Assembly (NCBI GenBank): GCA_038087875.1
Contig: CM075987.1
Span: 23,376,001 to 23,440,000 of the forward strand
DNA: 64,000 nucleotides
Origin: Malacoraja senta
Taxonomy: Eukaryota
Reading direction: 5' to 3'
Below the pieces are notes generated by a model, which saw nothing but the letters and a program-made list of their open reading frames with translations, was not told where the DNA came from and searched no databases. How positions within the stretch are numbered: the first letter of the stretch is position 1; each line of letters opens with the position of its first letter. Positions 1 through 64,000 of the stretch are shown piece by piece. The position numbers and the translations under genes are program-made.

Positions 1-114
1 AAAATACCCAATGACTTGGCCTCCACAGCAGTCTGTGGCAATGAGTTCCACAGATTCACCATCCTCTGACCAAAGAATTTCCTCCTCGTCTCCTTTGTAA
101 AGGGTCGTCTTTTT

Positions 115-452
115 CCTCCTAATAGATAAATTTGACCAATTCACAACGAGTTGGTCTCCATTTGTCGCCTTTTTGGAATCATATGGTGCAACACAATTGT
201 AAAAGCTAACTCGTGACTGGGCGAGGGATGGTCAAGTTTATAAATAAGATCTCCTTACTTCTTTTTTCTTTTTCTTCACTTTTCTTCTTTTCTTCTCTTT
301 TTCCTATTTTCTATTCTTTAACTTTCTTCTTTCACTCTCTATTTTTCTTTTCCACACACTATATATCTCACATTTTTCTATTTTTCGTTATCTAACTTCT
401 TTTTCTTTTTCTTCTTTATTATAAATCTTTTTTTTAAAAGATGAAAATAAAA
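115..452 (+). mobile_element. L1-like LINE 3' end inserted into a CR1 fragment
   Basis: KFDQFTTSWSPFVAFLESYGATQL* C-terminus, T-rich UTR and A-rich tail. Flanked by AAGG(G/T)TCGTCTTTTT duplication (~100-114 / ~453-467). Same family at 54455-54840. Confidence 0.65.
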
Positions 453-1207
453 AAGGTTCGTCTTTTTATTCTGAGGCTGTGCACTGGTCCTGGACTCTCC
501 AACTAGTTGAAACTTCCTCTCCCATGGTCTGCATCTCTCTATTCCCTGCCTGTTCATGTATCAGTCTAAATGCCTCTTCAACATAGCATCGTGCCTGGTT
601 CCACCATTTCCCTGGCAGCACAATCCAGGTTCTACCTTCCCCCGTGTACATAAACTTGCCTCGCAAATCTCCTTTAAATTCCCCCCCTCTCACTTTAAAC
701 CTATGCCTTCCATCCTGGGATAAAAAGACACCTATTTACACCTCTCATCATTTCATTTAATTCTAGCAGATCAAGCAGCATCTCAGGAGAGAGAAGCAGA
801 GATGATCTTCTCTGTATCGATACAAGCAACAAGAGGCGGTTAGAACACTAAATCGAAAGGAAAAGTGTCGTACTCTGTGATAGTGAGTAACAGGGCAATG
901 GCTGTTCACAGCTCAGGATCAGAAGTCCAACAGCGATGATCAATAGGAGACTTGGATCCTGATCCCACACTGCCAGTCCTGGCTCAGGGTCCCACCATTC
1001 TTGGACTGCTCGCACTGTGGAAGGCTTGGGCTACTTCAACCTTGGTCTGAAACAACTCCGCTGGTGGTGGAGACCGGAAAAATCTCAATCTGCCGTAGTG
1101 AAGGAGTGAACGGGTAATAATAACTCAGACTGCACCAATGAATGAAGAATTAGACAGAGCACAGGCTGGAGGTGGAAGCTACACAGGTCGTGTGATAGGG
1201 AGGAGAT

Positions 1208-1870
1208 AATAATAATAATAATAATAGATTTTATTTATATAGCGCTTTTCAGGACTCAAAGTCACTTTACAATTGAGAGTCAGGAATAAACAAAACAAAA
1301 TAGAGCAGTAAGACAGAGGGGAGGGGAACATGGGACTAAGGGTATGCAGAGGTGAAGAGATGGGTCTTGAGGCGGGACTGGAAGATGGTGAGGGACTCAG
1401 AATTTCGGACCGGTTGTGGGAGGGAATTCCAGAGCCTGGGAGCTGCCCTGGAGAAGGCTCTGCCTCCAAAAGTGCAGAGGTTTGATTTCGGAGTGGAGAG
1501 GAGACCAGCTGATGTGGATCTGAGGGACCGTGAGGGTTGGTAGGGGGAGAGGAGGTTAATGAGATAAGGGGGGGCCAGGTTGTTGAGGGCTTTGTAGGTG
1601 AGGACCAGGATTTTGTAGGTGATCCGGTGGGAAATGGGAAGCCAGTGAAGTTCTTTGAGAACTGGGGTGATGTGGTGCCAGGATTTGGTGTGGGTAATGA
1701 GTCGAGCGGCTGCATTTTGGACCAGTTGGAGTCGTTTGATGCTGCTGGAATTGATTCCGAAAAGAAGAGAGTTACAGTAGTCCAGTCGGGAGGAGATGAA
1801 GGCATGGATGAGTCTTTCAGCAGCGGGGGGTGTGAGAGAGGATCTGATTTTTGCAATGTTGCGGAGGCAA
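1208..1870 (-). mobile_element. L2 LINE 3' fragment (RT C-terminus plus TTA tail)
   Basis: LRNIAKIR..LIHAFISSRLDYCNSLL..LQLVQNAAARL..HITPVLKELHWLP..FQSRLKTHLF is typical of L2; ends in an (ATT)n tail. Confidence 0.92.
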
Positions 1871-2495
1871 TGATGGGGCTCAGACTGTGTCAGAGGGAGG
1901 GGAATGTGTGAGAGGGAGTGGTGATGATGGACCTCATATTGAGTGAGAGGAGGGGAGATGATGGGGCTCATATTATGTAAACGGCAGATGATGGGACACA
2001 GACTGTGTCTGAGGGAGGGGAGTGGAAAGAGATGCTGTGTCGATGAACAAAAAGTTTGACACTTTACCGCCTCAACTCCCATTAAACTGTAGCTAGTAAT
2101 GAAGCTTTTGAGATATGGTGCGGTTCTGAATTAGTTGTACATTGTGGTCAGAAACAACAAACTGTGTAACTATGTATTAAACCAGAAACGTTGCTTTCCA
2201 ATAGATGTGGAGCTCAACTTGATCACATCAGGACTGCATTAAACGTTGGAATGTAATTGGGTTCTGGAGATGTAAGCCTTGTCATTGCACTTTAGCTGCC
2301 AGCTGGGAAAGAATGATCCTCTCCCTCTGGTGAACCCACATTACAGAGTGGTTTATCACGGAGACGTGACCAGCATAGAGAGAGTTTCATCGTGCCAAAG
2401 CGTGGAGATTAACCATCAATAATAGAAACTGCATTTTTTTTTAAACCCCTCTACACATCGTGCAATGCCTCAAGACATCTTTCAAGAGTGAGTTA

Positions 2496-3568
2496 AGGGC
2501 CTGTCCCACTTGGCCAACATTTGCGCGCCATTTACGCGACCTTGTCGTAGCGTTGAGACGTACGGGCAGCGTGTGGGCCGCGCGGGACGGTCGCATGGAG
2601 AAGCGCGGAGAGGTATGGAGTTGACCGCGGTATCGCGCGCCGCTCCAGGATTTTGTAGGGCACAAAATCTTCGCGCGCCTCCGGCGTGACGTATCGCGTA
2701 CGCACGCGTGCGTATTGCGGTCGCACGCTGACGTCCTGATCTCGTACGTGTAGCGCGTGGTGACGCATGATTACGTCACCGTGCATAACCATGTGCCGCC
2801 GCGCGCCGCCCATACGCAGTCGGCCCGCCTTTTACCCGTCATGGATATAAGCGCGTGCGATTTAAAAATCTGCACAGTTTCGTAGTGGAAATGGTGAACA
2901 CCAAAACACACTAAACCGGAAAGTGCAAAAGTGAATTGATGACTGCTTGGGTCCCTGGATTGTGGGTAAGGAAGAGGTTAAAAACACAAACGTTGTATCT
3001 CCTACAGCTGGATGAACGAATTACATGAGAAGGGGTGCAGTTGGTAGAAATGGAAGAGCAAACCAGATAAGCGATACAAAATGCTGGAGTAACTCAGTGG
3101 GACCGGCAGCAACTCTGGAGAGAAGCAATGGGTGACGTTTCGGGTCGAGACCCTTCTTCAGACTGAAGAATAGTCTCGACCCGAAACATCATCCATTCCT
3201 TCTCTCCAGAGATGCTGCCTGTCCCGCCGAGTTACTCCAGCGTTTTGTGTCTATCTTCAATTTAAACCAGCATCTGGAGTTCCTTCCTGCAGATTAATTT
3301 GGTCTGCAGCTTGCTGCTATTCATTCACCTCTTTTTTTGAATAGGGGCATTACATCTGCAGTTTTCCAATTGCTAGCACCACTCAAGAAACTGGAACATT
3401 TTAGAAAATCACCATAAATATCATAAACTGGGTAAATATCATAAACTGGATATTCAAATGACGTCACGCGCTCCAGAAGGCTGTGCTGACGCATGAAGAC
3501 GCGCGATGACGCGCGCGACAGTCACGACCGGCCTGTCCCGTAAATGACGGCCAAGTGGGACAGGCCCT
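2496..3568. mobile_element. PIF/Harbinger-like non-autonomous DNA transposon, subfamily A
   Basis: TIR AGGGCCTGTCCCACTTGGCC / GGCCAAGTGGGACAGGCCCT with TTA TSD (2493-2495, 3569-3571). Removal restores the CR1 sequence TTCAAGAGTGAGTTAGATTTAGCTC. Confidence 0.8.
3070..3290. mobile_element. Penelope-derived hairpin element with hammerhead-like core
   Basis: Inverted arms around CTTCTTCAGACTGAAGAA; minus strand 3134-3161 reads CTGAAGAAGGGTCTCGACCCGAAACGTC. Confidence 0.75.
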
Positions 3569-3571
3569 TTA

Positions 3572-3718
3572 GATTTAGCTCTTAGGGCTAAGGGAATCAA
3601 GGGATATGGGGAAAAAGCTGGAATGGGCTACTGATTTTGGATGATCAGCCATGATCATATTGAATGGCGGTTGTGGGTCGAAGGGCCGAATGGCCTACTC
3701 CTGCACATATTTTCTATG
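3572..3718 (+). mobile_element. CR1/HER1 LINE 3' end
   Basis: GGAATCAAGGGATATGGGG..GATCAGCCATGATCATATTGAATGGCGG..GAAGGGCCGAATGGCCTACTCCTGCAC tail. Confidence 0.85.
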
Positions 3719-4294
3719 AGGCAGTTCACAGGAGCAGTATGAAACACGTGATCCTCAAAGGGGATGGTGAAGAATCATAGTACTCACGCAGATGCTGGAA
3801 ACTTGAGAATCCTTTAATTCTGAGGCTATGGCCTCTGGTCCTAGACTCTCCCACTAGCGGAAACATCCTCGCCACATCCACTCGATCTAGCCTTTCACTA
3901 TTCTGTATGTTTCAACGAGACTTCCCCCTGATCCTTGTAAACTCCAACTGCTTCTGTTTAGGAGACAGTGAGCATTTAGGGCAAAGTCTGTGCAGCAACA
4001 TTCCGGGCCAGGCCAAATTCTTGGAATCCAACGGGAACCATTTGTGGTTTGTCAAAACTCCCTGTGTCGGAGTGGGAGAGACAGTGGAGCATGTTGGAGA
4101 TGATGCTACTGTTTGAGGGGGTCTACAGGAGGGTGAGTGACACAACCTGTGCCTCAGGTGATCGGAGACAGGGGACCCTCGACACAGCGGCTAGTACAAA
4201 TAGAGGGGCTGAATGGTTCCTTTACCTCAGCTTCTGGATAAGGAAGCTGCCTGCGATATTCCCCTAGTATCTGTAACTGAAATGAAACGTGTTT

Positions 4295-4722
4295 CGTTTT
4301 AGTTTAGTTTAGTTTAGTTTAGTTTAGTTCAGTTTAGTTCAGTTTGGAGATACAGAGCGATAACAGGCCCTTCGGCCCACCGAGTCCGCACCGATCAGCA
4401 ATCACCGCACACTAACACTACCCCACACACAATTTACATTTATACCAAGCCGATTCACCTACAAACCTGTACGTCTTTGGAGTGTGGGAGGAAACCGGAG
4501 ATCCCGGAGAAAACCCACGCAGGTCACGGGGAGAACGTACAAACTCCGTACAGACAGGCACCTGTAGTCGGGATCGAACCTGGGTCTCCGGCGTAAGGCA
4601 GTATCCAACCTTGCTGCACATGTTCTGGAAGTGCTGAGATCTTATAGAAAGGAAAATATCCCGTAGTCGGGATCGAACCTGAGCGCTGTAAGGCAGCAAC
4701 TCTACCGCTGGGCCACCGTGCC
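4295..4722 (-). mobile_element. HE1-type tRNA-derived V-SINE with rearranged 5' end
   Basis: V-domain GCGTGGGTTTTCTCCGG..GGTTTCCTCCCAC, (CTAAA)n tail, and B-box region present twice around an inserted segment. Confidence 0.85.
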
Positions 4723-5029
4723 ACCCACACGGCAGTCCAACACGCACAAACAAATCTTCAAAGGAGATAGGAAATGGATCGGTCTAGACCAGTTGAATTC
4801 CCTTCTCGATGTTTAAGCACCATTTTAATAAGTTGGGGAATTCTGAACTTTCGACCTTAACCAAACTAAACCAGAATGGAGTTTTTTTTTGTTAAACTGA
4901 TTTCCGACATATTTAAACTATTAAAGTGTTAAGAATTTTTAAATCGTTATCAAAGAAGGGGGAGAAGGGTGGGCATACTTCAACTAACATTGGTATGAGA
5001 AGGGAGAGGAGGGCGAATGAGATGCGAGA

Positions 5030-5762
5030 TAGGCTCTGTCCGCCTCGGCCTACCTGATCACCGAGTTACTCAACACTTTAACTCCCCTTCCCATTCCCAC
5101 ACCGACCTCCCTCTCCTGGGCCTCATCCACTGTCAGAGTGAGGCCCAGTGCAAAGTGGAGGAATTCTCTGCCTCAGAGGGCGGTGGAGGCAGGTTCTCTG
5201 GATGCTTTCAAGAAAGAGCTAGATAGGGCTCTTAAAAATAGCAGAGTCAGGGGGATATGGGGAGAAGGCAGGAACGGGGTACTGATTGGGGATGATCAGC
5301 CATGATCACATTGAATGGCGGTGCTGGCTCGAAGGGCCGAATGGCCTACTCCTACACCTATTGTCTATTGTCTATTGTCTAGCAGCACCTCATATTTTGT
5401 TTGGGCAGCTTACAACACCGCTGCATGAATATTGACTTCCCTAACTTCAAGTGACCCTTGCTGTCCCTCTCTCTCAGTCCCTCCTCCATCCTAGGTATCT
5501 GATTAGATCTACTGTCCACCTGATTAAATATTACAGATTGAATGCCTCAGCTAACAATGAACCATTCGACAGTTCCTGATCAACATCCGCTTTGATCCGT
5601 CATAATCACACCTTACCCTTCCATATCTCTAGACTCCTTTTCCTCTGACTCTTTGTCTGAGCAAGGATCTCGACCAAAAACGTTACCCATTCCTTCTCTC
5701 CAGAGATGATGCCTGTGTTACTGCCAGAAGCAGTGAGTTACTCCAGCATTTTGTGTCTATTT
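5030..5762 (+). mobile_element. Penelope-like element 3' part (GIY-YIG C-terminus plus pLTR), interrupted by CR1 at ~5160-5380
   Basis: QHFNSPSHSHTDL..GLIHCQSEAQCKVEE joins QHLIFCLGSLQ..MNIDFPNFK* across the CR1 insertion; degenerate CTGA..GTCTCGACC..AAACGTT terminus follows. Confidence 0.8.
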
Positions 5763-6032
5763 CTGGGAGAGAGCCAGACAGGTTCGGAGGTGAGCAGCAG
5801 AGGAGATGAAGTGGAGAGGGGCAGGGGGAGAGTATTGGGGGCAGTTGTTGGAAAGAAGGAGTTGAAAGGGGAGAGGACTGAATGGGATGGGTTAAGAGGA
5901 AAATGGGAATGGGGATTGGATGAACAGGAAAGGAGGAGCTGAAGAAGGGGAATGAGAAGGGAAGGATTCTCAAAGTGGGAAATGGGGGAATGAACAGCTT
6001 CGTGAGGAGGGGGAAGACATTATGAGTGGGAC

Positions 6033-6243
6033 AGACACAAAAAGCTGGAGTAACTCAGCCATTCAGGCAGCATCTCTGGAGAAAAGGAATAGGTGACGTT
6101 TCAGATTGTGACCCTTCTTCAGATGTCTCGACCCGAAACGTCACCCATTCCTTCTTTCCAGAAATGCTGCCTGATCCGCTGAGTTACTCCAGCTTTTTGT
6201 GTCTACCTTCGGTTTAAACCAGCATCTGCAGTTCCTTCCTATG
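6033..6243. mobile_element. Penelope-derived hairpin element with TSD
   Basis: Inverted arms; CATTA(T/C)GAGTGGGAC duplicated at 6018-6032 and 6244-6258. Confidence 0.8.
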
Positions 6244-6339
6244 CATTACGAGTGGGACTGTTCAGGGTGGAATTCTCCAGAGAAAAAGGTGGGAGTGAGG
6301 AAGGGAAGGGAGGATGAAGAGGTTGACTGGATCTGACAT

Positions 6340-6451
6340 GGACATCACACGCTGCCGCACTGGTAAGTAAGGCAAGGCAGCGCCTTTACCACCTCAGGCA
6401 ATTGAGGAAATTCAGAGTGTCTCTGAGGATCCTCCAGTGCTTCTACTCAGC
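6340..6451 (+). mobile_element. Rex1/Babar-like LINE fragment truncated by gap
   Basis: HAAALVSKARQRLYHLRQLRKFRVSLRILQCFYS motif. Confidence 0.7.
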
Positions 6452-6651
6452 NNNNNNNNNNNNNNNNNNNNNNNNNNNNNNNNNNNNNNNNNNNNNNNNN
6501 NNNNNNNNNNNNNNNNNNNNNNNNNNNNNNNNNNNNNNNNNNNNNNNNNNNNNNNNNNNNNNNNNNNNNNNNNNNNNNNNNNNNNNNNNNNNNNNNNNNN
6601 NNNNNNNNNNNNNNNNNNNNNNNNNNNNNNNNNNNNNNNNNNNNNNNNNNN
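6452..6651. other. Assembly gap (200 N)
   Basis: Run of N. Confidence 1.
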
Positions 6652-8459
6652 AACTCCCTGGAAAAACAAAGCCTGCCTCACAACATGCAACAGCAGGATG
6701 GTGTGGACTTCTGATAACAGGAAGGATGTGGGGGCTTGGGTAGAGTGCAGAAGTGATGTACGAAGGTGTTGCCTACGTTGGTGTGCATTATCTACAAGGG
6801 GGGGGCTGGAGAAACTGTTTGGATTATTTTTGTTGTGGTGTTTTTAAATGCACGTTCCAAAAGGTGGGCAAGTTTTACACAACACAGAGAATGGCTGGTG
6901 CCTGGAACATTACAGCATACTTTGCCAGCCCACTTCACACGACCTCTTGGGTTGTGATCCCGGGATGAATCCCTGTGCCACGTGAGAGTGATGCTAAAAA
7001 TGGGAAGATGGGACAGTTGAATGGGTGGCCTAAAGAGCTGGTCTAGGAGGGAGGTGCTTGAGATACCTGGATCATTGCCACCTCATACAAGGCAGTGAAT
7101 GAAGGACGGGTTGCACCAAGACTGGAGGGGCACCTATACACTCGCCGGGTGGTTTGCTGGAGCTACTCGGGAGGGTTAAGACTTGTGTGGCAAGGGTGTG
7201 GAACAGGAGCAGCAGGTGGACTGATGTCAGTCTGAAGAAGCGTCTCGACCCGAAACGTCACCCATTCCTTCTATGCAGAGATGCTGCCTGTCCGCTGAGT
7301 TACTCCAGCATTTTGTGTCTATCTTCGGAGTGAGTGAGGAGATGGTGGAGGTTAGCTCGTGGAGGTGTAATAGCAATGACAGGCAAGTCCAGGATATAAT
7401 ATGGCAGGAATGACTGTGTGAAGTATACTTGTGGTAATGCAAGGAGTATAATGGGTAAGACAATCGAACTAGGAGTCTGGGCATGGTGCTTTGACTTTGT
7501 AGTCTTAACAGAGGTTTGGATGAGAAACAGCAGCATAATGTTCCAAGATGCATATGTTTTAGGCGTACAAGAGATGAGAGCATTGCATTACTGATTGGGA
7601 AGAATGTCACTAAGCGAGGAAATCTTGGAGATTGTATCCAATTTGGTCATTTGGATAAAACTCAGGAATAGGAAAAGTGTAATCACTATAATATTTCAGA
7701 ATTTTTTCAACGTTTAAGAAGCATTTAGACAGGTGCATCGATAGGGTAGGTTTAGGGGATATGGGGCCAAAAGCAGGCAGGTGGGACTAGTGGAGATGGG
7801 TCGGGTGGGCAAGTAGGGCTCAAGGGCCTGTTTCCATGCTGTAGATCTCAATGACTATCATGGCATTACACTATTAGCCCCCAGTCACCAGAGGGAGCTA
7901 AATAAACGTATTCAGACAGATCGTGGAAAGTTGTGAAAATAGCAGAGTTGGTGCAGGGGGTGATTTTAACTTCCCCAATATCCACTGGGACAGTCTTAGT
8001 CCCAGGACCTTATACAGAGCAGAATCCAGGGGAGTTTCTTGTAACAATCCACTGGGTTTAGGAAGGTATGAGACCTTGTATGGAGCCTGACCAGCTGATC
8101 ACATTTTCAGTGGGGGAGCATTTTGGGAACAGTGACCATAATCTTGTAGGTTTTAAGAAAGTTATTGATAAGGATCTGACTAGTCATCATGTATTGTCTT
8201 ACCACTGACTGGTTAGCACGCAACTAAAGCATTGCACTGTACCTCAATAAACTAAACTGAACCAAACTAAAGTAGATAGGGGCAAGGCTACTCACAACAT
8301 TTGGCATGATCTGGAGAAAGTGGATTGGGAGCGTTTGTATGAGGGTAGTTCCATATCTGCCAAGCGTGAGTCTTTTAAAGGCCAGTTGATTTGCGATCAG
8401 GACCAGTATGTTCCTGTCAGGATGAACTGTAAGGATGGCAAGGGTTGAGAACTATTAGA

Positions 8460-8775
8460 GGGCGGCACGGTGGCGCAGCGGTAGAGTTGCTGCCTTACAG
8501 TGCCAGAGTACCTGGGTTCGATCCTGACTACAGGTGCTGCCTGTACAGAGTTTGTATGTTCTCCCCGTGAACTGTGTGGGTTTTCTCTGGGTGCTCTGGC
8601 TTCCTCCTTACCCTCCAAAGACGTACAGGTTTGTATGTTAATTGGGTTGGCATAATTGTAAATTGTCCCTAGTGTGCGTAGGATAGCGTTAGTGTGCGGA
8701 GATCGCTGGTCGGCATGGACCGGTTGGGCCGAATGGTCTGTTTCCATGCTAAACTAAACCATCCTAATAAACTAA
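8460..8775 (+). mobile_element. HE1-type V-SINE
   Basis: GGCGGCACGGTGGCGCAGCGGTAGAG A-box, GGTTCGATCC B-box, V-domain, CTAAA tail. Confidence 0.9.
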
Positions 8776-8783
8776 ATTATATT

Positions 8784-8935
8784 TAAGAAAGAGCTGCAGA
8801 TGCTGGAAAAATCGTAGGTAGACAAAAAAGCTGGAGAAACTCAGCGGGTGAAGGAATAGGCCACGTTTCAGGTCGAGACCCTTCTTCAGACCAAGGCTTA
8901 TTTCCTTTGCTCCATAGATGCTGCCTCACCCGCTG
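8784..8935. mobile_element. Penelope-derived hairpin element with TSD
   Basis: AACTAAATTATATT duplicated at 8770-8783 and 8936-8949. Confidence 0.75.
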
Positions 8936-9265
8936 AACTAAATTATATTGTAAGCTTAGTCAAAAGATAAAATGAAGCATACACAAGCTTTAGGAAGCTG
9001 GAATCAGACAAGACCCTTGAAGAATTTAAAGGAGGCAGGAAAGAATGTAAACAAGGAATTAAGTGCTAAAAGTGACCATGAGATTTCATTGGCAAGCAGG
9101 ATGTTGCAGCACCCCAAGGCTTTTTATAGTCGTATTCAGAGCAAGAGGGTAAATCGCAAAAGGTTGGTCCACTCATGGACAACGAGTGGTATTAGTGTGT
9201 GGAGGCACAGGAAGTGGCTGAGGTCTGTAATGAATACTTTGCAATAGTAATTACCAAATATTTAC

Positions 9266-9551
9266 GGGCGTCAGGGTGGCGTAGCGGCAGAGTTGCTGCC
9301 TCACAGCCCCAGAGACCCGGGTACGATCCTGACTACGGGTGCTGTCTGTACGGAGATTATACGTTCTCCCCGTGACCTGCGTGGGTTTTCTCCGAGATCT
9401 ACGGTTTCCTCCCACACTCTAAAGACGTACATGTTTGCAGGTTAATTGGCTTGGTATCAATGTAAAAATTGTCCCTGGTGTGTGTGTTGGTGGTCGCTGG
9501 TCGGTGCCGACTCAGTAGGCTGAAGGGCCTGTTTCCGCACTGTAAACTAAA
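9266..9551 (+). mobile_element. HE1-type V-SINE
   Basis: Same consensus as 8460-8775. Confidence 0.88.
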
Positions 9552-11259
9552 CAACATTGAGCAGAAGAATATGAATAATAATGAAATTAGGGAGGGCTAT
9601 GTTGATATCTTAGTGCTCATTAGTATTAAGCAGGGGCAGGTCTTGGTCTTTTGAAGAACATTAAAGTGGATAAGTCCCTCGGGCCTGATGGGAGGGAAGC
9701 AAGAGAGGAAATTGCTGGGTGGTGTAGAAAGGAACTGCAGATGCTGGTTTAAACTGAAGACAGACGCAAAAAGCTGGAGTAACTCAGCGGGACAGACAGC
9801 ATCTCTGGAGAGAAGGAATCTGCAACGTCTCTGGTCGAGACCCTTCTTCAACAGTCTGAAGAAGTGTCTCAAACCGAAACGTCACCAGTTCCTTTTCTCC
9901 AGAGATGCTGTCTGATCTGCTGAGTGTGTCTATCTTTGGAAATTGCTGAGGGCTTGATACAGATCTTCCTATCCACTTTAGCTACCAGGGAGATGCCAGA
10001 AGATTTGAGAACAACCAATGTTTTTCTTTTGTTTAAGAAGGTCAACAAGGACAAACCAATAAATAACATGCCAGGTGCCGTTGTGGTCACCAGACGATAG
10101 GACGTATGTGGAGGCTTTGGAGAGGGTGCAGAAGAGATTCTCCTGGAGAAGGGTCTTGACCCGAAACGTCACCTTAATTCTTTTCTCCAGAGATGTTGCC
10201 ACAACTGAAGTGTTTTAGCCTTCAGGAGAGGTTGGACAAGCTTGGATTATTTCCCCAATAGTAGCGAAGGCCGAGGAGCGACCTGGGAGAAGTTTATAAA
10301 ATGACGACAATCATAGATTGGGTAGATAGTCAGAGTCTTTCCCCAGGGTGGAGGCAAGTTTTTTTTTAACAGAGAGAGATATGGGTAACTGGAATGTGTT
10401 GCCAGGGAAGGTGGTAAAAACAGATATTATAGTGATATTTTAGGGACATTTAGTCGGATAAAACAGGCAGGGAATAGATGGGATACATTTAGATTGGCTT
10501 CATGGTTGGCACAGACTTATTTGGCCAACGGGCCTGTTCCTGTACCCCACTGTTCTGTGGTGTATACAAGGGACTCTATTAGCGTGAACTTTGCTTTCAT
10601 CTTGCATGTTCCTGTATTAAAGTGTATTCTTAGGATGTGATGATTCCGGTGCTGGGAATGCCAGCGTTCCGTGCCAACCGCAGGTGCCCTGGAACAGGGA
10701 CTTCCTACTGAATCGGTTGGAGCTGGTTTGGTCGAACACAATGGCCACCTCAGAGAGCTGGAGGAGGAGAGGCAGTCATTAGTGTGAGGCTGGTGGAGCC
10801 ACATATTCAACCAGGCAGGGGAAAGGGGAACACATTTCCTTCTCAATTTGTGCTGAAATGAACCAGTATTGATTTTGTGATCATCCAAGTGCATCACGGT
10901 CAATGATAAGATCGTAGAAACCGTTCCAATATGCGGTGAGATCATGGCTGATCTGTTGCCCATTTCACACACCTCACTTCACTCCTTAACCCAAGATACT
11001 AAAAATCTTTTTATCTCAAATTAAAATTGACAATGACGTATTTGACGATGGCAAAGATGTTGGCAAATACCACACAAAAAATTCACTCATAATTTGTGTC
11101 TTTTGCTTAAACATGAGATCTTTTCTGGAATTGCTTAGCTTGTTAGCAACTCTTCTCCGACTGGCCCTCCAGGACAAGGGTGGTTTGCTCCCGTGCCACC
11201 TCCAACGGTTCTCAGGTGGAACCTACGAGAATGATCCCACACATGAGTGGGTTAACACA

Positions 11260-11665
11260 TAATGAGTGTTTGACGGCACTGGGCCTGTACTCGCTGGAGT
11301 TTAGAAGGATGATGGGGGGGACCTCATTGAAACTTACCGAACAGTGATGGGCCTGGATGTGGAGAGGATGTTTCCACTTGTGGGGGAGACTAGGACCAGA
11401 GGCCATAGCCTCAGAATTAAAGGATGTATTTTTAGAAAGGGGATTAGGAGTGATTTCTTTCGTCAGAGGGTGGTGAAACTGTGGAATTCATCGCCACAGA
11501 AGGCTGCGGAGGCCAAGTCAATGGATATTGACAGATTCTTGATTAGTAGGGGGGAGTCAGGGGTTATGGGGAGAAGGCAGGAAAATGGGAGGGAAAGATA
11601 GATCAGGCATGATTAAATGGCGGAGAGGGCTTGATGGGTTGAATGGCCTATTTCTGCTCCTAGAA
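11260..11665 (+). mobile_element. CR1 LINE 3' fragment
   Basis: GLYSLEFRRM..MFPLVGETRTRGHSLRIKG..QRVVKLWNS motifs plus 3' UTR. Confidence 0.88.
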
Positions 11666-11894
11666 CGTTTGAACTCATGGATGGTGCCGTGTGAGAACCA
11701 CGGACTCTCTCACAGGGTGGGCTGGCAGGGCTGGCATGGGTCCTTTATGATGTTGACATCCTTGTACTGTGCAACTGACCTTGGCATGGTCCCACTGTGG
11801 AGACGCGAGGTACTCAGAGCCTTGCCAAGTGCTCCGTCTCCATCTTGTTCAGTCACTGGCCAGGGAGTCTTCAGAGTCATTTAAAAAAAAAAAT

Positions 11895-12105
11895 TTTTTT
11901 TTATTTTTTTTATTTTTTTTTAAACTTTATTTATAGAGCACTTTAAAAACAACCACTGTTGCAACAACGTGCTGTACATGACTAATCATAAACATAAAAT
12001 AAAACAATAAAAACATTAAAAGACAGTAAAAACAATAGAAAACAATAGAAACACTAAAACAGGAACAAAGTCTCATGCAGGGTCAAAAGCCAAGGAATAG
12101 AAAAG
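11895..12105 (-). mobile_element. L2-like LINE extreme 3' end
   Basis: Minus strand FYSLAFD, then ..GTACAGCAC..GTGCTCTATAAATAAAG and an A-rich tail. Confidence 0.6.
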
Positions 12106-12489
12106 GGTCGGAGCGCCGCGTCCGGCCCCCGCCTCACCCGTCCCGACGTAGTGCAGCCCATGGAGTGCAGCAGCAGCAGCGCCTCGCCCGTGGCCCCGTC
12201 GGTCGGTCGGCAGCCCGGCCAGCTGTCCGACCTTCAGACCTTCGCTTGCCACCGACACCACCACCTCCTTCTCATGGCTGATCATCGATTCATGAGTTGG
12301 ACGGGGTGCCGGACCAAAACTCTTCAGCTGGCCCGCCGACTGGGCTTTGTGTGCAGTCCAGCACCCGGGCCAACTCATCATTCACCAAGCCATGGCCGAG
12401 TCGGTCAACGAATTGCCGTGTTGTCGGGAATTTGTCCCTTATTTTGACCGTTTGTCCCTTATTTGGGAGTGAGAAAGTTGGCAACCCTA
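12106..12489 (-). mobile_element. hAT-like DNA transposon terminal fragment
   Basis: Terminus reads TAGGGTTGCCAACT on the minus strand with repeated subterminal ATAAGGGACAAA; CpG-rich interior; other end not seen. Confidence 0.55.
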
Positions 12490-12862
12490 GATGTCAGCGA
12501 TACTAGTTGATACAGGGCACTGACAATTGGTTGTAGGAGTTTGAGGAGATGGTTTTGGTGGTGGTCCTCTAGTGCCCTGAGGTGTTTGTTGCCGCATGTC
12601 CACAACAGGACTCCAGGATCACCCCTGCACCTCCAACCTTGCCCCTCCCTCTCACTCTCTCAATGGACGGACCCTGTCACCTCGAAGAACTAAGGCACGT
12701 GTTTACATCTTTGGCCAAGGAAAACTAAGGAGGTCCAGTATTGTTTCCATGAGGTGAATTCTGCCGTCAAACATGAGCTGGTCCCGCATGCAGACAACTC
12801 CGCCCCCCCCCCCCCCGATGGGGGAGACAACCGTCACATGACCTTCCACCTCATGCTAAAGT

Positions 12863-13183
12863 GGGCGTCCACGGTGGCACAGCGGTAGAGTTGCTGCCTT
12901 ACAGCGATTGCCGCACCGGAGACCCGGGTTCGATCCTGACCACGGGTGCTGTCTGTACGGAGTTTTTACGTTCTTCCCGTGACCTCGTTTTCTCCAGGAT
13001 TTTCAGTTTCCTCCCACACTGCAAAGACGTGCAGGTATGTAGGTAAATTGGCTTGGTAAATGTTTTTAAAAAATTGTCGCTAGTGTGTGTAGGATAGTGT
13101 TAATATGCGGGCATCGCTGGTCGGCGCGGACCCGGTGGGCCGAAGGGCCTGTTTCCGCACTGTATCTCCAGACTAAACTAAAG
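12863..13183 (+). mobile_element. HE1-type V-SINE
   Basis: A/B boxes, V-domain, CTAAA tail. Confidence 0.88.
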
Positions 13184-13764
13184 TGGAGCAGTGACCAGCT
13201 GCAATCACAAAAGTAGAGGACGGGGCTACTGAGGAGGTGTTACCACGGCCTTCTCTAGAGAGTGGAGTCACAAGAGTCATTCTCCACTTCCCCTTCCCTC
13301 AAGCTGCCATGGTTCAGCCTCTCCAGTTGCCGCCTTGTACTCCTCCTACCTATCTCGCTTTGTTCCCGACCCCAGTTCGGGAAGCTGAGGCACCTGAGAC
13401 CTCTGGCATAGCCTGAGTCCCCGAACCTTCTCCAAAAATTGCCAGCTGGCATTTGCAGAAGACCGACGGGAAGCCAGAAGAAAACCGACTGTTTGTATTA
13501 CATTCTACTGATGTTTACCAGCCCTAAGCACTTGCCAACCGATGTTAACATGTTCCTTGGTACACAAAAATGCTGGAGAAACTCAGCGGGTGCAGCAGCA
13601 TCTATGGAGCGAAGGAAATAGGTAACGTTTCGGGCCGAAACCCTTCTTCAGACTGGGAGGGTCTTTCCTGAAGAGTGTGCTGGCCACGACCAGGTGACCG
13701 GCAGTGAAGAGCCATCCGTTCTTCAATTTCCACTGCCTCTTGCTTACAGAAATGTTTCATAACA

Positions 13765-14205
13765 TATGATGAGCGTTTGACAGCACTGGGCCTGTCCTCG
13801 CTGGAGTTTAGAAGGAGGAGGGGGGGACCTCATTGAAACTTATGGAATAGTGAAAGGCCTGGATAGAGTGGGCGTGGAGAAGATGTTTCCACAAAGTGGC
13901 TGAGTATGGAGCCAGAGGGCGCAGTCTTGGGATAAAAAGCATGTAGGTATAGAACGGAGATGAGGAGCAATTTCTGAGGGTGGTGAACCAATAGGATACA
14001 TTGCCACAGACAGCCGTGGAGGGCAAGCCATTGGGTGTTTTTAAGGCAGAGATAGATAGATTCTCGATTGGTACGGGTGTCAGGAGTTATGGGGAGAAGG
14101 CAGGAGAATGGGGTTGAGAATGAAAGATAGATCAGCCATGATTGAATGGCGGAGTAGACCCAATGGGCCGAATGGCCTAGTTCTGCTCCTATGACTTATG
14201 AACTA
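13765..14205 (+). mobile_element. CR1 LINE 3' fragment
   Basis: Same CR1 subfamily as 11260-11665. Confidence 0.85.
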
Positions 14206-14445
14206 ACTTCATTCCTTGAAAGTTTCATTACATCCTAAGTTCCTGGCTTCCCTTGCTCCATCTGCCCTTTCAGTACCCTGTCATTAAAGCTTTGATCAAA
14301 TCACTTCTTGATCTTCCACATTCCAGGGAATTAAGTGGCTTTGTGCATTTCTGGCCTTTGCTTTTTCTCCTTCCGTGTTTCTGAGCTCACTGGGCTCCAG
14401 GAATATCACTTCTCCTCTGCCCATCCACTGACATAGTGAGCCTTG

Positions 14446-14648
14446 CACCTCAACACCAGCTCCCAGCCGTCACCTCAACACCAGCTCCCAGCTCTCACCT
14501 CAACACCAGCTCCCAGCTCTCACCTCAACACCAGCTCCCAGCTGTCACCTCAACACCAGCTCCCAGCTCTCACCTCAACACCAGCTCCCAGCTCTCACCT
14601 CAACACCAGCTCCCAGCTCTCACCTCAACACCAGCTCCCAGCTCTCAC
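14446..14648. repeat. 25-bp minisatellite (CACCTCAACACCAGCTCCCAGCTCT) x8
   Basis: Direct reading of tandem units. Confidence 0.97.
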
Positions 14649-15070
14649 ATCAGTCTGGGACTTTGTACACTCTCACTGGTGGGATTATGAGTTACAGTGC
14701 AATCTCCCCCCATAACTGATAAACAATGTTCAAATTATTCAATGATGAAGAGATTTGGATGTATGCTCCAGGGAGTAGAGAAAGGACAATTAGTTTGGTA
14801 TCTAGTTCCTGTTGCTCACTGCCCTTACTCATGCTAAGAGTTATGAGCTTTTGAAATAGATCAGTGGCCCAGAATTTAAGTCAAGGTATTGATCTAACCA
14901 AGCCAAGGTGTATATGTTGTCTCCGGCCCAGACCAGTTACCACAGCCACGTTTGTTTTCTCGGGCTCGGACACGTATTGATCTAACTGTTACAGGACCTG
15001 ACTTATGGCACGCACTCGTATATCAGCTCCATTGTTTGAACTGTCTCCATGTAACCTCCTGATGTTATTG

Positions 15071-15487
15071 AGGGAACAGCACCTCATGTTTCGCTTGGGC
15101 AGATTACAACCCAGCGGTATGAATGTTGATTTCTCTAATTTCAAGTAACTCCTGCATTCCCTCTCCCCCCCCCCCCCTCCTTCCACCTTAATCGTCCTAC
15201 TAGTTGTACTGTTCGCATATTTGTAACCCTTTGTTACCACCTCTTCCCCAGCCAACAATGGACCATTGTGGGCTCCACCCTTCCTTAGTCATCTGTCGCC
15301 GACCCTAATTTGTTCTGGCCTTTTCCTACCTCTAGTTCCCTCCCCTCTACTGTCAGTCTGAAGAAGGGTCCCGACCCGAAATGTCACCCAGCCTTATTCT
15401 CCAGAGATGCTGCCTGACCCGCTGAGGTACTCCAGGACTTTACGTCTATCTTTGGTGTAAACCAGCGTCTGTAGTTCCTTTCTACAC
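15071..15487 (+). mobile_element. Penelope-like element 3' end with pLTR
   Basis: EQHLMFRLGRLQPSGMNVDFSNFK* then CTGAAGAAGGGTCCCGACCCGAAATGTC at ~15358. Confidence 0.82.
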
Positions 15488-16819
15488 CTGTTGAAGTTCT
15501 GTCTTTTCTCTCAGGCGAGGAATAGACCTGTTCTTTAGCATAACCATGCCCTCCCGACCGTCAACGTGATAGCAGACGGTTCATCATTTCTCCGATAGTT
15601 CGATAACTCCCAATGAAATCTCCCAGGCACAAACTTTCCCCGGGATTTGACGTTTAGTGTGCTATTTGGCGCTTTGCACCACATTTGTTGGTGGGTCAAG
15701 AAGCCAGAAAGCCTCAGAGGCACGAACGCTGCTTGCCATACCCACATCCGTGGTGGAAAGTTCCGCCTTCTCCCCACATCGCTGGGTAAAGAGGTCTCTT
15801 TGAATCCCCCGTTTAATTTCTTGCTGACTGGTCTGTTCCGATGGCCTCCAGTTTCCTCACTGCCCACATGAAGATATCAATGGATATTTTTAAGGCAGAG
15901 ATAGAGAGATTCTTGATTAGTGCGGGTGTCGGGGGTTGTGGGGAGAAAGCAGGAGAATGGGGTTAGGAGGAAGAGAAAGATCAGCTGTGATTGAATGGCA
16001 GAGTAGACTTGATGGGCCGAATGGCCTAATTCTGTGCCTATGAAACCTTATGAAACCTTTCATAATTTCAAAGAGGTTTATTGGAGCTGATTGGGTCAAG
16101 ATAGAAGACTGTACACCCTTTCTGAAGTGTAATCCTCCTTGCAATGTTTGCATCGTCTTGTTCTTGGACCCCGAGCTTCTTAGTCCTTTGCATGGCTGGG
16201 CACAGGCTCCTCGAGGAGTAGTCTAACCACGGTGTGGGCTGTTAGGGGAACCATTCCTCCCTAGTGTGCAGGGAGAGTCCCTGAATATCCAGGATGATGC
16301 CTGTGAGAGTAATGTTGGGCCATACCCCAGCATCCAGCCATGACCTACTCAGACTGCGGCATCAGATTCTGAAACAACACGTCCTGTTCTGAAAGTATTG
16401 TTCCCCAGGCATTCTATCGGCTCCGAGTGGAATATTCTGCTCATGACATGTTGGGGACGTTCGAAACAACTCAACCCTTTATGCCCGGGATTGGAGATGC
16501 ATGACGTCCATTACACGTTTTGCCTTTGACATTTCCGTTGGGTTATTTGGAATACTTAGCCGCCCACAGGAGGGAGCACAGCTGCACAGCTCTCTCTCTG
16601 TGTGTGCTCTTGCCCTTTAAAGGCGAGCGTGGGTTTGTTCTGGCAAATCTCTCTCGCAAGACACATTCAAGCCATTATCTGGACTTCTTCTCCCCCTCGG
16701 CCGAGAGTCCCATCACTCCCCTTACTTAGAGTGAGCTCCCCTAACTATCTTCCGTATGACTCCAGCTGTTGAAGTCACCTCATAGCGATCGCATTAGACG
16801 CCCGCCCTTCATCTCTGGT

Positions 16820-17545
16820 CTAAAGAATGGGTCGACTGGGCTTGTATTCACTGGAATTTAGAAGGATGATCTTATGGAAACATATAAAATTCTTAGAGGA
16901 TTGGACAGGGTAGACGCAGGAAAAATGTTCCCGATGTTGGGGGAGTCAAGAACCAGGGGTCGCAGTTTAAGAATAGACAAAAGTGCTGGAGGAACTCAGC
17001 GGGTGCGGCAGCATCTATGGAGCGAAGGAAATAGGCAACGTTTCGGCCCGAAACCCTTAAGGAAATAGGCAACCCTTAAGGAAATAACCCTTAAGGAAAT
17101 AGGCAACGTTTCGGGCCGAAACCCTTGGGTTTCGGCCCGAAACGTTGCCTATTTCCTTCGCTCCCTAGATGCTGCCGCACCCGCTGAGTTTCTCCAGCAC
17201 TTTTGTCTACCTTCGATTTTCCAGCATCTGCAGTTCCTTCTTGAACGTCACAGTTTAAGAATAAGGGGTAGGCCTTTTAGGACCGAGATGAGGAAAAACT
17301 TTTTCTCCCAGAGAGTTGGGGATCTGTGGAATTCTCTGCCACAGAAGGCAGTGGAGGCCAATTCACTGGATGTTTTCAAGAGAGAGTTAGATTTAGCTCT
17401 TCGGGCTAAGGGAATCAAGGGATATGGGGAAAGAGCCGGAACGGGGTACTGATTTTGGGCGATCAGCCATCATCGTATTGAATGGCGGTGCTGGCTCAAA
17501 GGGCCGAATGGCCTACTCCTGCACCTATTTTCTATGTTTCTATTC
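16820..17545 (+). mobile_element. CR1/HER1 LINE 3' fragment containing a nested hairpin element
   Basis: ETYKILRGLDRVDAGKMFPMLGESRTRG..; interrupted at 16976-17246. Confidence 0.9.
16976..17246. mobile_element. Penelope-derived hairpin element, CCCTTAAGGAAATA subfamily
   Basis: Long inverted arms; 17-bp TSD GTC(G/A)CAGTTTAAGAATA at 16959-16975 and 17247-17263. Confidence 0.82.
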
Positions 17546-17964
17546 CAAGCCAATCATAACAGACACAAAAAAGCTGGAGTAACCCAGCGGGTCTGGCAGC
17601 ATCTCTGGAGAGAAGGAATGGGTGACGTTCCGGGTCGAGACCCTTCTTCATTCATTTGATGTGTGCGTTAGGCTGTGAACATTCACTCATCTACATTACG
17701 AATAAATATTTCTCAGTGCAACTCACTACTCGATCCCACCTTTTGCCGAGAGCCTTTAAAGCTACAGGGGTTGCTTTCCACCATCATCAACTACTTTTTA
17801 ATAGGGCGGGAAGGGGTCCTGCAACCAGGTGTGGTGACAGGCAGTTGATAGGACTTCTGTAACTTTGTCTGCAACCAACACGCGGACGCGCTGGTGTGCT
17901 GGCTGGGTTGTATACAAAACACAGCTCTGCACTGGTACCCCTAGGTACCCCAATATGAAGTATC

Positions 17965-18340
17965 GATACGATACAATAGAACTTTACTTATCCAAGGGGG
18001 GAAATTGATCTGCCAACAGTTAATGTGAAGAGTGGGAAGGATTGGGGGATGGGGGGCGGGGGGGGGAGTCAGTCTCAGTCTACCCCACGACAGAAGGGGG
18101 AGGAGTTCTACAGTTTGATAGCCACGGGGAAGGAGGATCTCCTGTGGCGTTCTATAGACAATAGACAATAGGTGCAGGAGTAATTTGGCCCTTCGAGCCA
18201 GCACCGCCATTCAATGTGATCTGTCCTGCACTTTGGTGGAAGCAGTCTGTTGCTGAAGGTGCTCCTCAGGTTGACCAGTGTGTCATGGAGGGGGTGAGCC
18301 GTATTGTCCAGGAAGCTCTGCAGTTTGAGGAGCATCACCT
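17965..18340 (-). mobile_element. Rex1/Babar-like LINE 3' end with nested CR1 tail (~18153-18220)
   Basis: LQSFLDNTAHPLHDTLVNLRSTFSNRLLPPKCRT / ERHRRSSFPVAIKL. Confidence 0.8.
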
Positions 18341-18670
18341 TGAGGAGCATCGTTCATTCATCCATTTTAATTCTGAGAACCAAATCACTGTGAGGGAAAT
18401 AAATGTAGACCTACCCCCCCACGGAGGGAAAGGAACTGAAGGATAACGCTTCATTAGACTGACTTTTATGGTGCGGAGAGGTCAGGAGCAGTTTGGCCAA
18501 AAAGTGACTCCAGGGTAGCAAGCTGTGAACTGGAACTGCTCAACTCACTCTGGAGATAGCGGGGAGGTGAACATGGATGGATTGGGAATAAGGTTCCCAG
18601 CGTTTCCAGGATAAAGTGGTAGTGCGGTGATAAGAAATATGATTGAGTTGCATTGATGGAGATTTCACTT

Positions 18671-19097
18671 TCACTTTAGTTTCTTGTCACGTGTACCGAG
18701 GTACAGTGAAAAGCATTTGTTGCGTGCGAACCAGTCAGCGGTCCGAGGGTCACCAATGATGTAGATAGTCATTCGGCACTGCTCTCTGGTTGTGGTAGGA
18801 TGATTCAGTTGCCTGATAACAGCTGGGAAGAAACTGTCCCTGAATCTGGAGGTGTGCGTTTTCACACTTCTGTACCTTGTTCCTGATGGGAGAGGGGAGA
18901 AGAGGGAATGGCCAGGGGGTGCGACTCCTCCGTGATTATGCTGCTGGCCTTGCCGCGGCAGCGTGAGGTATAAATGGAGTCAATGGAAGGGAGGTTGGTT
19001 TGTGTGACGGTCTGGGCTGCGTCCACAATTCGCTGCAATTTCTTGCGGTCTTGGATGGAGCTGTTCCCAAACCGTGCTGTGATGCAGCCCGATAAAT
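18671..19097 (-). mobile_element. Rex1/Babar-like LINE 3' end
   Basis: CITARFGNSSIQDRKKLQRIVDAAQ..LPSIDSIY..RFRDSFFPAVIRQLN. Confidence 0.82.
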
Positions 19098-19257
19098 GAA
19101 CACAATCTGCAAATTGTAAAGTCAACGGAGAATAGGGAGCCCTGTTCACATCACACCTCTCATACGTTTGCAGGTGTCAAGGTACTTTTCATCAGTGTTC
19201 ACCCTTGTTTAGGGTGGACAAAACTAGCAAGCAGTTCACACAATCAGAAACGGGTCT

Positions 19258-19489
19258 CACACACACTGACCCTCACTGGGGTACAGGTCCCACACACACA
19301 CTGACTGACCCTCACTGGGGTACAGGTCCCCCCCACACACACACACTGACCCTCACTGGGGTACAGGTCCCCCCCACACACACACACTGACCCTCACTGG
19401 GGTACAGGTCCCACACACACACTGACTGACCCTCACTGGGGTACAGGTCCCACACACACACACACACAGTGACCCTCACTGGGGTACAG
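19258..19489. repeat. ~40-bp minisatellite, CTGACCCTCACTGGGGTACAGGTCC plus (CA)n, x6
   Basis: Six copies of CCCTCACTGGGGTACAG separated by variable CA runs. Confidence 0.95.
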
Positions 19490-19985
19490 TTTCTACAGCA
19501 GAGACAATCGGTGATTCTGAGACGGACGACATCATTCCTCAGTCATTTCTGATTTTGCTGGTACAAGGTAGGGAAGGATTGTTGCGAACTGCAGTGGGTG
19601 GGAAAGGCATGTTACACATGACTAGGGCATTGAGGGGAAGAGCTAATTAGTGGGAAGCCGCCACTTTAATTTGTGTTATTGAATGCTTTTAATCGAGTTG
19701 CATTGAAATCGCACCTTTATCTTTGCAAATCGTCCTGGAAATTTTCACCAGAATATAATTTTAAGTTGCAACGGACAATGAACCGGTAAAATGACACTTC
19801 ACTCTAGTTCTCAAGTAGTGTCTTGGTCCATCCGAACTAAATGTCACTCCCTTGAATCATGTATCTGTGAATGGCTCGTCTGTAAGCATGTGTTGTCATT
19901 CTGGTTAGCACGCAACAAAAGCTGTTCACTCTACCTCGGTACACGTGACAATAAACTAAGCTAAACTAAACCAAACTAAACTAAA

Positions 19986-20260
19986 GGTAGACAAAATTGC
20001 TGGAGAAACTCAGCGGGTGAGGCAGCATCTATGGAGCGAAGGAAATAGACAACGTTTCGGGCCGAAACCCTTAAGGGAATAGGCAACCCTTAAGGAAATA
20101 ACCCTTAAGGAAATAGGCAAAGTTTCAGGCCGAAACCCTTGGGTTTCGGCCCGAAACGTTGCCTATTTCCTTCGCTCCATAGATGCTGCCGTAACCGCTG
20201 AGTTTCTCCTGCAATTTTGTCTACCTTTGATTTTCCAGCATTTGCAGTTCCTTCTTGAAC
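19986..20260. mobile_element. Penelope-derived hairpin element, CCCTTAAGGAAATA subfamily
   Basis: Same internal structure as 16976-17246; flanked by AAACTAAACTAAA on both sides. Confidence 0.8.
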
Positions 20261-20317
20261 AAACTAAACTAAATCGAACTCCCCGAACCCTCCCCTTGCT
20301 GATCGTAATCTCCATGT

Positions 20318-20617
20318 TTAGTGATACAGCGTGGAAACGGGCCATCCGGCCTAGCACCCAGCGATCCCCGCACATTAACACTATCCTACGCCCACTAGGG
20401 ACAATTTACATTTATACCCAGCCAATTGACCTGCAAACCTGTACGTCTGTGGAGTGCGGGAGGAAACCGAAGATCTCGGGGAAAACCCACGCGGCCATGC
20501 CATGGGGAGAAGGTACAAACTCCGTCCAGAGAAGCACCCGCAGTCGGGATCGAACCTGGGTCTCTGGCGCTGTAGCTGTAAGGCAGCAACTCTGCCGCTG
20601 CGCCACCGTGCCGCCCT
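20318..20617 (-). mobile_element. HE1-type V-SINE
   Basis: Reverse complement of the SINE consensus. Confidence 0.88.
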
Positions 20618-22416
20618 TGGCAATCCTGTGCATATGCAGATATATTTCAAGGTGGACATCATCTCCCCGCACCGTGTGTCAGCTCAGGGGGCTGCCAGTG
20701 TACCTGGACCTGTAGACTTGGGCAGCAATGGAGATCTCCAGAGCTTTGCCGACATGAAGTGGGCCGCGGGCAGAGCAGTCTCGGTCAGCCGGATGTCAGC
20801 TGGCTTTGATGCAGTAAGTTTGGGGGAGAGAGAGAGAGAGAGAGCAGCCCTCCGTGAAACAGACACTGTCATTGAAGCACAACACCTGCTTTCTCAAACT
20901 GTGTGGTTTTGTTTGTTCCGCTTTCAAAGCCAGCGGTGGAGTCGAGCTTTGAAGGTGGAAGCAGCTGCGGCTTGCGGACAGGTGTGGTGCAGCTTGTGAG
21001 TCGCAGTGGACACATTCGGCAGCTCGCACTGGCCACAGGCGGTCCACACAGTAGCAGCCAGGGTAGACACAAAATACTGGAGTAGCGCGGCAAGACAGGC
21101 AGCATCTCTGGAGAGAAGGGACACAAAATGCTGGAGTAACTCACACTGTCCCGCTGAGTTACTCCAGCATGTTGTGTCCATCTTTGGTGTAAACCAGCAT
21201 CTGCAGTTCCTTCCTAAACATTGGTCTCAGGAGCAGCTTCTTCCCCTCTGTCATCAAGTTTCTGAATGGTCCTTCCACAAGCTAGGGTACTGTACAATTG
21301 CACATATACCCCTTTGCGGACATTGGACTTTGTCTCTGGAACTGTTGCTCGACAATGCTGAGAACTGATATTCTGCACTCTGTATCTTCCCATTGTTCTG
21401 CCCATTATACTTGAGTATGGCTCGATAGTGGTCATGTACCGTGTTATCTGATTGAATTGAATAGCATGTGAAACATTTAGACTGGTGCATGGATAGGACA
21501 GGTTTGGAGGGAATGGGCCAAATGCAGGCAGGAGAGACTAGTGTAGATGGGACATGTTTGTTGGTGTTGGCAAGTTGGGATGAAGGGCCTGTTTCCACAC
21601 TGTATGACTCTAGGACAAAGCTTTTCACAGTACGTCAGTGTGCGTGACGATGATACAATCCTAAACATAAATTTAAACTGCTTTATGCTTTGTACATAAC
21701 AGAAGCTGATACCAGCACCGCACCACACCATGAGTTGTTGCTTTTTAATTTAATTTGTGCTTTATTGATTGCAACTTCACTCCTGTGCAGTGGGTATTAT
21801 TTGAAAGATTGCAGGCTTGTGTCTCAGCTGTTTGAACTCCTTGATCTCAGATTGGCTGGAAGATAAATGCAGCTTAAACCATCACACCTGCACACGAGAA
21901 ACAGCTGGAAAGCTCAAGGCTCTCGAGCGGGCTCGGGAAAACGCTGCTTAACAACTTGTATCATTCCTACCAGAGTTTGTGTTGGATCATTCTATCACAG
22001 AGACCGTCTAACCATTAGTGGAAGATAGACACAAAGTGCTTGTGCACCTCGAAGATAGACACACAGTGTTGGAGTATCTCAGCGGGACAGGCAGCATCTC
22101 TGGAGAGAAGGAACGGGTGACGTTTCGGGTCGAGACCCTTCTTCAGACTGAGAGTCAGGGGAGAGGGAGTCTAGAGATATGGACGGGTAAGGTTAGAACG
22201 AAAGATCAAAGCAGATGATGATAAGGAAATGTAGAATGGTTCATTGTTAGCTGAGGGGAAGGTGGAAATTATCTCAGTGGGTCAGGCAGCATCTCTGGAG
22301 AAAAAGGATGGGTGACATTTCGGGTTGGAATAGTCCAAAATCCCGTTTTTGTTCTTGCTTCTCTCAAGGAATGGAAATGTTTCCATGAAGATTTGTTCCG
22401 CTGTGTAAGGCATAGA

Positions 22417-22877
22417 TCATAGAAACATAGAAACATAGAAAATAGGTGCAGGAGTAGGCCATTCGGCCCTTCGAGCCTGCACCGCCATTCAATATGATCA
22501 TGGCTGATCATCCAACTCAGTATCCTGTACCTGCTTTCTCTCCATACCCCCTGATCCCTTTAGCCACAAGGGCCACATCTAACTCCCTCTTAAATATAGC
22601 CAATGAACTGGCATCAACTACCTTCTGTGGCAGAGAATTCCAGAGATTCACCACTCTCTGTGTAAAAAATGTTTTTCTCATCTCGGTCCTAAACGATTTC
22701 CCCTTTATCCTTAAACTGTAACCCCTTGTTCTAGACTTCCCCAACATCGGGAACAATCTTCCTGCATCTAGCCTGTCCAACCCCTTAAGAATTTTGAAAG
22801 TATCTATAAGATCCCCCCTCAATCTTCTAAATTCTAGCGAGTACAAGCCGAGTCTATCCAGTCTTTCTTCATATGAC
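22417..22877 (-). mobile_element. HER1/CR1 LINE 3' end
   Basis: YEERLDRLGLYSLEFRRLRGDLI..RTRG.SLRI..FFTQRVVNLWNSLP; (TTTCTATG)n tail. Confidence 0.93.
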
Positions 22878-23659
22878 TCCTGCAATACTCAATACTTGAA
22901 TCTCATCTATTTCCAATCTATGTAATGATCAATTAGTGGAGTTGATTTAATCTATTGTGGACTCTTCCACCAAATCAATTTCGAAAGCCACCGAAATGAT
23001 AACATTATTTTCAAGATAGAAAACATAGGGGTACTTGACAGTAATATAACACCCTGGTTAGACCCATCTGGAGTACTTTATGTGAATCAGGGAGGAAATA
23101 TAGAAATAAATATTTGCATTTCTGTGGTGCATGCTTTCAAAATGTTCCAAAGGGCTTTTGAAGTGGAGCCACATGAAGATTGGAAAAGTTGCCTTTTGGG
23201 GTAGAGGCATATATGTGGTAGAGGAACATTGTAGGTTAATTGGCCTCTGTAATTTGCACCCACTGTGCAAGGAGTGGATGAGAAAATGGGATAACGTAGA
23301 ACTAGTGTGAAATGGTGATCAATGGTCGGAGTGGGCCCGAAAGGCCTGTTTCCATGCTGTATCTCTAAATTAAACTAAGCTTTGGCAAGTAGGCTGAAAA
23401 TCCCAGGAGTGTAGAATTCCTGAAGTGTAGAAGATTGTGTGTTTTAAGTGTGGTAGTATTTTAAAATCATTTAAAAAAAATGAAATCAGTGTTACCTCCT
23501 TAAAGGGAATTTTGTAGAAGACCTGGAGATATTGGAGGGGACTTTTTGGAGCTATTCACAGTTATGGCAGAAAAATGAAAAAATAAAGAGAAGCCTATTG
23601 CTAGGTGGGTTGGCAGCCAGATGACACACATTTAAGGTAATCCCCAAATTACCTTATTT

Positions 23660-23897
23660 GTGGTGGTGAATCTGTGGAATTCTTTGCCACAGAAGGCTGT
23701 GGAGGCCAAGGCAGTGGATATTTTTAAGGCAGAGATAGATAGATTCTAGATTAGTATGGGTGTCAGGGGTTATGGGGAGAAGGCAGGGGAATGGGGGTTT
23801 GGAGGGAGAGATAGATCAGCCATGATTGAATGGCGGAGTAGACTTGATGGGCCGAATGGCCTAATTCTACTCCTATCCCTTATGGCCCTATGACCTT
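23660..23897 (+). mobile_element. CR1 LINE 3' end
   Basis: GTGGTGAATCTGTGGAATTC..GATCAGCCATGATTGAATGGCGG. Confidence 0.85.
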
Positions 23898-24976
23898 GTG
23901 AACCAGATGTGAGGTAACATGGAGCAGTACAGCACAAGTACATGGCCCTTCGGCCCTAACTGCCTGTGCCGAGCATGAGGCCAAGATCACCACCTATCCA
24001 CTTGCACTTACCCCATATTCCTCCATTCCCTGCATATCCATGTGGCAATCGAATAGTCTTATAAATGCCACGACCTAGCTGCTTCAAACACTACCCGGCA
24101 GCATATTCCAGGTACTCAAACAAATAATTGCTCCACACATCTGCTTTAAACTTTCCTCCTCTCACCTGTCCTCTGGTGGTTCTTATTTCCATCCCGGGGA
24201 ACAAGATTATGACTGTCTATCCTATCCATGCCTCTGCTAATTTTATTATTCATTTCCCACAAACCTCCGGCGTTCTAGGGAAAACAATCCTCGTCTGTCC
24301 AACTTCTCCCTGGAGCTAATAGCCCCTTAATCCAGGCCCCATTCTTGTCAACCACCTCGGCACCCTTTCCAAAGACTCCACTTCCTTCCTGTAATGAGGC
24401 GATCAGGCAGAATACTCCAAGTGTGTCCCAACCCAAGTCCCACGAAGCTGCATCAGGACTTCAAGGTCACGATGCAGCTTGACAAAGAAACTTTATACGC
24501 TGCGAGCTGTTGCAATCGGAAGGCGCGTGGAAGTAGTTTCCATACCTGCTGGAAGTAGGAATTGGACTGGGCTATAGGGGATGAGATTTGCATGGCTTCC
24601 AATGAGTGGCCATAGACACAGTGGGCCAAAAATGAGCTCACTCAGCATTGTGAGCTTCAACGATTCCACCAAATCAGTTGTTAAAATACATCAGGTCTAG
24701 GCGCAGAAATAGGCCATTCTGCCCTTCAGGTCTATTCCGCCATTCAATCATGGCTGATCTATCTTTCCCTCTCAGCCCCATTCTCCTGCCTTCTCCCCAT
24801 AACCCCTGACAAGATGTATCTTCTGTGTACATTCCTGTTAAACAGTCTGTTGGAGCATTAGATGTTGTGTAAAAGTAACTTAATGCCTGATTTAAATGAA
24901 GGGAGGTGGGGGCAGGTTTGCTGAGAGTCTGGGTTGGCATGAGCTGGATTTTAATCATCTTCTCTTCTTCCAACAG

Positions 24977-25144
24977 TGGAGCCAGTGGACATCCTGAAGA
25001 TTCTACAACTTCACACCTTACCCGATGGAATAGAGAGAGTAACTGGACTTTGTCCCAACAGAAAATTGACCAGTACTCCAGATGTTGCCTATAAGGTCAC
25101 CCGACTTGCCCAGCTTAGCGCACAAACCAAACAGTTGTACCCAG
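24977..25144 (+). CDS. COL5A1: Collagen alpha-1(V)-like exon (equivalent to exon 2; start of TSPN/PARP domain)
   Basis: Acceptor ttcttccaacAG and donor G|GTAAGG; 168 bp, phase 1-1. Translates (x)[55 protein letters not shown], matching the COL5A1/COL11A1 motif PDVAYRVT..AQLSAPTKQL(Y/F)P. Paralog (COL5A1 vs COL5A3) uncertain. Confidence 0.9.
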
Positions 25145-25587
25145 GTAAGGCCAGTTGTTTGTCTCCCAGCTTTTCCCAGGTAAGAATGTCTCCCTTGCAT
25201 TTTGCCCTGTGCCTTTGAGACGGCCACAGAAAGCTTGCAAAGCAGCGACTTCTAGACCAATGTGCCAAGGATCCAACTGCACAGTAGTCTGTCTTACAAC
25301 CAATGTCTTCTGAATGAAATGGGTATTAGTAATAGGAAGTGTCCTTTGGAAAATAATGACCAGATAATCAATGGACAGAAATTAGAAAAATAAATAGACG
25401 GGCAAGCTTTAATTAGTGGACTCCTGTATTGATCAATGCTTGCATGTCATCAGTTTCCAATCAATATAATGGTTTGTGTGAAGAGACTGAGGGCATCCAC
25501 GTCTACTGATCAAAGAGGGCGATGTGGGAAGGCAAGCTGTAAGGTGGCTGTAGAGGCGTACACCATCAATGTGGAGGCCTTCCCCAC

Positions 25588-25870
25588 AGCGCCAGAGACC
25601 TGGGTTCAATCCTGACTTCGGGTGCTTGTCTGCAAAAAGTTTGTACGTTCTCCCCGTGACCTGCGTGGGTTTTCTCCGGGTGTTCCGGTTTCTTCCCACA
25701 CTTCAAAGGCGTACAGGTTTGTAGGTACATTGGCTTGGTGTACGTGTAAATTATCACTAGTGTCCATAGGATAGTGCGGGGATCGCTGGCCGGCGCGGAC
25801 TCGATGGGCCGAAGGGCCTGTGTCCACGCTATATCTCCAAACTAAGCTAAACTAAAATTAAAATTAAAAT
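25588..25870 (+). mobile_element. HE1-type V-SINE
   Basis: B-box, V-domain and tail. Confidence 0.87.
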
Positions 25871-26911
25871 GAAGCCACAAGTTTTCTTGGAGGGATCCAA
25901 CCCGAAATTCTGGTTTAAACCGAAGCTGGACGCAGAAAGCTGGAGCAACTCAGCGGATCAGAGAGCATCACTGAAGAAAAGGAATGGGTGACGTTTCAGG
26001 TCGAGACCCTTCTTCAGACCCGAAACGTCACCTGTTCCATTTCTCCAGAGATGCTGCCTGACCCGCTGAGTTACTCCAGCTCTTTGTGCCTATCTTTATT
26101 TGCAAGAATTTGGAAGACTTTCACATTATATCGAGCGTTAGTGGAACTGCAGCGAACTATATATGGTTGAGGTCTTCTTGCCTTGGGTGAGGTACCTTCA
26201 CAATAAACAGTAGCTAGATGGTTTCATAAGATGAGGAGGGAGTTCTTTGAGGAGAGGTTGAGTTACTCTGGTCCAGAACGTAAGATGGGATCTCTTTCAA
26301 TCTTTAACCTTCTGATGTCTGACCAGCTGGGAACGTAGGATTTGCATTTAGGATTGAGATGTAGAATCATTTAGAGGTTATGAATCTTTTTGTTTGTTCT
26401 TGCTTCTCTTAAGGATTGGAGATGTTTCCATGAAGATTTGTCAGTTATATTCAATGCTGAGGTTGTTATATGTTTGGATAACAAGTGAATTGTGCAGCAT
26501 GGGATTGGGATGGGAATGCAGAGTTAGAACATTAGCCACTGTATTAAATGGCAGGATGGTCATTTTCCCAATGCCTTTGTACATTCAGGTAATCCTTTTC
26601 CCCTCCCTGTGGAGGTTGGACTTTTTGCTTCAGATGACAACTTGGAAAAATCCATTTTGCTTCAGATCGTGGCAACGTTTTCAAGTATTTGAACAGCGTG
26701 TCATTGGATTCCTGCTGCTTCTCAACCTCCTCGACCAGATCCTTTGTTCCACCCCCACCCTGTGGCCATTTGACCAAGGCAGGGTTGATCTTGCTGTTCA
26801 GCAGGGAGGTGATGAGGACAGCCACAATGTCAGATTCAGGGTGGTGGGTGTATGGAACGAGCTGCTGAAGGAGGTAGTTCAGGCGGGGACTATCGCAACG
26901 TTTAAGAAACG

Positions 26912-27148
26912 ACTCTTTCTCTTTCTATCTTCTTCTCTTCACTTTTCTTCTTCCATCCCTTTTTCTATCTCACACACTACATATCACACGTTTTTCTATC
27001 TTTTATTATCTGTTCTCTCTCTTTCTTTTTCATTATTTAAAAAACATAAGAAGCTGTACATAAGAATATGTCAATATATATTAGGCACTTTGGTGCCACA
27101 CTTACTACTAATAAAATTAAAATATATATTTTTTAAAATTAAAAAAAA
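26912..27148 (+). mobile_element. L1-like 3' UTR inserted into a CR1 fragment
   Basis: Similar to 54590-54840 (CACACTA.ATATC.CACGTTTTTCTAT..AAGAAGCTGTACATA..CTAATAAAAT). Confidence 0.6.
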
Positions 27149-27566
27149 CCTTTGAAAAGGTATATGGATATGACATCTTTAGGGGGTTATGGGCCAAACA
27201 CAAGCAGGTGGGACTAGTGTAGATGGGACATGTTGGCTGGTGTGGGCAAGATGGGCTGAAGGGCCTGCTTCCACACTGTATCACTCTATGACTCTATTCA
27301 GTAAATCCTGAGGTGGTGATTCTATACGCTGATAGGAAGGCAACTAATTTAACCCTGGAGCTCCAGAAAGGTTCAGCTTTATGATATGAGCCTTTGATCC
27401 AGAAAATTAATTACAGCCACAAATACCTGGCTGGATACTTGCCATACACAGATAGAGAGCAATGGGAACCACGATGACAAGCCCCAAATCCCGTTTTTGT
27501 TCTTGCTTCTCTCAAGGAATGGAAATGTTTCCATGAAGATTTGTTCCGCTGTGTAAGGCATAGATC

Positions 27567-28314
27567 ATAGAAACATAGAAAATAGGTGCAGGAGTAGGCC
27601 ATTCGGCCCTTCGAGCCTGCACCGCCATTCAATATGATCATGGCTGATCATCCAACTCGGTATCCTGTACCTGCCTTCTCTCCATACCCCCTGATCCCTT
27701 TAGCCACAAGGGCCACATCTAACTCCCTCTTCACTATAGCCAATGAACTGGCCTCAACTACCTTCTGTGGCAGAGAATTCCACAGATTCACCACTCTCTG
27801 TGTGAAAAATGTTTTTCTCATCTCGGTCCTAAAAGATTTCCCCCTTATCCTCAAACTGTGACCCCTTGTTCTGGACTTCCCCAACATCCGGAACAATCTT
27901 CCTGCATCTAGCCTGTCCAACCCCTTAAGAATTTTGTAAGTTTCTATAAGATCCCCCCTCAATCTTCTAAATTCTAGCGAGTACAAGCCGAGTCTATCCA
28001 GTCTTTCTTCATATGAAAGTCCTGCCTTCCCAGGAATCAGTCTGGTGAACCTTCTCTGTACTCCCTCTATGGCAAGAATGTCTTTCCTCAGATTTGGAGA
28101 CCAAAACTGTACGCAATACTCCAGGAGTGGTCTCACCAAGACCCTGTACAACTGCAGTAGAACCTCCCTGCTCCTATACTCAAATCCTTTTGCTATGAAT
28201 GCTAACATACCATTTGCTTTCTTCACTGCCTGCTGCACCTGCATGCCTACTTTCAATGACTGGTGTACCATGACACCCAGGTCTCGTTGCATCTCCCCTT
28301 TTCCTAATCGGCCA
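27567..28314 (-). mobile_element. HER1/CR1 LINE 3' fragment (RT C-terminus intact)
   Basis: 214-aa ORF QRDLGV..AVKKANGML..LYRVLVRPLLEYCVQFWSP..RRLRGDLIETYKI. Confidence 0.95.
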
Positions 28315-30301
28315 TCGGTGGTTGAAGGATGGAGGCGTATTAATGCATAGCCTCATTTCCAAGTGTGAAGGATTAATTCTTCTGAAAACTCATTGCTCTG
28401 ATAATCAAAATACCACCAGGGTTTAACCAAGACAGCAAATGCAGCTGGAGCTATTTGTGACCAGCACATTGTCCCACAAGATGCAGAGATTCCACAAAAT
28501 GAATAGGTGAGGGAATTCTTTCGATAATGCAATGGCTGAAATTGAACTTAATTAATTCCTCAAATGGATCTTTTGGACAAGTCAACCTGAGAACGCACAT
28601 TGTTGCACTTGTTTCTTTTGGACGGAGGGGACGATGTTGCTGTTTCAACATTCAGAACACAGTCTTAGTCAGTGGCGAAGAGAAGAGCAGAGAGTTTCAA
28701 AGGGAAATGGACAGAGTGAGTGAGGGCAGATAGAATTCAGAGTAAAGAAGGATTAGATGGCCTACAGGTGACCCCAGAACAATATGCAAGAGTATTTTCC
28801 CAAATGTTGAGAAGGTAGAAGCAAAATATATATTTTTTTAAACAAAGGCAGTGCTGACATTTCTCTCATTGTGGGTCAAAATGGAAGGTTTGGACATGGT
28901 GTTGCAGTTCTGAGTAGACCTGACCTGGAATAATGAAGGAGAACCTTTCCTTCACGGTGATGCAGTGCAGGTACACTAATGATTCCACAATGCTCTATTG
29001 TCACTTGTACTTGGGTGCAGTGCAATGCTTTGTTTTTGCGTACAATACACAAAATACACAAAAGCGTCGTCCCGTTTCTGGGGCCAACAAAGTTACGGAA
29101 GTTCTCATGCAAGTCATGTTGGTCCCTCTTCCTTCTCGGCGTCCCTCTCCCCCAGAGTGATCCTGCCGTTAAAAGGGCTAAAAAAAAATGCGGACTGGCT
29201 CCAGAGAATCGCATGCCGTGGAGGAGAAGATTGAGGAAAGACACAAAATGCTGGAGAAACTCAGCGGGCGAGGCAGCGTCCCCCGGAGAACATGGATGGG
29301 CGACATTTCAGGTCCGATCTGAAGAAGGGTCCCGACCCAAAATGTCGCTTAACCACGTTCTCCAAGGATGCTGCCTGGCCTGTAGAGTTACTCCAGCGTT
29401 TTGTGTCTTTCCTTGTTCACCTGGTATCTGCAGGCTCCTTGTTTCTGCAACCATGAAAATGAAGGAGTGATTTAATCGGGCTGTTTGATGTGGCACTCGG
29501 CTTCGATGGAGAGATGTAGAGAAACTCTCTCCCCCAAGGATGGTTCAGAGCAAGGGCACATAACCTCAACGCCAGAACAAAGAGGCCAGGAAGCACCTCT
29601 TCCCACAATGGGAGGCGAGAACCTTAGACTCTCCCTCTCAATGCTGTCCAAGAGAGAAGATCAGTCACCATTTCCAAAGCTGTGACTGATATCTTTTTGA
29701 TAGATAGACACAAAAAGCTGGGACAGGCAGCATTTCTGGAGGGAAGGAATAGGTGGCGTTTCGGGTCGAGACCCTTCCTCAGACCCTTTTTCAGTCTCGG
29801 CCCGAAACGTCACCCATTCCTTCCCTCCAGCGATGATGCCTGCCTGCCCCGCTGAGTTACTCCGGCATTTTGCGTCTATCTTCGGTTTAAAGCAGCATCT
29901 GCAGTTCCTTGCTACGCACAGGACCTTTCTGAATAGCAGAATGCCTTTGCAAACCTGGCGACCTCTTTCTCTTCCCATGCTGTTCTTGGTCTGAATTCAG
30001 TCTGCCAGCCAGCTATGGGAGCCAGGCAAATATTTGTGTAAGGAACAAAAGAATGTTTAAAAAAAGCAAAAAGCAGAGAGAATGATAAAAGACAAACGTC
30101 ACCCCTTCCTACTCACAATGAGTAGGAAGGAACTGCAGATGCGGGTTTACGCCAAAGATAGACATAAGAAAGCTGAGTTACTCCAGCTTTTCGTGTCTAT
30201 CTTGCCAGCCACAATGCAGGTCCCAGTTGAAATTGCTCCACAAGTGTGTGAGCTTCACTCACTCACTACTTGGGCTCTTACATTCTTGCCATAGAGGGAG
30301 T

Positions 30302-30770
30302 ACATAGATACATAGAAAATAGGTGCAGGAGTAGGCCATTCGGCCCTTTGAGCCTGCACCGCCATTCAATATGATCATGGCTGATCATCCAACTCAGTAT
30401 CCCGTACCTGCCTTCTCTCCATACCCCCTGATCCCTTTAGCCACAAGGGCCACATCTAACTCCCTCTTAAATATAGCCAATGAACTGGCCTCGACTACCC
30501 TCTGTGGCAGAGAGTTCCAGAGATTCACCACTCTCTGTGTGAAAAAAGTTCTTCTCATCTCGGTTTTAAAGGATTTCCCCCTTATCCTTAAGCTGTGACC
30601 CCTTGTCCTGGACTTCCCCAACATCGGGAGCAATCTTCCTGCATCTAGCCTGTCCAACCCCTTAAGAATTTTGTAAGTTTCTATAAGATCCCCTCTCAAT
30701 CTCCTAAATTCTAGAGAGTATAAACCAAGTCTATCCAGTCTTTCTTCATAAGACAGTCCTGACATCCCAG
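30302..30770 (-). mobile_element. HER1/CR1 LINE 3' end
   Basis: ORF 30394-30801 matches HER1 C-terminus; tail at 30302. Confidence 0.93.
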
Positions 30771-31093
30771 GATGTTGGGGAAGTCCAGAACAAGGGGTCA
30801 CAGTTTGAGGATAAGGGGGAAGTCTTTTAGGACCGAGATGAGAATTTTTTTTTCCACACAGAGAGTGGTGAATCTGTGGAATTCTCTGCCACAGAAAGTA
30901 GTTGAGGCCAGTTCATTGGCTATATTTAAGAGGGAGTTGGATGTGGCCCCTGCGGCTAAAGGGATCAGGGGGTATGGAGAGAAGGCAGGTACAGGATACT
31001 GAGTTGGATGATCAGCCATGATCATATTGAATGGCGGTGCAGGCTTGTAGGGCCGAATGGCCTACTCCTGCACCTATTTTCTATGTTTCTATG
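30771..31093 (+). mobile_element. HER1/CR1 LINE 3' end, head-to-head with the preceding copy
   Basis: MLGKSRTRGHSLRIRGK..; tail TTTCTATGTTTCTATG. Confidence 0.93.
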
Positions 31094-32808
31094 TTAACAA
31101 AGGCGGAGGACTTGGAGCTACTTATGACCTTTAGCTTGGAGCCCCCGAGGGTCTATTTGTGGCCATTGGGGTGTGTGAGCAATATAGTGGGAGAGTAATG
31201 AACTCAGTGAAGGGTTCAGGATGGGCCCAGGGGATAAGAAGTGGGATGATGTTGACTCGTGGCTGGGACTAGACTACACTGATCAGGCTTTGCTGCTCAG
31301 GCGTTAACTGTTCACAAGACAAAAAATAAAAGTGGTCTAGACTGTGGTTAACTAAGATCTGTTGCAATAGTCAGACTTGGACATAGTGAGAGTCCTGGCA
31401 GGTTCCGGTATGTAAGTCTCCATTAGTGGATCCAGAGCAAAACCTCTCCCCCATTCATGGAATATAGAACAGTACAGCGCAGGAACAGGCCCTTCAGCCC
31501 ACAATATCCAAGCCGAACATAATACTAAGTTATGGGTGACGTTTCGGGTCGAGACTCTTCTTCAGACTCGACCTGAAATGTCATCCATTCCTTCTCTCCA
31601 GAGATGCTGCCTGTCCCACTGTTACTCCAACATTTTGTGTCTACCTTCAGTGTAAACCATCATCTGCTGTACCTTCCTACACATGATACTGTTATACTAA
31701 TCTCACTGTGTGTATATGATCCATATGCTTCCCTTCCCAGCATATCCATGTGCCTATTTAACAGCCTCTTAAACACCATTGTATTGTATCTGCCTGTACC
31801 ACCACACCATGTGTACAATAAAAACTTGCTCCTTTTGAACTTTGCCCCCCTCACCTTAAAGCTATGCCTTCTAGTCTTTGACATGTCCATCCTGGGAAAT
31901 CGGTAATGAGTGGCTCGCCTATTTATGCCTCTCATAATTTGATATACTGCAATGAGGTGTAGCTGTTTGAGAAGGATATCGGAGCCACGGGGGACTCCTG
32001 CACTACTAGCCTGCCTCTCCGGGTGGTCACCTATCTATCTGGCTGACCCGCATTGAGACTACTGTCTATAACCCTCTCTGTCTACTGTGTGCTCAGTCTA
32101 TCCAGCCGCTGCTCCCACTGATCCACGCGGTCTGTAGCTGGACACACCTCCTGCAGACATGGTCAACACAGACGCATGGCTGCTCCCTAATATATATCAC
32201 GGTTAGCAGAAGGGTAATACCACTGCACTAAGGTGAGGGGGGCAAGACTTAATAGGAATCTGAGGGGTGACTTTATCCACACAAAGGCTGGTGGGTGTAC
32301 GGAACGAGCTAGTTGAGGTGGTAGTTGAGGCAGATGCTATCAGAGTGTTTAATGGACATTTGGACAGGTGCATGGATAGGATAGGTTTAAAGGGATAGGC
32401 AGATGGGACTAGTGTAGATGGGACATGTTGGTCGGCGTGGGCAAGTTGGACCGAAGAGCTTGCTTCCACGCTGTACCACTCTATGACTCAAGAGCCGCCA
32501 TACACTGCCACCTTAATACGAACCATTCACACTTCCTTCATCAGCAACGAGCAGGCCATGGAGCAGACACTGTCCTCCAATATTCCTTCAGCCTCTGTGC
32601 AGTGGATGCTTCTCTGGAATTTGGAAATTCAGGAGATTGTCCCACACTCATCACACGTCCAGTAGAAGTCTAGAGGACACTCACCAGGTCCCGCGTGGCT
32701 CTGCGGGCTTTCTTGCTCATCAGTGTAAAACTAATCCCACTGCTCCGCTCGTTCCCTCTTGCTACGCATCATGATAATAACAAGAGAAGCGAGTGAGAGG
32801 ACGCCCTA

Positions 32809-35800
32809 AGGGCCTGTCCCACTTGGCGATTTTTTTTGGCGACTGCCGGCGTCATTGACTGATGTATCAGGGTCGCCGAAAGATTGTGAACATTTCAAAA
32901 TCCAGCGGCGACAAAAAAATGCTGTGACCCTGGAGGAAACACCGCGCGTCAATACGTCATCACGCCGCGTCACCCCGCGTCACCCCGCATCACCCCGCGT
33001 CACCCCGCATCACCCCGCATCACCCCGCATCACCCCGCGTCATGCCGCGTCACCCCCTGTCACCCCCTGTCACCCCACAACACCCCCCGTCACCCCACAT
33101 CACCCCGCATCACCCCGCATCACCCCGCATCACCCCCTGTCACCCCCTGTCACCCCCTGTCACCCCCTGTCACCCCACAACACCCCCCGTCACCCCACAT
33201 CACCCCACGTCACCCCCACGTCACCCCACGTCACCCCCTGTCACCCCCTGTCACCCCACAACACCCCCCCGTCACCCCACATCACCCCCCGTCACCCCCT
33301 GTCACCCCACAACACCCCCCGTCACCCCACATCACCCCGCATCACCCCACGTCACCCCCTGTCACCCCACAACACCCCCCCGTCACCCCACATCACCCCA
33401 CGTCACCCCCTGTCACCCCACAACACCCCCCCGTCACCCCACATCACCCCCTGTCACCCCCTGTCACCCCACATCACCCCCTGTCACCCCCTGTCACCCC
33501 ACAACACCCCCCGTCACCCCACATCACCCCGCATCACCCCGCATCACCCCGTCACCCCCTGTCACCCCCTGTCACCCCACAACACCCCCCGTCACCCCAC
33601 ATCACCCCACGTCACCCCCACGTCACCCCACGTCACCCCCTGTCACCCCCTGTCACCCCACAACACCCCCCCGTCACCCCACATCACCCCCCGTCACCCC
33701 CTGTCACCCCACAACACCCCCCGTCACCCCACATCACCCCGCATCACCCCACGTCACCCCCTGTCACCCCCTGTCACCCCACAACACCCCCCCGTCACCC
33801 CACATCACCCCACGTCACCCCCTGTCACCCCACAACACCCCCCCGTCACCCCACATCACCCCTGTCACCCCCTGTCACCCCACATCACCCCCCGTCACCC
33901 CCTGTCACCCCACAACACCCCCCGTCACCCCACATCACCCCGCATCACCCCACGTCACCCCCTGTCACCCCACAACACCCCCCGTCACCCCCTGTCACCC
34001 CACAACACCCCCCGTCACCCCACATCACCCCACGTCACCCCCTGTCACCCCACGTCACCCCCTGTCACCCCACATCACCCCACAACTCACCCCACATCAC
34101 CCCCCGTCACCCCCTGTCACCCCACAACACCCCCCGTCACCCCACATCACCCCGCATCACCCCACGTCACCCCCTGTCACCCCACAACACCCCCCGTCAC
34201 CCCCTGTCACCCCACAACACCCCCCGTCACCCCACATCACCCCACGTCACCCCCTGTCACCCCACGTCACCCCCTGTCACCCCACATCACCCCACAACAC
34301 CCCCCCGTCACCCCACATCACCCCCCGTCACCCCCTGTCACCCCACAACACCCCCCGTCACCCCACATCACCCCGCATCACCCCACGTCACCCCCTGTCA
34401 CCCCACAACACCCCCCGTCACCCCACAACACCCCACGTCACCCCACGTCACCCCCTGTCACCCCACAACACCCCCCGTCACCCCACATCACCCCACGTCA
34501 CCCCCTGTCACCCCACGTCACCCCCTGTCACACCACATCACCCCACAACACCCCCCGTCACCCCACGTCACCCCACATCACCCCACGTCACCCCCTGTCA
34601 CCCCGCGTCACCCCCTGTCACCCCACAACACCCCCCGTCACCCCGCATCACCCCGCGTCACCCCACATCACCCCACAACACCCCCCGTCACCCCACGTCA
34701 CCCCCTGTCACCCCGCATCACCCCCCGGCACCCCACAACACCCCCCGTCACCCCGCATCACCCCACGTCACCCCGCATCACCCCCCGTCACCCCACAACA
34801 CCCCCCGTCACCCCACAACACCCCCCGTCACCCCGCATCACCCCCCGTCACCCCACAACACCCCCCGTCACCCCGCATCACCCCCCGTCACCCCACAACA
34901 CCCCCCGTCACCCCCCGTCACCCCACAACACCCCCCGTCACCCCGCAACACCCCACAACACCCCCCGTCACCCCCTGTCACCCCACAACACCCCCCGTCA
35001 CCCCACATCACCCCACGTCACCCCCTGTCACCCCACAACACCCCCCGTCACCCCACAACACCCCCTGTCACCCCCTGTCACCCCCTGTCACCCCCCGTCA
35101 CCCCCTGTCACCCCCTGTCACCCCACATCACCCCACGTCACCCCCTGTCACCCCGCAACACCCCCCGTCACCCAGCATCACCCAGCATCACCCCACGTCA
35201 CCCCCCGTCACCCCGCAACACCCCCTGTCACCCCCTGTCACCCCCCGTCACCCCCCGTCACCCCGCATCACTCCGCGTCACCCCCCGTCACCCCCCGTCA
35301 CCCCGCATCACTCCGCGTCACCCCCCGTCACCCCCTGTCACCCCACAACACCCCCCGTCACCCCACATCACCCCACGTCACCCCCCGTCACCCCGCAACA
35401 CCCCCTGTCACCCCCCGTCACCCCCCGTCACCCCCCGTCACCCCGCATCACTCCGCGTCACCCCCCGTCACCCCGCATCACTCCGCGTCACCCCCCGTCA
35501 CACCCTGTCACCCCGCGTCACCCCACAACACCCCCCGTCACCCCACATCACCCCACGTCACCCCCTGTCACCCCCCGTCACCCCCTGTCACCCCACAACA
35601 CCCCCCGTCACCCCACATCACCCCACGTCACCCCTGTCACCCCACAACACCCCCCGTCACCCCACAACACCCCCTGTCACCCCCTATCACCCCGCATCAC
35701 CCCGCGTCACCCAGCATCATCACGCCGCATCACCCCGCGTCACCCGCAACACCCCCATCACCCCGCATCACCCCCATCACCCCGCATCACCCGCATCACG

Positions 35801-35877
35801 CCGCAACTTTTCCAGTGACCTGATACGTCAATGATGCCGACAGTCACCGAAAAAAATCGCCAAGTGGGACAGGCCCT
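32809..35877. mobile_element. PIF/Harbinger-like MITE, subfamily B, carrying an internal minisatellite
   Basis: TIR AGGGCCTGTCCCACTTGGCGATTTTTTT / AAAAAAATCGCCAAGTGGGACAGGCCCT with extended imperfect inverted repeat; flanks CTA/CCA. Confidence 0.8.
32968..35800. repeat. 10-bp C-rich minisatellite (CACCCC + CTGT/CCGT/ACAA/ACAT/ACGT/GCAT)
   Basis: About 2.8 kb of 10-mer variants in phase, with occasional 9- and 11-mers. Confidence 0.98.
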
Positions 35878-37669
35878 CCAAGCGTTCCCTAGCCTATCCT
35901 ACCACTCAAGGAGACACTAGCGTGTGTTGGTGTAGGGAGGATGAGGGCAGCGTTTACAGAGGGTAAAATGAGGAAGGCTGGCTAGGAGTATGTTGGATAA
36001 TCCAATGTGGAGGTAGTAAAGGTGTGAACGTGGGATCAGCAGCAGATCAACAGGTTAAAGGTGGAAATGGGTGGTGTTACAGTGGTGGTCTTCAAGATGG
36101 TGTGGTTACACAGTCTAAAGCCAAGGGTGCGAAGAATCTGGTTGGGTGTCAACCGGTGGTAGGGGAAGGGATGTGGTTGGTGCCCAGGGAACTGAAGACA
36201 GTGGTTTCAGTATTCCCAGTGTTCATTTGCAGGGAATTCCTGCTCTCCCTTTGCAGAATTATGTTGTGCGATAGTCTTGCGGGTCTGCATGCAAAAAATG
36301 TATTTCACTGCAGCCGGTACACGTGACAGTAAAGAAACCATTGAATGTCCGACAAGCAGGCAGATGTTTCATGTAAAAGGGGCTGGTGTTGAGTTAGAGT
36401 TCGGGCGTCTCGAGGTTAATATTGACACGCACGCAAGCGCGCCATAGTTCTGGGGCTTGCTGGCAAGCGCTGGTAAACAGGAGAGGGGCGCTGATAGGGG
36501 AAGGAGAAAGATTTGCAGTGCTACGGAGAAAGGCCCGTCAGAGATAAAATGGGCCAAGGGCCTCTTGTGCTGCGCTGTTCCATGGTATACGCTCCCACAG
36601 GACGAGCTCGGAGGCAGATGTTGCATGTCCTAGTTTGGGTTTGGGAACAATGTGGGGCATGTTGGGGGCGTGTGTGAACCGTTACAGCAATGTAGACTGA
36701 TTCGCTGTATAACAGCAGAGCAGAAACACTGCACTTAATCGAGGCCCCAAATGTAACGATTAATCCAAAACAGCTGAACTCTTTTGGAAGAGACATACTC
36801 ACTCGTTGATCATTTGCCAAACAGACTGTTGAAAAAAGGTTCCTGACTTTCGGAACCATTTCTCAGAGTAAAGGCATCCATTTTAGGTCCAAGCAGTCTC
36901 CTGTTTACGGAGAAATGCGAGGGAGCAAAATGGAAAGACTTGTCCAGCACCAGTCCCCACTTCAGCGTCTCCCTGGCGATTAGCTACTTTGAGAAGGGTG
37001 CTTGGTATTGAAAAGGAGGGAACGGGACAGGCCGAATACATACAGCAAGCTCCTGATAAGTGACCAGATAATGTTTTGTAGAATGTGTAGGAGGGAACTG
37101 GAGATGCTGGATTACGCTGAAGATAGACACAAACTGCTGGAGTAACTCAGCGGGGTCAGGCAGACATATGTAGGAAGGAACTGCAGATGCTGGTTTAAAC
37201 CGAAGATAGACACGAAAAAGCTGGAGTAACTCAGCGGGTCAGGCAGCATCTCTGGAGAAAAGGAATAGGTGACGTTTCAGGTCGAGACCCTTCTGCAGAC
37301 TAAAGAAGAGTCTCGATCCAAAACGTCACCTCATTTTTTTGTAGAACATTGGTTTGAGCATACGGTACTGGCCAAGATACCAGTGAGAAGTCCCAAGAAA
37401 AATCGGGTTGTGCGATCTTTTGCACAGAATTAAAGCAGCAAGGTGTGGTTTCACATTTCGGGTGAAAAGGGGTACTGCTGAGAGTGCAGCCCCACCTCTG
37501 CCCCAGCCCATGCCCATGCCCAAAGGAGACCAAATGGCCATGATCATTCGATCAGTCGCAGCAGAATTCCAGTCGGAGCTAATGGCTCATGAGTTGAAAT
37601 TCTCCACCAGAGACTTGACCAAAAGAGTCCTGATTAATTCCCTGCCACAGATTAATTCTCTGCCACAGA

Positions 37670-37882
37670 AGTGGAATTCTCTGCCACAGAAAGTAGTTGA
37701 GGCCAGTTCATTGGCTATATTTAAGAGGGAGTTAGATGTGGCCCTTGTGGCTCAGGGGATCAGGGGGTATGGAGAGAAGGCAGGTGCAGGATACTGAGTT
37801 GGATGATCAGCCATGATCATAATGAATGGCGGTGCAGGCTCGAAGGGCCAAATGGCCTACTCCTACACCTATTTTCTATGTT
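37670..37882 (+). mobile_element. HER1/CR1 LINE 3' end
   Basis: WNSLPQKVVEASSLAIFKRELDVAL..; tail. Confidence 0.9.
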
Positions 37883-37889
37883 AACATTC

Positions 37890-37988
37890 AAGGGAGTGCT
37901 GCACTGTGAGAGGGGCAGTACTGAGGGAGTGCCACAGAGGGGCAGTACTGAGGGAGTGCCGCACTGTCAGAGGGCCAGTACTGAGGAA
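37890..37988 (+). repeat. Tandem DeuSINE-core-like repeat (CAGTACTGAGGGAGTGC.GCACTGT)
   Basis: Three copies of CAGTACTGAGG; resembles the Deu domain of AmnSINE1/SacSINE1. Reverse copy around 57775-58078. Confidence 0.55.
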
Positions 37989-39519
37989 GCTTAGCTCAAT
38001 ATGAGCCAATCTAACAAGGAGCATGTATTTGGGAGAGCTGCCAGCAAAGAGCTGCAAGAATAATTCGCAAGAAAAACAGAATCAATTAGCAATGGAAAGA
38101 AAAGATTGTGTTTCCGTGGTGCATGAGTCAGCGGGAGGAGAGTGGGAATGTTGGAGGTGGAGACAGATGTCACGTTGATGTGGTTGGGACTGCGTTGAGG
38201 GAGGAGTGATCTAGACCACATTTCTGTCATGTCAGCCTTCCTCCAGGATCACAAGGCAGTGCAGAGAGTGCAGCTCCCCACTGGGTTCTCTCCGTGGGTC
38301 CCGGAGGGTGACGTTCTTGACCTGGCTCATGATTTGGGAGCAAGGAGTTGGCCGAGGCTGCCTCCAAGGATTTGGGTGAAAGTGTCAAGGAGATTCCTGA
38401 TATATTTCTCAGCTCCAATCCAAGAGTCCTGGGTTCACCTTTTACCTATTCACTCATGAAATACGGGCAAGCCCATAAAAGTGTTAATCAGGAGTCTCTG
38501 GTGGAGAACTTGAACTCTTGGCCTTTTGGTTCAGCGTGGGATCCCACCATAGTGGACATCTTTTGGTCTCCTTTGGCTGTGGTGGGCACCAAGCGCCATG
38601 GGGCTTATAACTTGCTGAGATGTTCCCAAGGTATAAGCCCCATGATAAGATCCATGTTAACTACATCTTGATGCCAAAGAACAGCAGAGCAGAATTCCCA
38701 AATCTTCGGATATTTCTTTAGCTTTGGCATTGGGTCTGCAGATGGAGATGACGATATATTCTGAAATATGAATCTGATTTTTTTTAAATCGCAAGAAATT
38801 GCTGGATATGGAAATACCATCAGTGAGACCGTAATGGATTAGGCAGATATTCTGAGGTTATTTTCTTTATTACATGTTCCCTGTTTTCCCATTTCAGCCC
38901 CTTCCATGGGCCAACATGAGGGAAGTTCTTGCTTTCTGCCAAAGTTGAGGTAGTTGTGGAGCGGAAAATCTTGGAAACTGTTGCTGAATTAATCTGGGGT
39001 CTGGCAACTGTGTGATTGAGAGAAAATAAAAACTGCAAACTAGGTTGTTGTCTGGAGCCGGGCCCTGTGGACAAAACTTTTCTTGGAGTGTGCAGAGATT
39101 AATCATTGTTCCATTGCACATGTTCTGGGCAGAAGTGGAAGTCGGCCCAACTCTGGCTCTGCCAGGGGATTGAGGGCTGGTTTGTGCAGCCCTGTCAGGA
39201 AGGAGCGACAGGGGGAGGGCGTGAGAGAGCGAGAAAGAGATAATGACGGCAATAGAAGGGAAGGAACGCGGAAGGCAGATGGCACGCCTGCCTTCAAAGC
39301 TCAGTGCATAAATATAAAAGTTGGGACGTTACGTTACGTTGCAGCGTTACAAAACACCGGTTAGACTGCACTTGGAGTATTGTGTGCAGTCCTGGTCCCA
39401 ACTCTAAAGGAAGGATATGTTTGTGCTGGAAAGAGTGCAGAGGATATTCACCTGGGGGATTTGAGGACTTTTGTTAAGGGGAGAGTTCAGATAGGCTGGA
39501 CTTGTTTCCTCTTGCATTA

Positions 39520-39948
39520 AGAAACATAGACATAGAAACATAGAAAATAGGTGCAGGAGTAGGCCATTCGGCCCTTCGAGCCTGCACCGCCATTCAATAT
39601 GATCATGGCTGATCATCCAACTCTGTATCCTGTACCTGCTTTCTCTCCATACCCCCTGATCCCTTTAGCCACACGGGCCACATCTAACTCCCTCTTAAAT
39701 ATAGCCAATGAACTGGCCTCAACTACCTTCTGTGGCAGAGATTCCCACAGATTCACCACTCTCTGTGTGAAAAATGATTTTCTCATCTCGGTCCTAAAAG
39801 ACTTCCCCCTTATCCTTAAACTGTGACCCCTTGTTCTGGACTTCCCCAACATCGGGAACAATCTTCCTGCATCTAGCCTGTCCAACCCCTTAAGAATCTT
39901 GTAAGTTTCTATAAGATCCCCCCCCTCAATCTTCTAAATTCTAGCGAG
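39520..39948 (-). mobile_element. HER1/CR1 LINE 3' end
   Basis: Same consensus as 22417-22877. Confidence 0.92.
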
Positions 39949-40943
39949 ACGGGAGAGGTGTGATCCAACATAGGTATATAAAATGTATAAGAGGAATAGA
40001 TATTGTAGATAATCAAAATCTTTTCCCCCTGATAAGGGTATCAGAAATTAGAGGGCATAGGTTTGAGGTGAGAGGAAGGAGTGGTTTAAAGGGGATTGGT
40101 GGGTGGTGTTTCTCTTTCACACGGTGAGTGGTTGATATTTGGAACGAGCTGCCGGAGGAGCTGATGGAACCAGATGCAACGTTACGAGTCATGGACACTG
40201 GCTCTAATCAAAGCATTCGGAGCGAGCGAGGGGGAAATGGGATTTGTGTAGATGGGCAACAAGGTTGGCATGGATGTGTTGGGCCGAAGGGCCTGTTCCT
40301 GTGCTGTACAACACTCGGCCTATATGGAAGGGGACAAAACCAGGACCATTAGGAAATGGGCACAGACCTCCTGCGTCCCCATGTGCGGCTTATTATATAG
40401 CCTGTACATTATATTTATTAGTCACTCGTGGAGTGGAGAGGAGAGGGTGGGCTGCGATCCCAGATTCACACATGGGACAGGTTCAGTTTGATGTAATCAC
40501 CTCATTTCAAATTCTTATACCATCTGGTTTGAGCTTTGGCGGTGGGCGATCTCCAAGGACCCTTTCCTTGGCCTGGTGTTGCTGCTTTGGGACAGCAAGC
40601 TGCCTCGTCAACCGAAGCACAACAAATGAGTCATGGAGGAATGTCATCAGTTCACTCCCAATCCCACCAGCGTGTTCAAATCCCAGAGGTTCCTTTGTCT
40701 TCCCATGTCCGCCACTGTTTACAACATCAATGGACCTCGTCCCATAAACTGGCATCGTATGCGATCAGGACGATTCAGACCCTTCATCGTCTAGAATTCA
40801 AATGGATCAAACTCCTTCCTATTCATTCCTATTGATCGCTATGGATTAAATGTCTTCTCATTCGTTCCCATTGCAGCATTGTTTTTGTGGATCAAAGTAC
40901 ACAGTAAACCCCACAAAATCAAATCTGAATACATTTATTTGGT

Positions 40944-41650
40944 TGGCACAGTGGTGCAGCGGTAGAGTTGCTGCCTTACAGCGCCAGAGTCCTGAGTTCG
41001 ATCCTGACTACGGGTGCTGTCTGTACGGAGTTTGTAAGTTCTCCCCGTGACCTCGTGGGTTTTCTCCAGGTGCTCCGGTTTCCTCCCACACTAAAAAGAT
41101 GTGCAAGTGTGTAAATTAATTGGTTTCTGTAACTGTGGCGGATAGAACTAATGTATGGGTGATCGATGGTCGGCGTGGACTCGGTGAGCTGAAGCAAAGA
41201 TCCTATAGCGGAGCAAGATAGACCACTCCTTCTAAATGCAATGGGCTGACGTGTAGTACGCAACAGAGCGGAACGTGGGCCTTTTTTCATCCATTTCAGT
41301 AACCCGACCCGACCCAACTCGCAGTGTAATCAGCGTTGCGGGGGAACAGTTTGTGTTAATAAATTATAATTCAGAAAACGAGGAGAAGATTTTTCCCAAA
41401 TAACTTTTATTTTTACGAGGATGTTTCCGTAACCGGCTTCCGTCTCCGCACTAGTTATCTTTGCTCTGCTACGGGATCTTTGGTGCGGAGACGGAAGCCG
41501 GTTACGGAAATGGGGCCGAAAATTACCCATGAATCTGCCCATGACCGTACTACGTCTTTTTCGTCGAGTGGACTATCTTGCTCGCTATGGGGTCTTTGGG
41601 CTGAAGGGCCTGTTTCCACGCAGTATCTTTAAACTAAACTAAAACTAAAT
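40944..41650 (+). mobile_element. HE1-type V-SINE split by a hAT-like MITE
   Basis: SINE body to 41194, resumes at 41599 with GGCTGAAGGGCCTGTTTCC and tail. Confidence 0.87.
41195..41598. mobile_element. hAT-like MITE
   Basis: TIR CAAAGATCCTATAGCGGAGCAAGATAGACCACTC / GAGTGGACTATCTTGCTCGCTATGGGGTCTTTG; 8-bp TSD AGCTGAAG / GGCTGAAG. Confidence 0.82.
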
Positions 41651-42406
41651 CCAACTCTATTCCCATTAGATTGAAACCCAATAAACAAAACACTTCCCCC
41701 TTCACTCCTATCCTGTAACTCCCAATGGTTCAGTCTGCTTCCTGTCAATTTTGGTTCAATGTTTGTCTCTGTATCTCAGTCCTGCTTTATCTACCCCTGG
41801 AGTATTTGTAACAGAAGAGAGGGAAACATTTGATATCTAATCCATTCCATTCCTGCCCATGGACTATTTGATGGAACACTGTTAAGTGGAAGATTTAAAG
41901 CAAGGTTATTTTTATCTATAGATTCATTGTTTAAATTTTTTTTTTAACAAATGTTTTCCCTGGACAGAAAATGAAGTGTCGGTAAAAAAAAATACCTTGG
42001 ATTATTTAAATGTGACTGGAAATCAAACTGTGATACCTTCTCCTTTTTTACTTCAACAGCACATTCAATGTGTCAGAGATCACGGTGCCGACTTCTAGCA
42101 GGGTAACGCTTGATATCGGGAAATAAAATGTCATGTGGACAATGGGAGAGGCAACTATGAGAGGAGAGATAATCATACACGTGTAGGAAGGAACTGCAGA
42201 TGCTGGTTTAAATCGAAGATAGACACATAATGCCGGAGTAACTCAGCGGGTCAGGCAGCATCTCTGGAGAGAAGGAATGGGTGACGTTTCGGGTCGAGAC
42301 CCTTCTTCAGACTGGTTATTGTACACTAGTATTCTTAGTGGCTTATGAGTGTTAGATTTTGTGGGAGTGTTAGTTTTGGGTCGAGACCCTTCTTCAATGG
42401 GAGCTT

Positions 42407-42882
42407 GGTTTAGGGATACAGCGCGGAAACAGGCCCTTCGGCCCATGCCGACCAGCGATCCCCGGACTCTTACACCATCCTACGCACTGGGGACAATTTA
42501 CAACCTTTACCAAAGCCAATCAACCTACCAACCTGTGTAGGAAGGAACTGCAGAGGCTGGATTGGAGCATCTCTGGAGAAAAGGACTAGGTATGAAGGTC
42601 ATTCTGATGTACAGTAGGCTCTCAACCCGAAAATGTCCTATTCCTTTTGTCCAGAGATGCTGCCTGACCCGCTGAGTTACACCAGCATTTTGTGTCAATC
42701 TTTAACCTACAGATTTGTACGTCTTTGGAGTGTGGGAGGAAACCAGAGCACTCTGTGAAAACCCACGCAGGTCACGGGGAGAAGGTACAAACTCCGTACG
42801 GACAACACCCGTAGTCAGGATTGAACCCGGGTCTCTGGCGCTGTGAGGCAGCATCTCTACACGCTGCACCACCGTGCCGCCC
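42407..42882 (-). mobile_element. HE1-type V-SINE with nested Penelope-derived hairpin (~42535-42702)
   Basis: SINE consensus on the minus strand, interrupted. Confidence 0.82.
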
Positions 42883-43117
42883 TGGAGAGTACGATTTCTC
42901 CGTGTCTGTGGTATCTCCTTTACCTCCGCTGTCACCTTCTGCACCAAACCAAGGCAGCCCCTGATTGAAGTGAAGGGTTGCGTGAGAGAGGGCAGAATGC
43001 CCATGAGTGCTCGATCACCACCAAGAACAGAGTTACAAATGAGATTGAGTTGGGCGGAGGGAGAGGTGGATGGAGTGGCTGTGGCCATCACATATTTAGA
43101 TTATTAGAAGAAATCAG

Positions 43118-43590
43118 GGGCGGCCTGGTGGCACAGTGGTAGAGCTGCTGCCTCACAGCGCCAGAGACCAGGTTCGATCCTGACTACGGGTGTTGTCCGT
43201 ACGGAGTTTGTACCTTCTCCCCGTGACCTGCGTGGGTTTTCTCCGAAATCTTCGGTTTCCTCCCACACTCCACAGACGTACAGGTTTTGGGGTTAATTGG
43301 CTTGGTATAAATGTAAAAAATTGTCCCTAGTGTGTGTAGGGTAGACAATAAGTGCAGGAGTAGGCCATTCGGCCCTTCGAGCCAGCACCGCCATTCAATG
43401 TGATCATGGCTGATCATCCCCAATCAGTACCCCTTTCTGCCTTCTCCCCATATCCCCTGACTCCACTATCTTTAAGAGCCCTATCTAGCTCTCTCTTGTA
43501 GTGTTAATGTGCTGGGATCGCTGGTCGGTGCGGACTCGGTGGGCCGAAGGGCCTGTTTCGGCGCTGTATCTCCAAACTAAACTAAACCAA
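43118..43590 (+). mobile_element. HE1-type V-SINE with nested antisense CR1 tail (~43341-43498)
   Basis: SINE consensus interrupted after GTGTGTAGG. Confidence 0.85.
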
Positions 43591-46500
43591 GACATTTGAC
43601 AAGGTTCCACATAAAAGACGGTTTATACAGAGCGGAATGCATTTTCCTGGAATTGATTATGAGATGGCAATCCAAGATTAGGAATAATGGGTATGTGGTC
43701 AGCATATTGGTATGCAGTCTGCAGTACCTCCTCGGGATATGCAGTGGAACGTCAGTGGAGAATAGGGAGCTACATGCTCATGTATGTGGGCAAGAGGCAA
43801 CTCGAGGAACAAAAGACAGATGGAGAGGGGCAGGCGGAGATGTAGGTCAGGGCCACGTTTGCCAGAGGTCTCAGATTGAATACACCATAATGCAAATAGT
43901 GGAACCTCTTGAAAGTAGCTATCGACTCCAACCCCTCTCCCCCCCCCCCCCCTCCCACCCACCCCTCCTCACACCATCCAAATGTTTAGTCTTGAATCAT
44001 TTTTTTAAAGTTTGTAAACTAATTGGGTCATGCGGGTTTTGTGTGAATCTTGTGAATAAGCAAATAGTCCCATCACTTTGAGTAATGGCTTCTTGGAAAA
44101 CCAGGCCTCATCTGAGAGCCTTCACTTGCGGACACAGTTGAACCGATGCCAACACATACCTGAGAAACCAGCCTAAGTTTTCTCACACTAAATTGGCACG
44201 TTACGGCGTATTTAATAGGGAAAGCAGCAGCAGCAGCATCTGTGGCTCATTCACCCTCTCGTACAGAATCATCTATGTACTCACTCAGACACACACACAC
44301 ACACAGTGATACAGCGTGGAAACAGGCCCTTCAGCCCAACTTGCCCATGCCGCCCAACATGCCCCATCTACACTTAGCTCCACCTGCCTGCGTTTGGCCC
44401 ATATCCCTCTAAACCTATCCTATCCATGTTGCGATAGTACCTACCTCGTAAATCTTTAAGAAAGAACTGCAGATGCTGGAAAAATCGAAGGTAGACAAAA
44501 ATGCTGGAGAAACTCAGCGGGCGAGGCAGCATCAATAGATGCTGCCTCACCCGCTGAGTTTCTCCAGCATTTTTGTCTGCCTTGCAAACCTTCTCTGCAC
44601 CTTTTCCAGCTTGACAACATCCTTCCTATAACATGGTGACCAATACTGAACACATTACTAATGCATGCACAGACATTGAACCACAAGAATGGCAAATATT
44701 CTTTGCCAAGGTCCAGTTTGGGGTGGATGGGAGGCGAAGGGCACCTATCCTCAAAAATGGCACCGTCCGTTTACTCGCAAGGATGTTAGCCATTTTATAA
44801 TAACGTTATTTACTCTGCAAAACGAAAGGCCGTAAAGTGCTGCAGTGGCTCTGCGGGTCAGGCAGCATCTCTAGAGAACATGGATAGGTGCCTATTTGGG
44901 GTGGGAGCCATCTTCAGATTGATTGTAGGGGTGGTGGGGGTGAAGAAAGCTGGAAGAGTGGAGGGGTAGGACATAGTGTGGCAGATAAGAGGTGAACTCG
45001 GGCAAGGGGCAGTGTTGGGGCAGATGGTTGGCATCTGTGCTCTTTAATTTTGTTTAAAGCTGTGCCTTGTATCTGACAACTTTGACCTGCCTGGGAGTGT
45101 TTGATAGGTTTCAGTCAAGTCGTCAAGTGTATCCATCACATACGCTTACGAGACGTGCAGTCAAATGAAAAAGTGGCGATGCTGGCAGATTGTGCCAAAA
45201 AACTACAAACATGGCCGAATGGAACAGAATCACATATTCACATATTACATATTTGTGGGAGGAAAAAACAGAAAAAAACAGCAATTTTAAAAAGAGACAC
45301 CACACAACAGTAAATTGGTTCAGTAAAGTTAGTCCCTGGTGAGATAGGAGTTTGCAGTCCTAATGGCCTCTGGGAAGAAACTCCTTCTCATCCTCTCCGT
45401 TTTCACAGGTTTGTCATTGTACCAAGGTACAGTGTAAAGATTAGTTTTGTATGCCATCCGATCAAACAGATAATACTGTAAATAGACACAATCAAGCCAA
45501 ACTCCGTGCAACTGGTATAGCGATGGAAATAATAGAGAGCCGGACATAGTTCTGGCCATTATAATGCAATACTCCAGAGACAAAGTCCAATGTCACCAAT
45601 GCAGTAGTGGGGTGATGGGACAGGCTAGAGAGAAGTTCATTCTGTATGTGTCAGTGGTGTGTCTGTTCTGAGACAGTGTGACAGAACGTGACTTCATGTT
45701 TAATCTACGCTATACCTGCACATACTGCAGAGGAGATTTTACCTTATGTTGCACCCTGAATTTTGATTTTACCTGAATGTTTGGCGGGGCGGAGTTGTTG
45801 GGGCTTTGTGACCCTGTACACAAATCACAGCGAGACATTGTGAAACAAAGACCTAGGTTTAAGGTGAAGGGGAAAAGATTTCATAGGAATCCGAGGGTAA
45901 CTTTTTCACACGAAGGGTGGAGGGTGTATGGAACGAGCTGCCAGAGGAGGTAGTTGAGGCTGGGACTATCCCACCATTTGAGAAACAGTTAGACAGGTAG
46001 CTGGATAGGACAGGTTTGAAGGGATATGGACCAAACGCAGGCAGGTGGGGACTAGTGTAGCTGGGACATGTTGGTTGGTGTGGGCAAGTTGGGCCGAAAG
46101 GCCTGTTTCCACACTGTATCACTCTATGGTACATTGATTTCTTTCCAAAAGGACTTGAGTACAAGATGTGATTTCTTTAATTCTACAGAGCTCTTGTGAT
46201 AATACATCTGGAATATTGTGTACAGATTCTGGCCTCCCTACATAAATAAGGATATACGTGAGAGAGGGGAAAGCAGCAAAAGTTTACCAGATTGATTCCA
46301 GGAATGCTACAAGCTTGTCATAACAGGAGATTAAGCAGAATGGGGCTACGCTCCCATTTGTTTAGAAGAAGAGTGGACCTTGTTGAAACGTACACAATTC
46401 TGAAAGGGCTTAAAGGTAGAAGCTAAGTTGATCTTTCCTGACTGGAGTGTGGAGAACCAGGGGTCATAGTCTCCACATCACAATTGGGATGAAAAGAAGT

Positions 46501-46856
46501 ATATTTACATGAAGGATAGTCAATCTTTGGAACACTCTACCTAAGAGAGCTGTGGAGACTCAGTTGCTGATTATATTCAAGGCAGAGCTGATAGATGGAT
46601 TGATATTAAGAAGATCAAGGAATAGAGTCATACAGCATGGAAACAGGCCCTTTGGCCCAACTTGCCCATGCCGACCAACATGTGCCAGCTACACTAGTCC
46701 TACCTAGCTCCATTTGGCCCACACCTTTCTAAACCTATTCTATCCATGTATCTGTCCAAATGCCTCTTAAACATTATGATAGTACCTGCCTCAGCTACAT
46801 TCTCCGGCAGCTTGTTCCATACACCCAATACCCTTCGTAAGCCTGACTGGACCGAA

Positions 46857-47045
46857 GGAGCCTCGGTGGTGGCGATGGGAGCCTCGGTGGTGGCGATGGG
46901 AGCCTCAGTGGTGGCAATGGGAGCCTCAGTGGTGGCAATGGGAGCCTCAGTGGTGGCGATGGGAGCCTCAGTGGTGGCAATGGGAGCCTCAGTGGTGGCA
47001 ATGGGAGCCTCAGTGGTGGCAATGGGAGCCTCAGTGGTGGCGATG
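46857..47045. repeat. 21-bp minisatellite GGAGCCTCRGTGGTGGCRATG x9, degenerating to ~47170
   Basis: Direct reading of tandem units. Confidence 0.95.
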
Positions 47046-47869
47046 GGTGCCTCGTGGCGGCAGTGGGAGACTCGGCGGTGGCAGAGAGTGCCTCGGCAGC
47101 AGTGGGGCCTCGGCAGCAACAGGAGCCTCAGTGGCAACGTGGGCCTTGACAGCAACGTTGGGCCTTGGTGGCGGTGGGAGTGTGAAGGGGGAGGGGAAGA
47201 CAATGGAGGGCCTGGCATGGGAGGGGACTGCTGTGAAGAACAATGGGGACCCGGCATGTGGGACCGTCGTGAGGGAGGGTGGGAGAACAAAGGGGGACCT
47301 GGTGTGGGGGAGGGGGTGAGGGGGGCACTCTAGGTTTGAATCCTCTGCCCAGGGGGATAAGTCTGTGTTCGTTTGTTTGTTTGTTTGTTCGTTTGTTCCA
47401 GTGAAGCCGCTGTGCACACAGCAGCCAGACAACAGTCGCTTGTCTTTTAATTTTTGTTTTCGCTTTTAATTTCAAGTTTTCCTGTACCTTGTGTGTTGTG
47501 GCTGTTGGCAGACCAATTTCTCTCCCGGGGATGAATAAAGTTTCCTGTGCTCCAAGGAATAAAGTTGTGGAATAGAGGACTCGCAGTGCTGGGATAACAC
47601 AGCGGGTCAGGCAGCATCTCTGGAGGACGCCGATGGGTGATGTTTCAGGTCGGCACAGCCGAAGAAGTCCGCAGTGGATTAGTGCAGGAAAATGTGACTG
47701 AGCTAAGAGATCAGCTACGATCTTATTGAAAGGCAGAGCAGGCTTTTGTGGCTGAATAGCCAGCTGCAATTAATTTTTTTCTCTCATTTTCTTGTCCCCT
47801 TGTGTTCCGTTCCTAACCTATAGAATACGTCCTGTGGGCATTTGATGGGATGGTATGGAAGGAGCCTTA

Positions 47870-48092
47870 AGGGCCTGTCCCACTTTCACGACCTAATTCA
47901 CAACCTTCTTTACTCGTGGACATTTTTTATCAGGCTAGAAAAACGCCCCCACCTACTTGATGCCACAAGTACCTACGACATCACGACCTACTTACGACCT
48001 CCTACGACCTCGTGATGACCATGCTGCGAGTACGAGTCAAGGGCAAACTCGGCAGAGGTCGTGAATTTGGTCGTGAAAGTGGGACTGGCCCT
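47870..48092. mobile_element. PIF/Harbinger-like MITE, subfamily C
   Basis: TIR AGGGCCTGTCCCACTTTCACGACC / GGTCGTGAAAGTGGGACTGGCCCT; TTA TSD at 47867-47869 and 48093-48095. Confidence 0.85.
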
Positions 48093-48286
48093 TTAAGCTG
48101 TGTGTAACCCGGGCTTTCCCTGGGAGTGTTTGATAGGGTGATGTAGATGTCGTGCCCAACCTATGCTGTTGCTGCACTCGTGGTTTGTGCTGGGATAATG
48201 AGAAGGGAGCATTGCTCTGTGTCTCTGCTCTTGAAACGTGTGATGGGGCAATGTAGAGAAAGCTCTACAATGTAGAAAATTTAGGC

Positions 48287-48558
48287 TGGCCCAGTGGCCC
48301 AGTGGCCCAGCGGCAGAGGCCCAGGTTTGATCCTGACTACGGGCGCTGTCTGTACGGAGTTTGTGCGTTCTCCCTGTGACCGCGTGGGTTTTCTCTGGGT
48401 GCTCCTGTTTCCTGCACCCTCCAAAGACGTTCTGGTTTGTAGGTTAATTGGCTTGGGTAAAATTGTAAATTAGCCCTGGTGGGACTAGTGTTAGTGTATG
48501 GGGTGATTGCTGGTCGGCACAAACTCGGTGGGCCAAAGGGCCTGTTTCCGTGCTGTAT
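48287..48558 (+). mobile_element. HE1-type V-SINE
   Basis: SINE consensus. Confidence 0.83.
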
Positions 48559-48565
48559 AGTTTTC

Positions 48566-48850
48566 TTTAGAGATACTGTGTGGAAGCAGGTCCTTCGGCC
48601 CACCGAGTCCACACCGGCCAGCGCTCCCCCACATTAACGCTATCCTACACATACCAGGGACAATTTACACTTATACCAAGCCAATTTACCTGCAAACCTG
48701 CACGCCTTTGGAGTGTGGGAAGAAACCAAAGATCTGGGAGAAAACCCACGCGGTCACAGGGAGAACGTACAAACTCCGTACAGACAAGCACGCACCCGTA
48801 GTCGGGATCGAACCTGGGTCTCCGGCGTAAGGCAGCAACTCTACCGCTGT
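48566..48850 (-). mobile_element. HE1-type V-SINE, tail-to-tail with the previous copy
   Basis: Reverse SINE consensus. Confidence 0.87.
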
Positions 48851-49404
48851 TAAAGTCTAAAGAGTTTTACCCTGTATTCTGGAGGTGCTGAGATCTTATA
48901 GAAAGGAAAATATTCTCTTCCTGGCTCCTTCCTCGAACATGAAATTCAGATTAGATTTTATTTCATCAGATGGAATTCTCAGTCTAACAGTCTAACGTCA
49001 GTCGGGGGGTACCTTAAGGGACTATCAAACTTGTTATTCTGTTTGGTTACAGAGGATTGTCATTTTCTTGGATGTGTTGCACCAGTGGCGTATTGTTGCA
49101 GTAACGTCTAGATGGGGGGTAGAGGTGGAGGGGAGAATTGTAAGGGGTAGGGTAGGGGAGTAGAGTGAGCCATGTCTGGCGTGATGGGTGGGACCTAATA
49201 ATGAAAGCACAATAAATACCGGGAATGATCAGGGCACGGGTTACAGTCTGAGGTCCTGTGCCAGCATTGTTCACGGGATTGTCCCGTCACAGAAATGGCG
49301 AGGGAATGCCACACTGGCACCCAATCCAGCTCAACAAACACCAGAATCTTTTTCAGAGGAAACTCGATATTATTCCACCATTAAAAAGTAATGTCCCACA
49401 GCAC

Positions 49405-49670
49405 CAGATACCCGGGTTCGATTCTGACTACGGGCACTGTCTGTATGGATGTTTGTACGTTCTCACCGTGACCGGGTGGGTTTTCTCCGGGAGTTCCGGA
49501 TTCTTCCCACATTCCAAAGACGTGCAGGTTTGTAGGTTAATTGGCTTCCGTAAAAACAAATTGTTCCTGGTGTGTTGGGTAGAATCGGAGTATGAGTGAT
49601 TGCTGGTCGGCGCGGGCTCAGTGGGCCGAAGGGCCTGTTTCCACGCTGTGTCTCTAAATCTAAACTAAAA
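49405..49670 (+). mobile_element. HE1-type V-SINE
   Basis: B-box, V-domain and tail. Confidence 0.85.
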
Positions 49671-51202
49671 GTCGAGGGTTTCAAGACTAATTGTATGTGT
49701 TTCAAAGAGCTGGCTCGGGGACTGTGGGCTGAATGGCCTCCGTTCTATGCAGTAAGTTTCACTGAACCATATTGTGAACAGCGGCAGAGAGACCAGGGAA
49801 AACAATGGCGAGATGTTACTCAGCCCACCGATCCACAAGTCTCCCCACCTCGCTAGAAAATCACCAGAGCCTTGTCCACGTCAGCAGAGGATCCAGGGGA
49901 AGGGGAGCAGCGGGAGTTGGCGCTGGGCCTTGAGAGATGCACGGACTGAGCGATGAGCAGCTACACTGAACTAAACATGTCGACAGCAGCCACCAGCTGA
50001 TAATGAACAACAGGCAACATTCCAGAACGTTCATGAAATAATTAATAAACGAAAATGTCTCTCAGCTTGGGTAATGAACAAGAGGCCTGGAGGCTTGTGG
50101 ACAGGAAGTGACTAATCTTTTGCTGGGGTTGCTGCATTTTATGGGCGGTTGCCATGGTGACCGGCCTAGTAGCCTCTGAGAGACCTGAAATACAAGCTCA
50201 AGGGGAATCAGAAACCTGCCTTCAATTTGCTGCTGATATACAACGAGGTGAAAGTTGGACTGTTGGGAACTAGCTATTCACAGCCAGAGGATGCAGAGGT
50301 ATGAGGCCCTTAAGTGAGGGAGACCTGCCAAGCATTTTAACTCCGAATCATGCTCACAAACTCTTTGAAATTCTTCCTGACCACCTCAGCAGAATTCATT
50401 ATCAACTGATGCCACAATTATGAATCTTGTCACAAGTTTTAAACACTTTCAGCCATCGCTTGAGAAATGACAGTACTTAAGAGCATAAGACCATATGGCA
50501 TAGGAGCAGAATTAGGCCATTCGGCCCATCGAGTCTGCACCCCCATTTGATCATGGCTGATCTATTTTTCCATCCAAACCCCATTCTCCTGCCTTGTCGC
50601 TGTAATCTTTGACCCCCCCCTAACCCGGTAAACCATCCCCTTCCCTCCATATTGAACCTGTGAGTACTGGGAAGTAATCTCAAGGTTCTCAGGTGTGTCT
50701 GTCCCTAAGGCCTACTACCCCAGGTGAATGGAGCAGTGAAAATCAAAGTGGACATGTCCAGCTGCCATTTGCAAGAGACCAGGCATGAATCAGAAGCAGA
50801 GAGCATTAGATCGGTCAGCACTGCCTGATAGGGGCCTGTTCTGGGAGATATCTGCTGAGTTCTCTGTCAGGGATGGGCATGTTCCCAGCTCATGACTGAG
50901 ACTAAACAGGAGCTCCCGGTGGAATGCAAGGAGGACACACTTTCCTACAAACACAAAGATCTGTCCAAATCCATCTGCTGCACTCTGGCTGTGTATAGCT
51001 GCAAACCTGCCCCTCTCTCTCTCAGGCAGGTACAGTCTCTCAGAAACTCTTCTATCTGATGTTAACCCCATTATCTGGTGTTGAATGTACAGCAGCCCTC
51101 TCACCCTCCAGCACATCACTCCCTACTATGCCTGTTGCATGTATCTTGCCTTATGTCTTGTTCTAAGCACATTGCAGTTTGACAACAGAGGTCAATGTCG
51201 TG

Positions 51203-51512
51203 GGCAGCACGGTGGCCCAGCGGTAGAGTTGCTGCCTCACAGCGCCAGAGACCCGGGTTCGATCCTGACTACGGGTGCTGTCTGTACGGAGTGTGTACGT
51301 TCTCCCCTTAACCACGTGGGTTTTCCCAGGGTGCTCCGGTTTCCTCCCACATCCCAAAGACGGACAGGTTTGTAGGTTAATTGGCCTCTCTAAAAGATTG
51401 TAAATTGTCCCTAGTGTGTAGGATAGTGTCAGTGTATAGGGATCGCTGGGTAGCACAGACTCGGTGGGCCAAATGGCCTGTTTCTGCACTGTATCTCAAA
51501 ACTAAACTAAGC
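51203..51512 (+). mobile_element. HE1-type V-SINE
   Basis: Full consensus. Confidence 0.9.
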
Positions 51513-52069
51513 TAGTGTCGGAAGGAACTGCAGATGCCGGTTTACACCGAAGATAGACACAAAATGCTGGAGTAACTCAGCAGGTCAGACAGCATCTCTG
51601 GAGAAAAGGACTGGGTGATGTTTTGGGTCGAGTCTGTTCTTCAGAGTGTTTTCAATGCAGAGGAAACTGAATCATCTTGTGACAAGTTACTTGGAATCTG
51701 AGGACAGTCCAGGACGCAACACCCTGGGACTCATCCAGTGGCTGAGCTTGGAGCTGAGGGCGCTGAGCATGTGGAGGGGGCAGAGTGGGAGGGAGAGAAC
51801 TCCTTGGTGAGTGAGGGGGGGGGGGTCTCCTGGGCCTCTGCATCGTTGGGAGAGAAAGGGGAAGAAGTGACACTCCCTGAAGGTGGAGGATGGTCCCTGG
51901 GCTGGGGGGTCTTTAGTGGAGAGGGTCCCACATGGGTACATGGAACCTCCAGCCAAGGGGCAGATGTGATCGTGGAATTTATGAGGCTTTTAGATATATG
52001 CAGGGAATGGAAGGATATGGGAAGAACTTAGTTTATCTTGGCATTATGTCCGGCACAGACATGTTGGGC

Positions 52070-52269
52070 NNNNNNNNNNNNNNNNNNNNNNNNNNNNNNN
52101 NNNNNNNNNNNNNNNNNNNNNNNNNNNNNNNNNNNNNNNNNNNNNNNNNNNNNNNNNNNNNNNNNNNNNNNNNNNNNNNNNNNNNNNNNNNNNNNNNNNN
52201 NNNNNNNNNNNNNNNNNNNNNNNNNNNNNNNNNNNNNNNNNNNNNNNNNNNNNNNNNNNNNNNNNNNNN
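52070..52269. other. Assembly gap (200 N)
   Basis: Run of N. Confidence 1.
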
Positions 52270-52383
52270 GTTGATAAAACTCTGCGCGTCACGCCGCGTC
52301 GCGCCAACGAAATTTTCGGCGACCTGATACGTCAGTCAATGATGCCGGCAGTCGCCGAAAAATCGGCAAGTGCGGCAGGCCCT
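52270..52383. mobile_element. Right end of a subfamily-B Harbinger-like MITE abutting the gap
   Basis: GACCTGATACGTCAGTCAATGATGCCGGCAGTCGCCGAAAAATCGGCAAGTGCGGCAGGCCCT|TAA matches the ends of 32809-35877. Confidence 0.8.
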
Positions 52384-52664
52384 TAAGAAGTTCACCAAAG
52401 AGACCTAGCTTCTGCCTGTCACCCAAGCGACAGCAGCTGCCCTCTCCCCCCTCCGCCTGGCCCCCCCCCCATTGTTCTTTGTGGCCCCGCCAGGTCCCCC
52501 TTCAATCATGTCGTCATGGGTGATGAACCCACGGGGACTCGCTGTGCCACCCCCTTCCCCTCCCGAGGGCCGACTATAAACAGTCACCCTGTGTACTGTG
52601 ACAGAACGCCAGGGGCCTACACTGACACACTCATGGACCCCCTGTAAACACTGACCCCACTCGC

Positions 52665-52961
52665 GGGCGGCAAGGTGGCGGAGGTAGAGTTGCTGCCTCA
52701 TAGAGCCAGAGACCCGGGTGTAATCCTGACTAATGGTGCTGTCTGTACGGCGTTTGTACGTTCTCCCAGTGACCTGCGTGGGTTTCCCCGGGTGCTCCAA
52801 AGACGTACAGGTTTGCAGGCTGATTGGCTGTGTACAATTGTAAATCGTCCCTGTAGCGTGTATAGGATGGCGTTAGCGTGCGGGGATCGCTGGTCAGCGC
52901 AGACTCAGTGGGCCGAAGGTCACGTTTCCGTGCTGTATCTCTAAACTAAACTAAACTAAAC
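52665..52961 (+). mobile_element. HE1-type V-SINE
   Basis: Consensus with internal deletion; (CTAAA)n tail. Confidence 0.86.
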
Positions 52962-53038
52962 TGGCGGGGACCTCTGTGAACACTGGCACACTTGTTTGCC
53001 TGGGACATTATTGGCGTTTGGCCAATCTCACCATTTGG

Positions 53039-53467
53039 AAACATAGAATCATAGAAAATAGGTGCAGGAGGAGGCCATTCGGCCCTTCGAGCCAGCACCG
53101 CCATTCATTGCGATCATGGCTGATCATCCCCTATCAATAACCCGTGCCTGCCTTCTCCCCAAATCCCTTGACTCCACTAGCCCCTAGAGCTCTATCTAAC
53201 TCTCTCTTAAATCCATCCAGTGACTTGGCCTCCACTGCCCTCTGTGGCAGGGAATTCCATAAATTCACAACTCTCTGGGTGAAAAGGTTTTTCTCACCTC
53301 AGTCTTAAATGACCTCCCCTTTATTCTAAGACTGTGGCCCCTGGTTCTGGACTCGCCCAACATTGGGAACATTTTTCCTGCATCTAGCCTTGTCCAGTCC
53401 TTTTATAATTTTATATGTTTCTATAAGATTCTGCCCCTCATCCTTCTAATCCTTCTAAACTCCAGTG
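53039..53467 (-). mobile_element. HER1/CR1 LINE 3' end
   Basis: Reverse CR1 3' consensus with CATAGAAA tail. Confidence 0.9.
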
Positions 53468-54454
53468 ATGGATGCAGTAACACAGCGAAGAGTGCATGCA
53501 GGTTAACGCTGGCAAGCTTGAACTGACTCTAGCTGCGCGGGTTCCTGTTGCAGAGTCCTCGGCCCTCGTCTAGCCAGGCTGGTTTCCTTGGCCTTGTCTA
53601 GCCAGGCGGGCTGAGGTGAGGATGGCTCGCTGCGCCCTGTGTGGGAGGGAGGCCCGGGTCTCTGGGGGAAACCTCGCCTGATGCATGCGCCGGGCGTAAC
53701 TCACCCTTCCATCATGCTCTGGCAACTCGAGTGAGTTGTCGATGTTCCAAGACTATCACACCTGATGATGCAACCTGCCAGGCATCTAACCACCAGAGCC
53801 ACAGGCCCGTTTATGCACCACTCTCAGTTCAGGCACCACTCTTGGCCGGGAACACCGCTCGCTTAGGAGATTTTTTTGTCTCGCACTTATTAAAAATCCA
53901 GACATTTCTCAAACTTACCTAAACCTCTCTTCACCAGCAACAAATATTTTCAAAGATATGGATGGTTTAAAGCACAATATGTTGATTTTCTTTGACAGCT
54001 GATTTGGCTTTTCCCACGTTTTCCAAGCACGGTTTCTGAGGGAGGGTCTGACCACATTTGGATGGGGGTTCATTTGACAGGTTTTCAATTGAATCTCTGG
54101 GGTTCTTGCACAGTGCTGTTCCCCATCTGTTTCCACACCAGGCGAATGCGTTTGTTACTTAAAATGCCCGTTTACTGTGAGATTCTGAGCTCTTCATCCT
54201 TCTTCCTTTCGCCCGTCCCTCCCTTCTCCCCGACAGCCTTTGACTATTTCTTGCTCCCGGTCGATCCTCTCCCAGCCCTCTTGTCATCTGCTCTGCCCGT
54301 CCCCGATTCCTTGTGTAGGGAGGAAGTGCAGATGTTGGTTTTAACCGAAAATAGACGCAAAATGCTGGAGTAACTCAGCGGGACAGGCAGCATCTCTGGA
54401 GAAAATAATTGGAATCGGTGACGTTTTGGTTGAGGCCCTTCTTCAGACATACCC

Positions 54455-54840
54455 CTTCAAATTTGACCAATTCATGACGAGTTGGTCTCCATTTGTCGTC
54501 TTTTTGGAAAACATATGGTGCAAAACAGGTGTAAAAGCTAATCCGTGACTGCGGATGGTCAAGATTATAAATGATCTCCTATTTTCTTTTCTTCTCTTCT
54601 CTTCTTTTATTCTCTTTCTTCTATTTTCTATGTCTCAACTTTCTTTTTTCATTCTTTATTTTTCTTTTTCACACACTATATATCTCACGTTTTTCTATTT
54701 TTCATTATCTAACTTTTTTCTTTTTCTTCTTTATTTCAAATTTTTTTAATAATAAGAAGCTGTACATAAAAGGTATTATGAAAATATGATTGTATACAAT
54801 TGTACTTCTAATAAAATAAAAATATTAAAAAAAAAAAAAA
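54455..54840 (+). mobile_element. L1-like LINE 3' end with poly(A)
   Basis: KFDQFMTSWSPFVVFLE.., T-rich UTR, AATAAA and poly(A); AGACATACCC duplicated at both ends. Confidence 0.72.
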
Positions 54841-54951
54841 GACATACCCTCTTCCTATTCTCTTTCCTCCATTAGATTCTCTCTCCTTCTCCTGCCCTGC
54901 AGCTCTCCTAACTATCTCCTCCTGCTCGCTGTGCACATCCCATTCCCTCGT

Positions 54952-54963
54952 TTTTTCTCTCTC

Positions 54964-55000
<37 letters not shown>

Positions 55001-56224
55001 CCTCTCCCCTCTCCCCTCTCTCCTCTCCCCTCTTCCCTTTCTCTTCTTCCTCTCTCCCCTTTCCCCTCCCCCTCCCCTCTCCCCCTCTCCCCTCTCCCCT
55101 CTCCCCTCTCCCCTCTCCCCCTCTCCCCTCTCCCTCTTCCCTCCCCCTTCCCTTCTCTCTCCCCTCTCCCCTCTCCCCTCTCCCCTCTCCCCTCTCCCCT
55201 CTCCCCTCTCCCCTCTCCCCCTCTCCCTCTCACCTCTCCCCTCTCCCCTTTCCCCTCTCCCCTCTTCCTTTCCCTTCTCCTCTCTCCCTCTCCCTTTCCC
55301 TCTCCCCTCTCCTCTTCCCTCTCTCCTCTCCCTCTCCCCTCTCCCCTCTCCCTCTCCCTCTCCCCTCTCCCCTCTCCCCTCTCCCCTCTCCCCTCTCCCC
55401 TCTCCCTCTCCCCTCTCTCCTCTCCCCTCTCCCTCTCCCCCTCTCCCCCTCTCCCCCTCTCCCCCTCTCCCCTCTCCCTCTCCCCTCTCTCCTCTCCCCT
55501 CCCCCTTTCCCTTCTCCTCTCTCCCCTCTCCCTCTCCCCTCTCCCTCTCCCCTCTCCCCTCTCCCCTCTCCCTCTCCCCTCTCCCCTCTCCCCTCTCCCT
55601 CTCCCCTCTCTCCTCTCCCCTCTCCCTCTCCCTCTCCCTCTCCCCTCTCCCCTCTCCCCCTCTCCCCCTCTCCCCTCTCCCCTCTCCCCTCTCCCCTCCC
55701 TCTCCCTCTCCCCTCTCCCCTCTCCCCTCTCCCCTCTCCCCTCTCCCTCTCCCTCTCTCCCTCTCTCCCTCTCCCTCTCCCCTCTCCCCTCTCCCCCTCC
55801 CCCTCTCCCCTCTCCCCTCTCCCTCTCCCTCTCCCTCTCCCCCTCTCCTCCCCTCTCCCTCTCCCCCTCTCCCCCTCTCCCCTCTCCCCTCTCCCTCTCC
55901 CCTCTCCCCTCTCCCCTCTCCCCTCTCCCCTCTCCCCTCTCCCTCTCCCTCTCCCTCTCCCCCTCTCCCTCTCCCCTCTCCCCTCTCCCTCTCTCCTCTC
56001 CCTCTCCCTCTCCCTCTCCCCTCTCCCCCTCTCCCCTCTCCCCTCTCCCTCTCCCTCTCCCTCTCCCCTCCCCCCTTTCCCTTCTCCTCTCTCCCCTCTC
56101 CCCTCTCCCCTCTCCCCTCTCCCTCTCCCCTCTCCCCTCTCCCTCTCCCTCTCCCCTCTCCCCTCTCCCCCTCTCCCCCTCTCCCCTCTCCCCTCTCCCC
56201 TCTCCCCCTCTCCCCTCTCCTTCT
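54952..56224. repeat. Polypyrimidine/polypurine tract (CCCTCT / CCCCTCT)n
   Basis: About 1.27 kb almost purely C/T on the + strand. Confidence 0.98.
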
Positions 56225-56504
56225 TTCTGCCCTCTGCCCATTCTTTCTACCCCTTCACACTCTCCACCCACCTGGGTAGAAATGTCAAAGACCAGAGGTC
56301 ACAGCTTTCGGCCATAAGGGTCAAAGTTTAAAGGAGGTGTGTGGGGCAAGTTAGTTTTACACAGAGGGTAGTGGATGCGTGGAACCTCCTGCCAGGGGTG
56401 GTGGTGGAGGCAGGTACGGTAGGTGGCATACGGGATGTGTTTAAATAGGCACGTGGCTCTGTAGGGAATCGTGATATTTGTGTCATGTGCGGACATAGGA
56501 GATT

Positions 56505-56792
56505 AGTTTTAGTTTTTTAGAGATACAGCGTGGAAACTGGCCCTTCAGCCCACCGAGACCACGCCAACCAGCGATCACCCATACACTAGTTCTATCCTAC
56601 ACACCAGAGACAATTAACCTACAAACCTGCCTGTATTTGGAATGTGGGAGGAAACCAGAGCACCTGGAGAAAACCCACGCGGTCACGGGGCGAATGTACA
56701 AACTCCGTACAGACAGCACCCGTAGTCAGGATCGAACCCGGGTCTCTGGGGCTGGGAAGCAGCAACTCTACCACTCCGCCACCGTGCCGCCC
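56505..56792 (-). mobile_element. HE1-type V-SINE
   Basis: Reverse SINE consensus. Confidence 0.88.
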
Positions 56793-57801
56793 TGTACTTG
56801 GCTCTCTATTAGTGTCCTTGGTATCACGTGTAGGAAAGAACTGCAGATGCTGGTTTAAATCGAAGATAGACACAAAGTGCTGGAATAACTTCAGCGGTCA
56901 GGCAGCCATTCTCTGGAGCCATTTCTTTTTTCCAAAGATGCTGCCTGTCCCGATGAGTTATTCCAGCACTTTGTGTCTGGCTTGGCATCATAGTCGGCAT
57001 GGACATTGTGGGCCGAATGGCCCTTTCCTGTGCTGAACTGTTCCATGTTCTGTGTTCTGTGTTCCGCTCTCCATCTCCCCGTCAGCTTTCCCATGCTGGT
57101 AATTGTTTGGCCGTTCACACGGGGACTGATTGCTTTGTTCCTTGTGTGTCTCAACACAGAGGCACAGATGAAACTGGGATGGATGGATTAGCATGAAGTA
57201 TTATTCTGAAGGGAACTCTGGAAAAGAACCAGCATTTGACGATTCCGCCCCCGGGTTTAACCAGCGAGCCACGTCAGCAAGGCAACGGTTTACATCAAGA
57301 TTGGGCTCTTGGCCAAATAGCCAGCACTCCCACGGTGGGGGGGTCACACTGGAGAATGAGGGAGGGAGCAGTGTGGACCAGAGCTTCTCTCCACTGCACT
57401 AGAGGCAGCAGGGACTGGAGTGCGTCGATGAGGCAGAGATGAGGGTCGGATGTTGGGGCATGTTTTTGGCCGCAGCTGTAGCCGCGATCCTGCTTCGACT
57501 TGCTGGGCCCGTGTTCACAGCTCGGTGCAGCTCGCCTGAATGAGACGTTGATAAGCTGCAGCTGCTGCTGCACGGCATTAGTGTGTGTGTGAAGCTCATG
57601 GTCATGTCACCATCGACCCGGGGGGGGGGGGTTCCCGTTACAAGAGGGTGCGTCAGCGTAAATCCCTGTTGTCGCGCGGGATGCTGGGGGAGGGGGAGGA
57701 AACGCTGACATAACGTGGGGTGTGTGACGGGGGGAGGGGGGAAGAGAGCATGGGACTAACACTAGTTAAAGCGCATCACTCCGTCAGTACTGTCCCTCTG
57801 A

Positions 57802-58040
57802 AGGGCCTGTCCCACTTTCACGACCTAATTCACGACCTCCACCGAGTTTACCCTTGACTCGTACTCGCAGCATGGCCGTCACGAGGTCGTAGGTAGGTCG
57901 TAGGTAGATCGTAGCGGGTCGTGATGCTAGTCGTAGGTACTCGTGGCATCAAGTAGGTCGGGCGTTTTTCCTAGCCTGATGAAAAATGTCCACGAGTAAA
58001 AAAGGTGGTGAATTAGGTGGTGAAAGTGGGGACAGGCCCT
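57802..58040. mobile_element. PIF/Harbinger-like MITE, subfamily C, opposite orientation to 47870-48092
   Basis: Same TIR; TGA TSD at 57799-57801 and 58041-58043. Removal restores the Deu-like repeat CAGTACTGTCCCTCTGACAGCGCGGCACTCCCTCAG. Confidence 0.85.
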
Positions 58041-58847
58041 TGACAGCGCGGCACTCCCTCAGTGCTGCCCCTCTGAGAATGAAGGGTCTCTCGGTACTCT
58101 CAATATTGCATCCCCCAATGATCCAGCTCTCCCTCCAGCAGTGAATGTTGCGCTCCCTCGATACCACCTCTCCAACGACGACATCCAGCACGGACTCGTC
58201 GTGCTGGAGTGGAGACTCTGTAAACGGACTGGAACCCACTCCAGGGGCAGTGGCGCTGAGTCCATGTGAGGAGGCGGCCAAAGGTGGAATTGGAGAAGTG
58301 GCTCTCTAGCGCCTCACAGGGGGCCGAATGCGCAACGGCAGCTGCAAGCCACTGCAGGCCTCAGCTGCGGGAGGGTGACAGCTCAGGGGAGCTGAAGGGG
58401 TTTGGAGAAAAAGCTTTTTTTGGAAAGGTTTCAAACACGGGAAGGATTTGGCCACTTTCCTCTCTGCGTCCCTGTACACCTCTTGTTTATTCATCTTTCA
58501 TCGTGAGGTTAGGGTTGGTTTAAACAACCTTCACTTGCTGATCTTACTGCAATGTTGATGTTTGACTTCATTTATCGGGAAACCGCCTTCTTCAAGATCA
58601 CTGGATGGGCTCTGATACAACAACAGCGACCTCTTGCATTTACGTAGCATCTTAAAGGAGCGCTTCACGATGCATTTTCCGACAAAGGTCGACAGAAAAT
58701 GAAACTTTTTGATAAACTGCAGAAGGTCCAAAATAATAAGAAACTGGTGTAAACAGCCAGCTGGTCGGGCAGCATCCGTGGGGAACGAAAACAGAGTTAA
58801 TGTTTCTGGTTAGGCTCTTTGTAAAACAGAATGGTGAACTTAACTTG

Positions 58848-59008
58848 TGTAGGAAGGAACTGCAGATGCTGGTTTAAACCGAAGACAGACACAAAAAGCT
58901 GGAGTAACTCAGCGGGACAGGCAGCATCTCTGGAGAGAAGGAATGGGTGACGTTTCGGGTCGAGACCCTTCTTCAGACTGAGTTACTCCAGCTTCTTGTG
59001 TCTATCTT
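58848..59008. mobile_element. Penelope-derived element with intact hammerhead-like core and TSD
   Basis: Core on minus strand at 58949-58976; TGGTGAACTT(A/G)ACTTG duplicated at 58832-58847 and 59009-59024. Confidence 0.8.
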
Positions 59009-59343
59009 TGGTGAACTTGACTTGCTCTTTTAGGAATTAGATTAGAAAACATGCAAAGGATGTTCGACGTTTTGGGAATGCCTTTACATAAATAGCAATT
59101 GCTCCTTTTCACTCTGAGACCGAGACATATTTTGTAAGTAAAGCTGTGAAGGATCTGGAGGAGTGTTTGGCTCCTGGAATTAGGCCAAAGTGCAACCGTG
59201 ATCTCTTTGAATGACAGGACAGGAATCTCGGGCTAGAAATTGCCTCGTCTTGTTCAACAGGAAATTGATTGCTGACTTGTGATGGGAAGTTGGCCGTGTT
59301 TTGGAAGTTCTGCCGTTGATTATAATCTGCCTTCTTCTTACAG

Positions 59344-59477
59344 GGGGATGTCCAGCAATTTTTGATCATCGCGGACCACAGAGCGGCCTATGACTACTGC
59401 GACCACTACAGCCCCGACTGTGACAGCCACTCCCCGAAACGCCACAGAATCAAGATCCCGACACACATGACTATGAT
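59344..59477 (+). CDS. COL5A1: Collagen alpha-1(V)-like exon (equivalent to exon 5; end of TSPN domain), apparent 1-nt deletion
   Basis: Acceptor ttcttcttacAG and donor |GTGAGT. Reads [28 protein letters not shown] and, after a shift near 59428, [16 protein letters not shown]. Compare COL5A1 [36 protein letters not shown]. Confidence 0.9.
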
Positions 59478-59539
59478 GTGAGTACCTCCCCGATAGATAA
59501 GGTACTGCAGATGGGGGAGGGGAGGGGGATCGCAAACGG

Positions 59540-59892
59540 GAGGCAGGAAACATGTTCCCGATGTTGGGGGAGTCCAGAACCAGGGCCACACAGTTTAAGA
59601 ATAAGGAGTAAGCCATTTAGAACGGAGACGAGGAAACACTTTTTCTCACAGAGAGTGGTGAGTCTGTGGAATTCTCTGCCTCAGAGGGCGGTGGAGGCAG
59701 GTTCTCTGGATGCTTTCAAGAGAGAGCTAGATAGGGCTCTTAAAAATAGTAGACTCAGGGGATATGGGGAGAAGGCAGGAACGGGGTACTGATTGGGGAT
59801 GATCAGCCATGATCACATTGAATGGCGGTGCTGGCTCGAAGGGTCAAATGGCCTACTCCTGCACCTATTGTCTCTTGTCTATTGTCTATTGT
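59540..59892 (+). mobile_element. HER1/CR1 LINE 3' end
   Basis: FFSQRVVSLWNSLPQRAVEAGSLDAFKRELDRAL; (TATTGTC)n tail. Confidence 0.9.
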
Positions 59893-59967
59893 AAATGCAG
59901 GCTGATAGCCAGCAGGTCAGGCAGCATCTGTGGGGAAAGAAACTGGCTGATCACCTATGATCACCAT

Positions 59968-60320
59968 AGAGTGGATGTGGAGAGGATGTTTCCACTAGTG
60001 GGAGAGTCTAGGACTAGAGGTCACAGCCTCAGAATTAAAGGACGTTCTTTTAGGAAGGAGATCTGGAGAAATGTATTCAGTCAGAGGGTATTCTTTAGTC
60101 AGATCTGTGGAATTCAGTGAATCTACGCCAAGTCGGTGGATGTTTTTAAGGCAGAGATAGATAGATAGATTCTTGATTAGTGCGGGTGTCAGAGGTTATG
60201 AGGAGAAGGCAGGAGAATGGGGTTAGGAGGGAGAGATAGATCAGCCATGATTGAATGGCAGAGTAGACTTGATGGGCCGAATGGCCTAATTCTACTCCTA
60301 TTCTTTATGACCTTGTGACC
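59968..60320 (+). mobile_element. CR1 LINE 3' end
   Basis: RVDVERMFPLVGESRTRGHSLRIKG. Confidence 0.87.
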
Positions 60321-60667
60321 TTTTAAGTACATCTGACCTTGAGCTGAAGTTGTTGGCCTTACACTGGGGTCTTGACTTCCCCTGTGACTTCAGACGAACA
60401 TTCACCACTATCACACTTAGTAACTCTGGCTTGGAGATTGGAGGCAACTGAGGAGGGTGGTGGGGGGGGGGGGAGGGGGGAGGGGGGTGGAGGGGGGGGG
60501 GGGTGGAAATAGGGCAGGATTCCTACTCCTGATGTACTCTCCAGTATTCAGGGCTGCTATGCTAAGTGTCAGATGCAGAGTAAAATTCCCTCTGCCATGT
60601 CCCATCAAACACTTCTCACGTGTATTAAAAAGGAACTGCAGATGCTGGTTTAGCAATTATTTTGTCG

Positions 60668-60897
60668 CTTAGTTGAGAGATACAGCGCGTAAACAGGCCC
60701 TTCGGCCCACCGGGTCCGCGCCAACCAGCGACCACTGCACACTAACACTATCCTACACACACTAAAGACATTTTTTTACATTTACCAAAACCAATTAACC
60801 TACAAACCTGCACGTCTTTGGAGTGTGGGAGGACACCGAAGATCTCGGAGAAAACCCACGCAGGTCACGGGGAGAACGTGCAAACTCCGTACAGACA
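60668..60897 (-). mobile_element. HE1-type V-SINE, 5' truncated
   Basis: Reverse SINE consensus. Confidence 0.85.
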
Positions 60898-61980
60898 GAG
60901 GGAGTGAGAGAGAGAGAGAGAGGGAGAGAGAGAGAGGGGGAGGGGGAGGGGGAGGGGGAGGGGGAGGGAGGGACCTCTCGGTGACCCCGCCACGTGGAAT
61001 GGTCACGGTTCGGGGTCGACTGGTTCGGGGTCGGTGCATGAGGAGAGGGGACGCGTGAGCAAATGTCCGGAGCCGTTCCTCACTTCCTGTCAGCCTCCTC
61101 TCATTCCCAAGTACACTGAAAGTCCTCAAAAGAAATTCCTCTCGTGATTTTGTTCTCCTCGACAAAAGCTCACCCCTCATCCTCCTGCGCTCCCAGTTAA
61201 TAGAGCCCCTAGCGTGCTGGACCTCCTCCCTCTATGTCAGAGAAAGTTAGCCCCGTTGAATCCCACAAACTAATCTGCCATTTTGATAGTTTTTGTTAGT
61301 TTTAGAAATACAGCGCGGAACCGTCCCCTTCAGCACGAGGCCATCCATCGCCCGTTCACACGGGTCCCGCGTTATCCCATTTCCTCGTCCACTCCTTGTA
61401 CATTAGGGGCAATGTTAATTAACCGAGGACAATTGACCTACATGGGAGGAAGCCAGCGCACCCGGGGAAAGCCCACGTGGTCACGGGGAGAACATGCAAA
61501 CTCCACACAGCCAGCACCCGAGGTCAGGATCAAACCAGGGTCTCTGGCGCTCTGATTCATGTTTGCCCCCTTCTTCACCCTCTACCCTGTTGACGTACAC
61601 AGCGATGGGGCTTGGAAATATGTATGTGTACGTCTGGGTTAGGGTGGTTATTGCTTTGGTTTGAGAACAGCTGAAGAGGAACGATTGACTCTGAAGGTTT
61701 TAACAACGTGGGAAGGCATGACGTGGGTGCGTGATGAGCCCAAGCTGGGCTTGTGCGGGAGGGCAGTCTGTTTGGCTTTTGATCGTCTGCCCTTGCCTTC
61801 CACTCTCCCATTTTCAGTTCTCTCTCCCTTCTCCCCAGTCTACTGCCCTCCCTTCTGCCCTCTCGCTTCCCTTCTTTCCCAAGCTGGTCAGCCCCAGAGT
61901 ATGTAGAGGCCGAGCTGCCGGCCCACAACCCCCACAACCACCAGGATTGCTCAGCAGCCCTGTGCTTGCTTTGTTTCCAG

Positions 61981-62130
61981 CCCACCGCGGACTCTTACTA
62001 TTACGAGTACCCTTACTACGAAGATATCAACGATGACAAGAACAAAGAGGGTGAATACAGTGTGGAGGAGGTGGAGACAGACTTCAGTTCACAGATCACA
62101 GGCCCCATCACCGCCGTACCAGACCAACAG
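61981..62130 (+). CDS. COL5A1: Collagen alpha-1(V)-like exon (equivalent to exon 6; acidic Tyr-rich variable region)
   Basis: Acceptor ttgtttccAG and donor CAG|GTAAGC; 150 bp, phase 0-0. PTADSYYYEYPYYEDINDDKNKEGEYSVEEVETDFSSQITGPITAVPDQQ contains the YYYEYPYYED motif of COL5A1. Confidence 0.88.
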
Positions 62131-62349
62131 GTAAGCTGTGGACTTTGGGCGATTGGGCAGAGGAATAATAGGACTATTGGGCACGGGGATAATGGCATGA
62201 TGGAGCATTGGGACACACAGGCCGTGGGAGAATGAGGCAACGAGTTATCCTGGCTTTTGGAAGGATTGGAACATCAGAGGACTATTGGTTGCAGGGGCAA
62301 TAGGGTTTGGGGTACTGGGGGATTGGGGGACTGTGGCATGGGGCAGCGG

Positions 62350-62812
62350 TGAGCGTTTGTCAGCACTGGGCCTGCACTCGCTGGTGTTTAGAAGAATGAG
62401 GGGAGACCTCATTGAAACATACAGAACAGTGAAAGGCTTGGATAGAATGGATGTGGCGAGGATATTTCCACTATTCGCAGAGTCCAGAACTCCAGAAATG
62501 GTAGTCGGGTAATGGCCTCAGTAGTAAAGGACGTTCTTTTAGGAATAAGATGCGGAGGAATTTCTTTGGTCAGAGGGTGGTGTGAATGTGTGGAATTCTT
62601 TGCCACAGAAGGCCGTGGACGCCAAGTCAGTGGACATTTTTACGGCAGAGATAGATAGATTCTTGATTAATACGGGTGTCAGAGGTTATGGGGAGAAGGC
62701 AGGAGAATGGGGTTAGGAGGGAGAGATAGATCAGCCATGATTGAATGGCGTGGTAGACTTGATGGGCCGAATGGCCTAATTCTATTCCTATCCCTCGGGA
62801 CCTTATGACCTT
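62350..62812 (+). mobile_element. CR1 LINE 3' end
   Basis: ERLSALGLHSLVFRRMRGDLIETY..; 3' UTR. Confidence 0.88.
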
Positions 62813-63051
62813 AATGCGGTCAAGGGTGAATGAGTGGAGGGGTTGGGACAATAGGACATTGGGAGGTTTGGGCATGTGAGCAGCATGCATGATGGTGGCC
62901 TGGGATTTGGGCAGAGGGGGACCTGGACTAGTGAGGGACTGGGGGACGGGGCACTGGGGCAGGAGGAGTGTAACGAAGAACGGGCAATGGAATTGGGGAG
63001 TTGGGATTAATCATTGGGAGACTGGAGCTCAGGAGGATTGGGTCGGAAGGG

Positions 63052-63405
63052 ATTCATAAGTTCATAAGTGATAGAATTAGTGATAGAATTAGGCCATTCG
63101 GCCCATCACTCCGCCATTCAATCATGGCTGATCTATCTCTTCCTCCTAACCCCATTCTCCTGCCTCCACCCCATAACCCCTGACACCCGTACTAATCAAT
63201 AATCTATATCTTCACCTTAAAAATATCCACTGACTTGGCAAAGAATTCCACAGATTCACCACCCTCTGACTAAAGAAATTCCTCCTCATCTCCTTCCTCA
63301 AGGAACGTCCTTTAATTCTGAGGCTGTGATCTCTGGTCCTGGACTCTCCCACTCGTGGAAACATCCGCTCCACATCCACTCAATCCAGGCCTGTCACCAT
63401 TCATG
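63052..63405 (-). mobile_element. CR1 LINE 3' end
   Basis: Reverse of the subfamily at 62350-62812. Confidence 0.85.
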
Positions 63406-63629
63406 ATCACAGTGGTGGGAGGTTGGGGCAGAGGGCACTCGGGGCAGAGGTTGTGGGGGAACAGGGGCCTGTGAGGCTGGTGGGGTGCAGGGTTATTGGG
63501 AGGGGGGGTGGCCGGGGACGGCAGCGATGTAGGGGGACAGTGATCACGAGGGCAGTGGGTCGGTGCGACAGAGGGAGTAGGACCCCAGGGGCAGTGGGGG
63601 ACAGGGCGGAGGGAGGGCCGATGGTGCAG

Positions 63630-63832
63630 TCAATAGACAATAGGTGCAGGAGTAGGCCATTTGGCCCTTTGAGCCAGCACCGCCATTCAATGTGATCATG
63701 GCTGACCATCCCCAATCAGTACCCCGTTCCTGCCTTCTCCCCATATCCCCTGACTCCGCTATCTTTAAGAGCCCTATCTAGCTCTCTCTTGAAAGCATCC
63801 AGAGAACCGGCCTCCACCGCCCTCTGAGGCAG
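63630..63832 (-). mobile_element. HER1/CR1 LINE 3' end
   Basis: LPQRAVEAGSLDAFKRELDRALKDSGVRGYGEKAGTGY. Confidence 0.9.
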
Positions 63833-64000
63833 GGGCTGAATTGGCGAAGAGGCACTTTGCAAACGGGGCACGGTGGGGACGGGGGGGGGGAAGTGGAACA
63901 GACACGCGATGTCCACAGAATGCACCAGGGCTCCAATAGTGAATAATTAATTGATTACCAATTAACAGGAGACCTACCCGACGGAAGGGCCGGAAGAGGT

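Follow-up and report, generated by a model that had tools for sequence, protein, structure and literature searches.

Minimal hammerhead motifs in a Malacoraja senta locus: mostly decayed 3′ ends of a Penelope-like retrotransposon

Motifs resembling the core of a hammerhead ribozyme recur throughout a 64,000-nucleotide stretch of the genome of Malacoraja senta (contig CM075987.1, hereafter the window). This raises the question of whether the copies act as ribozymes on transcripts of the host gene, or are the remains of a mobile element. The repeats are real but ordinary, being mostly decayed ends that carry a known weak, pair-dependent self-cutting motif. Very probably, they are dead-on-arrival 3′ ends of an abundant endonuclease-bearing Penelope-like retrotransposon, whose copies decay neutrally without acting on host pre-mRNA.

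The recurrence of the core, reported in an earlier note on this DNA, is confirmed by counts. The pattern CTGANGA-N12..14-GAAAC has 13 matches in the 64-kb window, compared to a mean of 0.17 and a maximum of 1 in 100 dinucleotide shuffles, and the 28-mer core is found in 24 copies with up to 8 mismatches, whereas 50 shuffles gave 0.08 on average. The core that defines the class, CUGANGA ... GAAA ... UH, is present in these 13 exact matches, and the four perfect copies, all on the minus strand, are identical with 0 mismatches (Table 1). A second subfamily (B), with the stem II sequence GGGT TTCG GCCC and a UUCG loop, is likewise found as described; its core has the cleavage triplet GUU and a U-G in stem II. 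For the two plus-strand variants, small corrections apply. The copy placed at ~7231 lies at 7232–7259 and has one broken pair in stem II (3/4 pairs), and the copy at ~15358 has AUGU in place of the ACGU palindrome.

Among 23 scored copies, the unpaired A between positions 9 and 10.1 is found in all, G10.1 in 21 and C11.1 in 17. All elements together (core, G10.1-C11.1, 4-bp stem II, helix III pairing and 2-bp helix I) occur in six. The palindrome at positions 15.2–16.2 reads ACGT in the four perfect copies and at 13651, and is the wobble form ATGT at 15358. Subfamilies A and B and distant relatives have in common all catalytic positions, G10.1-C11.1, the additional base and, at position 17, a base other than G (127/128 relatives). 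The earlier note had treated the extra A as a weakness, a view that does not hold, as an unpaired base at this place is a conserved hallmark of the published minimal hammerhead ribozymes (min-HHRs; PMC4209133). An Rfam covariance-model scan of the window at E ≤ 10 returned 24 matches, none of them a hammerhead; the motif has no helix III and only a small part of helix I. Matches of miRNA type are foldback hairpins scoring far below gathering scores, and were rejected.

Table 1. Hammerhead-bearing repeats and host exons in the window
Positions	Strand	Feature	Details
3134–3161	-	Perfect minimal hammerhead core, left foldback arm	Foldback 3072–3291, arms 89 nt, 88% identical, 1 nt apart
3163–3291	+	Inverted partner arm of the 3134 copy	Core decayed; reaches tail end
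5383–5765	+	5′-truncated element	ORF end 5383–5451, 3′ UTR, decayed core 5657–5684
6030–6243		Foldback insertion	Decayed core 6095–6122 (-); both flanks have GAGTGGGAC
7232–7333	+	Solo unit	Core intact, stem II with 3/4 pairs
8780–8936		Foldback insertion, subfamily B-like	14-nt target-site duplication; GUG triplet
9722–9939		Foldback insertion	Two decayed cores; 11-nt target-site duplication
13624–13651	-	Intact subfamily B core	In solo unit 13560–13659
15068–15487	+	5′-truncated element	Last 26 ORF codons 15068–15148, 3′ UTR with pyrimidine tract, core 15358–15385, tail
16975–17247		Composite subfamily B foldback without CUGAAGA, copy 1	13-nt target-site duplication
19984–20262		Composite subfamily B foldback without CUGAAGA, copy 2	~94% identical to copy 1, flanks differ; 14-nt duplication within short-repeat flank
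22119–22146	-	Perfect core in longer copy (22047 to ~22270)	Pyrimidine-rich upstream UTR; partial tandem copy 22270–22329
25904–26116		Foldback insertion	Core 25990–26017 (-), G-U replaces G10.1-C11.1
29228–29918		Two foldback insertions, 29228–29440 and 29701–29918	Cores decayed
31529–31683		Foldback insertion	Core 31538–31565 (-), one stem II pair broken
37084–37340		Tandem and inverted insertion	Decayed cores 37271–37298 (-) and 37300–37327 (+); 10-nt shared flank
42283–42310	-	Perfect core	Solo full-tail unit 42181–42314
44824–44960	-	Old copy, another subfamily	Continues into its own pyrimidine-rich UTR
58949–58976	-	Perfect core	Full-tail unit 58847–58981; short inverted arm 58978–59012; flanks share TGGTGAACTT
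59344–59477	+	Host exon	Between CAG acceptor and GT donor
61981–62131	+	Next host exon	Tyr/acid-rich

The repeats are the 3′ ends of a GIY-YIG Penelope-like element carrying the published min-HHR class. The core, the extra base and the link to an ORF all fit the earlier reading of a minimal type I hammerhead derived from Penelope, whose helix III is palindromic and of the dimer type. It had also been claimed that the core sits just downstream of a Penelope GIY-YIG C-terminus. Two plus-strand copies do retain an ORF end ahead of the core, but the domain itself is missing from these truncated copies; a 42-residue piece from the window matches 0 Pfam families. The C-terminal GIY-YIG ahead of the 3′ repeat is assigned by homology of the ORF end to relatives, in which the hits lie. 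The 26-residue ORF end matches 26 of 124 metagenome loci selected by core pattern alone (E<0.01), and Pfam GIY-YIG is found in two of three relative ORFs scanned (E 1.8e-4 and 6.6e-4, just under the cut-off). None of the 124 loci matches the unit model of the window at E<0.001, and they are therefore not family copies but relatives, linked through the core and the ORF end. A core pattern scan of viral contigs gave 0 matches, and the window holds no full-length element. In other animals, too, this core follows this ORF end, and there helix I covaries, with a mean of 3.2 bp over 66 distinct motifs compared to 1.5 for shuffled partners (highest shuffle 1.9). Covariation is clear only among these distant relatives sharing the same core; among 20 distinct window copies, two-sided change occurs in 0/6 stem pairs. 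In addition, a Cys-rich motif precedes GIY-YIG in two relatives (L006 and L020). Such a motif is a trait of Neptune and Nematis, and the parent element probably belongs to the Neptune clade.

The exon at 59344 sets the host sense strand as plus. This exon presumably encodes a collagen V/XI-type amino-propeptide, and the next one is taken to encode a collagen V/XI variable region; Pfam, PDB and Atlas gave no confirmation of collagen identity, and no Gly-X-Y exons were found in the window. Positions 1–59343 appear to be a single intron because no other exon was found there. The minus strand, antisense to the host exons, carries five of the six intact cores, among them the four perfect ones, and the 15358 core is the only intact-type core on the sense strand. 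Intact cores make up 1/8 of plus copies and 5/15 of minus copies, a bias that is not significant (Fisher P=0.37), and the idea of selection against sense-strand ribozymes was rejected on this ground.

Helix I is 2 bp in all six intact copies, at the low end of the published 2–5 bp. Its pairs are G-C plus U-A only, and it is shorter than in 46/66 relatives. When seven copies were folded in context, the predicted probability of helix I was 0.0 in every one. In the predicted fold, the ACCC that follows the cut site is a competitor for the stem II strand, and the active dimer is predicted to lie 7.9–16.9 kcal/mol above two folded monomers. The 3134 copy is predicted to be buried in the long hairpin of its 89-bp foldback, with a stem II probability of 0.0. 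With a 2-bp helix I and competition from ACCC, even the ribozyme of the parent element may therefore be inactive.

On one reading, the scattered copies function as ribozymes: pairing via ACGU, either in trans or in cis across kilobases, they would cleave antisense RNAs or the collagen pre-mRNA. Six copies carry every motif element, the family is very abundant (139,362–193,926 contigs per run), which would make trans partners plentiful, and Schistosoma min-HHR dimers and trimers cleave weakly (PMC4209133). However, published monomers show no activity, the Anolis ribozyme requires protein and cut-site reads were not found there, and 8/9 Xenopus dimers are uncleaved. Intact cores on the same strand are 8.5–20 kb apart, nearly all antisense to the exons, and the folding predictions are unfavorable. 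Moreover, G12-to-A makes up 11–13% of depth in four runs compared to 11–14% for three CpG sites that are not in the ribozyme; these depths are sums over contigs and not copy numbers. The catalytic G12 decays like any CpG, and variation among copies is neutral CpG decay. It is thus extremely improbable that the copies work as ribozymes. The earlier proposal, taken as a collagen pre-mRNA with many working self-cleaving motifs, is not supported, with one of six intact cores on the plus strand, partners at least 8.5 kb away and a predicted helix I probability of 0.0. Nothing suggests that these repeats cut host gene RNA.

The repeat unit is the 3′ end of the element, with the minimal hammerhead, ~70 nt and an optional ~35-nt tail, and 48 arms are found in 30 loci. 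Half of these loci (15/30) are head-to-head foldbacks, several with target-site duplications, which measure 9–14 nt; 14/15 foldbacks have only one long arm. The 3′ ends fall into two classes, at model positions 91–104 (21 arms) and 122–124 (20 arms). The 5′ ends concentrate on the 5′ half of the ribozyme and not at the cut site. Only 1/48 arms starts near the cut site and 36/48 reach into or past the core, and the templates were therefore uncleaved. Among arms reaching CUGA, 19/23 stop within 8 nt upstream of it; as read from the locus table, 10/14 single-arm loci end in the zone and 4/14 run past it. Another 13 arms have their ends within the core, at model positions 6–17. Foldback centers lie at palindromes (TCAG-T-CTGA and the stem II arms) at 3162, 6124, 26017, 29316, 31566 and 37299. 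A core-less foldback, without CUGAAGA, has itself been copied twice, with different flanks. Tandem units with complete hammerheads are absent from the window, and the tandems at 22047–22329 and 37084–37301 carry one core each.

This pile-up of 5′ ends could mean that the ~135-nt unit is a separate non-autonomous element or a run-off cDNA. [quoted passage not shown] The stops at CUGA and the single-arm loci agree with this, as do loose ends at 22148–22150 in four runs, which have unrelated flanks (agreement 0.31–0.32) and a 10–15 fold fall in depth within 20 nt upstream. The arms ending within the core nonetheless suggest a broad stop or join zone and not one RNA end, short copies have no common leader, and subfamilies with different upstream UTRs explain part of the depth fall (loose end 22151), so that this account is doubtful. 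A spliced leader was also considered, since a pyrimidine tract and CAG abut TCTGA in 2/4 long copies, an arrangement that a D. virilis intron end resembles; it was rejected, as short copies share no leader. It is unlikely, still more so than a run-off, that the motif is already vestigial in the parent element, kept for joining of DNA or cDNA through its palindromes and not for catalysis. The placement of foldback centers, the twice-copied core-less foldback, the 2-bp helix I and insertion in vitro that is indifferent to ribozyme mutants (PMC11167929) speak for a vestige; the constancy of the catalytic positions, extra base, G10.1-C11.1 and non-G 17 in A, B and distant relatives speaks against it, as do the published motifs of Drosophila virilis and Culex, whose helix I is likewise 2 bp.

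The preferred explanation, that of dead-on-arrival 3′ ends, can be put as a sequence of steps. In the parent element, the motif would be the minimal type I hammerhead of the pseudo-LTR. Judging from published relatives, it would fold only as a dimer via ACGU, probably only with the element protein, in tandem element transcripts. Reverse transcription would begin at either of two sites that define the optional tail, 70–105 nt downstream of the core, pass the uncleaved cut site and usually end on the ribozyme 5′ half, and a second cDNA would often be joined head to head. After insertion, copies decay neutrally, and would be uncleaved in vivo and without action on host pre-mRNA. More tentatively, though with somewhat better prospects than a run-off, the ribozyme 5′ half rather than the cut site may be where cDNAs end and join, the self-complementary TCAG-T-CTGA and the arms of stem II serving as intrinsic sites for stopping and joining. 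Most insertions genome-wide would then be fixed ~135-nt units or short foldbacks, and the core-less foldback would be mobilizable as a unit.

If true, the stop/join reading would explain why Penelope hammerheads are mostly solo and would give them a non-catalytic role in integration. Because the family is so abundant, 5′ ends and junctions can be counted across the genome, and such a count could distinguish a role in cleavage from one in stopping or joining. The record of insertion ends is the part worth keeping, and min-HHR motifs in host introns are not to be read as working ribozymes.

Several known systems resemble these repeats. Non-LTR retrozymes of animals (bioRxiv 10.64898/2026.07.22.740005) are likewise non-coding, derived from Penelope pseudo-LTRs and equipped with a type I hammerhead, but are defined by at least two tandem units with intact ribozymes, of which the window has none. 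The inverted pseudo-LTR and 30–40 bp tail of endonuclease-bearing Penelope-like elements, as described in the available text of PMC3846280, PMC8557442 and PMC11167929, share with the window a head-to-head inverted 5′-truncated copy, junction palindromes, a tail on one arm only and target-site duplications. By comparison, insertions here are usually two short arms and nothing more, and their junctions cluster on the ribozyme 5′ half, a clustering not found in that text. PMC8557442 still calls the role of the Penelope hammerhead unclear, and the review PMC6765202 covers dimer cleavage of small Penelope hammerheads, as reported by Lunse et al. The closest match is the min-HHR class (Cervera and de la Pena 2014, PMC4209133), with the same CUGANGA, extra base, G-C-closed stem II, GAAA, palindromic C-G without loop 3, and UH. 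It also shares the location in a 3′ repeat 100–200 nt behind the ORF, and mostly solo truncated copies with pairs on opposite strands. It differs in that helix I here includes one A-U in its 2 bp, and any activity here is putative. The available text of its Fig. S3 lists no shark, skate or ray, and the repeats add one abundant vertebrate family to the class described in 2014. The Acropora Neptune motif listed among the min-HHRs has a core nearly identical to that of the window.

The hammerhead-like core that the earlier note described at several sites is indeed recurrent. The core pattern (CUGANGA...GAAA) has 13 matches in the window against 0.17 expected, 24 copies lie within 8 mismatches of the full 28-mer, which includes the cleavage triplet, against 0.08 expected, and the four minus-strand copies singled out in that note are one 28-mer with no differences. 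Copies were scored for the core, the G10.1-C11.1 pair, the four stem II pairs, helix III pairing and a helix I of at least 2 bp, and 6 of the 23 scored are fully intact. The plus-strand variants placed at ~7231 and ~15358 are both present, with a damaged stem II in the one and a wobble in the other. An Rfam search of the window at E up to 10, the kind of model search that had been proposed, gave 24 matches with no hammerhead among them; its top miRNA match was rejected as spurious, due to the LINE-like inverted repeat. The motif observation is confirmed, and the interpretation placed on it is partly supported.

Features of the window, with positions on the whole stretch
Feature	Position	Strand	Remarks
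Intact cores	3161, 13651, 22146, 42310, 58976	minus	motif score
Intact core with wobble palindrome	15358	plus	motif score
Core with broken stem II pair	7232	plus	motif score
ORF ends (last codons), two copies	15068-15148; 5383-5451		200-210 nt ahead of core
Composite foldback without catalytic CUGAAGA, two copies	16975-17247; 19984-20262		near-identical 70-nt junction
Shared flank word, 14 nt	8770/8936		foldback flanks
Shared flank word, 11 nt	9707/9938		foldback flanks
Host exon, 134 nt	59344-59477	plus	proper splice sites
Host exon	~61981-62131	plus	proper splice sites
Inverted repeat, 324 nt, 92%, LINE-like 3' sequence	30302-31094		145 nt between arms
Long simple tandem arrays (C/A-rich and CT-rich)	32810-35834; 54815-56331
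Assembly gaps, 200 N each	6452-6651; 52070-52269

The parent of these repeats can be approached through its open reading frame (ORF). Pfam matched no family on the window's short ORF piece. The core pattern, used on its own to scan metagenome contigs, yielded at least 124 loci (relatives), and the window's ORF end matches 26 of the 124 listed (E <0.01). GIY-YIG (Pfam) is found in 2 of 3 longer relative ORFs scanned, with scores just under the Pfam cut-off. The claim that the motif sits just downstream of Penelope GIY-YIG C-termini is upheld by homology of the ORF end to ORFs with such near-cut-off matches. In relatives L006 and L020, a Cys-rich motif precedes GIY-YIG, which is a Neptune/Nematis trait in the available text of PMC8557442; by this motif, and with no reverse transcriptase seen, the parent clade would be Neptune or Nematis. 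A closely similar ORF end is present in three proteins. The predicted proteins P0002 and P0003 join it to a VKOR domain or a G-protein-coupled receptor, and these fusions are likely gene-prediction artefacts or exonised repeats.

Among the matches listed, helix I of the relatives has a mean of 3.2 bp compared to 1.5 for shuffled partners (66 distinct motifs), and position 17 is non-G in 127 of 128 motifs. The second pair of helix I varies (C-G, G-C, U-A). Positions outside the search pattern thus appear hammerhead-like, which, as related motifs are not independent, is support rather than a probability.

Every core heads a repeat of ~135 nt. A profile from the window copies recognizes 56 arms, or single copies of this unit in one orientation, which occupy 4,534 bases (7% of the window); all counts use the 48 arms with E <1e-4, in 30 loci, and leave out 8 weaker ones. 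Their 3' ends form two classes, at model positions (coordinates along the profile) 91-104 (21 arms) and 122-124 (20 arms); the remaining 7 end at other positions. Head-to-head foldbacks make up 15 of the 30 loci and contain 32 arms. Exactly one arm is long in 14 of the 15, and the second arm ends at 91-103 in 12. Several foldbacks are centered on the self-complementary TCAG-T-CTGA or on stem II arms. Among 16 examined, several have flank words of 9-14 nt common to both sides, and in others of them the longest common word is just 4-7 nt. Because two opposed cores also occur at short distance in five metagenome loci among the matches listed (L037, L043, L097, L107, L120), foldbacks near the ribozyme occur in other organisms too and are not special to this genome. 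The composite foldback probably moved as one non-autonomous unit, since its two copies are ~94% identical (15 differences in ~272 columns) and their flanks differ.

Cleavage of the template RNA would leave a 5' end after C17, the cut site, corresponding to model position 30. Among the 48 arms, a single one starts at 28-33; overall, 32 start from 8 nt upstream of the core to position 17, 12 from position 18 onward, and 4 reach into the UTR. The per-base chance of ending in the -8 to 17 zone is ~16 times that downstream, and 19 times when each locus contributes a single arm (29 loci). The ratio is inflated because short arms are harder to detect, and arms belonging to the same insertion are not independent. 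Four runs, each from a different organism, supplied contigs that were aligned to 22040-22285, with depths that are sums over contigs rather than copy numbers and some differences uncounted. In all four runs, loose ends at 22148-22150 continue into flanks that are unrelated (agreement 0.31-0.32). Over the 20 nt preceding the core, depth drops by a factor of 10-15, partly from subfamilies with different UTRs. The rarity of starts at the cut site and these loose ends therefore indicate that reverse-transcription templates were mostly uncleaved and that synthesis terminates in the 5' half of the ribozyme. This half is perhaps where cDNA synthesis stops and cDNAs are joined, a tentative proposal. 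In the portions of the literature available (including PMC2377424 and PMC6765202), no description of the 5'-end pile-up or of the core-less foldback unit was found. In long copies, TCTGA is immediately preceded by a pyrimidine tract with CAG at its end (15335-15357, 22147-22175), an arrangement that resembles a 3' splice site; for Penelope of D. virilis, PMC4209133 (available text) places the end of the intron at the helix I 5' end.

With 100 nt of context, predicted helix I probability is 0.0 in 7 of 7 copies folded, and that of stem II does not exceed 0.16. In the predicted fold, the 3134 copy is hidden inside its foldback, and the ACCC past the cut site, a duplicate of the stem II 3' strand, competes with that strand. 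The predicted energy of the active dimer is 7.9-16.9 kcal/mol above that of two monomers, compared to a median of 6.4 in the relatives among the matches listed. Because 33% of those relatives score equal to or worse than the perfect copies, these modeled energies are compatible with activity in the parent. As to covariation, which the earlier note had suggested checking, 0 of 6 pairs are altered on both sides in 20 distinct window copies. CpG transitions are the most frequent core changes in the four-run contigs, and G12-to-A accounts for 11-13% of depth; for three CpG sites that lie outside the ribozyme the figure is 11-14%. This pattern is consistent with neutral decay after insertion.

The two host exons are presumably collagen V/XI, an identity that Pfam and two further look-ups did not confirm. 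The collagen-like reading of the first seems to shift frame near 59425-59430, possibly because the assembly has one base too many or too few in a run of C. No further exons were found in the window, which makes a single intron probable for the upstream 59 kb. Gly-rich GPKGLF words from another abundant short repeat (8708-60726, several places) mimic collagen triplets and were rejected as exons, being repeat translation; in the tandem arrays, several reading frames stay open for 450-1000 codons.

It is very improbable that the copies work as ribozymes in host RNA. Five of the six intact cores are antisense to the pre-mRNA, a strand difference that is no sign of selection because it is not significant (P=0.37). 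Intact minus cores are spaced 10,490, 8,495, 20,164 and 16,666 nt apart. The collagen pre-mRNA, supposed earlier to be rich in self-cleaving motifs, holds just one imperfect sense candidate, and the modeled absence of helix I in context argues against such activity. A ribozyme vestigial even in the parent is unlikely.

The best overall reading, which we hold with considerable confidence, is a Penelope-like parent with a minimal hammerhead and inert inserted pieces. The parent would be an endonuclease-bearing element with the hammerhead in its pseudo-LTR, and this hammerhead would at best be active in tandem element RNA, as a dimer assisted by protein. The element's protein would prime downstream of the core, at either of two sites, matching the observed anatomy, and cDNA synthesis may pass the uncut site and then halt, or join a second cDNA, on the core palindromes, where the anatomy again is seen and the steps are inferred. 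Inserted pieces would be inert and decay. A discrete run-off unit, with its RNA 5' end just ahead of CUGA, is compatible with this Penelope-like reading and rather unlikely.

The published consensus of Cervera and de la Pena (PMC4209133, available text) comprises CUGANGAH, a G-C-closed stem II, GAAAN, a palindrome and NUH, with a helix I of 2 to 5 bp. Conservation of the base between 9 and 10.1 in that class makes the extra A after the core, previously counted as a weakness, diagnostic instead. The same text describes solo motifs as usual, pairs on opposite strands, inactive monomers and weakly active dimers, and no cartilaginous fish, the group to which the present host, judged by this repeat, presumably belongs, was found among the motifs in its Fig. 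S3 text. In the available part of bioRxiv 10.64898/2026.07.22.740005, 8 of 9 Xenopus dimers show no cleavage, and one chondrichthyan genome was sampled for tandem retrozymes. According to the sections of PMC11167929 at hand, the Anolis ribozyme cuts only with the element's protein, its mutants insert still, templates are likewise uncleaved in vitro, and the Penelope-like tail is the stretch between two internal priming sites. The foldbacks can be compared with the inverted 5'-truncated copy, junction palindromes and 30-40 bp tail at one end of Penelope-like elements (PMC8557442 and PMC3846280, in part). The window repeats add a further member to the already published minimal hammerhead class of Penelope-like elements.
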